Of a DNA stretch of 54,573 nt, positions 1 through 54,573 are shown one piece after another. Source of the DNA: Psammoneis japonica (lineage: Eukaryota); assembly GCA_008632985.1 (NCBI GenBank), contig QPGO01000324.1, positions 1 to 54,573 of the forward strand, written 5' to 3'. The notes beneath the pieces are model-generated. The model was not told where the DNA came from. It ran no database searches and saw nothing but the letters and a program-made list of their open reading frames with translations. Numbering within the stretch: the stretch's first letter is position 1; the number at the start of each line of letters is the position of its first letter. A program made the position numbers and the translations under genes.

Positions 1-1028
1 AGGAGGATCGTCGCGCGGCGGTTTGGCGTTGCACTTCGGGCACGTCTTCTTGGTGCACCCCTCGAGACCGCAGCCAAAGCAGTGCTTCGTCTTCCCAGGG
101 TTGTCCGCAGTCGAAAGATTACTCTCGGGTAGCTTGGCGACCAATGCAGGCCACTCCCCGTCCTTCACGAGTTCGTTGTGTTGCTCCTGAATCCACGCAA
201 TGATGCCGACCGGTCCGAGCGTGTTGCAATCGCTGTCGGACACGATGTCAGCAGGATTCTTGAGGCGGTGCTTGCGTTCCATGGCCTTGACGTCGTCGAG
301 CTTGTTGTAGACTCGCCGATTGAAGTGTTCAGAGGACGTAGAGGAGATCTTGTGGAGCAGCTTGGAGCTTGTGTTCGCCGGAAGCGCGCAGTCGGTCTGC
401 ATGATTTTCACGATGCGAAGAGCTTCGGTGGCAAAGTCCGTGCAATCCTCGCCGGGATGGTTGACCAAACTAAGGTCTTCCAGCTGCTTCTTGGCCCAAC
501 ATCGTCGAGCTTGATCTCGTCGTACTTGGCATCATCGGCAGCTGCTTTCCGAACCGTGCACTCATTCACGAGATCGGTCACAGCAAACTCGTGAAGATGA
601 TCGAAGACACATTGAACCGTGTCGTCGCTGTTCTTGACATGGTAGAACGTCTGCTGACCGTGGGCTTCTACCAGATCTCGAATGGTCTTGACGAAATGGT
701 CCTTGTCAAGTTCGTTGATGGGACCGTCCAAAACCTCAAGTCGACCGTTGAACTTGGAAGTCATTGCGGAAGCTTCTTGATCGTGGAGAGATCGTTCTGT
801 CGAGTCGAGAGCCTTGGGATGACGGCACTGAGAGGCGAGTCGGTGGGTTCTATCGTTGGATTGTTCACACCTGTCGTTGAGTTTGGAACCACCAATGTAA
901 ACCCCGTGGGTTGGGTGAATTCCACCACGCAACGGCTTGGTTGGAGGCGGAGGAGCGGTCGCTGCGGCATTGGCGGCCATTGCGTTGGCAAACGCCTTCG
1001 CCAGAACAGCCGGATCGATGGCAGCCAT
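1..1028 (-). mobile_element. Ty1/Copia-type gag (diatom CoDi-like), frameshifted near 495, running off the left edge
   Basis: ORF 408-1028 continues after a frameshift in a frame reading WAKKQLEDLSLVNHPGED...GPVGIIAWIQEQHNELVKDGEWPAL...CFGCGLEGCTKKTCPKC. This gives gag-like LxLxx(Y)PGE and WPAL motifs plus a zinc-knuckle-like CxxCx4(H/Y)x4C. Family call from recalled motifs. Confidence 0.7.
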
Positions 1029-3659
1029 GATGGAGAGTGCAGTGTGGGAGGTTCTTGTTAGGGTGAAGATGAGAGAAGCGAGAGAGACTTGCTGTTTCCC
1101 GGGTTTGCTTCAAAATCAAAACCGAAAGCGTCCGTGACGATGACTCGGTCAGGAGCTCTCGTCAACGTGTAAACTTGGGTTCTACAACCAGTCGAGATGC
1201 AGTCCTGCAGCTGGGTAGGATGGATGAGACCTCGGAGGTTGGCAGCAACATGAACAGCACAGAGGCAAACAGACGCTTGTTCAAAGTCGTTGTCTAAAAA
1301 TTGTGACGAATGTCGTTGCTTCTGTTTGAATCGATTTTGTGATGAGCTGGTTGTTTTGAAGAGAAAATCTCAGTCTGGGTTGTGGTCGTGAGATGCGACC
1401 AGAATGACGTTGAGTCGTGACTGAGGCCAATGTTCTCCGGTGGGTTCACGACAAATCCATGGTGGCCATGGACACCCTGGACAACCACTCTGGCAAGAAC
1501 ATGACACAGGCTGGGGATGCCATCCAGAAACTCAGCAGTGAAACCAGGTGCACTTGCAAGACCTGTGAGCACCATTTGCACAGCAGGGTCATGCAACGAA
1601 GATGCAGACCGACTGCAAAGTTGCCATTGCTTGTCTTGAATCCATGGTGACTGCTGTGGAGGCTGCTGTTGAGATGTGCATCTCTGTGAGGGAACTCTTG
1701 CAGGGCTCCTTCAGGACTGTGAGGCCACTGCTGAGAAGCCCGCAGCAGAGCCACCTCCTGTTGACACATCCAACCTTGTCACCCACCAGGCATTGAGAAT
1801 GCCCTCAGCAACCACTGTGATGGTGTTGACACTGCTCTTGTCATGCACAAAAAGGAAGTTGATGCAGTCACTGTGGAGACTGAGCAGTCTTTGAAGGAGG
1901 CTCGCACTGCACATGCCATGGTCGAGGCTGCCCATCATGATGTTCACTCAGCCAGCAAGTCCATGGCCAAGCCCCCTGCAACACCTTCTGCTCCTCCTCC
2001 TCTGCTCTCAACTTCCACATCTGGCACTGACTCTGTCATCCTCACCAAGTTGACCACCATGTTGGAAACAATGGTGGGCCATCTCCATTCTGCCCCCCAG
2101 CTGATGATCCTTCTGCCTCCAGTGCATCCCGTGTTTTGTCCATGTCATCCTCAGAGAAATGTTGCAATGCAAAGAACTTTTGTGAAACTCCTGGTCCTTT
2201 CCTGCCCTCCATGGACAACCCCATTGCCATTGCTGCATTTTTGAAGTCAATGTGCAACCATTGTGTTGAAGTCGGCATTCCTGCCTGGGACCAGGAGGCC
2301 CCCTGTCTGCTGATTGTGCAGATGTCTGCAACCCAGCAATGATCAGTGCTGCCCATCAATCCAAGTGCATTGTGGAACTCCACTCCAGACTCTCTCAGGA
2401 CAACATCCTCCCAGATCATTCACTCCTGGAAGGATGGACAATGTCTGCATTTGCACCCATGATGGATCGTTGCACTGTTCTCACTCAACTTGCTCAAATC
2501 GGTGTTTTGGCCACATCTGGCATCCAGTCAGCCACAACCTTGACATGGGGGGGGGGGGGGGGGGGTGATCTGCACACATTTGTGGCCGAGCACACACCAT
2601 GCTGTTCCATGCAGGATGTTGAAGCCAATGCTTTGTCCACACCTGTGTCACCAAAGCAACATTCACTGGCACTTCTTCAAGCCTCACCCAAGGATTTGCA
2701 CTTGACGGTTGACTCACTTGTGGCCCATCAACAACTTGGTGACATGGATCTGATGGTTCTGTGTGCGCATGAACAATGTCTGCAACATTTTCCATGCTGA
2801 ACCAGAGTGACACTTGTTGGCAATTAAAATTTTCACACATTGTCTGCCTGACATTTCTGCTGACATTCATCACATGTTGATTTTGACTCTGTTCTTGACA
2901 CTTGTCAAGTCAGAAACAACTGAGCTGTTTGTTGCTTGTTTCAAGTCACCAGTGTTGCTCATTGTGTTCACACATTTTTAAACTTGTTAAGTTTGAATGC
3001 ATTTTCCCCTTCTCCCTCCATTTGCTGGCTGTCTCCCATCTGCTTTGCTCCATTTCTGCCAAATCTGTCCTTTTTTCCCACCGCACACACCACAAGCTGT
3101 CTTCTGGCACAAAATCTGCCAACAACAATGGCACACCTGCCCCTGTCATAATCCACTCTGTCCTGGTCAGATGTCTTCCAACAACGACCAGTGTGCTCTC
3201 CCGTGACATTCCCAAAGGTGTCCCCAGTGTTCTTCTTTCTTCCATTGTGGCCTTGACAATGCATCTTCCTCTCCCAGTCACTTTCCAGCTCTTTTGGTGC
3301 ATCAGGGCCTGTCAACCATTCCCTTGATTCAAGCACCAAAGGATTCATGTCCCTGTCTCTTCATGATGGCAATCCGTTGTGCCTTTGTCCAGATGTGCCA
3401 GCAATCAAGAGTTTCAGTCCTCCACCCACGGTGATCTCAAACTCCTCCAATGAACTGCTGGGGGGGAGGGTTCCTTTGACAATGACGTTGTCAACTCTCA
3501 TCATGTGCCTGTGTCAGAAGAACCCAGCATTGGCAATTCCCACCCAGTGATGGTGTCTGCTGCAATGACGTCCTTTTCATGGGGAGGAAGAGTTCAATGT
3601 TCTCTCAGCACAATGTTCTCTGACATCCTCCTCCCTCCCCAAAGAGGACCCCAATGACA

Positions 3660-6300
3660 ATGGTTTGCACTGCTTTGGTGCACTTGATCTGCAGGAGATG
3701 GAAGAAGCTCAGCTGTTGGAACCTCCATGCATTCATGAAACCAATGCCACCAAGAATCTTCACCCGGCAGAAGAAGAGTTGGTCTTGATGATGAAGAAGC
3801 ATCATCTCTCCCATGGCTTGCACAAGTTTTTTCTTTCTTGGGCTGGATGTGCCAAGGAGAGTGATGGTGAGCACATGTCTCTCTCCTGTTCTGCCACCTT
3901 GCAATGCATGAAAACCAAGCATGCCAATCATGTGGGCCCAGAGCCCATTCATTCCACAGTGCATGTGGAACCCGAGTTCCCCCCCAATGCATGTGCACCA
4001 CCAATTTTCCTTTCTGCATCATGTGAGAAGGGTGCTCCTTGACCCCCAGGTTGTCCAGTCTTGTCAGTGGTCGTGCTGTGAGAAGCACTGCCCCAAAACT
4101 GATGAGCACATTCATGACTCTCTTAGCACTGGAGACTGGTGGAAGCAAGTGGAGTTTGATCTCCAATCTTCCCTTGGTGAACTGGGCAATGGCTGCTCCT
4201 CTGGGTCACACTTTGTTTGCCCAGCAATGCTGTTTGACGATTCCACCATTTACGACAACACAGGTTGACTGCAAGCACAACCTGTTCTTGTGACCTTGGG
4301 CAGTTTCAGTGATGAAGTGTCATTGCAGCAGCCACTCCCCTTGGTCAACACTTGGAATGTGCCACCGCATCCAAAGACAAGCAACAAGTGCACCACTGAC
4401 TGCCTGTCAGTCAAAGAACAGACAGGAGATGCACATCAAGCTCTGCCACAGCACCTTGTGGGAGATGTTCACAGAGTTGCTTCAACTGTAAAAGCAAAAG
4501 ACTGGCGCTCCCCCATTGTGGTGCCATCTCTGGGCTTTGTCCATCTCCATTTTTGATTGTGCATGAGGCTGGCATTGCAAAAGGTCATGATGACATGGCT
4601 TGTCACTGAAACTCCCGCTCAAGCAACATGTCCCAGATGAATGGGGACTGTGACATGCTGCAGTGTTTTGGTGACAATCCCTTGTTTAGCTGCAAGTCAA
4701 CTTGGTGAAACAAGAAACCATCCAGGGGATGGTGGAGGCTGCCACAATGGCCATGGAGGAAAGGCACCATGGCAAGGTGACTGCAGCTCACAAACAGTGC
4801 AAGGACATTTCTCAGCACCTGGTGTGTCCCATGTTTTGGGATGTCCCTCATGGCAAAGGCAGGCATGGCACATTTGGCATGCTCCCCTGTGAGCTGTTGG
4901 ATGCCTTGCACTTGGGCGATTAGAAGAATCTGCTTCATGCCTTCTTCAACCTGCATCAAGTCCCAGAAAACGTGTTGTTGTGGTGTTGTGAACATGTTGG
5001 TGAAGGGGAGTGCTGCACAATGGACAACCAACCATCTGTCACATTCAAGGAGCTCCTAAAGCTGTTTCACAAAGCTGAGTTTGAGAGATGCTTCAGAGTT
5101 GTCACACATGCATCCAGGAGGCAAAAGTGATTGAAAAATGCCAAAATCTCCATTTAAGAATTGAGTCACTTTCCAGACTTGTCTGTCTGGTCAAGAGCAT
5201 CCAGGTTTGTTGCTTGCAACACTTGCTGCAATGAAAGGCATGCTTTGAAAGGAAGACAACAGCCTTGAGCCACTGGAGAGTCACTTTGCCCACCTCATGT
5301 TCATGTCATTGGGATTGGATGTGGCATTGTCCAAGCCCTCCCAGCAAGGAAAGCTTTCTTGCATGTCTGCAGAAATGCGCCCTCAAGCACCTCCAATTGT
5401 TTCAATTTGTGGTTGGCCCATTCAGAGAGCGCCGTTCTTGTTCCGGACATTGCATGTCCAAGTTCCATGGTTTTCTTCATTTCCTTTTTTCATTCATCAG
5501 TGCGGCAATGCCAACAACTGTGAGGACCTGGTGGTGAGGAAATCAGAGAAGCATTTGCTGGAGGCAGGTTGGCTCCATGCACAAGAAGATGAGGCTCCTG
5601 TGCCCCACCGACAATCAAATTGTGGATGCACAGACCCTGTTGCTGCATTCAAACCTCACATGAATCCATCATGATGGCCACCCAGGTTGCAAATGCAGAT
5701 GACAACAATGCCACATGGTCTGTGAAATGTAGAGACAAACAGTTGCAGACACCATCCAGTCCATTTGTTCCAGGCAATTGTGGCAATGAGTGGGTGACAT
5801 CCTTGCTGGATCATGCAAAAAAATGTTGAGACTTCCCCATTGATGTTGTGAACTGTTGCTTTGGATGTGATGCTCTGGGGCCAGCCACTGATGAACATGA
5901 CATTCTAAGATGCCATCCAAACTTTCACTCCCATCCATGGAAATGAAGGAGTTGGCATGACTGCGCTGTGGTGAAGTGGAACGATGATGAAACAAGCTGC
6001 TTGGTTGCAGCTCATGTGTTGTTGTGGGTGACCTTGGAGAGCAAAACAATGGAGCGCAAATCCACAGTTTGTGCAACCCATTTGCTCTGGAGCTTCACAC
6101 CAACCAAAGATTCACTCCTGACCTTTTTTTTGGTGACAAGACAGAGTCAGAAATTAGAGTTGTTGATGCTTCTGACACATTGTCCACTGACTTTATTCTT
6201 CCTTTGACTGGGTCATCCCAAGACCCATTTCCTGACAGTTCAGAGGATGCCACTTGTTTTGTGGTTGTTCCACCAAGAATTGACTGGTGCAACATGACTC
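3660..6300 (+). pseudogene. Plavaka-like (CACTA-related) transposase relic
   Basis: Colinear motifs across frameshifts: STGDWWKQ..FVCPAMLFDDST..QPVLVTLG (~4130-4300), GHDDMAC (~4585), FWDVPHG..GTFGMLPCELLDALHLG (~4830-4920), LSGQEHPGLLL (~5185), SKFHGFLH..CGNANN (~5460), ILRCHPNF..WHDCAVVKW (~5900-5980), FVVVPPRIDW (~6260). Confidence 0.65.
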
Positions 6301-9300
6301 TGTCTTTGACAGAGGAACATTTGGACCTTGAACATTTGGATGAATGCTGGCAAATTAATGCAAGTTCCATTGACTGGACATCCCATCTAAATCCCAAATG
6401 TCTGTCCATCACAGTCCAATGAACAAGAGAGTTTTTGTGCCCATTTCACATGACTTGAACAACCTCCTTGTGTTGTTTTGTGGAAAAGGAAACTTTTGGC
6501 ATGATGTGTTTTCTTGCTGTCATCTGGTTGCACCTGACTTCTGTGTTGCCAACACCACTGTGCAGTGGAAATGGCAGCACATCAGCCAGTGCAATGCCTC
6601 TGTCCTTGGCCAGGTCCAGCATCTGGATTTTGTTGTCAATTGTTTCCTTTCACAAATCAACTGTGTTGTTCTTGGGGCTCCGTGCTGTGCTGCACTTGAT
6701 GGCAGAGAAAGCTTTGGCATCAATTTCAACAGGGTCCAAACCATGGCTTGACATGTCAAAGTCTCCCACAAGTGCAATTTCCTCTTGCCATCCAAAAGTT
6801 TGTTCAACACAGCTTCTGGCAGCAGCCAGCCCTCTCCACATGACAAATGGCAAACAAGATTTGCACAACCCAGAAACAAGTCATCACAACAAATGCCAAG
6901 CTCTTTTTCCATTGCAGATTTCCCCAACAAGAGTGGTGGCAATGTCACATGAGACTCTGCCAGTGCTGCCAAATTTGTTTTGTTCTGTGGCTTGCCCACA
7001 ACATGACACCGGCTTGTCAACACTCCCAAGTCAACACCCGGAACTTTCCCTTTTTTGTCAAAGGGCCACACACACACTCAAGTTCTTCATGTGTTTGTTC
7101 TGGGTCATGCTCCAACACAGTGGTGTCAACTGCAGAACTTGGCAGAGAGAGTTTGCTTGGTTCTTCCATTTTTGGCAAAGTTTGCCTTTGACATTGAAGG
7201 GTGTGGTGCAATGGAGATAGAGGCAGAGATGGAGCACAGCTCACCAATGACATTTAAGGGTGTGGGGGGCAATGGAGATGGAGATGGAGAAACAGTGATG
7301 TGAGTTGCAAAGTGCAGTCTCATCAATGCAGTGTTTCATCATGTGCCACAAGTGTGTTGCAAAAGCTGCACTGATTTTCCTGTCAACAATTGATTTCCAG
7401 ATTGATGGCTGCAAGCTTCATTTGCTTGTGTGCAACTCTCATTGAGACAAAACAATTCTCATTCTTTTTTTCTGCGCATTCTTGCAAAACAACTCTTCAG
7501 GTTGGAACTCTCTGTTGCCACCTTGTTGGTTGGGGAAAGACCATTTCTTTGCAGTGAGCAAGAATGGAACCTTGCTGGGCCAAGGTGCGTTTGATGTCTC
7601 AGGAAGATCCAGGAGGGAAGGTTCCAAGAGGAAGGTTCATTCCATCTGCAAGGTTCAAGTTGCATCACAAACATTGCCAATGCCACAATGTTGGCAAGCA
7701 CAATTGAAACGAAAGGTTCAAGTTCCATCACAATCATGCCAGAACAATTGAAACATGCAACAGCACATGCTGAGTGATTCAGAGCTGATGCATGTCTGTG
7801 CAATCTCCAGCTGAAAAGGGAACAAATTCTCTCAGAGGAGTGCAACAACCTAGATCAATTGCTGCAAACATGTGTTGCACAGACACAGCACACATCAGGG
7901 AGAGTCAGTCACACCTCCACCCACTGCTCCACTTGCTGCACATGGACAAAACCAGCATTTCCCAGGAGACCACGTTTTCATTGAGAACTCCATCAGTCAC
8001 ATGCTGACTTGCAGATCAACTTCAGCAGACAGGGCTGTGGCAGTTGATCATGCTTCTCCTGGCTGTGTGCACTTTCAGACATGCAATGGTTGCAACACCT
8101 GGCACCATCCATCAAATGTCAGACTGCTTGCTCAAGCCAAGGCAGACTCCATTTTTTGTGAATGTTGCATGAGATCACAGCCCGATTTTGAGCAAGACAA
8201 AGTGCACCCCACAACTGCATCCACCAAACACAATGGACTGATTTGTCAAATTGGCTGAGGATGGTCAATGGGGTGGGATCCCAAATTGTGGCATGTTGCA
8301 TTGAACAGTGACTGATTTTGGTCAGCATCTTGTGTGAGCTCTTTGGCAAACCTGCACTCATGGACAACAGCCCGTGACCAACTCACTGTGGATTCCATGG
8401 GCTCCATTGCAGTCAAATTCTCAACCATTTTCATTCTGTTTTCTTCAAGAAGGAACTGCCAGGCCACTCAAAAGTCACCAATGAACAAAAAATGAAGAAG
8501 AACCTTGGTCTCTCAGGAAATCCTCTGTGGATCACTTCTCTTTGTTGGCATTTTTTCTCTTGCGTTGTGCCATCATGTGCAACTCTTGTCCATCAATGAT
8601 GGCAAAGGGTCCACATTCTTGACGGTGCAATTCTCCCTCCCCTTTTCTTTTAATTTGACATCTTTGACATCATGGGCAGTTCACCATCCTTCTGCTTTCT
8701 CAAAAAGTTGTGCATTGACAAAGCACCGGAAATGTGTCATGATGGAATGGTGGGTTGGGAAATTGCCCCATTTGCCGTGCCCATCCACTGTGCAGTTGCT
8801 GCATTTTTGGAAGTTTTGTAAATGATGATGGAAATTCATGCAGCTGCCTTCATGTGGTGCAAGGGTGTCAATCCTTTCTTGTGTTGTTCCAAAATCAGTG
8901 TGGCAGCAAATGATGTTTCTTTCAAAAAGGCGTGTGCAATGCTGGTTCTCTGGCAGTTTCCTGTGAACACACAACAGCCAGGCAAGAGTGTGGTTGTCTT
9001 CTTTTGGATTTGGAAACCTTGTGCTGCAATGACAACTTGGTTCTGCAGTGCAGACAACACAGTGCTCCTGTTTGCATCGATGAATGTTTGCCATTGAGTG
9101 CACCACTGTTTGTTGCACAGTCTTGATCAATTGGAAAGAAACAAATCCGAAAACCCTTCTGCAAGGTCAGTGTGCTCTTGCTGACACCTTGTCAAGAATG
9201 AACAAGTTAGAAATGTTTGCTGTGTTGTTGTCACTCCCTCATCATGTTGTCTTGTTGAGAATGCATTAAAAGCACATTTGTCAACCATCAACAACGAATT

Positions 9301-10064
9301 GTCAATGACAGAAAAAACCAAATTCGCAAATCAAACAGCCAGCACACAGCTCAACCAATGCCACCAAGTCAAGTCATGCCCATGCAGCAAGTGCTGCTGT
9401 TGCATCTTCACTCTTCATCCACACAATGGCAGCAGAACAACCATGGACAAAACAAACCTGGACAAGTCTCCCAAGTTAGCTGTCTTTTTGGATGACAATC
9501 TTGATGTGCCAAGCCTTGGCACCACAAACTTGTCAAAGGATTTGTTGATGCCATCTCAATGCAAAAGAAATCACCAGCATTGGAGGACATCATTTGCCCT
9601 GCCAGGTGCCATTCATGTGTCAACAGATGGCACAACTTCCTCCTCCCCTGAAACACCAGTTGTCAAGGAACCTCCAGCAACATCTTCCCGATTGGAAAAC
9701 ATGCACAAAAGAGAAGCCACAGCCCTTTCTCACGGAAGCTCCCATGTTTTGTGATCATCCTAAAACAAGAAAGCGCTGTGCTGAAACTCCATTTTTAGAG
9801 GACAACTGCATGTTTTTCATTCAAAGCAACCAAAAGTGAAAGTGGACAAACCCCTTGTGGTGGACAACACAAAGCTGGAAAAGACATTGGAGGTGACACA
9901 CAATTGGTGTCATCCGGCACTTGTTGCACTGCCACAGTCTGTGTGCAAGGAAGAAATCAGTCATTTGGGCTTGGATGCTTCCACCTTGCAGGAGACGATA
10001 GATGAGCCATTTGAGTCAACCAAGAAAAGTGTGAGTGCAAAGGATGCAAAGGAATGGTCTGCAA

Positions 10065-10120
10065 AAGGAAGGAGGGAAGGAAGGAAGGAAGGAAGGAAGG
10101 AAGGAAGGAAGGAAGGAAGG
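10065..10120. repeat. (GGAA)n microsatellite
   Basis: About 13 near-perfect GGAA units are directly visible. Confidence 0.95.
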
Positions 10121-13100
10121 CCATTGAGATGTCCAGGAAATGCCAAGTTCATTGTGGCAACCACAGCAATCCAAGGTTGAGTGGCCCTGTCACACACTCC
10201 CAGAAATGTGGACATGGGCAGGTTTGGGTCAGTCAAGCCAATTCAAAAGCATGCAGAACAAAAGGACAAGGAGATGGAAGAGTCTGCCAGAGGTGCATCA
10301 TGGAGAGCTTGGGCAAGGCAGCACTGAACACATTCTGCATTGGCTGGCCCATTTATGAGGAGTTGACAGCACGTAAAAAGAGGTGGTGGGCAACCACCAA
10401 CAGGCTTCATGGCTTGGCTAAAGAGTTGCTCAATGGAGAAGAAAGGCACTGCTGCTCCATTGTGGGTGAAAAACCACACACCACCCTCACCATTGCAGCT
10501 GGGTGTGTGCTGGTGGGGTCACTGGCATTCATGTTGACACAAACAATGCATCTGTGGGATGAAGGGGATCACCGGACTTCCATTGCATCCTCACCGACAA
10601 TGCAAACATTGCCCTCCTTGTGTGTGTTCCAGCATGCAAAGGTGTGTTGTGACCAATGTTGGTTTTGCAACGGGCAAAAACCATGACTTGTTTTGTGCAG
10701 GATCATTGCATCATGGAGCACTCACCCATGCAAGCCAATCAAACAAATTGCTCAGTCCCAAGCAAGAGTGGATTGGCAATTGCAGCAAAAATGGGAAATG
10801 TCTGTTCCTGGCTTGGTGCACAAAGCAAAACTTGCCAGTGGTGCACACAATTGATGAGGTGTGCCAAAAATGCAATGTGGAACCTCGTCCATTCATGACA
10901 AAGACAGGCAATGGACCAAATCAAATTCAGAATGAGAACAGGAATGAATGGCAGGATTTCAGCAGTGCAGGTGCCAACAAGGATTGGATCCATCTGCACA
11001 AGAAGTTGGAAGGGATGGAATCCCTTCACAACTGTGGCGAGGAATGCAAAATCTGGCGACATTGGGACAGGCAATTGCTGCAATGACAGCACACTTTGTG
11101 GGCTGCAAATGCTGACAACACATGAGGTTGCTGCAATTGGAACATTGCAAATGGTTGCCACCAAAACACATCAAACTCTGGCAGATCCATGAGCCTGGTT
11201 GGACACATCTTCATTGTTTTCCACAGAAACATCTTGCTCATCTGTGTCCTCATGCTTTCCAACTCTTCTTCCTGTGACACACTGTCATCCTCTGGCATGG
11301 GTGTGGGGAAAGTCACTTCTTCCAATGGGGGGACCGGGTTGCTGTTGCCTGTTCCCTGGTTGTGTGACAAAAAAAATCAAGAGTTGGTGTGACTGGAACA
11401 TCCATCACCAGAGCCAATGAACCTTGATTTGCAATGGCAGCTGGTTGGCTTGGTGCCTTCATCTCCAAATTGTTGTTGGACAAAACAAAGGCAAATCCGC
11501 ACCCTGAATCAGGGTTCCCAGGTTTGTTCAGAGTGCCATCCAATGCCCTGTTGGAGCTGATGACAATGTTGCAACGATTCATGAAATGTGCAATGTCCAG
11601 GGCAGCACACTTCTGCTTGGATTTGACCAAAGGGACATCATTGGTGATGAGGTGTGTGCGCCACTGTGCGCATTCTTGAGCGACATCCTCAGTGGTCAGA
11701 TTGGCACTTTCAGGTGAAGGTGGCACACCATCCATGTTCTCTGCAGGCTGTCAATCAGATTGTCCTCATGGTGGTGGAACACATTGGTGAGGAGAAACTT
11801 TACAGCAATGAACTGGGTGAGTGCCTCCTGCACAACACTCTCCATGCAGTGGGCCACAGTTTGCCCATTGTGCTTGTCGCAGCATTCAGCAACTTTGGTG
11901 TGGCTCTGCTTGCAGTCTTTCATCAGTGTTCAGGCATGACAAAGGCAGACGGCAGTGGCAAGAGGCAGAAATGAGGCCACCCACAGAGACTTGACCATTC
12001 ATCCAAAGCAGCATGCAGCGTGAAGATGAGCTGCATCATGACAATGCACAACGGCACTGTTTTCCTCATCTGTCAATTCAATGCCAGTGGGTGGGTCATT
12101 GAACAAGTCAACAAGAGTGTGCTGGCTTGAAAAAGACAGACAAGCCAAAAACACATCATGAGTGACACAAAAAAATGGGAGAAAAGAGGGAAAGGAAGGG
12201 CATCACCTTGAGCACCGGGATTGGAGCCACACAGACAGAGCAACATTTTTTGAACATGCTTTCCAGGATGGTGGGAAACAAGGCACTCCCAGCCTTTGGC
12301 AGCAGAGTGTGATTGATTTGTGTTTGAAGGTGGGGTGCAAAGGCATTTTGTTCTTGATTCATGCATGTGAGGGCCGACGGGCCAACCTTTTCCCAAAATC
12401 TTTGACAAACCTCAGGTTTGTTGAATTTGTTGTCAACCCGGTCCTGGTCAGCTTTCAGGTTTTTTGGGGATGCATGGTCCCAAACCATCATTGCGATGGG
12501 ACACTCGGAGTTTGCACCAGCATCCAGGAGCAAATGGCAATTCATGGGTGTTCCCTGTCTCTTGTTTGGATGGAAACCCAAGAGCAAACAGAAAAGCATG
12601 CCCCACCTTTGAGTTGCCAACTTTCTTCACAACAAGGTCATTCTCCAAAGTTGTCATTTCATTGGCATGAAGGGTCTGTTGTTGATGTTTCTGGAGAGAG
12701 GTGATCTTCTTGTTGGTGGTGGAAACTTTGGCTGCACAGGCTTTGCACTTTTCCTCAAGCTGCTTGCACATCTTTTTGTTTTGGTTTTTGCAAAGGCTGT
12801 GCATGCACCAGCAAAAAAAAACAGCCACATTCTGCACTGCTTTCCAGTCAATTTTTTGGGCATGCTTGGAGGAGGCTTGAAGCAGATGGGAGTTTTGCAA
12901 GATGGGGCTTCATGGCGCTCCTCAAGAAATTTGAGATCTTCATCTGTGACTGCAGGGGAGCAGTTCTCCGACACATGATCAGAGGTGTCCACTTCATTTG
13001 TTGATGGATCTGCAGCAGCAGGGGCAGATCTTGCATCACCAGCTGGTGGAGCAGCTTCAGACAAAGAGCCTTGATGTTGCTGAGGGCCTGTCCAGGAGCC

Positions 13101-14526
13101 TTGTCAGGGCTGCCTGGGAAGAACTCAACCTGAGGCTTGATCGCCATGAGCAGCACCTCCACCACAGCCACCTCCACCATGGCCAGCACCTGGTTGGTTG
13201 GTCTTGTTCCATCTCCTTGGTGGCATGGTCAATGAACACACAAAATGACAGAAGGGTGTTGATTGAAGTCCCGGAGCTGGGGAGTGTGCAAGCATGAGTG
13301 CAAAAATTTCATCTTGACAAGAGCCAATTGATGTGACAAAATGAAACTTTTGTTAAATGCATGCATGACATTGGCAACCAAATGATTCATTAAAGTTGTT
13401 TCAGGTCATTCAAACATCAGCAATGTGGTGCAAACATGGAATTTAAACCAAAATTGTTGCTGCAAAAGCAATGCAGATGGGAATCAACTGACAGACAGGT
13501 GTGTCATTTTGTCAAAAACATGAATTGTCACTGCCTCACAAGACAAAAAAATGCAAACACAGGTTGCATGCAGCACCACACAATGAAAGCAGTGGGGACA
13601 GGCAATGGCATTGTGGAGGGGACAGAGGAAAATGTGGGACACAAGGTGAGAAAGAGGGAACAAGTGGCAAATGCATGGAGCCAGGGCGAACGATGCACAC
13701 AACTTGCAGTTGCAAAAATCTTTGCAGACAGACATCCAGACTCACAAGCAAAGCCAAAATTGATGACAAGAAGTGGGGAGGGTGAAAAGGTGAACAGCAA
13801 CAGCACATGAGACGTGCTTGCAAGAAACACAAGACACACAAAAATCTGATCATTCGCACGAGGTTTTCTCTGATTGCAGGTGATGCTTTGGCCAACCAAA
13901 GAGGAGGAATGTAAGATGGATTGTTGCAAGACAATGTCATTCCCAGATGTGGATGATTGAGGAGAGGAGAGCAACAATGGTTGCAAGGGAGAACACAGGG
14001 GCCAGACACCCACCGTGCAGGGGCTGTGAATGATGACAGAAACTGGTGCAATGCAGGAGAAGAACAAGGATGGGAAGAAGGGAGCATTTGGCATTCAGTG
14101 TAGAAAAAACCAGACAGAGCATTTGTGAGTCAGACAATGTGAAGCACACAGCCAATGTGCAACCAGGTTAACAAGACAATTGAACATCATTGTTGTCAAA
14201 GACAAACAATCTCAAAAAAAGGTTGCCAACACACACTTGTTAAGACAGAAACAAATGCAAGTGATGAGTTTCATTGACTGTGTTTTTTCACTTGGAAGGT
14301 CAGTTTAAGCATGGACAGAGAATCAAAAATGTTGTTAAAATGAAAAGATGTGAACAATTGTCAAGAATGTGTGCACAATGAGACTGATTTTCATCAACCA
14401 CATTGTCCTGCTTGGAAGGTTCCAACAATTGTTAAAATGGCTTTGCACATGATCAACAAGCACTTGTTGAGAATGCAGGATTCTTGTCAAGCAAATGTGA
14501 GTTCTGAACAAGAGCAACAACATTTT

Positions 14527-15880
14527 CCAGATGAAGGCATTTCAGAATTGGTGGACCCACCATCTTGGCTGTCCTCCCTTCCCCATTGGACACGTCCTCC
14601 CAGTGCACCAAGCCCTGCAAGGCCACCCAGAATCTCCATGCTTGTGGGACATTCACGTCAACAAGATCATGCAGTCTTCATCTGTCCCTTTGCCCCACCA
14701 CCCATGAACCATGCATTTGCAGTGGAGTCGTTGATGGCAAGTCTGTTTTTCTCTTGAAACAGGAGGTGGATGATTTCACCATGGCAGTTAACTCAGAAGC
14801 CACCTGTCACAAGATGTGTGACATCTTTGATCTCCATCTGAAAGGAGAAAAAATCAAATGCCAGGGATTGCTCACCCAATTTCTTGGTTGTGACGTGGAA
14901 CAAACTGGGGGCTGTGTTTGGCTTCACAGCACTTCATGTGTCAAGCACATCCTGGTGTACTGCCCCAACCTGTCTGTCAGCAGCTCTGACTTCCATGGCC
15001 CTGTGACACCAGAGACGCCCATGCCAGGCAATTCTGACCATGCAAAGCTTTTGGATGAAGTTCCCACTCTGCTGGACTTTGCCTCTGCCAAGTCTCTCCA
15101 GACTGCTCAAGGGTTTTTGTGCCACCATGCCATTGGTGAACTCATGTGGGCAATGGTGACTGCCTGAGTTGACCTGAGTTTTGCCACAACCAAACTCAGC
15201 CAGCTCAGCTCCAGACCCCAGCCAGCTGCACTGTGAAGGCATCAAGCATGTGCTGCAGAATCTGCAGGCACACCCAGATTTTGGTTTGACCTGCTGGTGG
15301 ACTCAACCCTGCCCTGCATTCTTGTTTGTGCCTCCTCTGCCCCTCTTGCGGTCCCTCACAACCATGCAGAACTGCGCGTCCGCATGCCGAGTCACCCACG
15401 GAACTCACCAGCTGCAAGGGCTCCAACTGGTCTGCTGACATCCACCACTGCTGCACTGTCAGTGGCATTGCCCACCTGCTTGCGGGCATGGCCATCATTT
15501 GGAAAACTTGGGTTCAGTCCACAGTGTCCACTTTTTCCTCAGAAGCAGAGTTCATTGCGGCATCAGACACTGGTGAGATGGCTTTGCATTTGCACTCTGT
15601 TCTTGATGAACCAAATGTGCCACTGACACAGGCTGTGCTGACGTATGAAGACAATGTGGCCTCTCAGCTGATGGCCAAAGCCAGTCACCCCACCCATCAC
15701 ACATGGCACATGATGGACATCAGGCACTTTGCCCTGCAGGATTGGGTGGAAAGAGATGTGGTGTGCCTTGACAGAGTTCCCACTGTGGCCAATTGCCGCG
15801 ACACACTCACCAAGAACTTAGTGCAGATTTCATTCTTTTGCCATCTTGACATGCTCTCTGGTCACATTCAACCTGCGCAT
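14527..15880 (+). mobile_element. Ty1/Copia pol relic (reverse transcriptase + RNase H)
   Basis: WWTHHLGCPPFPIGHVLPVHQALQGHPESPCLW, PTTHEPCICSG, QEVDDF, AIGELMWAMVTA*VDLSFATTKLSQ, SSEAEFIAA, TYEDN, DIRHFALQDWVE, DTLTK. Contains stops and frameshifts. Confidence 0.9.
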
Positions 15881-15882
15881 TG

Positions 15883-15961
15883 NNNNNNNNNNNNNNNNNN
15901 NNNNNNNNNNNNNNNNNNNNNNNNNNNNNNNNNNNNNNNNNNNNNNNNNNNNNNNNNNNNN
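15883..15961. other. Assembly gap (79 N)
   Basis: Run of N followed by poly-G. Confidence 1.
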
Positions 15962-16006
15962 GGGGGGGGGGGGGGGTCTTTTGGTGATGGCATCATTCCA
16001 CATGGA

Positions 16007-16489
16007 TGCAGGGATCATTGTCACCACCATCATCCCCTGCTTCCTTGCACATGCCCCATGCACCTCCCAACAGGCAATGAAATGCAGATGCGTTGCAAAG
16101 TGCTGTTGTTGAAATTGTGAGCCAGTTCATTCTGGAAAAAGTAAAATCATGTGAACAGGGAACCTTGTCAAATTTCAAATTCCCGTTCATTCAAATTTTG
16201 CATCACATCAAAGCCATTGCTGTTCACACTGTGGATCATGCAGGTCAGGCCACCACATGTCTCTTCCACAAGTGACGTCATCATGATGGGCTGCATTGCC
16301 ATTGGGGGGCAGGCAATGGGCCGCTGCATTTGCACACATCAGTGCTCTCCAGGCACTCCTCTGAATTTGCCTGTCCTCCTTGGATTGTGCTTCCCAGGTG
16401 TGCAAGAGCAGTGCCATGCTGCTGAATGCCAGAGGCTGGTGCCTGGTGCATGCCTCACCATGTTGTCCAGTGAGGATGCATGTTGCACA
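16007..16489 (-). repeat. 3' LTR of the Gypsy element
   Basis: Aligns colinearly with 20819-21282. On the minus strand it starts TGTGCAACA just after a purine run (GGGGAAG, 16490-16496, PPT-like) and ends ...CCTGCA. Confidence 0.8.
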
Positions 16490-19400
16490 CTTCCCCATGA
16501 CCCAGGACACCAATTGTCAGGATGTGGTGCCAGTGACAGGGTGTGATCTGTTGCAGGTTGTGTGTGTCTGTCAGCACTCTGTTCTGGATGCACAGCATGC
16601 TGTTGTCATGTGTGCAGACAGCTCTGGCTGGGCCTGCATGACTGCTGTCAGCATCACATTTTGACTTTTGTTCTTGGTTGACAAGAGTGCCAATTGTCAA
16701 ACAGTGTGTCAGAATTCTTTTGTTTCTCACTTTCATGCTTGTTGTTCAAGTGAACAAGCTTCTGCTTTCTGCATCACATCTGAAGAGCAACTGCACAGGA
16801 CCAGGACATGTGGTTGCATGTGCCACAGCATGTTTTGCAAAAACTGCAGCAGATGGAAGGCTTCTCCATGGGTCATCCTCATCCAGCTCCACATCCTGCG
16901 CTGAAAATGAGTGTGCCACATTGCCAAGCATCTGGTGTGCATGTTCCACTGTGGCACTCATGCCCCTGTGGATTGCACTTGCTTGTGTTTCTTTTTGAGT
17001 GCCACAACCATTTTGCATCATCTGGCTGAACTCTGCCATGAGTTCTGTTCCACGGTCATAAACAACCTGTGCTGGCCACAGGCATCTGCATGGTCCCAGG
17101 GGGCTTGTTCCATGATGTTGCTGCTGCATCCACACATTTTGCAACACTTTCTTGATCTCAAACCATCCAGTTGCCGAGTCAATCATCATGGTCATGGTCA
17201 CCCACAACCACAAGGTGTCTTTGCCACATCTTTGAATTTTTCAGGGCCCTGTCACATCCATGCACAGAGTTTCCCAAGGAATTGTCTCTGTGCCACCTTT
17301 TCTGGCAACTTCCCACAATGCTGCATTCTGTGTTTTGTCTTCTGGGGGCATTGTTGGTCACACTCAATGCATGCAAACTGCAGTGCAGACCTCATGCCAG
17401 GCCAATGGAGAAGTGCTGGGGGCAACAGCCATTTTTGCATGTGTCTCGCTGGGATGACACAGTTGTTCATGGCACCATTCAGCTCAGGAGGGAACCTGTG
17501 ATGACTGTGGGGGGTGCAACAATTTTGTCCTCATGACACTGTGTGGATGGAGCAGCAGTTGTGCAAGTCCTCAGATCATGACAGCAGGCACTTGTCCTGT
17601 TGCTGCTCTTTTGGATCCACTTGAAGCCAGCAGGCAACAACATCAACTGCACTGCATCCGTGCTGAAAGCTTTGTGCAATGGATGAAATGACAGCATCTC
17701 TCAAACCAAGACTTCCAGATTACACTTGGAAGGCAAGCCAGTTGCCAGTTGAAGTCAGCTCAAGTTGTGTTGTCCTTTGACATGCCGCAATTCAGGGCTG
17801 CATTCTTCTTTGCACATTGGCCTCCAGCGCATCATGTGTTTGGTGTTGAACACCTTGCAAGCAAGATTTTTGTGATCAGTGCACATGATTGCATGTTGAC
17901 CAAGGAGAATCACACAAAGTTTTTTCAACATCTCCACAATGGCAAGAGCAATTCTCTCTCCATTGTTGTGTGGTTCAATTGCATGCTGTTGAGCTTTCTG
18001 CTGCAGAGCACAACTGGTTTTTTTTGTGTGATGATGTCACTGCTCTAAGTTGACATTAAGATGCATCGACATGCATCTCAAAAGGTTTGCTTGTTAAAGT
18101 CTGGAGTTGCCAACAAGACATCTTCAAACAGTGCTCATTCGACAGTCAGTCTCTCAGATGCCTTGTCTTCAATGGATGTCTAATTCCAACTGACAGCCCC
18201 ACTTCTTGTGCAAGTCTCATGAGGGGGGCCAAATTTTCAGAATGTCCAAGCCATGCCTCATGGCAGCAGTTTGCCATGCCCACAATTGAGTGGAGTTTGC
18301 ACTTGTTTGCAGGCTTTGCAGCATGTTCAATGGCTTTGACTTTAGTGGGTGTTGGTTGCACACTTTCTTGGTTGACCAAACATCCCAAGCACTCCAATTG
18401 GGTCTGACACAAAAGCAAGACTTCATTGCATTGACTTTCAGCCCTGCCTTCTTGACTCACAACAAGACTTCTTCAACTTTGTGTGGAGGTGGGTTCACAG
18501 GTGCCTTTCATCACAATGAGGAGGTCATCTGAGTGTGTTCATGTGAACAACAGATCCTCAAACAAGGTTGACATTTTCTCCTGAAACTTGTCTGGTGAAT
18601 TGCACAGTCCCATGGGCAACACCTGCATCTTGCGCTTTCCCCATGAGAGGAAAATGAGCATGCAGAGCTTCTTGCTGTCACTGTCCAACTGGATGTGATG
18701 GTGCACTGCACTTGGATCCAAAGATGTGGCCCACACAAGCCTTCCAGCTTTGGCAGCATGTCCTGGATGTGAGGAATTGAACAAGGTGCTTGCTTTGTCC
18801 TCTTGTTCAGCTCCCTGAGAAATCATTGACAAAGCCCAGTCAAGCTGCTGAGTCTTTCTTCAGTGCAATGAAAGATGGAGCTGCCCCCACTGGGATCAGT
18901 CAACATGTTTAAGAGCACCCACACATGCAAGGCACTCTGCTTCTTCATGCAGCATGGCTTTGTGCAAATGAGGTGCTTTGTGTAGATGTCCACGACATGG
19001 TTCTGCATCCTCCTCAAGTTGGGTGTGGCAGGGATCTCCTTTCCAGTGTCCCAATGTCCCATCAACAAACAGGCACTCATGTTGCTTCAATGAGTCCAAC
19101 AGCTTCGCTTGTTGAACACCACCAATTCCCATTGACCCTTGCATTTTGTCCTCAAGGAATGCTGGTGTGCACTTCCTTGGCATCCAAAATGCATGAAATT
19201 TGGTCACTTTCTGACACACCAAGGGCTCTGGATCTTGAAGAAAGAAGGAGGTTTCTGCTGCAGCATCTGTGTTCCTTGTTGGCACTTCTCCATCAACTGT
19301 GGGCCACTCAACAATCTGTTTGGAGAAGACTGTGTCAATGTGCTGTGTTGCCAGAATGTCACATCCAATGATCGTGTCACAATTGCCCAACTTTCTGTCA

Positions 19401-20818
19401 TGTGGACTGTGGACTTTGTGTGCAAGTTCTGCAGTCTTGGATGACTCTGGCAACTTGATTTTTATGGTGCAATTGTCAGTCATTTTAAATGAGCCTGCAG
19501 CAGTGCTCCAGCTTGTCTTGGCCATCACCTGGCTTTGCAAACACTTGTGGCATTGCTTGTCCAGCAGAGTGCTTGCTGCTGCCAGCGCCACTGTCTGGCA
19601 GTGCCCCAATTGTCTGAGTCTTGCCTTTGCTGTGCTGGGCATTCATGGACACAAACAAGACAGGTGTCAAGTGAGTCTTTTTAACCTGTTTGTGGGATTG
19701 GCCCACAACACAAGTGTGATGGCATGACAAATTTTCATTTGTGCATTCATCCAAGGTGTTGAAGCTTCTGGCATTGCACCAGCCTCCTCCTCAGACATCC
19801 ACTTCAGAGTCATCTTTGGAGTTGCTGATGTGCAGATTGTGGAAATGACTGAGCTCCTCCCTGCATTCCGCCTTGCACTTTTTCTTTGCATTGGAGATGT
19901 GGGTCTCTGCTTTCTTCTTGACAACAGAGCTCAACTCTTTCTCATTGGTCATGTGGCCACACAGTCAATCCCGTGTGGCATGCATGACTTCTGGGTCTTC
20001 TTCTGTCTCATGATCAATGACTTGTTGTTGTCAGCTCTGCAGCCCTGCTTGCATGTAGAACCTTGGCACTTTGGCCCAGGATGCCCCCTCACCCCACATC
20101 CTCCACCTGCTCAACTCACTTGCACAATGAGACAAATTTGGCTGTGGTGTGCGCCAACATGTCAGAATTCTGCAGCACCAAAACAGGTTGCATGGCTCAT
20201 CATTGGCAATGACTCCAGAGTGTCTCCACCATCCATTGCAAGCAGAAACTGAGGGATGTGGCAATTGATCTCAACTGCCCTCACGACATGCTTGCATCTC
20301 TTGAACACAGCCGGCTTGCACATGAAACATCACAGACAACACTTTTGCAGTGGGGCCTGCCACCCTGTGTGGAAAGATGCTCTCCATGATTTTTGCCACA
20401 CACACCTTGAAGGTGATGTCAGTCTTGGCATCCTGTGCATCAGCAGCACTCTCAAAAATTGTTGGAGCAGCACTGCCCTTGAGAAGCCTGTGAACAATGA
20501 GTGAATGTTTTGTGGGTCCTGCAGCAATGTTTTGCCCCTGGAACAAGTTCTCGGTGCTGTGCTCAAAAACAAGCCACTTGTCCCACGTTCCTGCAGAAAA
20601 GTGTGACAAACTCAGCTCCCATGTGGAACTGTTGGGAAATGCAGGATTGTTGTGCAGCTTGTGCATCTGGTGCTTGCCCTTTTGAAGCTCTCCTTCTTTT
20701 CCAGGTGCGCAAACAGAATTGGCAGTTGAGCCCACTTCTTCATGGTTGGTTTCACAGTTGTTGGTCCTGCCAACATGTCACAGTCTCAGCTCTCATGGAT
20801 TTGCAACCTTGTGCACCA

Positions 20819-21282
20819 TGCAGGAGCAATGTTTTGCTGTGCCCCATGCACCCAACAGGCAATGAAAATGTGGGTGTGGTGTCACAAAAGTGCCATTGTG
20901 AAAATTGTGGGCCAGCTCATTTCAGAAAAAATGGAGAGTGTGTGAAAAGGGAATCTTGTCAAGTTCGCACTCATTTGGATTTTGTGTTGCATCAAAGCTG
21001 TCACACTGCTTGCATTGTGGATTGTGCAAATCAGGCTGTCATGCACCTTCCACAAATGATGTTGTCATGATGGGCTACACTGCTGTTGGGGGGCAGACAA
21101 TGGGCCAGTGCTGCTGTGCGCATGGATTCTCCAGGCATTCCTCTAAATTTGCCTGAGTTGGAGAGCCATGTCCCAGTTGGATTGTGCTCCCCAGGTGTGC
21201 ATGAGCAGCACTGCACTGCCATGCCCTAGAGGCCAGTGCATGGCCTTGCCATGTTGTCCAGAGTGAGAATGCATGCTGCACA
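20819..21282 (-). repeat. 5' LTR of the Gypsy element
   Basis: On the minus strand it starts TGTGCAGCA and ends ...CCTGCA, followed directly by TGGTGCACAAGG (PBS-like, 20818-20807). No clear target-site duplication. Confidence 0.8.
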
Positions 21283-22645
21283 GGAGCCATTGCCAAGGTG
21301 GACACACAGAACACACAGCTGGCCTCTGCCATCTTGCTGTCAGGGTTCTCCAAAGGCTGGGCTCCACCGCCTTGGAGTTGCCAGCCAAAGTGATGGCAAA
21401 TGCCTCCAACAGCTGCTTTGACTGCAAGTTGGCAGCAGCAGCCTTTTTCCCTCTGTCATCTGTTGCCTCTGGCTTGTGGCTTTGGAAAAGATGTGGGGTG
21501 CAGCCCTGGACACCCTTCTTGACCTTGCACATTCATGGGCAACAAGTTGAGCTGCTTTGGCCATGATTGGGCACTTTGTCTTGCCATGTGTTTTTGTTTC
21601 TTCAGCAGTCACAACCAGCCCCAGTGCCATGGGGGCACCCCACATTGCCATGGTGTGGGTGGCTGCAATGTTTTCTGATGACACACCCAGCGGCAATTTG
21701 ACCAAGCACTTGCTCTCTTCAAGAACAGGACAGACAAGCATGGTGGAGCCGTGGGTGCCAAGTTGTCCACCAGCAGCGGGTTTGATGAGAGGCTGGCATG
21801 GACTCAGAGCATGGTTGTCCTGCAAACATGTTGGGAAGAGCCTCTGCCTTCTGAGGCTGGTGACAACACACCAACAGCGGGGCTCAGTGCGCACTTGTTT
21901 GCAAGGAGCTGGTGGCAACAAGTGAGAAGTTGTTGGGCCAGACATCCAGTGCAGCCATGCAGCAACCAGATCAATTGTGTCCTCAACAATGTGCGCAAGT
22001 GTGTGCTGCGTGCCTCCATGCTTGCCAAGCACTTTGCCCAGGTGAAGCATTTTTTCTTTCTTGTTTTTCCCCAAGAGCAGGGTGCTGCTGTCCACCAAGA
22101 TGGAAGAGAAGATTGGGGGAGGGGCAGAATCAAGACTTGAAAAGTGCCACAATCTTGTCAGGAATTTTGCAAGAATGCTGTTGCCATGATGAGATGACCG
22201 TCACTTGCAGGTTCTTGTCTTTGCGAGGAACGCCGCGCACTTGTGCAAGCAGCAGCTGTGATGTTTGATGTTTGCAAGCACACCAAGATCACAAGATCAT
22301 CAATCGGTCAGCGGTCAGCAAAAGAGGAGCTGCAGAAAGAGGACGCTACAATGCCATTTTGATGTGTTGCTGTCAGGTGTCGTCGTGACAAAGTGCCGTG
22401 TTTTCTACTTTCTGCTGGTAGAGTCAGCAGTTTCTGTAGCAGGCAGGAGTGGCTACATTTCCAAGTGCGTAACGTAAGCAAGAGGTGTGGCTCTGGCGCA
22501 GCTTCTGTGGGCCACAGCGCGCGCGCTAAAAAGGAACGGTGCTGGTGCTGGCTACATACAGTAGGCTGGTGGCTACGGCTGGTGGCTGGTTTTCTTTGCG
22601 GATTACCAACCTCGCGGTGTTGAAGCTGGACTCTAGTTAGAGAAG

Positions 22646-23872
22646 ATGTCACGATGGCCGACAGCATCGTTGACAAAGGCGTATGCTGTGTTCCTCGTCA
22701 TTTTGTGGACAACAACACTTTGTGGTTACTACGTCGATCGAATTTTTCTGGAAAATTATCATGTTGATATCGCGTTGGATGATGACTCCAATCCGCAGCA
22801 CAAAATGTGCGACTCGCTCACTGCTTATAATCGGGAAGACCTTGTCATCCAAGAGCCACATTTTGACCTGGATGGCGCAGAAAAGTCGGTTCGAAAGCAC
22901 GGGAGCGCCATTTTTCCAAACGTTTTGTCTCCAGAGCTCGTTGTGCCTCTTCGTGAGGCGATTCTGAAGGCCAATGAGAAAGACGGGTCTGAACCTGAAC
23001 AAAAAGGACGGAACGCACAGTGGCTTTCTGTTCATGATGATCCAGTGATTGTGGAGGCGCTCAAGGAAATTGTGCAGCACCCGATTCTCCGACCAATCAT
23101 GGATCGTGTCCTTGGTCCCAACGCGGCTCTGGGCGGTTTCTCTTCCTTCATCACTCTCCCAGGAACCGCACCGCAACAATGGCACGCGGACACACTCTTT
23201 CCGTACAGCGCCAGGAGCCAGCCAGAGCTATTTCTTCCGGCATACTCTCTTGTCGTGTCTCTTCAAAACACAACGAGTGAAATGGGGGCCACCTTGGTTT
23301 GCCCGGGAACGCAAAAATGCCATAACGTATACAATCGTCATGCCTGTTTTCCTGCTACTCTGGGTGCGGGAGAAGCCTTGCTATGGTCGCAAGATATGTA
23401 TCACAGAGGAGGTGCTCATGTCAATTTGAATGGCCCGGATCGAATCATGCTCTTTCTCAAATTCTTCCCCTCACGGAATGCCACGGAGACGAGGCATTTG
23501 CCCGAATCGAGATTTCAGATGCATTGGCAGATGTTTGGACATACACTGAATGACGTTGCAACCATCGACAAGCGTCCATGGACGGCTTGGCAAGCTGTTG
23601 GACTGTCTCCATTTAACAAAAATCCTGCTGGTTATTCCTTCATTTCCTACGTCTTGGACAAAGTTGCAAACGAATTGAAACCACACCCACAGCAAAAGCT
23701 TATGGGAATAGAAATCACCATCAAACGGAGGCACGTGGAACGCTTTTGGTTGCAATGCTTCGTACTTTCTTGCAGGTGCACAGCTCTGTGGTTTGCCTGC
23801 TTTGCAGTACAGAGGCTATTGTTGTATTTCAAGTCCATAGACGAAGAGCATCACGAAAAGAAGGTCTACTAA
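22646..23872 (+). CDS. PhyH-family Fe(II)/2-oxoglutarate dioxygenase with N- and C-terminal hydrophobic segments
   Basis: Intact 408-aa ORF with QQWHADT (HxD), MGATLVCPGT, and a distal HRGGAH..DRIML. Confidence 0.85.
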   Translation: MSRWPTASLTKAYAVFLVILWTTTLCGYYVDRIFLENYHVDIALDDDSNPQHKMCDSLTAYNREDLVIQEPHFDLDGAEKSVRKHGSAIFPNVLSPELVVPLREAILKANEKDGSEPEQKGRNAQWLSVHDDPVIVEALKEIVQHPILRPIMDRVLGPNAALGGFSSFITLPGTAPQQWHADTLFPYSARSQPELFLPAYSLVVSLQNTTSEMGATLVCPGTQKCHNVYNRHACFPATLGAGEALLWSQDMYHRGGAHVNLNGPDRIMLFLKFFPSRNATETRHLPESRFQMHWQMFGHTLNDVATIDKRPWTAWQAVGLSPFNKNPAGYSFISYVLDKVANELKPHPQQKLMGIEITIKRRHVERFWLQCFVLSCRCTALWFACFAVQRLLLYFKSIDEEHHEKKVY

Positions 23873-24335
23873 TACGAAGCGTGAATCTTTCGTCCTTGCC
23901 ATTTTGCGTCTGTGGTGTTCCAATCTATTTGCAGCGATGCTATGTATAGGGCATCTCTGGAGAATAACGAGAAAGTCAAATGCCTCTGAAAGCCGGTAGT
24001 CCTCCTCGATGCCAGATCAGAGTGTCATTTGCCGCACCCTTATGTGTTTAGTACACCCATATGTGTTTGTTAGGACTTTGGCTTGAACCATTGTCCACAT
24101 CTTCAGGACTCAATTCCAAGAGACCATGAACAAGAACGCAGAGTAATTAATATCATGACAGTGGATCGACAGAGTTGCTTCGAGCAAAGTTCCGCAACAC
24201 AGTGCAACGCCAAACGCCCAGCAGTTATATAGTGAACCTATCAAGAGAGATGCTTGTTTGCCACTCTACATTAACATTATAGACTACTTGCTCATTACCT
24301 ACAATAGTATTTCGTCAGATCAACTCAGAATCGAT

Positions 24336-25292
24336 TCAGCCAATGACGGACAAGAGTGGCCTAGATGTCATCAAGTATGGGTGTTGGACAGCAATCTGTT
24401 CAGAATTTCCGTCGCTTGAATATCGACTTGCCACAATTTCGTCGACTTCAAGTGGCATGAATTCTATCAAACGCCCCGAGTCAAAGTTCTGAATCTCGAT
24501 GGTCTCCGTTCGACCAGGCCCATCAACTACATCGATATTGCCAATTGCCTTATAGGTACCATTCGCTAAACATACCGAAATACGGTCCTGCACGGGTCTG
24601 CCTTCCATTCTCTTGACCCTCTCAATGGAGACATGCTGTCTTCCAGTATTACACATTGTCAAAATGTCCTTAACACATGCTCCAGAAATGACGAATCCGG
24701 CATCATCGTTAACGAATCCAGATTCGAGTGGAGGTTCTACTTCACCACCACCATCTTCTTCTCCTTCTTCACCACCAGCACCGCCACTGTCACCTTTACC
24801 ATCTTTGCCATCTGAGGTTAACAGACGGGTACTGTTGCCTTCCATCGGGATTTCCAAGGCCGGGAAACTGTGAACTTCCATCTGAGTCGAAAGGGCTTGT
24901 CCCGTTTTCGCATCGACGAGCTGTCCGTTGCTGGAGGTGGTGTCTTTGGCAAGTGTCGCGGCGGCAAAGGCTGTCCCCATGTTGGCGAGAGCCAGAATGA
25001 CGATAAAGACAGCGGCGGCGATGAGAAGTCGTTTCATATCCAGAATCTTCTTCTGCATCGTCGTTTGCTCTTTAAGTAACTCGTAGACCTTCTCATTGGA
25101 GATGTAGCCTAGGTCCTGAGAGTCCATTCGGCGCATGGCAAGTTCAGTGCTGTCGAGTTGGCCTCGTCCTTTAATGTCATACTTCTTGGAGACGCCAGAG
25201 AGGCGTTGCCTCATCCCTGAGCCGTCATCACCATCAGTGACGACTCCTTCCTCCACTTTGGCTATCGCCTCTGACTCCTCTTCTGGCGGCAT
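24336..25292 (-). CDS. Hypothetical single-pass membrane protein with two EF-hand-like loops
   Basis: Intact 318-aa ORF. YDIKGRGQLDSTE and MDSQDLGYISNEK precede a short coiled coil and the TM segment LLIAAAVFIVILALANMGTAFAAA. Confidence 0.75.
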   Translation of the reverse strand: MPPEEESEAIAKVEEGVVTDGDDGSGMRQRLSGVSKKYDIKGRGQLDSTELAMRRMDSQDLGYISNEKVYELLKEQTTMQKKILDMKRLLIAAAVFIVILALANMGTAFAAATLAKDTTSSNGQLVDAKTGQALSTQMEVHSFPALEIPMEGNSTRLLTSDGKDGKGDSGGAGGEEGEEDGGGEVEPPLESGFVNDDAGFVISGACVKDILTMCNTGRQHVSIERVKRMEGRPVQDRISVCLANGTYKAIGNIDVVDGPGRTETIEIQNFDSGRLIEFMPLEVDEIVASRYSSDGNSEQIAVQHPYLMTSRPLLSVIG

Positions 25293-25437
25293 TTTGACGA
25301 GTTATCTTTTTGTGTTGTTCGCACTGGACTCGTTGTTTGAGAAATGCTGTGATGCTGTGGCCTCCACGCGCCGATCTGTGCCTTTTTACGGGTTCACTGG
25401 GTTTCACGGTTCACTCTGGGTTCACTCCAAATATGTA

Positions 25438-26645
25438 TACTACAAATTGCTAAACACTTGTCACTCTTCGCACGCAAAGCGCGTTCGATCGCTCTGAAGA
25501 GGAAATTTTCCATTCGTTGGTCGTTTGTACCAGGCTACGTCGAATTCTACAGAAACTCCCTCCGACGTTTCACCCGCGCTTCTCGCAAAACAACACGCGA
25601 CAATGCGGGGAACACCGTCGGCAGTTTGCGACAACTTTCCCTCTCTAATAAAAGAATAGAAATGACAGTATTTGTTCATAGGAATTATTGACACCTTTAG
25701 CATAATGTTGATCGCAAGGAGTTGCAGGATACAGGACTGCTGCACAAGAACAGCACTGCAAAACAAGACGACAATGTTCAGCGTGGCAAACACAACTGCG
25801 CCGAAACTCAAACGCCTGTCAATGACAAGCATTCTATTTAATCATTCAACAATGCTACCTCCATTCCTAGATCTGTTACCTGTAAAGCTAAATTGAAATT
25901 TCTGCTGTCTTCTTCGCGTTGTGCCACTGAGAGCCGACAGCGAGTCGCTTGCTCTGCCGATGCAGAGAATGTTTTTGATGTTTGCATTGCATGCAACACA
26001 TTCAATGTCTCCATCAGTGACATACAACTCTTCCTTCTAGCATGTCTATCACGCACACTTTCGCTCAATGGACTGCGTTGCCCGGTTCAAGATCCCACTC
26101 ATGAGAGAGACGAGTTGAGCGCTCCGTTTCTCTCTTGCGCGAGCCATTTGTGGCCCTCTCATCACCTCGAACATCCACACTGCAACACCAAATGTTCAAC
26201 ATTCGAACGACATTCACCAGCTTCGGTTGATGAAAGATCAATTGAGCCTCGGTGCCACTGAACAAAAGCAAACACCACGCAACACGCCAGCTGGGATGTC
26301 AAAATGGCGCAGACAGAGAACAAACGTGAGTGAAAGCACCAACGGAAACAACACAAGCAACAAAGCTCTCTTTTGTTGCCATCAAGAGCGCACTGAAACA
26401 CGGGAGAGTTGTGAAAATTGGCAGAATCAATGACAATGGGCACCGCCATTGTCGGACACATCCTCGTGCTTCACCGCGTGTTGTTGGTGGTGGTCGGAGG
26501 GAGGAGTCGGAAAGCAGCAAGACTTTGCGCTGTAATTTTCTACGTGGCCTGGTACAAGCGAGCCAACGAAAGGAAATTTTCCTCTTCAGGGCGATCGAAG
26601 GCGCTTTACGCGCGAAAAGTGACAAGTGTTTAGCAATTTGTAGTA
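25438..26645. mobile_element. Non-autonomous TIR element (MITE-like, ~1.2 kb), TA-flanked
   Basis: Imperfect inverted repeats of about 112 bp: TA|CTACAAATTGCTAAACACTTGTCAC... (25438-~25552) and ...GTGACAAGTGTTTAGCAATTTGTAG|TA (~26530-26645). No convincing internal ORF. Confidence 0.85.
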
Positions 26646-27662
26646 TCCTCCGAATTTTGTGACGACGTGGTCGGTTCATTCGTTGCGCGGCGTATTCATG
26701 CTGTATTAATACGTGGGTGCACTTCAAGGTGACTTTTCAAAATGTCGCAGTCATAAATACTGTGATCGAAAATGACCAGCTTCGTCTGAACATTCAATGA
26801 TGCTGGATGCACGCATGCGTCTCTCTAGCTACCGGTACTTCTAGAGCTAGCTATAGCGTCTGTCACCACGACACCTCATGGCCATACCGGTAAGGACGGT
26901 GGTTCATTATTTTGCCGGTAAGAGAGACTCTCAGTTTCACAGTTAGTGCTCCGCCGTCCTCCTAGAAAAGAAAATCATCAGTTCGGCATTCGTTCGCAAG
27001 CGCTATGAGCAGGACGCGAGGAAAGTCTGACTGAAGGAAAGTGCATCGTCATTCTGTGTCAGACGAAGCCACTGATAAAAGAATCGTCTCGTCGCCAGGC
27101 CGTCCTGATCCCGTCCTCTGATACCATCTGTAGACCTGAAAGTGGCCGGGTTCATTACTGTATTTCAGGAACGATCCCGACTCAAGCATAAACATGGAAA
27201 GCAGTTGTGTGGTCACAGAATCGGATTACAATCGAGGCCTCGTTGGAGGACACGCAGTTTTCAACCCTGCGGGCTCGGGCAATCGAATAATGTTAATGTT
27301 TTTATGGTGCGAACCATCCCAGGTTCGCGAAGCGGCAACATTGACAGACTATTTGTGCTTTACACACGGCTCAAAAAGGAGATTCGCCCGTCTCTGATGT
27401 GTGACAAAACGAAAGATAGCAAAGTCTGTATCCAACAACGATGATTTATCGGCAAGAAACAACGTAATTGTTGGCTTGGGAGGCGATTGGCGGCAGCTTG
27501 CATTTTCCAATCAAAGCGCAGGCACGAGATAAGACGTCATCAAGTAGTGAGGTCTTCTAATGATTACTTCTAATGCTACAGCGGAATCGGGTGGTCAAGA
27601 CGAACATATCGGCGTCAGACAATCAGCAAGCCACCGTGTTCACACCTCCCAGTAACATATGT

Positions 27663-28187
27663 CTAATCGGAATTGTCGCAAGTATCAGGACAGGTGGCAC
27701 CGCGAATCTGCGCTTCGATGTTAAACTCTTCCGGGACACAGATCGTCTTGCTCCCTCCATCGCGACGCGGCATGACCAGTTCATGGCCAGAATAAAGGAA
27801 ATCACTATCTCGGTCGGTCTTCTCACAGGGGCATGTCATGCAGACCGTGTCGGGACAAGGGTCAACGCAGCATCCGCATTCGTCCGTTTCATAGCCGAGC
27901 ACTTGAGCACCATCATCGGTTTCAACACAAATCGTGCGGTTCCTGTCTTGGTTGAAGGGATGCTGGCGGCAGATACGGATGCCATTAGTCGAAACAACCT
28001 CGCCCGGCGTTCCTTTACTGCCGCGTTCACGAACGGTACACGAAACGGGGGCGCCGCATGTATACGAAAACGTGGATTCTTCGCGAGGACTGCCACCGGG
28101 ACCACGTAGGAGGCCACGTCCAGAGAAGTCGTCATTAGCATTAACGGCGGAGATGAGGGCAAAGGTGAAAAGGGAGGAGATCTTCAT
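27663..28187 (-). CDS. Secreted cysteine-rich protein, paralogue 1
   Basis: Signal peptide MKISSLFTFALISAVNA. Shares APVSC, GIRICRQHPF..RNRT.CV and LG(Y/F)ETDECGCC with the neighbouring gene. Confidence 0.85.
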   Translation of the reverse strand: MKISSLFTFALISAVNANDDFSGRGLLRGPGGSPREESTFSYTCGAPVSCTVRERGSKGTPGEVVSTNGIRICRQHPFNQDRNRTICVETDDGAQVLGYETDECGCCVDPCPDTVCMTCPCEKTDRDSDFLYSGHELVMPRRDGGSKTICVPEEFNIEAQIRGATCPDTCDNSD

Positions 28188-28839
28188 GTTGAAAGAGAGA
28201 TTTGGCTTGGAGCTGCGTCACAAGAATGGAAAGGAAAGGAGGTGAGAGCTGGGGCGACGTTGGAAATAATTGCAACTTGGGAACGGTTGATTACAAACCT
28301 TGTGCTGGTTTAGAATTGCAGAGAATCAAATTTGTGAGACAGTCTGTTGGCTTTGCCGCCGTTGAAAGTTTGAACACGAATGAACACCGAACGACCTTCC
28401 AGAACAGGGACAGACGAGTGAGTCACGAGAGGTCAATTCCCGTGCAAAGAAAGCAACCCGGAAATGGTCTCCGAAGGGTGTTCGAGAAGAAAAAGTGAGC
28501 ATTATCTTCTGGAAGCGTGTTCCAGAATGAGACAATGGAGCGCAATGTCGATTCTCTCTTTTTCGAAGAGAGACGATGCTGTCAAGATTGCTAGAAGCTC
28601 CACCGGGCTTAGAGGGACGACGACACTGAGACGACCAAGATGCGCAGATTGAAATGAAGTCCTGACTTTTGCTTTGTAATACGCGAGTACCGAGAAGACG
28701 GGGCTAATTGATTGTTCGGCAGTGGCTTATGAATACAGAGGTAGGTTCTCGTGTACATTGATTCGTTCTAATTTATTGCAGCCTAATGCATCATACTTTG
28801 TCTTCTGTTCTGTTGCCAGGATGGGGTACTTCGGAATTT

Positions 28840-29433
28840 TTAGTCAGAGCAATCAGTGACGCAGCTTCCACCATGGATCAAGGCATCAATGATAAACTCA
28901 TCGGCAACACACTTCGTCTCGTTACGAGATCTTCCACGCCTGCCGCGGCGACACGGCACGTTCATCTCGACCCCGTCGTAAAGGACAGTAGTACCATCAC
29001 GGGAGGTCTTGTCGCACCTGCACGTGTCGTCGCATACGTCAGCTTCGGTAGGACACTCACCGTCGCAGCACCCACATTCGTCCGTTTCAAAGCCGAGATA
29101 GGTGCTACTACCATCTTCGGTCGAAGTGGTTGGAACACACAAGGTGCGGTTTCTACCCTCCCTGAAGGGATGCTGACGGCAGATGCGAATGCCCCCGTTC
29201 AATTCCACCTCGCCTGGCATGCCACTCCCATACACTTTAAGATTGCACGACACCGGAGCTTCGCACGTTCGCTCCTCGGTCGGTGTATCGTGTGGAGCTT
29301 TACCAACATGACCGTGTCGTCCCCCCCTTCCACCCCGTCCCCCCCTGCCACCACCACGAAGGCCGCGATCGATAATGTCCTCTGCACGAGCAACCGTAAG
29401 GATGAAGGAAACGAGAAAGTAGGCGAGTTTCAT
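28840..29433 (-). CDS. Secreted cysteine-rich protein, paralogue 2
   Basis: ATG at 29433 (MKLAYFLVSFILTVARA signal peptide), an RG-rich stretch, then the same Cys scaffold as 27663-28187. Confidence 0.85.
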   Translation of the reverse strand: MKLAYFLVSFILTVARAEDIIDRGLRGGGRGGRGGRGGRHGHVGKAPHDTPTEERTCEAPVSCNLKVYGSGMPGEVELNGGIRICRQHPFREGRNRTLCVPTTSTEDGSSTYLGFETDECGCCDGECPTEADVCDDTCRCDKTSRDGTTVLYDGVEMNVPCRRGRRGRSRNETKCVADEFIIDALIHGGSCVTDCSD

Positions 29434-29892
29434 CTTGAGTGCTTCTGTTTCCGATTTGAGAATCGTTTTGCTTCTGTGATATTTTCGATTTTGTGAGAAG
29501 GTCGGAGGCAAAACTGAATCGGTGGTGGAAGGACATGCTGGAAGCTCGTTCCAATAATCGATAAGTCATTGATTTACTTAACCAAAATGACCTCAGACAT
29601 AAAAAGTCATTGTCAAAATGCGAATGCGTGGGGGCCAGAAGGCAACAAGAAGGGTCTTCCAGAAGCAGACTCCTTCGACTCCGACGTTGTGACACGCACC
29701 CATCCACGAGCCACCACACACGAGCAAGGTCACGCGAGAGCAGAGACAGCATTACAGTAGCATCTGGCATCTGCGAAGCCTCTTGTTGTATTGAGCGCTG
29801 CTGAGTTGTACAATCCCCAGTACCCTAAAACGCAACCATAAAAGAGAGCAAATTACATAGTACCTGACTACATACAAAGAGCATTGCAGATA

Positions 29893-31449
29893 ATGGCTTC
29901 TTCATATCCAGCCGTGGCAGGTACCGGTGGTGATCATCCGTTGCAGCCTGCCAACATGAATGATGTCATCGTGGCGGATACGTTTCCCTCTAAGGCGTTT
30001 CTCGTAATCGAATACTGCGACACAAATAATCCTGATGTGGCTTGCTGGAGTGAAGACGGATCAAATTTCATTGTGCATGATACGGTAGAGTTTGCGGCGA
30101 GCCATCTGCCTCGGTATTTCAAGCACTCTAATTTCCAATCATTCATTCGACAACTCAACTTATACGGCTTTCGCACTATCAAGCAAGCTGTACCACCCAA
30201 AGTAAATGGGCAGAATCCGGTGATGTTTCATCATGAATTCTTTCAAAAGGGCCGCGGAGATTTGCTGGAAAAGATCCAACGATCAAAGAAGGGTGACCGA
30301 CCAAAGAAATCAAAGAGTCGCAGAAAAATGGAGGAAGAAGAAAAGAAAGAAGAATACGCATCTTTCAACCAGAGGTTTGACATGATGCAAGAGCAGCTGG
30401 ATCAGCTCTCGACAAAAATGGATCTGCTTGTGACGTTGATGAACACTCTGATAACCAACTCGCAGACAGAAGTCTACGTGAGTCACGTTGGGACGAAACG
30501 CCACAGGGTGGATGATGTTTCGGGAAAGGCCACCATGTCCGTATCGGACTCGTCCACGACATCACAGAACAGCGTCCCGTCTCATGTTGGTAAAAGTCCT
30601 CGATACGTGGCTAACAACATGGGTGTGCTCGAGGAGTACAAAACCTTCGAAGGTGATGATGGCAGCGACATTGAAGTGGACTGTGCAGATTATGAACCGC
30701 AGAAGCACGATGAGAATTACGACGGGCAAGAAACGAAGGAGTTTCAAGAATTTGTGGAACAGATGCTTGAAGACAGTGAGGGTGTGGAAGAAGTCGCAAC
30801 TGGTGCTATGGATGTTGCTACCGACACCAGCGCGATGGCGAGCTCGAGAACTGTTACCGACCCTCTCAGAAACAAGACCGCGCCAGCCACAGCCGAAGGA
30901 ACTCATGTCATTCCTGAGGCAACGGTCTCTGCAAGTGCAGAAGCCGTAACTAGTTTCGATGAGGAAGCCGGTACGTATGAAGGTGATCTCCCCCTTACAA
31001 CTGCCGTAGAAGTAACGAATGCAGCAGTTCCTGAGCGAAAGCGTTGGAGTCGAACCAAAGTGTTTGTCGGTGTGTCGGTAATTTTGGTTCTGATTGCTTT
31101 CATAGTCTGGCCAGTTGTTGTTTTCACCAACAAAGACGACGACGGCAAGAAGAAGAAGAAGAACCCCCCACGACCGCCACCGCGCCCGATAGAACAACGT
31201 CCTGGATATAATCGAACAGGCGTGGAGCGTCCCCAAAATAATCGAACTGGCGTTGTTGATATTCTCCAGAATCGCACAAAGACGACAATTTTTGGAAGAG
31301 GCAACCAGAAAGGCGGAGTCACAAACCCGGGAAACCCGGCTCAACGCCCGTTACGAAGACCTGGTATGGCGTTGAAAAGCACAATAGGTGATGATTATTT
31401 TACGGTAAATTGGAAGGGAGAGGCGTACGGGTGCAAAAGCCTGTTCTAA
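29893..31449 (+). CDS. Heat-shock-factor (HSF) DNA-binding-domain protein with a C-terminal transmembrane helix
   Basis: WSEDGSNFIV..LPRYFKHSNFQSFIRQLNLYGFR..FHHEFFQKG is the HSF signature. A coiled coil follows, and later the TM segment VFVGVSVILVLIAFIVWPVVVF. One uninterrupted ORF. Confidence 0.92.
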   Translation: MASSYPAVAGTGGDHPLQPANMNDVIVADTFPSKAFLVIEYCDTNNPDVACWSEDGSNFIVHDTVEFAASHLPRYFKHSNFQSFIRQLNLYGFRTIKQAVPPKVNGQNPVMFHHEFFQKGRGDLLEKIQRSKKGDRPKKSKSRRKMEEEEKKEEYASFNQRFDMMQEQLDQLSTKMDLLVTLMNTLITNSQTEVYVSHVGTKRHRVDDVSGKATMSVSDSSTTSQNSVPSHVGKSPRYVANNMGVLEEYKTFEGDDGSDIEVDCADYEPQKHDENYDGQETKEFQEFVEQMLEDSEGVEEVATGAMDVATDTSAMASSRTVTDPLRNKTAPATAEGTHVIPEATVSASAEAVTSFDEEAGTYEGDLPLTTAVEVTNAAVPERKRWSRTKVFVGVSVILVLIAFIVWPVVVFTNKDDDGKKKKKNPPRPPPRPIEQRPGYNRTGVERPQNNRTGVVDILQNRTKTTIFGRGNQKGGVTNPGNPAQRPLRRPGMALKSTIGDDYFTVNWKGEAYGCKSLF

Positions 31450-32027
31450 TGGGCTGCCTGCCACAATCAAGCATTTGGGTGGTAGGAGGCGGCAACCTGG
31501 AGTGTCGTAATTATACTACATTGAATACATCATGTGAATGCAACACCACAATGGGAAAGACGTAGTCGAGCCTATGCTGACTGTCTTTGAATCATCATTG
31601 TTGTGAGGACCAGTCAACACAAGGCGGAACCAGTGTTAGCGAGAGCATGGGGAAATACGATAGTTATCAATTCATTCTACCATGCGCTACAAAACATAGA
31701 GCGAGCTATGTATTGTTCCTAACTGAATCATCTAGCTAGTAGAGAGTAGAGACTATCATTGTCATCACCATCAAACGGATGCCTTCTATTCTCAGCCTGT
31801 GGGTACTTCTATCTTACGGTAGGCCGATAAATACCGTACCATACAGTGTACGGTATGCTGTAAGAAATGCGCGCGGAGAGCGCGGAGCGCGCGGAAGACA
31901 ACACCCGGAGTTTGGAACTTCAACAAGCAACAGATCGAGATAAAAAAGATCCACACTGCTTGCACTGCTCACAAGCAATGCACAAACAACGCATCATCAT
32001 TGCGTTGTCAACGGTAGGAAGACGAAG

Positions 32028-32989
32028 ATGAGGGTGCTTACAATAGGATTCTTGTTATCATGCATAGACGAAACGCGCGGTTTTTGTTTTCTGAGTCATC
32101 AATCATGTGTCATTCATCGCGCATGCACTGTTGAGATGTCGGCAGAGGCAGGAGGCAGCGAGAAGAAAGTTGGCGCGACAGATAACAAGGCCATGGCATT
32201 TTTGCGGAAAAAGGGAAGGGTTGGGGGAACCTCTAGTCAAGATTTTATCAATTCTGTGGGCGTTGACGAAGGACCTGCTGGAAAGACTACCGCTGGAGGT
32301 GGTGGTATGAAGTCAGTAAGGAAAGCCAGAAGTGCGTATGTGGAATGCACAAAGAGTGGCGTCATTGATGACTTGAGCGAAACATTCCCCTTCAAGAGCT
32401 CAGGAACAGAATGGACTGGGTATACAGATCGTGTAATGGGCGGAATGTCGTCTGGTAGTATTTCTCGTGAAATGGTAGAGGATCGAATGGCCAACGTGCT
32501 GCGGGGTAAAGTTTCGCTGGCAAACAACGGCGGATTTGTTCAAATGGCAACAGATCTTGCCCTAGATCCAGCAGTGGGTGTCGTTGATGCTTCTGCATTT
32601 GATGGAATTGAACTAGACGTTTTCTATCAGGGAGAAACGAACGAAAATGAAAGATTTAATGTCCAGTGAGATTCCTCTTTGAGTCGCTAGTTACCTTTTG
32701 TGGGTCAAATCATGTCGGGGCTAACTGTTGTTCGCTGTTTCTATATTTTAGCATAAAAACTCCGGCTTGCCAGAGACAATTCTCCTCTTACAGAGCTACA
32801 TTCGAAGCACCCAATGGATCTTGGAAAACAGTTCGGCTACCCTGGAGTGAATTTATAGGCAAAGGACCTGGGGCAGAGGAATCTCCCTTTGACCCTTCCG
32901 CTCTTCGTCGACTGGGTGTTGTGGCTATTGGCAAGGAAATGGATGTCTTTCTCGCCGTATCTGGCATTCGATTCTACAGCGTCTTTTGA
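32028..32989 (+). CDS. CIA30/NDUFAF1-domain protein, possibly plastid-targeted; intron 32666-32751
   Basis: W..YTDRVMGGMSSG, LRGKVSLANNGGFVQM, YRATF..WKTVRLPWSEF. Removing the GT..AG intron restores NVHIKT. Confidence 0.88.
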
Positions 32990-33119
32990 GACTCTCGCTT
33001 TGACACACAGCTCCATCGCGTGTTAAAATAAAAAAAGACCGAAAACAATTATAATGCTATGTACTAAACGTACTGATGACTCTTCCACCTAGAAACGTCT
33101 CTACCGTATGAGATTCATT

Positions 33120-36100
33120 TTAGTTGCCATCTTCTGGTTCATAGTCCGGATTGTCCTTTAGGATGACAACACCCTCCAATACACTGCTTACACTGAGCAC
33201 TTCTTCTGTACCCAACTCTGCCCGTTCCTTAGAGCCAAGCAGGACAGGAGTCGTGTGTGTCTGGAAACCCGTGATTCGCTTGGGCTTTCCGGCTTGACCA
33301 ACCGTTTCGACAGCTTGGCCCACTCGAACCGTCACGGGTCTCCATGACATGTCCTCGTTGACTGTAATGAGCATTCTCGGATTCATCGCACAAGTCAGGT
33401 AGTAGAGAAGGTAGTGACTCTTGTCCAGAAGTGTATTCTTGAGATCCAAGCATGAATGCAGCAGGACAAGCATTGCACCAAGCGCAGGCCCGTTCGTAAG
33501 CAGTCCATCTGAATGAATCGGGTTGAGGGTCATAAGACCTTTGCCCATGTGCAGAAGCCCCTGCGCGATCCTGACGCAAAACATGTGACCAGCCTCTTTA
33601 CTGTAAAATTCGCCAAGCTGCCTCAACAAACCGGCAACACGAGAATTATTGGTACCAGCACTGACAACTCCTAACCCCATGATTGCATTCTGGGATATCT
33701 CATTGTCTGGATCGTGCGAAAGCCTCGATAGCTGGTCAATCACACTAAAGTCCGGATCCGAAATGTGTAGAACGGCGAGCGCAAGAGGCACAGCACGCTT
33801 GATAGGCGGCTCACAGTAGTGTAGCAGGTGATCAAACGCCCTAAGTGCCATTTCTGCGCCGACGTCTTCGCCGAGAGTGATCAGACCAATACCAATTACT
33901 GCGGCCATCTGGTGTTCGGCATCCTCCGTCAAGTGTTCTGCACACTGATGAAGCATTTCCTGCACCTTTAGCACGTTTCCACTTCCTGCGTATGCGCATG
34001 TTTCGAGCACGATAATGGCATACTTTGAAATCTTGTGCTCGACTGTCCGTAAAGCCTCAATCATTGCGTCGGCTTTCTCCATTTGACCAAGGTAAAGCAA
34101 CCCCAAGCCGAGGCAAAGGTATCGTGCATGAGAGTGGTTCAACTCCTCGTCGGTTGCCTCCATAAGCCTCTGAATTAGAACGCTTCCGTCGGCGTCATCA
34201 CACCTGCCGACGTAGACCATTCCTAGTGCCAATCCAGCGAGCGACACTTCAGTCATTTTCGTCGGGCCACCTCCATCCGACTCAATGACGGGGACAAGAA
34301 GATCCGCGACATCCTCTCTTGCGCTACCCGCGTACGCGATACCAAGCCCAGTGCAAGCGGCGCACTTCATAATGTGAACATCACCTTCAACGTGTTCAGA
34401 AAGGAGTGCTAGAGCAGGATCAGCGTCATTTCGGACTCCGCTGCTCAGTATTCCAACAGCAAGTGCTGCTCCGGCCTTGACGTAGTCCTCGTTCGAGTAC
34501 AAGAACTTATCAATCTGCGTGAGACCTTCGTCGACATTCCATAGGAGAATTGTTCCCAACGAAGCCGCGGCAGACATCATACCGTGATCTTTGTTCTTGT
34601 AAAGCCACTCATTGTCTGGTGTCATGAGCTATAATCCGAGAATGAATCGAACGTGTAAAGTGAGCGACTCGCATTATTCTGTAGCACGAAGCTGCGACAC
34701 AAAGCAAAACATGTCCATACCTTATCTTGTCCAAACCCAGCATTCACAAACGCATTTACAAATGTACTTGCAAGATTGGCCCTCGCCGAGTCCACTTGAG
34801 CACCGCCTGTCTCTCGTCGGCGACTAAAACCACCCGTTTCGGCAAGATGAGACTTGTAGATATCCTCAGGTGTCTTGGCGTCCACGACATCCAAATCTTG
34901 AGCCAGCTTGAGAAACTGCTCACTCAACTTTCGTTTCCAATGAGCTCATTGTATTCATCATCGTCGTCTTGACCTTCCACTTCAAAGTTAACTCGCTCTC
35001 TGCCCAAAAGCAGACACATTTGCTTCTTCATGAGCACGTCGTCACAGGAGGTGATAAGATCCCCAATGAGATTGTGCTTTCCCATGCGTAAGGCGAGGCG
35101 GAGAGCATCAAAATACTGATTCTGGGCTCGAAAGATTCCGTACGCGGTCTCGAGCATTTCCTACGAGGATTAGACAAGAAGAAAACAGAGTTAGAGCATC
35201 ACATATCAAGAAAGCGCATTGAATCCAGTGTCAATACCGACTTACGGACAAATCATCCGGATCCGACATGAAATCTGCAGTCTTGATGAGATACAAGCAA
35301 ATTCGTCCGTAATTGTTCTCGTCGATCGTATCCAACTTGAGTAAATTCTTGAGTCGCTGTACCTCAATCAACAAGTCCACAGCCTCGGCTTCGGCATTGT
35401 GATTCACGTGAAAGGGCACAATCACGTCCACCATGCCCAGCAAATCGGCAAAGGGCTCATCCGTGTCAGGATCGGCTCCATCCAAGACGCGGGCATTGTA
35501 CTCCTTGCCAATTTCTCCGGCTAGACTGCGAACAAATTCGTGACCCCACGAACCTAGATTATCCTCGGCGTGTTTGGATGGGGCGCCGCTCTTTTCCAGA
35601 GCCTCATAGTCCTTCATACCGGCAAGCTTGAATTTGAGACTCTCGCGTTCGTCTGTGTTCATATTATGAATGGAATTTGCCGATTACATTATTGAGCAAA
35701 GTTTAACCGAACAATCAGAGCACCACAATTTACCTCTATACGTCTAAAAGCGCAACTTACCTGGCTTTCCCAGAGTCATTGCAAGCACAGACAGGACATC
35801 CGAGAGTCGCGCACGAAATTCTAGCGTATCCTTGTCTGTCGCAGTCTTTAATGAAGTATGAACCTGTTTAAGACCATCAAAATGAGGCCTAAGGAACTTG
35901 AGAGGCTTGGGTACCGACGTCATACTGGATGTAGCGGTCCTTAGCTCATTCACAATCACGTCGAGGGCCTTGTTTCGAATCGGGATCGATGCATCCTTGG
36001 CTTTGTTTTCGACGGTAGACACGCAGGTCTCGAGGCGGTCCTTGAGTTCCTGATCTTCTTCCGAGAGCGTGTCTTCCTTGACGATATCATCGCTCTTTCC

Positions 36101-36169
36101 GTCCTTTTTCTTTTTCTCAGAGTCCTTTTTAGTCTCTGCCGTCAGATCGACAGCATCTTTGGGTGGCAT
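33120..36169 (-). CDS. RPN1: 26S proteasome regulatory subunit RPN1/PSMD2 (exons ~36169-35761, 35652-35246, 35160-34721, 34628-33120; apparent 1-nt deletion near 34930)
   Basis: [103 protein letters not shown]. Confidence 0.97.
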
Positions 36170-36731
36170 GTTGGAATTGTTGAACGACACACGAACTCGA
36201 CGTTACTCTGGAGTAGTTCTGCCCTGATTCAAGAAGATACTTGTGTAATTCACTCTGCAATTACACTGGTGCTGTAATAAACGGTGCTGACAATGACAAC
36301 GACGATGGTGCAACTTTAGAGGATGATTTTCATGGGCAACAAGATCATCTGCTGCATTGACGACGATCGCCGTCGAATGTTGTGGAAAGCAAAATCCTGT
36401 CCGTCGATGCGGTTTCCGTTGCGCAAACCCCAGACGATCGAAACGCGACGGGGCGACGGAGGGGTGTTCGATGTCGCGCATGTGTGTCGTGTGTGCGTGC
36501 AGTACTGATGCGTAGTGTGGGCTTGATTGGTGGGTTTTGAGGTTTACGGTAGCTTGAGGACTAACCTTACTCGGTTCGACAAAAGAACGCTATGCACTTC
36601 CAAGAGCAGTTTTGTAGTAATCAGCGTCTTTGACCAGAAGATTAGAATATTCAATGTAACTTCCTACACAATTATACATGACCGAACTAAGAATGAATCG
36701 ACTTTCCCAAGTACATGTCAATTCTCCCAGC

Positions 36732-37944
36732 TTACTCATCCACCGTCTCATCAATATCTTCCTCGTCGTCCACAAGATTGTCCAGCAATGAATCAATCTG
36801 TTCTTCCTCCGTCAAGTCGTCCTCTGGTTCATCCTCAGAATCCAGTTTTTTCAAAAGATCATCAAGCGACTCCATCTTTGGTTTGTCAATATTCTCCTTG
36901 TCCTTTTGAGACATGTCCGACAAGAGCGTTCCCGCGTACAAGTCCTTGATAAAGTCACCCTGCGCCGCCACAAAGCCATCAAACTCGGAAGGCTGTGTGA
37001 CCGCCCAATAACAAAACGAAAAGAACGCCACGGCAATCCCGATGCGGTACGGAAGCTGTCCCGGTTTGGTCTTTTCAAAGGAAATGCCCGGTTTGAACGA
37101 ATCCACAAAGTTGAGCGATTCGTCAAAGAGATTGGGGAGTAACCAGCACTCGTAACCAAAGATCCATACGCACAAAAAGACAAAGGCCCGAAACGCAATG
37201 AACGTGAATAAAAATATCATAAACGTCACCGACATGTACCACACAAACACTTTGAGAAAGTTGGGCCAAATCGGAAAACACGTGCAAAAGAGAAATCCCA
37301 CCAACAAGGCAGCGGTCATGAGGTGGCTGAATGTCTTGTTACCCTCGTACATCCATGTGAAATAGCCGCCTTCGTCAAACTCGCGGACTCGAGACACCTG
37401 AGAAAATTGGAGCAAAACATGATCGTCAAATTTTAGAAATGACATTCAAGGACCAAACATCAGAGACTAGGCTTCATTTGTAACCAGCATTCACGTACCA
37501 CAAGGTCCCCCTTTCCTCTCTTTTCAGAACGGTGCATGAACTGATATTTGCAGAGATCCTTGCAAACGTTAATGGCCTCCGTCCGAGATTCAAATCGAGG
37601 GAGGTCTTTCGGCCATTTGGTACCTTTCTTTGGTTCCACTAGAAAGTTCACCAATTTCTCTCCTGGTAGGAACAGAAAACAAAGCATAGGATGAAAAATA
37701 ATTTTGAGATTTGCGCATCGTACAGTCAAAACGTAACTACTATACTCGTACAACAACACGAGTCATTATAATATATTCTCTTACCCTTGAGATAGTACAC
37801 CCTCTTGTCCATCTCAATTGCCTCGCGAACCGCAGGACCTTCGTTGCTCCTCAAAAAATCACATAATTTTGCAAGATTCTCCGTATCCTCGTAAAACGAG
37901 ACGGGTTCTGCGTCTACCGTCGTTCCGTTTGTTTTTTCGGCCAT
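36732..37944 (-). CDS. SEC62: ER translocation protein SEC62 (exons 37944-37785, 37662-37499, 37397-36732)
   Basis: KRVYYLKGEKL, YFTWMYEG, CFPIWP, WLLPNLFDE...DSFKP, two TM helices; canonical splice sites. Confidence 0.92.
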
Positions 37945-38409
37945 GGTCTTGCGATTGGTTTTGTTTATTCGAATGACGATGGGACGCAATAAATGGAGGA
38001 CAAAAGACGTACGAAACGTAAGGAGAGCCACGTGTTTCGGTTTTGCGGCGCGATCGCGAGGTTGCTTGCGTCTTCAAGTAGAAATAAGAACCTTCAGATC
38101 TGAAGGTTATGTATGCAATCCATCGAGAAGAGAATTCGGAATCTTGCTTCCTGCGTTCAGAAAGTGCTGCCTTTTACGAGTGCACGAGTAGAGTGACGAC
38201 TTATTTCTAGCTACCGTACTATGATACTGTAGAGTTAAAATAGGGAGCAGAATGTAGTGGTAGATATCAAATATTCTACAAAGATCTATTCATAAAAATG
38301 CACGTCTTAAAGATCTCGTGCAACTTTGTGCAGTGATTGAGCAAAACCAAAAGTATGTACTGTACACACGCGTCAATAACCCAACCCTTCCTCTACTAAC
38401 TTCCCCGCC

Positions 38410-39877
38410 TCACTTGCTCTCTTTACAGTCGATCCAAAAAGGAGCTTCCCCGTTCTCCATAACAAACACCACCCCATTCTGTCGCAGGAAACGTCTAGTC
38501 TCTTCCAAATCTTGAAAGTACAGAGCCACTCGAAAGTACTCCACACTAATCGTGGGTCGGTATGCTGCAATGATGCGCTTGTACGCACCGAGGCGCACTC
38601 TCTTGACCAAAAAGTCCATGAGATAGGCCGATAAATGTGGAGCCGACTGGTAGAGACGAAAGAAGGCTCGGTAGTCATTGTGAATGACCGCATTGACCAC
38701 TTGAGTCGCGTGGCGACAGCTCAGAGAGCAGCGAGGGCTTCTCTGCGGATCCCTCGCGGCCAACTGTCCCTCACGATTGACAATGAGACGAGCGCTTTGG
38801 AGTTCTCTCGTGACATCCCCAGATGCATTCTGTACCAATGCATAGAGAAGGCGATACCCACCAAACTCGTCAGAGGCTTCTTCAGTCTGTTTGAGAATGG
38901 TCGAGTCCGACGAATTCGAGGCTGATGCCACGTCAATATCAGAATCAGTACCGGATCCTGTAACGCCGGTCGTGAGCGTTCGGATCATTGTTTGGCACTG
39001 ATTAAACTCGTTCAGATCGCCATGCTCTAATAAGATTCGAGCATGGGTTTCATATGCCTCAAGAACGAGGTCACACTGAAGCCCCTGCACCGTAATGTCC
39101 TGCCTCAGACTCTTTAGCTGCTCGTTGGCCCATTCAAAGTCTTCTGTCTTGACATAGCGACACTTGATATGGGCCAAGGACTTGGTCAATACTTCTAGTG
39201 GCCGAACATCCTCTGGTTTGGGAAAGGTAGTTAGTCTCAAATAGGGCTTTTCCAAATTCCGGCAGGTTCCAACGAGCCGAGAATCTTCACCGGAATCTTT
39301 GCAGGCTTTGGGATTTCCAACAGATCCTTCCTTCAAGTCAACCCGTGATGACGATAGCGGTGCTAATAGCGCCGAGGGAGGTCCATCCTCGGCAGGCAAG
39401 TTGCTAGAGAATCGTCTCTGTGAAAAAACAACACACAAAATGTGAGAACCCGTCTCGACCAATCACATTCAAGCGCGACGCAAAAAGCACGATACCTGTC
39501 GTTGCTTTCGACGTTCTTCTTCGTCGTTTGTTTGAGGAACGCTAAAGGGAACCTGTGGTCCTGATAAAATTGGACCGTTCTTTTTCCGTTTCACACCGAC
39601 AGTCCCTAAATCCGAATTGTACAGCGATGGGACTTCACCCATGGACGACGAGGTCCTCCGAGCCGAGAGCTCGGAACTCATAGAGGTAGGCTCTTGTTCC
39701 AAGCTCGTCGACAGAACTTCTTTTCTTCTGCTTCTTGCTGTTCTTCTTCTTCTTCGCCATGGCTTCTTCCTTTCGTTTCTGCTTTGGAGACTTGTAGCCA
39801 GACGTGTAGTACGAATGTTTGGTAAATTCAGACGATGACCGGTCCATCCCAGCAAGACCGTCTCCGAATAGTGGCAT
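38410..39877 (-). CDS. SAC3/GANP/THP3 (LENG8-like) PCI-domain protein; 5' exon structure uncertain
   Basis: VGTCRNLEKPYLRLT..PEDVRP, EQLKSLRQDITVQ, YETHARILLEHGDLNEFNQCQT, NDYRAFFRLY, YLMD, AYRPT. Confidence 0.85.
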
Positions 39878-40507
39878 TCTCCAATGATTATTCTTGGAAG
39901 CTTTTCTGTCAATCTTAAAGTACCACCAGACCTTTAATGTTACCGTATGTAGTGTTGATGAGCGCGTATGGGTGTTGTTCGCTCTGTTGCTATGAAGTAA
40001 CTGGGCTATTTCAATCTTCCTTCTGCATCGCAGGCACCTGTTCGTTTTCTGCGATGTTGGTTGTCACAAAATCAACGCAAAAGCGAGATCGTAGATCGTT
40101 CACGCGATGTTGAATGTGCGTGGAATCAACGAGGATTTCGTACCAGGATATTTAATATTTTTGAATTATAAGTACGAATATATTTTTAATATTCCATGTC
40201 GATTAAAACATATATACATGTATATACACATAACTATATAAAGAAAACGTATTCAGTCATGAAGCATATATACCAAAACTTCCCTCGACCTTGCAAAACA
40301 GGCAGACTCAATACGGTTTCAAGTGGCTCTTTGTGGACCAAGGCCGATGTCTTTTCTTTGGAATGCCGTCAGTTGACCCTGGTAGCTCGTCTTATTCGTC
40401 GTTGATGCAGGAGCTGCGACTGGCTGCATTGGTGAATCGTACTTTTTGAAGTAGGATACAGAAAAGAAACGAAAACTAAATCGAGCCATTTACACATTCT
40501 ACTGTTA

Positions 40508-40586
40508 GCAATCTCGTCGTGTCAAGACTAGAATGGCTGGGATCAGAACACCCAAACCACAAAGGTCCGTCATTAGCAAGTATTGC
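40508..40586 (-). promoter_or_regulatory. Candidate SECIS element in the msrA 3' UTR
   Basis: Minus strand: helix I GCAAU(A)CUUG/CGAGAUUGC, core AUGAC...UGAC, GGAC/GUCU pairing, apical mini-stem GGUUUGGG/CCCAGCC. It lacks the usual apical AA. Folded by eye. Confidence 0.6.
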
Positions 40587-40626
40587 AGAGCAGTGTCAAA
40601 ACATTGCTCATCTTTTCTTGATCTTT

Positions 40627-41275
40627 TTATCGTTGCCTCTTTGACAAGAAGTTTTGATGATATTCCTCTGCCCGATAGAATCTTGTAACTGGTTCGACAT
40701 CCAAATATACCTTTTGGCCTTGTGCTCCTGCTTCTATTGACTTTAAAGTGTCAAGCGCAATTGTCTCTTGCTCCTCGTTCAAGTACCAAATGGCGGATCT
40801 ATATTGAGTTTTTGACTTGGAGTACGGATAGTTGTGACGTGAATACTGGAAACACGGACATTATTTGAACAATGTAAGCAAAGCATTGGATTTGAAAACC
40901 AACACAAGAACTACGACATCATTTCGCAATTTCCCTCACCTCTACCAGCAAGTCTTCGTAGCTAATAATTTCCGGGTCAAACTCAATAAGAACCGCCTCG
41001 GTGTGATCCTTGATAGTTCGGTAAGTCGGATTCAATTCGTGACCTCCAGAGTATCCCACAACAACTCTTGCAACTCCTTTTACCTGCTGGAAACGAAGTT
41101 GCGGGCCCCTAAAGGACGATACAGTGAGATTCAGCTTTTTGAATGAATGCCGTGCACACCGTTGCACTCACCAGAATCACCCGAGTGCGACAATGCACAG
41201 CTCGTTCTTGGATGAAACCTTGGGCTTCAAGGGAAGCTCTGGGCACTCTTCTTTATTGCGGCCGCGTCCAAACAT
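40627..41275 (-). CDS. msrA: Peptide methionine sulfoxide reductase A, predicted selenoprotein (exons 41275-41172, 41108-40940, 40845-40627)
   Basis: The spliced frame reads ALG-TGA-FWGPQ..VVGYSGG..NPTY..DHTEAV..FDP..ISYEDLL..QYRSAIW..FYRAEEYHQNF. TGA (41179-41177) sits at the catalytic Cys position of GCFW. Confidence 0.92.
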
Positions 41276-41609
41276 GCTGAATTGGTCTGGTTTATGAGGT
41301 GACAACACTGCTTGTGTTACCCACAACAGACCTACCAGGAAACTGCTCGAGCTGTCGAGAAGGAACGAACTGGCGGCATGTTTCAGTCGCGTTTGTTGAT
41401 GGCGGTTTCTTTCGCGCAAGGATTTGAGTCCCGAATACTTCAGGAATCGTGACTAAATGTTTCGACTCATTCGACCGAGACGTCGATCTTTCTCGTGTTG
41501 TTGTGTGCTTTTTCTCGGCATGCTGGCGCTCAAAATGACGCTCGAGAGCCCACCGTCATCTCTACTTCACACAGGACCATTGGTAAAGTGGACAATAATA
41601 TAAGTCACC

Positions 41610-43665
41610 ATGGCGGATGATGCCAGAGCCCAGCGTGCTGCAGCACTTGAGGAGAAGAAGAGACGACTAGCAGAACTCAAAGCGCGTGGGGCTCGACGGA
41701 CTCGCCGAGCAGACGACAATAATGACTCCGGCGGCGCTGCAAAAGCTTCGTCAAATTTAGATGAGTACATTGATGGACTTCTCAAGGCACCGGCGGCAGC
41801 TGCTCCCGTAGTAAAAACGGCAGTAGAAAATGGTAGTACTGAACCAGCTTTGGTAGAAGAGAGTAAGCCAAAGGATGAAACAAAAGCAACAGAGAACGGT
41901 GACGATAATGTTATCGCGGTAGCCAAGCCTCCTTCACCGGTGCCTCCGGTGAAAACGGTCGAGACATTCACTGCGGGAACTCAAACTGAAGAAGATGATT
42001 TTCCTCCGGAATCAGATGTCGGTGACGACGATCAAGCGGAAGAGATCGAGAAAGACGCCAACAAAGAAAGTGCGGCTTCTGCTGAACAGGTTGAAGAGGC
42101 AAAAGAGGAATTAGCACCTGCAAAGGTTCTTTCTCCCGAAGAAGCGGAAGCAGAGGTATCGTCGGAGCCGTTTTCTTCCTTTCTGAATACGGCATCTAAA
42201 AAAGTGGAGCGGGTGCTGGGTACTCCGGTGTTGGCTGATTTGTTGGTGAATTATGTGGGCGAAACGGACGGCGATGAACCGACTGAAAAAGCTGCAGACG
42301 CAAGCCGATTCATATCTGCACGTCAGGTTTATGAATGCGCCAAATGGAGTGCGACCCGTGATGTGACGGATATGGACTGGTCGCCGCTTCATCGTGAACT
42401 TATGCTCTCGAGTTATCACATGCAATCGTCTTCTGGAGCGGCCTTGTCGGCAGGATCCGCCGCACTCTCGGCCGTGTCACCCGACGACACGCCTTCGGCG
42501 TCACTCGCACCTCGCAGTGGAGAGCTACAGTCTGATGGATTGGCACTGTTTGGAGTCTTGCCATGCCGAGTCGGCCCGAGCATATTTTCACATGCGGTAG
42601 TCCAGTTTTGAAAGCGCGTTTTCATCCTACCGAAGCGCCGTTGCTTATTGGTGGGTGTCATAGCGGACAACTCGTTGTATGGGATATCCGTGCGGGACGA
42701 TTGCCAGTGCAAAGATCTAGTCTTACTACTGTCGCGAGTGCAAAAGGACATGCGCATCCAATCTGTTCCATGGAAATTGTCGAGGGTGGCGTAAGTATCT
42801 CTCCTGGTCAACTGCTCCCGAAAATACTATATGTTGCGCTTTTGGGGGCTGACTCCTATTTTCCCCTCCTTTTCCCTCTTCTTACAAAAAGTCGGGTTTA
42901 GTAACAGCAGCAACGGATGGACGAGTAAATTTCTGGTCGCTTGCCAATCTTCGCGATGCGGCCGAGTCGTTGCAGGTTGCAGGAAATATTTCGTGTCTTT
43001 CGGTAGCTCCAGAAAGCAACACTCTTGTCTGTGGAGACGAAAATGGTTCCATCCACACAATTCAGTCTTCCTCTGGTGGTGGCGCTCAGCAGCGTGCCGC
43101 TCGTAGACCAGTCCGTACACTCGAGGTGGAAGATGGTGAGGGGCACTTTGGCATGGTGACGGCCCTTTCAACCAAATCGCTCAAGAGTGCCAACGCCAGT
43201 CGAGCGGGATTGTCCAAGGGATTTTTGCGCGGATCGGGTGGACTTGTCTTGTCTTCAGGTGTTGATTGGACTACCAAATTATGGGCACCGGCTTATTCGG
43301 ACAAGCCCCTCCTCAGTTTTGTCAGTCATTCTTATGATTACATGTGCGATGTCCAATGGAATCCGACTCACCCAGCACTGTTTGCGACAGCATCAAGCAA
43401 TGGAAGCATGGGACTCTGGAATCTTGCCACCTCTCTCGATGAACCCATGAGCGGGTCAGAAGGTATTGTGGTGGAGCCGGATGCGGGTTCTGGTCGCGGT
43501 TTGAACAAGCTCAAGTGGTCCGCCGATGGACGGCGCATCCTTGCAGCATCCGCCGATAGGGTCCACGTGCTTAACATGTCAGAGGATGCACTTCGACACA
43601 AGGGCGATGAGGACAAACGAATGATGAGCAATCTGTTGTCGAGAGGTCTTTTGGAACATGAGTAA
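41610..43665 (+). CDS. Cytoplasmic dynein intermediate chain (WD40); intron 42791-42891; apparent 1-nt frameshift near 42547
   Basis: N-terminal LEEKKRRLAELK, GTQT light-chain motif, ASKKVERVL, RDVTDMDWSPLHRELML, SGQLVVWD.R, GHAHPI, DGRVNFWS, GHFGMVT, DWTTKLW, DVQWNPTHPALFA. Confidence 0.9.
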
Positions 43666-43722
43666 AACTACTGTGAACTTGTAGTAGCCTACGATAGAAA
43701 TGGTTTACTTTATAACCGCTCT

Positions 43723-44218
43723 CTAGAATTGAACTTTGTTCTCTTCATACTCTCTAACTAATTCAGCAGCGCGGTTCTCATATCTTGACACAACCTGCAC
43801 TGGATCTTCTCCATTAAAAATATCCTCGTCTTGTGTCTCTGCGCTCGGACCACTTGCAGTGGGAACATCAGCAAGCCGAGTGGATAGGAAAAACGGAATG
43901 TCCTGCGCATTCGCCGTGCTCTGTTTCGGCAAGTATACAAAGTGTTCCATCACATCCTCAATACTTCGATCTAAATTCCCTGCTTGATTCTTTATCAAAG
44001 ATTAGATAGAAACACGTGAGACTTACGACGACAATAGCGGATGCGTGTAGTATTATACAACAACGCACCAGTGCAGCATTCAATCTCCCCAACATTGTAG
44101 GCCAGTCTTCGCCTCGGGGCATTCGTAGTATTTGATCCCATCTGTATAAGTTGTCCCTAAGGATTGTTGCTGGATGTACAAAGGCCTGTTGTTGCTGCAA
44201 ACTATGTCGGTCCGACAT
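43723..44218 (-). CDS. Mediator subunit 8-like protein; intron 44068-43990
   Basis: The spliced product has DWPTMLGRLNAAL-NQ..LDRSI..MEHFVYLP..DIPFFLSTRL, resembling the Med8 WP..L..F/V.P/P..L.TKL pattern. Confidence 0.6.
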
Positions 44219-44409
44219 GGTGATGAAGCTGTATGTTGGCGATTGTGTGATGTGTGATGCGGTTTTCTGGTTTTCTTCGCTATTTTGGAATTTATCATCG
44301 TGTAATTGAATAAGTCAAATCTTATTTTGTTTTATTTACTGTCAAATTTGTTATGGACCTCGAACACCCAACATGAAAAAAAAACTCATCAAAAAATTGC
44401 GGTGGCAAC

Positions 44410-46115
44410 ATGACGAGCAACGGGAGCGACGGTACAAGCAAAGAGAATGTGTCTCGTCGGATGCAACCAAAATTTATAGTGTCAAAGTTCATGGTGGCTA
44501 TAACTGTCATCAGACTAGCAGTAATTTTTTGGAAAGCGTCGTCTTTTTTTGGTTTGCCACAATGCTTTCTGATGAGGCCCGCTTTGCAGTCTCTCATTAT
44601 TCGCCCCAACGACACTCTTGAGCATGCCATGGAGGGTTATGCGATCCAAGAACTATCAACGGATAATAGACTTCAAGACGCTTATCAAGGATCTCGTCTG
44701 CATCTTCCACCGCTTGTCTACATGGTGCTGAGGCGAATACTACTTTATTCTCTGGATCATGGACTTTGGATTTGATGTGGGGTATATTTTGCTTGTCATT
44801 GACTTTTTTGTTGCTTCGAGTTGGAAAGAATAGGATTGAATCTTTTACAGACTCTTGATAAACGAGAAGAAAGTTTGCAGCGAAGAATGCCTGCCACTAT
44901 AAAACCACCACGTGCTCACATCTTTGGAACCTACATCACCTCGGTTCACCTGACAATAACAGGCCGCAAGCAACGTCCTCAAGCGATGACGAACTTGGTG
45001 AAGAACTGTACACAGACGAATCGCCATTGATATCCATGTCAGATGCGCCGATTCTTGCTGCCTTTTTCTATTACGGCAATCCGGTATCAATTTTAGCAAG
45101 CGGGGTGTTTTGTTCGTTTCAAAATGTGTGGTATCTTTGCTTGCTGCTTGCTGTGGGACAAGCCTACTTTTCGAATCGATCCGTATCTACATCAGCATTT
45201 TGGCTTGCCGTCTTGGTTCATGTCGATATTTATTCTCTCGTGTATCTGGCGCCCTTGTTCGTAATGGCATCAAAGACGGAGAAGGTCGGAACCCTGTCGG
45301 TAAGAGTATTATTTATGTAAGAGTACTTGTTGATCTCGGATGGAAATTCTCAACTCTTACATCATTTCACTTACCGGTCCCATTCATAGTTTTAATTGGA
45401 TTCTTTTTGTTGTGGAGCGTCAGCCTCCAAGTTTTATCCTTTGTCTTGATCGGAGATGCATGGTGGCACATTATCAGATCGACGACTGGTCATACACTGG
45501 GATGGTACGATCTCGGCCCGAATCTTGGCATGCAATGGTATTTGTGCATGCAAATGTTCCAAAGGTTCCGCCTCTACTTTGTTATAATGGTCAATGGTCT
45601 ATCATATCTCTTTGTTGTACCCTTGGCAGTGCGATTTCATCGATATCCAATTGCTCTGGTGAGAAAACAACAGGAGTTTGTACATAAATGCTTTCTGTGA
45701 TTGGGTGTTGTCTCACTGTGTTGCGCCACCTTTTTTTTGGTTTATCAATGATTGTAGATTGCATCCTTGTGGTCGGTTGGACGCTGTTCCGACCGGTACC
45801 CACACTGCACGACTTTGTTTTTGGCCTTTGCTTGATGCTGTTGTCTACTCGAACGCTGGCACGAATGTCCATGGCGTCCTTGGTGGCATGCTGTGCAATT
45901 TCTGTTCCCATTATACTTACGTGTTGGATTACTGGTTATGGCTGAGACTGCCTCAGGTAACCAAACTACCTCTACTTCCAATGCCTTGCATACAATGTAT
46001 TTGTGGGGACTCTATTCTTAGACTTTTGCTCTTCGACTATGAAGAGAGACAAGGCTCTCCGCTCATGGAGAAACCTGTGACAGCAGCACCAACCCAACAG
46101 CCGGAAAACAGCTAA
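44410..46115 (+). CDS. PIGU: GPI transamidase subunit PIG-U/Gab1, multi-exon with several apparent frameshifts
   Basis: YQGSRLHLPPL, FYYGNPVSILAS, DLGPNLGMQWYLCMQMFQRFRLYF, LFRPVPTLHD, WL..SGN.NYLYFQCL. Exact exon ends uncertain. Confidence 0.82.
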
Positions 46116-46239
46116 AATAGTACTACAATACTCTAGAGAATAGACTCTTTAGGGGAATTCTTTGTTCTTATCTCCATGGTATCTGCCCGAACTCTAATTA
46201 TACGGTGGTACTGTTCACGTACGTACTGTGGAAGATGAC

Positions 46240-47247
46240 TCATCTCTGTTCTTTCATTTCCTCGGTACCACCCCACCCACATATCTCTGGTTTGTTTGTC
46301 AAGAACAAGAACAACACATTTGGATTATTGGTCGAGTTTGCCAAAACATTGGGCCACAATGCAAACGGTGTTTTGTCCTTGCGGAGCAGATAGCGTCCGG
46401 CACTGTTCCAAGCTAAGTAGCAATTCATCTCCGGTTGCATGGTATTGTATGGAGTAGTCACATCTGTTAACGAATACGAAGCCTCTCCAATTTCCTGCGA
46501 CGTTGTCGTTAGGCTCCTACATTGCCGTAAAAAGAGTGTTCTCAAGTTTGTCAGTGCCTGCAGCACGACTATTGGGATCTCCGTTAGTTGGGTGCATCCA
46601 TGAAGCTGCAACATTTCCAGGCTTGCAAGTGACTCAAGCTCCATTGGTAGCTCTGTAATGCTAGAACAAAGACTTAGATCCAACACTTCAAGATTTTCCA
46701 GATTCCCAATGGCTCCTGGCAACTCTTCAAGATGCGTACAGCCACTCAATCGCAACTCTCGCAAATTGGTCAAAAGACCAATTTCATTCGGAAGACAGGT
46801 CAATCCCCAACAACCAATCAGGTTAAGCGAAAACAGCTCGTAGAGATCTCCGATTTCTCTCGGTAGCTGTGCAAGGGACCTGCATCCTGGCAAATACAAC
46901 TCTCCTAATTCTTGCAATTGTCCAATCTCCGGAGGCAGTTGCTCGAGATTTGTGCAACGAATGATACGCAGTTCATGAAGTAGTTGCAATTGACCGATTT
47001 CTGGAGGCACGCGAATAAGATTCTCACACTCGCATACGCTAAAACGAACGAGTCGAGTCAACATGCCAATTTCGTGCGGCAATTCAATCAAAGCGTCGCA
47101 TCGGTTCAAGGTGATGACTCTCGCCGCTGTGAAACTTTCATGGCCACTTTCGATTTCAGCATGGCGTCTCACATCTTCTTGCGTTCGCCCAGATGCCTGA
47201 GAAAGTGCTTGGAGAACTCGATCAGAAGGATCCATCTCAGTTTCCAT
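46240..47247 (-). CDS. Leucine-rich repeat protein (24-aa repeats)
   Basis: About 8 LPxEIGxLxxLxxLxLxxC repeats; C-terminal YLAWNSAGRYLL..LWPNVL..VLFLFL tail. Confidence 0.9.
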   Translation of the reverse strand: METEMDPSDRVLQALSQASGRTQEDVRRHAEIESGHESFTAARVITLNRCDALIELPHEIGMLTRLVRFSVCECENLIRVPPEIGQLQLLHELRIIRCTNLEQLPPEIGQLQELGELYLPGCRSLAQLPREIGDLYELFSLNLIGCWGLTCLPNEIGLLTNLRELRLSGCTHLEELPGAIGNLENLEVLDLSLCSSITELPMELESLASLEMLQLHGCTQLTEIPIVVLQALTNLRTLFLRQCRSLTTTSQEIGEASYSLTDVTTPYNTMQPEMNCYLAWNSAGRYLLRKDKTPFALWPNVLANSTNNPNVLFLFLTNKPEICGWGGTEEMKEQR

Positions 47248-47649
47248 CTCGTTATGAAGTACCGGCTACATCCACAGTACCGGTGCTGCAGCTATGGGCT
47301 GTGGGTGCGGGACGCCGTACAAATCACGTAGAAACGAATTTCCGTAGATCAAAACGAGAGTTACCTCATTCGATAGAGGCTATTATGAGGTGCATGGGAC
47401 GTACTGTAACCTTTTCATTGGCTTTGTATTTGTCGAGATCGAGAGCGATGAAGTGACCGCCATTTTCCCGTACTTCACCGTGTAATCACGACTGAAAATT
47501 TTCGATTTTTTTTTTGCACGATGACTCGTTTGTAGTTTTGCCGAATGTTGTTGCGGCTTTTGTGACGCCAACAGTGACCGACAACAAAAGTAGAAGCCAT
47601 CACGTCTCCTATGATGTATCTACCATGTCAACTGACACTATGCTAGTTG

Positions 47650-50600
47650 CGGAGAACGTCAAACAGTGTTTTTCTCGCCTTCGCCGTGCTGTTCACCGTG
47701 CAAAAATCAGCCTGGCGCAAAATGCACACTTTTTTGCGGTGAAACTGAGGTCACATTTTCAAGTGCAATGGACCCCAGCTTTGTCATTCTTTCTGTTTGT
47801 CTGTTCCATTGTTAGACTTCCCCAACAACCTTTCAGTTGTGATCCAACTTGTCCAATTCATCATCTCCGAGATCCAACTCTGCATCACTCTCCTCATCGT
47901 TGCCCCCTCTGTCTCTTCCCTGCTTTTCGCCAAGAACTCCACTGGCAATGACATGATGCATCAAATGAATGCAGAAGTCTGTTTCATGGTTTTTTGTTTT
48001 GTTTTCCCCATGCTTTGGATGTGCTCTCTTCCAGCAAGTGTCGTGGATGTTTCGTTGCAGTTTGTTCTGTGAGATGTTGGCGTCGGGTGGTGTGCGCGCC
48101 CTTCTTGAGTGGACTTGTGCGCAGGAGGCATCACTGCCACGAGCATCCCACAGCTTTCTGCTTTTTTAAAGACAGGCAAATTGACTTGAATGGTCTTGCT
48201 TCTCCAGCCCCTTTTGCCCACATGGCATTGTGCGGTTTCTGCTGCATCACAAGAAGTGCTTGGCTGGTTGTCCCCCACCACGTTGATCTGCTGGATTTGT
48301 TGTGGTGGGTGGGGTTTGCATGGATGCCCACAATTGTTCCATTGGCAATGGTCCTGTGCTCCATCTCAACTCTTGCTTGTTGAAAGTGTCACCTTGTCTG
48401 CTTTCAGCCCCATCGATCCCACAAAATTGTGAGTCCGACACAATCAGCTGATCATCTGTGGACATTGACATTGGATCTCATGCTGGGCGCAAGTTGATTC
48501 AACCCATTTGATGATTGGGAATGAGCCATCCCCAGGGTGTTGAGCATGGAGTGTGGAGTGTGGGTTGATTGGCACTTGAGGTGTCAGACCAGGGCAGTTG
48601 GTTTTTTCAATGCTGCTGCTGCATGATCCTGCGATGTCCTCATCAAAATTTCCCAATTGTGATCATTCATTCCCACGTCATGAATTCATTTGTTTGCTGT
48701 GCATGTTGCTCTGGAAACAACATGAAAAAAATGCTTGTGTGAGTGAAAAAAGAGTGCACTGCATGACGAGGGCAGCAAGCAAATTCTGATTTGACCCACA
48801 CATTGACTGCAGTGCTGCACACACTTCATGCACTCACCTCCTCCAGTGCAAACACTGCACAACATTCTTGCTTTGATTTTGTGAGATGTCATGGTTCAGG
48901 CGGCTCAGTTCTGTCTCACAAAAGTGCCATTCGGATGATGGCATTTTGCTCAGATGAGACATGAGGTCATTCTCAGACATTTCAAAATTGCTCAATGAAG
49001 CTGCTGCCAAAAGTTGCACTTCGGTGCACCTTGCCCAATTCAATGAGGTCAGACACAATGGCATCAAAAGCACAACTCTTGGCAACAATCCTGAGGGCAC
49101 AAAAGCAATTTTGTGCAAAACAGTGTGTGCATTGGCCAGGTGTCGATGTCGCTGAATTTCTCAACCAAATCATTGTTCGAGATGGCCCCTTGGTGTGTTC
49201 CACCCAATTGGGTGATTGAAGATGTGATGCTTCAAAGGGGCTGCACAAAACAGCATTCTGAGGGTGTGAAAGTGATTTGTTGAGAAATGGTGGGTTGGTT
49301 TGGTTGTCACACAGCACAGGCTGTGGAAGGAGTTGAAAGCTCAGACTTGTGCATTGTGGCTGCACGTTGAGTCTTGTGAGTTGCGATGATGACACTTTTT
49401 TGTCACAACGTTGACAACCACCATGGTCCATTTGGGCAGAGAGGTGGGTTGTTCTAAAGAAAGAAACAGCACCTGCATGATTTCCATGGCTTTTCCACCC
49501 ACAGCAGCTTGCAGCTGGCTTGGCTCACTCTCCATCATGAGCTCACATGTCGATGGTTCTTCACACGTGTGCTTGCACACCCCAAAGGTCCCTGATGAAC
49601 CCTCAGAGAATTTGGACAGATGGTGGTGAAAAATGTGTTCTGGCGCTCTCTTGCAGATGTGGCTCAACACTGTCACAGAGGTTTTTGCACAAAACATGCC
49701 AGAAAAAGTGATGTCTGATGATGGTTGATGTCATTGGTGCATCAACAGCTTTGCCTTCCATGGCTTGCCAGTCATTGAAAGATGCATTGATGGAGCTTTC
49801 ATTGTCTTCTTCAACTTGTTTCAATCCGTGTGCTTGCAAGTTGAAAGTCAAAAGTCTGCAGGCTCTTTGGCCCTTCAACGACCAGGGGAGCAAATCTCTG
49901 CGGGTGGAATTTGCTCTGCTTGAGGACTTGTGACATGTCATGCACTTTTGTGACAATGTCATGAACACAGTGCTAAAATGTCATTTGGTGTGCAATCTGT
50001 GCAAAGTGTGCCACATGCATTTGCTTGTTGGGAGCAAATCTCCACCAGCGGAGATTTGCTCCAAGAGTGTTGTGCCATCGCTCTGTTTGTGATGGCAATT
50101 CATGATGACCTCCATTGTTGAAGGTTGACATTTGGTTCCTCTCTGTTCACAGATGCAGCTTGCAAAAAACCCGGTGTTAAAAGTTGACATTGAACTTTTG
50201 AAATTTCAAAAAGGGTCCCTCCAGATTTTTGGCAAATGCACACTCCAAAACAAAATGCACAAATGAAATGTCATCCATGTCTGAAACTGCTTCATTTGCT
50301 GCATTTATGATGCATGCAAGCAAGCAAATCTCCACCTGTGGAGATTTGCTCAAGTCCGGTGGTTGAAGGGTCAAAGAGCAACAGCTGGTTTTCACATCAA
50401 TGTGTGAGTGTCATTCTGCTCAAACTGGGATTTGTCATGTCTTTTTCTTCATGATTTGATGGCTTGCTGGTGGTGCTCTCTCTTTCTCTTTGTGGTGAAT
50501 GCTTTGGGGCTGCAAATGCCGGTGTGTTGTCTGTCAATGTGCACACAAGATGTGGTTGAGCTCCAGCATTGACAGTCAAGGTGCATCGTTGACTTGGCTG

Positions 50601-53600
50601 CCACATTTGCAGTGACACACACATGTCCCTTCTTTTTGCAAGATTTCATGATGGTTGCTTTGATTTCTTGTGATTTAGAATGAAAATGCCACTCCAATGA
50701 CTCCAGCTTTGTTGCCAAGCATCCCAGGTGAGAACCTGCAAGAGCAAAGACACCATTTGCATCTGATTGATGGTCAAATTTAAGTCTGCAAGTTGCTTGG
50801 GAAAGCAAACAAGAAAGGGAACACTGTTGCACCTTCCCAATTGTCAGCATTCTTGCCCAACGTCAACCTCCAAAATGAAGAAGTGACTGCAGTGCCAACC
50901 AACAATGTGCCAAAGAATGCTGCCAATGCCCCGCCATGCTCATTTGCACAGGCTTCAGAAGCATTTGCACAATTGCAGCTGCAGCCACTCCAATGCAACC
51001 TGCTGAAACTGCACAAAGCAAAAACTCTGTGGGGTGAGTTTGCAAACTGTTGTTCCCCAAGCTCACCTCCTTGACTTGGCATCACTGCTGGAGCACATCC
51101 AGTGCACCAAATCTTTGCCCCAAGTGCAAGAAATCAATGCACAGGTGGAGTCACACACCTGCAAGGTTTGAAAATCAGCCCAGTGGTTGTCTTGGTGGCT
51201 GAAAATGTGAGCCATGCTGTGGGCATTTTGGGCTGGTTGGTTGGAGCCTTGAGCTCCTTCTTTTTCTTCTTTCTTTCAGAAATGAGAGTGACAACAAAGA
51301 ACATCAGCATTGAACTTTTGCATGTTTGAAACAAGTTCATTGAAGTGCTGCCCATTCTCTTGGACAATGGCTTTCAACTTGGTGAGCTGGACATCTTCTG
51401 TGCACTTTTGCAGGTGTGCTTTCTTTTGATCCTGGTGTCAATGCCAAGTGCAGTGGCAGCATTCCTGGCCCAATGCATCCACCAATTGTGGTGTGCAAAT
51501 GGATGCACTGGCTCATTAACCTTGTCATCAAAATGGGTGCGGTGAAGCAAGTGCTTCTTTGTCTCTGCCACAGCTGTGTTCACCCGGCAATTGTTGCGCA
51601 TGACATCTCTGTTCCCACATGGGAACAGAGCAGCAAAGGCTGGGCTTTGAAGCTGAGGAGAAAGTTGCAGTTGTTGATGGGCTGGCCATTGCTTTCAATC
51701 TCTTGGATGATGGAAGTGGGGTCAAGCAAATTAATCACAGAGAGTGTTTGACATTGTGGCATGCTGCTGACCTGGATGAGGGTCAGATGGCAGATGCCCA
51801 GACATGGCATCCTTGCCCTCATGTCGGCTTGCCTTGCCTTGCTCTGGACCACTTGCAGGAGCATCTTGTTGGACCTCACTTGCATTGCAGCCAGCTCACT
51901 TTCATTTGCAACTGACAATGCAGAATCCACAACTGACCTGTTTTCTGGGAGCCACAACAAATTCTCAACGTCAATCTTGACATCAGCACATCCAGGGTGG
52001 TTTTGTTTTTTAGCCACAAAACCCATTCTACAACACTGTCACAATTGACCTGAAACTCATTGCAGCCAGTCAGTGTCCTTTGGTTTGGCTTTTGCAGGAC
52101 AAAACTGGCAAATCGGAAACCTTGAGGGGCAAGCTCTGAATGACTTTGGTCATGTCTTTTTCAAGATTTGCTGCTGACCCTTGCACCCAACTTGGCCCAA
52201 CTGAAGGCAGCGGCACTTCATGACAGTGTGAGCACAAGCAATGAGCCTCTCGTCAACCTTGCATGGCTTGGGTGGGCAGGCAGGATGTCCCTTGGTGCAG
52301 ATGTCCATGTCATTTGCTTTGGAGAGACAACTGATGCCATGCTCCTTGATGTCCTTGGAACAAGCAAGGCACTGCAGTGGGTTGCTTTTGTTCATGGTCA
52401 GGTTGAACCAGCGCTTCTTGCAATGAGTGCACTGCTTCATTTTTGTCTCTGAAAATCCATTCACAAATTCACTTGACAAGCTTTCATCTGTGGACCAGTC
52501 AAACAAGAGTGAGAATGATTGGAGAGGAGTGGGAAGAGAATGACAACAATCAACATCATGTCTCTTACATCAGGGTGGTCTTCTAAATTGATGCCTGGAT
52601 GCTGGCCATCCCTGTGAGCTTCAAAACATTTGTCAAGGGAAGAGGGTGGAACTGGAGGGTTGTCAGAGGAGGTGGAGGACAAAAAGATGACAACAATGAC
52701 AATGAGGAGGAGGAGAGGTCATTGTCCATTGACTGCCTTTTCATTGCTTGGTGGTTTCACAGTCTGGCTTCTGCAGCTGAGCTTCTCTTGAACTGCCTGG
52801 CTTCTCACACAGATTGGTGTTGTTGTGCCCTTGCCATTTTTTGCCATTCTTGAGCCAACAGGCAATCTTGTGCTCATGCTTGTGACAACTCCTTCCTTCC
52901 ATTGGGCAACTCTGTGATTGTTGGTGGAGGAATCAATGGCAGCCAGCAGATCTGGAAGAGAGAGAGAGAGAGTGGGCAAAACAGAGCTGTGAGTGTGAAG
53001 TGCAAACAGAAAAAGCAATCCATGCAAAAGATGCATGCAACTCAAAGTGCATTGTTGCTTTGCATCTCTGTTGGAATTGTCAAATTCCACAGCAAAACTT
53101 GGGGGATTTGCAACATCTGAAACCCCCAAATCTTGCATTGATGAAATCTCAATGTGCTTGATGGGGAGAGAAAACTTGGGATGCTTGCCGTGATGCCAGG
53201 AACTGCACTCTTGCTTTTGCTGCTTGACTTCTTTTGCAGCTTGATTCTCAGCTTGATGCTCAGCATGTTTCTTTTGGTTGCATTTTCTTTTGCAATTGGT
53301 GGATTTTGATTCTTGCAGTCATGCATCAAAAGATGAGTGTGGCACTCCAAATGCCACGTCTGGCAATGGAAATAAATGTCCCTCCATCAATCCATGAAAA
53401 GCAGTGGGCAGCATGTGATGAGGAAATGGTGGAGGGCTCCAACAAGGAACTGACATCCAAGGGTTGTGGGCAGGTGGTGTAGAAGCTTGAGCAGGTGCAT
53501 GGTGACATCCCAGAGGTGGTGTCAATGGAGGCAGAAAGCAGAGAAAATGCCACTCCATTTTCCAGACAGCCCACCCACTTGTCAATCAAAGAAGATTGTG

Positions 53601-54573
53601 GCTCAGCAGTGTGGGTCAACACAGGCAATGCTGGTTCCACAGGCCCCGGTGAAGTGGTGGGTCCACCAGAAAAGAAAGCCTCTTTGATCAGCTCCAGTTT
53701 GGCTTGGTCCTTGGTCTTTTGTGCCAACAGATGGCACGTGGGGGCAAAGGAAAAGAGAGAAGCCGCAGTGTGGATGCAATGGAAGCAATCTTCATTGTGT
53801 CAAAAGGGATGTGTTGAGATGAGGCAGCGAGCTTGTGTTGGCAGGATTTTGATTTCCACAGGAAAAGTGAGCAGCAAAACAACCTTGTTTTGGTCAAGAC
53901 CTTGCAGGAATGGAAGTCAGGTGCAACCACACAATTGTGTGTGTTGTTGCGCATTTGTTCCAGTGTGCATGGCAGCACCTGCTGGATTTGTGTTGAGCTC
54001 CGTTTTTTCCACAGTGATTGTGTTTGGCAATGGCAGATGTTTTGCCACACTCAATCTGAAGATGATTTGAGAAGCACTTCATGACAACAGTGCTTGCACC
54101 ATTGAATGGAATTTTTTTGGTTCATTGTCGAACATTGTTTTGGGGTGTCTTAAAAGTGGAGCGGCACAAAAAGTGAGTGATTGTCTAGATTGTGAGCCAC
54201 TCTCCTGTGGTGAACTGAAAAAGTGGCAAGGAAACAGGAAAACCGTGTTGGTGATTGGCAATTCATGTGCCAGCAGTTAACAGCTTTCTGAGTCTGGCAT
54301 TGCTGATGTCAGCTCTGACAAGCTCTGCTTTTGAGCCACCCAAAAAAATGGCAAAAACTGCAGAGCTTTTGACAAGATCTTGGTGGAAAGCAGACAGAAC
54401 ACCACAGGGATGTTGTTGAAGAGGATGATGGGTCAGGAGAAAAAGCATGATTTGCAAAAACCTGAGGGGCACTTGATTGAAAAAAAAGAATGTTGGGAGG
54501 CCCATTTTGGACTGTGGTGCCATTTTGTTTTTCGTGAGTGAGGAGAGCAGAGATGTCCAGGCTTCTGTCATGG
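47650..54573. repeat. Second block of decayed TE DNA depleted of TpA and CpG
   Basis: Same composition as the left block. TA nearly vanishes after 47645, while CG fades over about 0.5-0.9 kb. Confidence 0.88.
50560..52510 (-). mobile_element. Helitron Rep relic (N-terminal Zn/DUF6570-like region, Helitron_like_N, HUH-like motif)
   Basis: CTHCKKRWF..CLAC..SKANDMD..VDERLIACAH..GQVGCKG, WLK.NHPGCADVKID..LLWLPEN, LFPCG, ELKAPTNQPKMPTAWLTFSA, WQ..KSTMHL...W. No Pif1 helicase motifs confidently seen. Confidence 0.75.

Follow-up and report, generated by a model that had tools for sequence, protein, structure and literature searches.

A 54,573-nucleotide contig of the diatom Psammoneis japonica (GCA_008632985.1, QPGO01000324.1; hereafter the window) contains two islands of degraded transposons that have lost almost all of their TpA dinucleotides. 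The pattern is very probably the product of two independent mutation processes that act on silenced diatom transposon islands and both end in TG/CA. In the first, methylated CpG would decay in the usual way to TpG or CpA. The second would introduce TpA-specific A:T>G:C transitions into integrated DNA, with neither strand favoured and at a rate that follows one flanking base (5'-TAT > TAC > TAG >> TAA, with TTAA almost immune); it would outpace CpG decay and halt within a few hundred bases of neighbouring genes. Direction of change, dinucleotide and flank specificity, strand symmetry, post-insertion timing, confinement to the islands and independence from CpG loss are established by the data presented here. 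A sequence-only reading of this DNA had proposed a mutation process aimed at transposable elements (TEs), and this core claim was supported in every test that we ran.

Table 1. Features of the window, with positions on the forward strand.
Feature	Positions	Strand	Evidence or composition
TE island A, degraded transposons	1297..22346		63 TA, 164 CG, 2448 TG, 2425 CA in 21050 bp
Edge zone, TA-free, CG density normal	1297..1450		0 TA (~6 expected at gene frequency), 9 CG, 154 bp
3' LTR of Gypsy	16052..16489	-	direct repeat of 20840-21282
Gypsy-type LTR retrotransposon, degraded internal region (protease, RT, RNase H remnants, frameshifted)	16490..20839	-	Pfam, phmmer, tblastn
RT segment used as query	17960..19042	-	CAY or TGY where relatives have conserved Tyr codons
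5' LTR of Gypsy (element orientation)	20840..21282	-	direct repeat of 16052-16489, 70% identity, 464 columns
Edge zone, TA-free, CG density normal	22199..22346		0 TA (~5.8 expected), 8 CG, 148 bp
Gene-dense internal control	22347..47644		TA 0.039, CG 0.057, TG+CA 0.146 (measured 22347-47813)
Multi-copy element, 117-bp terminal inverted repeats, among genes	25437..26646		repeat 25437-25552 / 26646-26530, 88% identity
TE island B	47645..54573 (window end)		TA lost from ~47645, CG from ~48140

TA makes up 0.3% of dinucleotides in the islands (1297-22346 and ~47650-54573) compared with 3.9% in the genes between them, and CG 0.8-0.9% in both islands compared with 5.7%. In 1-kb bins, the observed/expected ratio (o/e) of TA was 0.00-0.11 in all bins 1001-21001 and from 48001 to the window end, that of CG 0.04-0.43 (<=0.31 except in bin 1001) and that of TG and CA 1.46-2.27, whereas the gene bins 22001-47001 showed 0.35-0.79 for TA and 0.69-1.19 for CG. 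AA and TT remained at an o/e of 0.94-1.52 inside the islands, and AT was likewise kept while TA was lost. At the frequency of the neighbouring genes, about 825 TA would be expected in island A, as opposed to the 63 observed, and there is no TA at all between 1295 and 2825. Both the near-total loss of TpA from TE DNA and the normal TA content of the adjacent genes (0.039 in 22347-47813), as described in the sequence-only reading, are thus confirmed. Island B is a second depleted block that lies outside the interval covered by that reading; its part 47814-54573 contains 18 TA, 63 CG, 848 TG and 678 CA.

The four pyrimidine-purine (YR) steps sum to 0.2432 in island A and 0.2420 in the genes, and GC content is 0.483 and 0.477, respectively. 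Since neither has changed, TA and CG must have been turned into TG/CA by transitions. The balance between islands and genes agrees: the changes in TA (-0.036) and CG (-0.049) together equal that in TG+CA (+0.086). The CG o/e of about 0.1 in the islands fits the loss of CG to TG/CA in silenced repeats, as do 8/13 Arg columns of the Gypsy element in which CGN has become TGY, CAY or CAA, and repeats of diatoms are described as carrying repressive 5mC (PMC12344493). The conversion of CG to TG/CA is thus accounted for by decay of 5mCpG. On its own it is insufficient, because it cannot remove TpA and because TA has been lost without matching loss of CG.

The edges of the islands are sharp (1296/1297, 22346/22347 and ~47645), and at 3/3 edges the TA-free zone extends 150-500 bp past the CG-poor zone (1297-1450, 22199-22346 and 47645-48140). 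TA loss is limited to the islands. The ~25 kb that separates them carries housekeeping genes and has normal TA; in this stretch Pfam recognised PhyH, HSF, CIA30, RPN1, Sec62, SAC3/GANP, WD40 and LRR families; a tRNA scan found no tRNA gene. The gene at the left end (1-1296) has a TA o/e of 0.21, but the idea that the process has spread into it was rejected, because its 15 remaining TA lie in removable contexts (GTAG and CTAC among them) and none of them is a TTAA.

Fungal RIP also cripples transposons: it packs them with transitions at a preferred dinucleotide and stops sharply where the element ends. It converts C:G to T:A, mainly CpA to TpA, and so creates TpA and lowers GC (PMC2621366, PMC7296669). 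The diatom islands, in contrast, lose TpA and keep their GC content, and the process indeed runs opposite to RIP, as had been suggested.

The one element whose TE class was confirmed is a Gypsy retrotransposon in island A. Its internal region matched the Pfam families RVT_1 (E 5e-4), RT_RNaseH (E 2.4e-5) and RT_RNaseH_2 (E 4e-4), and an exhaustive phmmer search gave 4003 hits at E<=1e-3 (best 4.7e-42); a word-indexed protein search with the degraded RT returned 932 candidates and 0 at E<=1e-3. Conversely, 139 intact homologs compared with the window by tblastn gave 216 HSPs at 16-19 kb. RT is followed by RNase H between direct LTRs, as in the Gypsy class; integrase was not recovered in the element. 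The assignment of this element in the sequence-only reading was therefore correct, whereas its Copia (12001-15882, +), Plavaka (3503-6999, +) and Helitron (48900-53999, -) regions stay unconfirmed, with no Pfam family at E<=0.01 in any of the three. The end of the translation of the 12002 frame may resemble a Copia RNase H. The stops left in the islands are TGA only, and Pfam fails on most elements.

Self-comparison of the window revealed only 3 repeat pairs, and the two LTRs of the Gypsy element are the sole source for a copy-versus-copy spectrum. Their core alignment shows 83 transitions and 16 transversions. Among the YR steps aligned between the LTRs, 72 are the same, 21 are TG/CA swaps and 8 have CG or TA left in one copy. 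The 21 swaps demonstrate that the change postdates insertion. At the 214 non-YR columns, 33 sites carry transitions and 16 transversions, and this high divergence shows that the element is old.

Conserved residues reveal the direction of change. The 139 intact Gypsy relatives share 11 conserved Tyr columns. In the window, these columns read Cys (TGY) five times, His (CAY) four times, CGC once and ACT once, and Tyr is found in none. In the same comparison, 5/13 Arg columns were kept, the others reading TGY (3), CAY (4) or CAA (1), and 132/195 of the remaining residues were kept. When the RT segment was compared with 100 intact homologs, the 10 majority-Tyr columns contained 4 His (CAY), 3 Cys (TGC), one TGA, one CGC and one ATG. 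Replacement of Tyr by CAY or TGY at 9/11 columns on one coding strand, with none kept, bears out the proposed direction from TA to TG/CA. The same signature marks 11 of the best 150 database relatives of the Gypsy element, which are Tyr-free themselves: in their 56 majority-Tyr columns we counted 23 His, 22 Cys and 1 Tyr, and they retained Arg at 29/45 positions.

Intact relatives are not TA-poor. Over 80 related loci the median TA o/e is ~0.75, and it falls below 0.4 at 6/80. At 7/80 loci only CpG was lost (CG o/e <=0.3 with TA o/e 0.62-0.92), and such loci, like the TA-free edges with normal CG, separate TA loss from CpG decay, in accordance with the sequence-only reading. In a metagenome scan, a five-sequence alignment was used as the query. 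Among twelve environmental copies of a related family, which differ by 1-3% in the background, the share of TA sites lost ranges from 4% to 89%: copy L047 lost 49 of ~55 TA sites (89%) with 10/599 background transitions (1.7%) and copy L077 3 of ~72 (4%). CG loss per copy is 12-36% and does not track TA loss. Such fast kinetics are borrowed from another organism.

In these 12 copies, sites with TA in the majority read TA 490, CA 100, TG 106 and other 24 times. Single transitions thus make up 206/230 changes (90%), and the two strands are hit equally (TG 106, CA 100). By 5' neighbour, A>G changes occurred at 221/1494 TA (14.8%), 81/2387 AA (3.4%), 61/2075 CA (2.9%) and 42/2004 GA (2.1%), giving an odds ratio of 5.9 for TA versus other contexts (P 4e-62). 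An independent family therefore displays the predicted excess of A>G at TA in its copy-versus-majority spectrum. Strand-coordinated runs of TG versus CA, a trace that a deaminase of single strands might produce, were not significant in any of 6 copies (P 0.11-0.59); summing over many events would blur such runs.

The spectrum bears on Pol eta-type error-prone repair synthesis in heterochromatin, which would produce A>G at WA motifs and had been offered as an option in the sequence-only reading. TA is a known hotspot of Pol eta in antibody hypermutation. AA is not raised, however (3.4% vs 2.1-2.9% for GA and CA), 90% of the changes are single transitions, and transversions at TA amount to 24/230. 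Together with the AA and TT o/e of 0.94-1.52 in the islands, this disfavours the polymerase, and we regard it as a very improbable source.

ADAR- or ADAT-like editing of retrotransposon transcripts before reverse transcription is more improbable still. RNA adenosine deaminases typically edit an A that follows a U (Mettrop et al., bioRxiv 10.64898/2026.01.13.699255), and the TpA target agrees with this habit. Nevertheless, the 21 LTR-to-LTR swaps can only postdate integration, sense-strand A>G (106) equals T>C (100), a single coding strand shows Tyr>Cys as well as Tyr>His, and non-coding edge DNA is TA-free too. The LTR and strand data refute RNA editing for the bulk of the changes, and the earlier description of the process as DNA-level and strand-symmetric stands.

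The base 3' of the A sets the rate of TA loss (T>C>G>>A), and TTAA escapes almost entirely. Survival of TA in the window is 0.74 in TTAA, 0.26 in TTAG, 0.21 in CTAA and <=0.07 in all other contexts. An additive one-neighbour model fits these data, with doses of 0.32 for A, 1.19 for G, 2.08 for C and 2.58 for T. The 12-copy family follows the same order (TAT 0.221, TAC 0.198, TAG 0.100, TAA 0.082).

Because the data are symmetric, the flank rule can also be read from the other strand, as a preference for 5' A>G>C>>T before a mutated T. The same targeted process could then use thymine chemistry, with a TET/JBP-type dioxygenase or a similar enzyme modifying T in 5'-RTA-3' and the product (for example 5-formyluracil) mispairing with G to yield T>C. 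In favour of this route, oxidised thymine miscodes, and the hydroxymethyluracil of dinoflagellates favours TpA. On the other hand, a literature search for 5-hydroxymethyluracil and diatoms gave only a dinoflagellate review, and removal by a glycosylase should add transversions, yet the changes are single transitions in 206/230 cases. We consider thymine chemistry unlikely.

Experimental evidence for TpA-only hypermutation of integrated viral DNA comes from the chlorarachniophyte Bigelowiella natans (10.64898/2026.01.13.699255). All GC-biased mutations in the two viral inserts, 230 of the total of 231, were at TpA. They arose de novo, were called from Illumina data by mutation accumulation, and occurred at ~6e-7 per site per generation, 1000-fold over background, in 11/15 lines. 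The preprint names an ADAT2-like candidate and refers to a claim of DNA editing by amphioxus ADAT2. In B. natans as in the diatom islands, the process affects TpA alone and yields TpG or CpA depending on the strand; it raises GC and is restricted to foreign or silent DNA. In B. natans it is also non-constitutive (11/15 lines), and the range of 4-89% TA loss among the environmental copies, which may differ in host and age, could reflect the same behaviour. Furthermore, TpA-poor coding sequences of B. natans are enriched in RT and DDE domains, which resembles the TE targets found here.

The two cases differ in their hosts, one belonging to Rhizaria and the other being a diatom, and in their targets. 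In B. natans these are giant-virus and virophage inserts with 3.3% and 9.2% TpA remaining, whereas in the diatom transposon remnants, one of them confirmed as an LTR retrotransposon, fill entire islands saturated at 0.3% TA. CpG, diatom, TTAA, trinucleotide and context have 0 occurrences in the main text of the B. natans preprint (10.64898/2026.01.13.699255), and three points are new relative to that report: the flank rule, the behaviour at edges and the way TpA loss overlaps CpG decay. For diatoms, literature searches turned up no account of TpA loss or of hypermutation from A:T to G:C, as the sequence-only reading had surmised; the terms dinucleotide, hypermutation, RIP, deamination and TpA are all absent from a diatom TE preprint of 2025 (10.1101/2025.10.24.684338). 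The likeness suggests that the diatom process is a host genome defence of the B. natans kind, presumably guided by repressive chromatin and not by repeat homology.

A dedicated system would be dispensable if TpA were unstable and very old, unrepaired heterochromatin decayed slowly in a context-dependent manner. The elements in the window are old, their LTRs being highly divergent at non-YR sites, and an equilibrium of TA 0.003 against TG+CA 0.232 would need a loss-to-gain ratio of ~77. From the window alone, a burst and a long steady decay are indistinguishable. However, TA loss reached 89% in one environmental copy with 1.7% background change and 4% in its sister, which is episodic and copy-specific rather than clock-like, and 7/80 related loci lost CpG heavily and kept TA. 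The B. natans rate, 1000-fold over background and variable by line (10.64898/2026.01.13.699255), also speaks against slow decay, which we judge improbable.

We give hardly any credence to a sequencing or assembly artefact, such as a platform miscalling modified bases. The TA-free sequence reappears in contigs assembled from the reads of public run X1 (word depth ~60), and one of them, 4523 bases over 17597-22119, shows 5 differences from the window. X1 is the sole run covering the region and may be the assembly's own source, so the match at ~60x word depth is not independent support. Miscalls, however, would not spare TTAA by an additive flank rule, the signature is shared by metagenome assemblies unrelated to this one and by ENA, NCBI and JGI proteins, and it also arises de novo in B. 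natans (10.64898/2026.01.13.699255). Inside the island, the X1 contigs depart from the window at 12 places of unique depth; 2 of these are TA>CA/TG and 6 are CG<->TG/CA, and they point to ongoing change. The stretch 20.4-22.2 kb has single-copy read depth, yet it is TA-free. Given this stretch and the mildly TA-poor multi-copy element among the genes, the data lend no support to 'repeat-targeted', the term of the sequence-only reading, in the sense of homology, or to a trigger by sequence duplication as in RIP.

As for the chemistry of the TpA-specific process, it is a tentative but reasonable proposal that an enzyme of the deaminase fold converts adenine in DNA to hypoxanthine, and our guess for the leading candidate is a DNA-acting adenine deaminase. 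ADAT2/ADAT3 and TadA offer a candidate chemistry and resemble the process in that their target A is preceded by U/T. Their known substrates are tRNA loops. We know of no ADAT/TadA activity on chromatin DNA shown in any alga and of no ADAT/TadA counterpart to the +1 preference T>C>G>>A, which is unlike their tRNA targets. It is conceivable, although we have our doubts, that diatoms and chlorarachniophytes share an old chromatin-guided adenine-editing defence. This would be a natural 5'-TAY-3' deaminase that acts on double-stranded integrated DNA, alongside cytosine methylation but without depending on it, and puts transposons and viral inserts out of action for good. The Tyr-free RT genes in ENA, NCBI and JGI data would then mark its wide and so far unrecognised spread among protists.

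Mutational genome defences are established in fungi (RIP) and animals (APOBEC/ADAR systems). Their A:T>G:C counterpart has so far been described once, in a 2026 preprint whose subject is one alga unrelated to diatoms. The saturated end-state in a diatom and the intermediates in environmental DNA indicate that the process is probably not confined to one species. Other hosts can be screened for by TA-poor, TG/CA-rich islands or by RT genes with His/Cys for Tyr, and candidate enzymes can be assayed against the specificity described here (TAY good, TAA poor, TTAA immune). In such genomes, TE annotation, LTR-based TE dating and gene prediction are distorted. If a natural adenine editor of chromatin DNA truly exists, it would be of interest to base editing.

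Two further observations concern the gene-dense stretch and the sequencing runs. The multi-copy element with terminal inverted repeats (X1 word depth 400-760 vs ~60) is only mildly TA-poor, with a TA o/e of 0.38 and a CG o/e of 1.05, and this weighs against the main reading. No RNA run containing the region was found among the sequencing runs listed. A second run, X2 (labelled 'DNA?'), has no cover over 12000-22216, and one of its contigs skips 79 bases between 28738 and 28818 in a splicing-like manner.

Dinucleotide composition divides the window into three parts, with two blocks, island A (1297-22346) and island B (approximately 47650-54573), around 25 kb of normal composition. In 1-kb bins, the observed/expected ratio (o/e) was 0.00-0.11 for TA and 0.04-0.43 for CG in the islands (CG at most 0.31 except in the bin starting at 1001), compared with 0.35-0.79 and 0.69-1.19, respectively, in the middle stretch. 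TG plus CA reached about twice the expected level in both islands. These counts confirm the sequence-only reading that the transposon DNA is TA-depleted; its claim that 1297-2824 is free of TA is exact, with neighbouring TA steps at 1295 and 2825. From genes to island A, the frequency of TA falls from 0.0392 to 0.0030 and that of CG from 0.0569 to 0.0078, whereas TG rises from 0.0721 to 0.1167 and CA from 0.0738 to 0.1156. The sum of pyrimidine-purine (YR) steps is kept (0.2420 in genes, 0.2432 in island A), exactly as expected from transitions within YR steps that convert TA and CG to TG/CA, and purine-pyrimidine steps show no change. GC content is stable (0.477 in genes, 0.483 in island A) because the GC lost at CG steps is balanced by that gained at TA steps.

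The middle stretch carries housekeeping genes (PhyH, HSF, CIA30, RPN1, Sec62, SAC3/GANP, WD40, LRR). At 85-87% identity, the RPN1 fragment resembles its counterparts in diatoms including Ditylum, Eucampia, Trieres, and Seminavis, while its top match in the database reaches 89%; the closest Atlas cluster of the HSF protein is mostly Bacillariophyta (score 0.92). Both similarities indicate a diatom origin of the window, as had been assumed. Among the element classes named from the bare sequence, the Gypsy assignment stands, with weak Pfam matches to RVT_1 and RNase H and 4003 phmmer matches among 1.84 billion representatives (top E 4.7e-42). Regions labelled Copia, Plavaka, and Helitron gave no Pfam family at E<=0.01 and are degraded beyond class confirmation.

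Features of the window and related sequences discussed in the text
Feature	Position or identifier	Strand	Remarks
Gene fragment	1-1296		GC 0.55, CG o/e 1.14, TA o/e 0.21
Unannotated 206-aa ORF in this fragment	408-1028	-	
TA-free edge zones	1297-1450; 22199-22346; 47645-48140		CG approximately normal
(AAGG)14 microsatellite	10065-10120		within island A
Scaffold gap, 79 N	15883-15961		between unclassified transposon remnant and Gypsy 3' LTR
Gypsy-type LTR retrotransposon	LTRs 16052-16489 and 20840-21282	-	direct repeats, Pfam, phmmer
Terminal-inverted-repeat element, 1.2 kb	25437-26646		117-bp inverted repeats, 88% identity
Opposite-strand overlapping ORFs	28786-29511	+ and -	236 aa (+) and 223 aa (-); + ORF with weak dUTPase match only (E 0.033, misses cut-off)
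CpG-depleted, TA-normal Gypsy relatives	L015, L026, L004, L080, L078, L046, L074		whole loci
Tyr-poor RT proteins	P0001, P0015, P0043, P0079, P0096, P0098, P0109, P0111, P0112, P0117, P0145		

The direction of change was read by tblastn of 139 intact relatives, defined by a Tyr content of at least 2%, against the window; 219 codons with at least 8 aligned relatives and at least 60% agreement were scored. None of the 11 Tyr columns of the Gypsy element kept Tyr (now TGY 5, CAY 4, CGC 1, ACT 1). Arg was kept in 5 of 13 columns, the other 8 being TGY, CAY or CAA, and the remaining residues in 132 of 195. A MAFFT alignment with 100 intact relatives agrees (Tyr columns: CAY 4/10, TGC 3/10). Read along one coding strand, TAY codons have thus turned into both CAY and TGY, through mutation of either DNA strand.

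A retrotransposon inserts with two identical LTRs. Between the cores of the Gypsy pair there are now 83 transitions and 16 transversions. Their alignment contains 101 YR steps, of which 72 match, 21 pair a TG with a CA, and 8 retain a CG or TA in one copy. A direct exchange of TG and CA takes two changes, a common TA or CG ancestor just one per LTR. Judged by the swap count, about half of the ancestral LTR YR steps would have been TA or CG, for which CG alone is too rare, as roughly one in four YR steps in genes is CG (0.0569 of 0.2420). Editing of RNA prior to reverse transcription is an unlikely source of the pattern and is ruled out as the main one by these LTR-to-LTR differences acquired after insertion, so that the 21 swaps uphold the earlier view of a DNA-level process. 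The 214 non-YR columns contain 33 transitions and 16 transversions, a divergence that marks the element as old.

The 80 related Gypsy loci taken from metagenome assemblies are in general not TA-poor (median TA o/e about 0.75, CG about 1). Seven of them lost CG (o/e 0.12-0.29) but kept TA (0.62-0.92), which shows that CpG decay alone does not take away TA; their hosts apparently methylate transposons without the TpA process. Six loci, two of which are one sequence, are TA-poor (TA o/e 0.06-0.39, CG 0.44-0.67) and represent an intermediate state with TA loss ahead of CG loss. Along locus L054 (1-7801; L056 is the same sequence), TA per 500 bp drops in steps from 40 to 12-24 to 3-9, which looks like an island edge at an intermediate stage.

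Twelve of the 80 loci form an independent family, with copies 80-92% identical. Each copy was compared with the majority base of the others at 1564 reference positions with a majority. Transitions per site amounted to 14.1% (T) and 15.5% (A) at TA, 11.5% and 9.6% at CG, and 2.0-4.1% elsewhere. Majority-TA sites read TA in 490 cases, CA in 100, TG in 106, and otherwise in 24. The strand-folded A>G rate was 14.8% after T (odds ratio 5.9, P 4e-62), compared with 3.4%, 2.9%, and 2.1% after A, C, and G, respectively. The excess of TA>TG/CA is present between copies and consensus. The spread between copies is large: in L047, 49 of about 55 TA sites are gone, with background transitions at 10 of 599, and in L077, 3 of about 72 are gone. 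CG loss, at 12-36% per copy, does not track TA loss, and TG and CA outcomes show no clustering along six copies (P 0.11-0.59). Tyr codons, LTR swaps, intact relatives, and this spectrum together support the core of the sequence-only reading, TpA>TpG/CpA hypermutation of transposons.

Length-normalised TA survival in the islands relative to genes depends on the tetranucleotide, being 0.74 for TTAA, 0.26 for TTAG, 0.21 for CTAA, 0.07 for CTAG, and at most 0.07 for the others; no ATAT, ATAC or CTAT is left. A one-neighbour model, in which the A of each strand mutates at a rate depending on its 3' base alone, fits 16 of 16 contexts (doses A 0.32, G 1.19, C 2.08, T 2.58). The 12-copy family follows the same order (TAT 0.221, TAC 0.198, TAG 0.100, TAA 0.082). 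Such an additive, sequence-specific flank rule points to an enzyme and is hard to square with a base-calling artefact, making a sequencing origin unlikely. Adenine deamination in DNA is our tentative candidate chemistry. It is favoured over thymine-side chemistry, which appears rather improbable even though a T mutated at a rate set by its 5' base fits the rule just as well. That Pol eta-type repair is the source is also unlikely.

At all three edges, TA is gone over 150-500 bp while CG is at or near normal density. Fragment 1-1296 was considered as a further affected region and rejected: its leftover TA lies in contexts that the process removes, outside the flank rule. The 20.4-22.2 kb region is TA-free yet has single-copy depth in read-derived contigs, whereas the terminal-inverted-repeat element, at about 10x single-copy depth, is mildly TA-poor (o/e 0.38) with normal CG. 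Copy number per se is thus no predictor, and location in a silent island appears to be what predicts TA loss, from which we infer that the process is guided by chromatin. At 25745-25746 of this element, the window has CA and one contig variant TG, so other copies may be mutated elsewhere in the genome.

Among the 150 best database relatives, 11 RT proteins, from ENA, NCBI, and JGI records, contain less than 1% Tyr, with His plus Cys at 7-15%. Their 56 majority-Tyr columns hold His in 23, Cys in 22, and Tyr in 1; 29 of 45 Arg columns and 478 of 608 columns for other residues are conserved. Together with the metagenomes, these public proteins provide evidence that the TpA signature may be widespread. 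One of the 11 is encoded on a 115.8-kb NCBI contig.

The literature searched contains no description of a TpA process in diatoms. A close precedent is Bigelowiella natans (Mettrop et al., bioRxiv 10.64898/2026.01.13.699255, April 2026). According to this preprint, 231 of 302 nuclear mutations in mutation-accumulation lines fell within two integrated viral regions, and 230 of these 231 were A>G or T>C, every one on TpA. They arose in 11 of 15 lines at about 6e-7 per site per generation, 1000x background. The preprint also reports 324 coding sequences poor in TpA, with an excess of RT and DDE domains, as well as 124 clusters that are both TpA-poor and TG+CA-rich, and it proposes an ADAT2-like DNA adenine deaminase; the words CpG, diatom, TTAA, trinucleotide, and context are absent from the main text. 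According to PMC12344493, diatom repeats and silent genes carry repressive 5mC, which agrees with the CpG half of our pattern. A process so far described in a single preprint, on a chlorarachniophyte, is here seen in a diatom as well, at saturation over entire islands of transposon remnants. New in this analysis are the flank rule, in which one neighbour sets the rate and TTAA is immune, the behaviour of TA versus CG at island edges, the independence of the TpA process from CpG decay together with its greater speed, and the evidence for a wide spread of the signature.

Contigs from public run X1 (about 60x word depth) agree with the island, and one of 4523 bases has 5 differences from the window; the reads are perhaps the assembly's own source. 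At unique depth, there are at least 12 differences between island and contigs; of the 12 among 40 of 392 rows, 6 are CG<->TG/CA, 2 convert a surviving TA to CA or TG, and 4 are other, in line with both processes still being active. At 28738-28818, a contig from run X2 (labelled 'DNA?') omits 79 bases, resembling a spliced transcript, and this run may be RNA-derived.

Follow-up and report, generated by a model that had tools for sequence, protein, structure and literature searches.

How can a stretch of DNA lose every TA step and still keep its CG steps? The question is raised by a short block inside a TIR-bounded repeat on contig QPGO01000324.1 of the diatom Psammoneis japonica (assembly GCA_008632985.1). 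The window, that is, the whole stretch of 54,573 nucleotides that was analysed, has a tripartite layout in which a gene island at about 22.5-47.5 kb lies between two flanking domains from which TA and CG have both been erased. Within the island, the observed/expected (o/e) dinucleotide ratios were 0.59 for TA, 1.00 for CG, 1.17 for CA and 1.14 for TG, and its long open reading frames (ORFs) encode HSF, RPN1, PhyH, SAC3/GANP, LRR, CIA30, Sec62, WD40 and PIG-U proteins. Diatom RPN1 proteins match the RPN1 fragment at 83-89% identity, those of Ditylum, Eucampia and Trieres at 87%. The coordinates of the features discussed below are collected in Table 1.

Table 1. Features of the window, with the property or evidence by which each was delimited.
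Feature	Coordinates	Strand	Property or evidence
Left flanking domain	1500..22000		TA and CG both erased; composition
Right flanking domain	48200..54573		TA and CG both erased; composition
Border zone	1296-1449	.	0 TA, 9 CG
Border zone	22199-22346	.	0 TA, 8 CG
Border zone	47645-48166	.	1 TA, 19 CG
Decayed Ty3/gypsy-like RT/RNase H remnant	17758-18859	(-)	Pfam scan of left-flank ORFs
Whole TIR-bounded repeat element (~1210 bp)	25437..26646	.	Inverted arms, depth rise
Left TIR	25437..25552	+	Keeps TA, including GTAC and CTAC contexts; depth at 25541 ~1148
Left interior module	25553..26047	.	Composition; fewer copies than rest of element
TA-free block	26048..26532	.	0 TA, 29 CG; family's most abundant module
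Right TIR	26530..26646	-	TA steps return at 26533, 26541, 26553

The element lies between genes, in the space from an ORF for an acidic protein (24339-25301, minus strand) to the next gene region, which begins at about 27100. Its TIR arms (116-bp inverted ends) are 88% identical over 117 columns, and six of their approximately 12 differences are transitions. Two of these differences, GCAAAG/GTAAAG (column 51) and GGCTAC/GGCCAC (column 113), had been singled out as TA/CA sites in an earlier, sequence-only reading of this DNA; both are present, though they run in opposite directions and are two among some dozen. The arms keep six and seven TA steps, and GTAC and CTAC, contexts nearly extinct in the flanking domains, persist in them. 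Between the left arm and the block, the left interior holds 18 TA (o/e 0.48), with an o/e of 0.95 for CG and of 1.38 for TG+CA. No Pfam match was found for the three longest ORFs of the element, and blastn found neither a second copy inside the window nor any match between the left interior and the block, so that the left interior was rejected as an inverted copy of the block. When the window was searched with 36-mers collapsed to purines and pyrimidines, nothing came up beyond the TIRs, a microsatellite and an old pair of repeats. Metagenome scans returned 0 loci both for the 26-nt TIR tip and for a degenerate 36-nt core pattern.

By convention, MITEs are usually under about 800 bp. The element resembles them in having TIRs, multiple copies and deletion derivatives, in lacking coding capacity and in lying next to genes, and it differs in its large size (1210 bp, with 116-bp TIRs) and in having no recognisable target-site duplication: the sequences on either side (...AAATATGT to the left, CCTCCGAA... 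to the right) have no direct repeat in common, and a duplication may have decayed. Neither an autonomous partner nor a superfamily was identified for the element.

An exact recount of 26049-26532 (484 bp) gave 0 TA and 29 CG, in agreement with the zero TA and about 29 CG counted by hand in the sequence-only reading; the TA-free run as a whole is bounded by TA at 26047 and TA at 26533 (486 bp). A and C prevail in the block (A 138, C 130, G 119, T 97), and its CG o/e is 0.91. At the TA o/e of the island, 16.4 TA steps would be expected in it. Its TG+CA steps (55 CA and 37 TG, both raised relative to base content; joint o/e 1.51) number 92, compared to 70.5 expected at the island ratio, and this surplus of about 21 roughly equals the TA deficit. 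The block is also the longest TA-free run within the gene island (22500-47500). When the island was simulated 300 times with a first-order Markov model and the longest TA-free run was scored, the mean was 184 and the maximum 314, and 486 was reached in none of the 300 simulations. In the whole window, 20 TA-free runs are longer than the block, and all of them lie in the flanking domains and are CG-poor.

The block is sharp-edged and off-centre. It takes up the entire right-hand half of the interior and stops where the right TIR has its inner end; the TA steps next to it are 26023, 26038 and 26047 to the left and 26533, 26541 and 26553 to the right. With the midpoint of the element at about 26041, the earlier suggestion that its centre had been hit hardest has to be given up. 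The description of the block's flanks as TA-rich stands relative to the block itself, but not in general, given the low TA ratio of the left interior.

A block free of TA could owe this state to function or composition, as an exon, a structured RNA, a regulatory module that avoids UpA/TpA or a CA-rich low-complexity sequence. Avoidance of UpA/TpA is general, the island as a whole has a TA o/e well below one, and the runner-up among the island's TA-free runs (376 bp, CG-bearing) lies in the PhyH reading frame; the A+C-rich composition of the block points the same way. However, the TG+CA o/e of this coding run is a normal 1.20, compared to 1.51 in the block. The block has no convincing reading frame (TGA stops occur in all six frames) and no Pfam match, and no relative of it, including its core ORF at 26119-26430, was found in a large protein collection. 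Rfam and tRNA scans of the element gave no match, RNA folding was unremarkable (z-scores of -1.54 and +0.36), and in the repeat family described below roughly a quarter of the positions vary between copies (323 in all), which fits strong constraint poorly. We consider it quite unlikely that function or composition explains the block.

The flanking domains (1.5-22 kb and 48.2-54.6 kb) carry a much stronger form of the same deviation, with o/e ratios of 0.04 for TA, 0.13 for CG, 1.89 for CA and 1.83 for TG. Their pyrimidine-purine steps are almost all TG or CA, in equal numbers, and this balance ruled out a strand-specific process. In RIP of ascomycete fungi, CpA to TpA transitions in repeats cause TpA to rise and CpA and TpG to fall. 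The diatom domains share with RIP the dinucleotide-specific transitions that disable repeated or foreign DNA and the arrangement as distinct domains beside gene islands, but the direction is opposite (TA 0.04, CA/TG about 1.86); fungal-type RIP was rejected, as its CpA>TpA bias is absent.

Retroelement matches were obtained from two of the 131 stop-to-stop ORFs of at least 90 amino acids in the flanks. An RT_RNaseH domain at 17758-18036 (minus strand) passed the Pfam cut-off with an E value of 1.6e-6, and RVT_1 at 18542-18859 (minus strand) stayed below threshold. The RNase H remnant had no relatives in a large protein collection, and its best PDB match was a designed coiled-coil (E 0.87); our impression is that Cys or His may stand at its putative conserved Tyr positions. 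The left flank also holds the old repeat pair (16052-16489 and 20840-21282, 70% identical). Transitions predominate among its differences, and many of these are adjacent TG<>CA doubles, as would be expected if ancestral CG or TA steps had been resolved differently in the two copies. The composition of the flanks is not an invention of the assembly, because the stretch 21500-22119 recurs, with 2 differences, in a contig of 4523 nt from the public DNA run X1 whose word depth of 65 is that of single-copy DNA. On the direction and timing of change that we infer, the flanks would represent the late or end stage of a TpA signature to which CpG decay has been added.

The relation between the two losses can be read from the block and from the borders of the domains. 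Deamination of 5-methylcytosine makes CpG decay in methylated transposons. This decay resembles the TA loss in that a palindromic pyrimidine-purine step gives way to TG/CA on both strands, and it accounts for the flank CG o/e of 0.13, but it cannot remove TA. It was excluded as the sole cause because the block retains 29 CG at an o/e of 0.91, and TA goes before CG in the border zones. The TA-free zone reaches 150-520 bp past the CG-poor zone at each of the three domain borders, and the converse was found at none of them; at the border 47645-48166, the TA loss extends nearer to the genes than the CG loss. Changes confined to TpA, with CpG untouched, were thus found in the block and in the border zones but not in the flanks.

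The TA steps that survive in the flanks are not a random sample. Among the 80 that remain, 28 lie in TTAA and 22 in TTAG or CTAA, compared to 35 TTAA among the 952 TA of the island. Per 10,000 tetranucleotides, the flanks retain 10.5 of the island's 14.7 TTAA, 0.4 of its 35.7 GTAC and 0 of its 26.1 ATAT. The survival of TTAA implies that the process, or its balance with the creation of new TA, is context-dependent. In a tetranucleotide regression, TG gains in the flanks followed TA contexts (r 0.54) and not CG contexts (r -0.10; R2 0.22); this regression presumes that the flanks once had the composition of the island, and we set it aside as evidence.

A footprint of the same kind is known from one recent preprint on the chlorarachniophyte alga Bigelowiella natans, in which integrated viral DNA is hypermutated at TpA alone (Mettrop et al., bioRxiv 10.64898/2026.01.13.699255). 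There, 230 of the 231 single-nucleotide mutations in two hypermutable viral regions were A:T>G:C, all on TpA, with a TpA>TpG/CpA rate of about 6e-7 per site per generation and hypermutation in 11 of 15 mutation-accumulation lines (10.64898/2026.01.13.699255). Low-TpA coding sequences and CpA+TpG-rich clusters were enriched in RT and DDE domains, and an ADAT2-like adenine deaminase acting on DNA was proposed by the authors (10.64898/2026.01.13.699255). Its text mentions neither diatoms nor CpG nor flanking or sequence context, and RIP is cited in its Discussion (10.64898/2026.01.13.699255). Our literature search for diatoms found nothing comparable.

The B. natans footprint agrees with that of the diatom in several respects: TpA changes to TpG or CpA on either strand, TpA is depleted and CpA+TpG correspondingly enriched, the changes are limited to genomic regions of foreign or repeat origin, and they do not depend on the common bias towards GC>AT. 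The targets in the diatom window are likewise selfish DNA, as the block belongs to a transposon family and the left flank carries the RT_RNaseH remnant. Measured against the window cut-offs given there (Rho TpA at most 0.43, CpA+TpG at least 1.52), the block, at 0 and 1.51, meets the first and nearly meets the second. The two cases differ in that mutations were watched arising in the B. natans mutation-accumulation lines, whereas in the diatom the end product alone is seen, and in that B. natans is a rhizarian and belongs to another supergroup. The targets there are giant-virus inserts, whereas here they are a small TIR-bounded repeat and the debris of old retroelements. The depletion is far deeper in the diatom (flank o/e of 0.04, compared to 0.45 for the B. 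natans NCLDV insert), and CpG is also lost in the flanks; the surviving TA of the diatom flanks is mostly TTAA. Together, the composition of the block, the three border zones and the TpA-only hypermutation described for B. natans support the conclusion that TA loss is separable from CG loss and is not its by-product, as had been supposed from the sequence alone.

The sequence-only reading had also supposed that the process can find an isolated repeat between genes and act on it in place. To place the element among its relatives, contigs of the one public DNA run with the locus and of two sister runs were aligned to 21500-27500 at a likeness of at least 80%; 210 contigs of run X1 matched. In X1 the summed contig depth was 58-65 for unique DNA. 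It reached about 980 and 810 in the two TIRs (by arithmetic on bins) and 1215-1221 in the block (26123-26524), and it was 382-558 in the left interior. The increase in depth coincides with the TIR tips, and single-copy contigs extend 39 and 31 nt into the arms and no further. These depths correspond to a family of approximately 14-20 copy-equivalents, an approximate figure, since contig depths are not copy numbers. We conclude that the element belongs to a MITE-like family of DNA transposons that is bounded by TIRs, lacks coding capacity and exists in multiple copies.

The family is modular. Joints at 25519>26489 and 25533>26590 define short TIR-to-TIR forms that skip 969 and 1056 bp of the 1210 bp present in this copy, and further joints, 25740>26069 and 25982>26081, skip parts of the left interior. 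Other copies break off or join at the left side of the block: loose ends lie at 26045 and 26059, and three joints land there, at 26062, 26069 and 26081. Four independent breakpoints thus fall within 21 bp of the left edge of the block at 26048, and the fifth is at 26081.

The same alignments bear on whether the block might be an artefact of assembly or base calling, for instance misread modified bases or a chimeric consensus of copies. The proportion of sampled 31-mers of 25300-26800 that occur in the one public DNA run with the locus is only 0.66, run X2 has no contig at least 95% like the interior of this copy, and at six positions (25861, 25883, 25927, 25947, 25987 and 26325) the letter of the window is in no aligned contig, so that individual letters of this copy are not all independently confirmed. 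Among the public runs listed for the locus none was of RNA, and neither this nor the X2 result bears on expression. The window also contains a 79-N gap, and run X1 may be the assembly's own source, which makes its support not fully independent. Against an artefact stand the independently built X1 contig that matches the left flank with 2 differences, word depths of about 60, which imply accurate reads, and the fact that other copies of the block are also TA-poor. We regard an artefact as very improbable.

We then turn to whether the block inherited its TA-free state or was erased where it lies. The family differences considered are 40 of 346, apparently those with a share of at least about 0.8 in some run; positions with TA in 20-80% of copies may lie outside them, and the consensus could hold more than 2 TA. 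Among the differences listed, 8 block positions read otherwise in at least 80% of the X1 depth. At 2 of these 8 TA is restored (26352, share 0.96; 26457, share 0.86), 3 have CG here and CA/TG in the family (26126, 26251 and 26325), 2 have CA here and CG in the family (26281 and 26429), and 26252 touches neither a TA nor a CG step. Minority copies carry TA by transition at 26194, 26200 and 26244 and by transversion at 26239. Run X2 contains two or three copies of greater divergence with no fewer than 4 TA between 26059 and 26279, at these same four positions, which implies that the ancestral module was less TA-poor and that part of the loss could be recent.

Polymorphism of TA with TG/CA was observed in both directions. 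Among the columns listed, TA in other copies faces CA/TG here at 26194, 26200, 26244, 26352 and 26457, and the reverse, TA here and TG/CA elsewhere, occurs in the left interior at 25857 and 25883, giving 7 such columns among those listed (5 in the block, 2 in the left interior). Turnover between TA and TG/CA within the family is real. At 26352, the C of this copy is present in about 52 of 1264 depth units, approximately one single-copy equivalent, and at least one TA>CA change therefore seems private to this copy. Relative to the family majority, this lineage would have lost 2 of 2 TA and 2 of about 31 CG, numbers that are tiny and at most suggestive, with the direction of change taken from majority rule within one genome. 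The sequence-only reading had named, as the finding that would speak against it, a family already TA-free over the block and lacking TG/CA polymorphism at the same columns: the family is indeed nearly TA-free here, but the 5 listed block columns are polymorphic for TA and CA/TG.

We think it rather probable that the block inherited most of its TA-free state from the family, this copy having added one or two TA>CA changes of its own. The opposite account would have a lone copy recognised as a repeat and about 16 TA converted locally, before CpG decayed. It finds some support at 26352 and perhaps at 26457, where CA is present in about one or two single-copy equivalents and the family has TA, and in the left interior, whose partial signature (low TA, raised TG+CA) would fit an action on the whole element. 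In addition, the border zones show a process able to act on CG-bearing DNA, and the B. natans process, according to the preprint, hits single-copy inserts in bursts. However, among the differences listed, TA is present in at least 80% of the family depth at 2 block positions only. The edges of the block are sharp, with three TA steps close by on either side, the left edge matches module breakpoints of other copies, and the block is not central in the element. The TIRs retain GTAC and CTAC steps, of the kind nearly extinct in the flanks. Since the edges lie at breakpoints and at the TIR, and since most of the TA-free state is common to the copies, the pattern is that of an inherited module and not of a local gradient. 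With a family of some 14-20 copy-equivalents in which the block is the commonest module, the idea that an isolated copy was found in place is not supported, and local erasure of the whole block is unlikely.

All in all, these results suggest that the element, with its inherited TA-free module, is probably an early-stage footprint of a TpA-specific A:T>G:C process, which in the flanks would have run to completion, with CpG decay added. Such a process would target the selfish DNA of this diatom and would remove TA more quickly than methylated CpG is lost by decay. The core module of the family may have gone through it and may already have been nearly TA-free in the lineage ancestral to this copy, whereas the TIRs may have kept their TA because only copies with intact ends were amplified, and the TA-richer left interior would have had a different past, as a module of its own. 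The island copy would then have inherited the TA-free state and gained one or two changes of its own, and the flanks would be the end state of the same process together with the slower CpG decay. Its cause could be a DNA-acting adenine deaminase of the kind that the B. natans authors suggest or, alternatively, a mutagenic modification of the palindromic TpA step. ADAR-type editing of a TIR hairpin RNA does not fit: the TIRs keep 6 and 7 TA and the TA-free part is the loop side.

The diatom window holds a footprint like that of B. natans, far deeper, and the module and the three border zones add an intermediate state that is absent from the fully erased domains. This intermediate state shows TA loss ahead of CpG decay and separate from it, so that the order and the independence of the two losses become testable, and a defined family is there in which to follow them. 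That a repeat copy within a gene island lacks TA does not imply that it was mutated at its site; because composition is heritable with the family, targeting in situ must be shown copy by copy. We tentatively propose, as a possibility that may well not hold, that diatoms carry a TpA-directed hypermutation defence on transposons that is faster than, and independent of, decay through cytosine methylation and that largely spares TTAA. If this is true, such a system would occur widely in marine algae that are only distantly related, and the sequence rule that it follows, by which VTAB is hit and TTAA is spared, could point to the enzyme.

The window's main phenomenon is the near-absence of both TA and CG steps over ~27 kb of the domains on either side of the gene island. 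Across these flanks (window 1500-22000 and 48200-54573), the observed/expected (o/e) frequency was 0.04 for TA and 0.13 for CG, CA and TG were both doubled and mutually balanced, and the longest TA-free runs reached 1553 bp. Judged from the contigs of a public sequencing run, flank DNA is single-copy. A scan of 131 flank ORFs revealed protein-domain traces at only one locus, where RT_RNaseH and RVT_1 matches mark a decayed retroelement. Because its DNA is TA-free, Tyr is absent from the translations of this remnant.

Three border zones had already lost TA and still carried CG; the converse state, CG lost and TA kept, was not seen anywhere in the window. At its left end, nucleotides 1-1295 were GC-rich (0.54-0.58), with a low TA o/e (~0.2), normal CG (0.8-1.2) and TG+CA raised only slightly (1.13-1.39). 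ORFs of this segment gave no match in Pfam, and it may represent either a gene or partly affected sequence.

Differences between the two copies of the repeat pair in the left flank were dominated by transitions, many of them adjacent TG<>CA doubles. Within the second small repeat, indel variants at 22335-22347 reached a depth of ~785.

Features of the window outside the main body of the gene island
Feature	Position	Strand	Remarks
Decayed Ty3/gypsy-like retroelement	17758-18859	-	RT_RNaseH, E 1.6e-6; weak RVT_1, E 7.6e-4
Border zones	1296-1449, 22199-22346, 47645-48166		TA already lost, CG still present
Repeat pair	16052-16489 and 20840-21282		70% identical; only such pair within the flanks
Second small repeat	22304-22504		summed contig depth 220
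Purine-rich microsatellite	~10062-10084		read as KEGR repeats
Scaffold gap	15883-15961		79 N

Inside the island, coverage by the public run X2 was confined to gene bodies and was very uneven (5 to 637; window 24260-25112), with depth peaking over the ORF of an unknown acidic protein (24339-25301, - strand). From this coverage pattern, X2 looks like transcript data.

The TA steps left in the erased flanks (e.g. window 2825-21227) fell into particular contexts: TTAA accounted for 28 of 80 and TTAG/CTAA for a further 22, compared with 35 TTAA among the 952 TA steps of the island. Expressed as retention, TTAA in the flanks stood at ~71% of its island frequency, and GTAC and ATAT at 0-1%. The mutator, the proposed TpA-directed A:T>G:C process, may have this TTAA-sparing pattern as its sequence rule.
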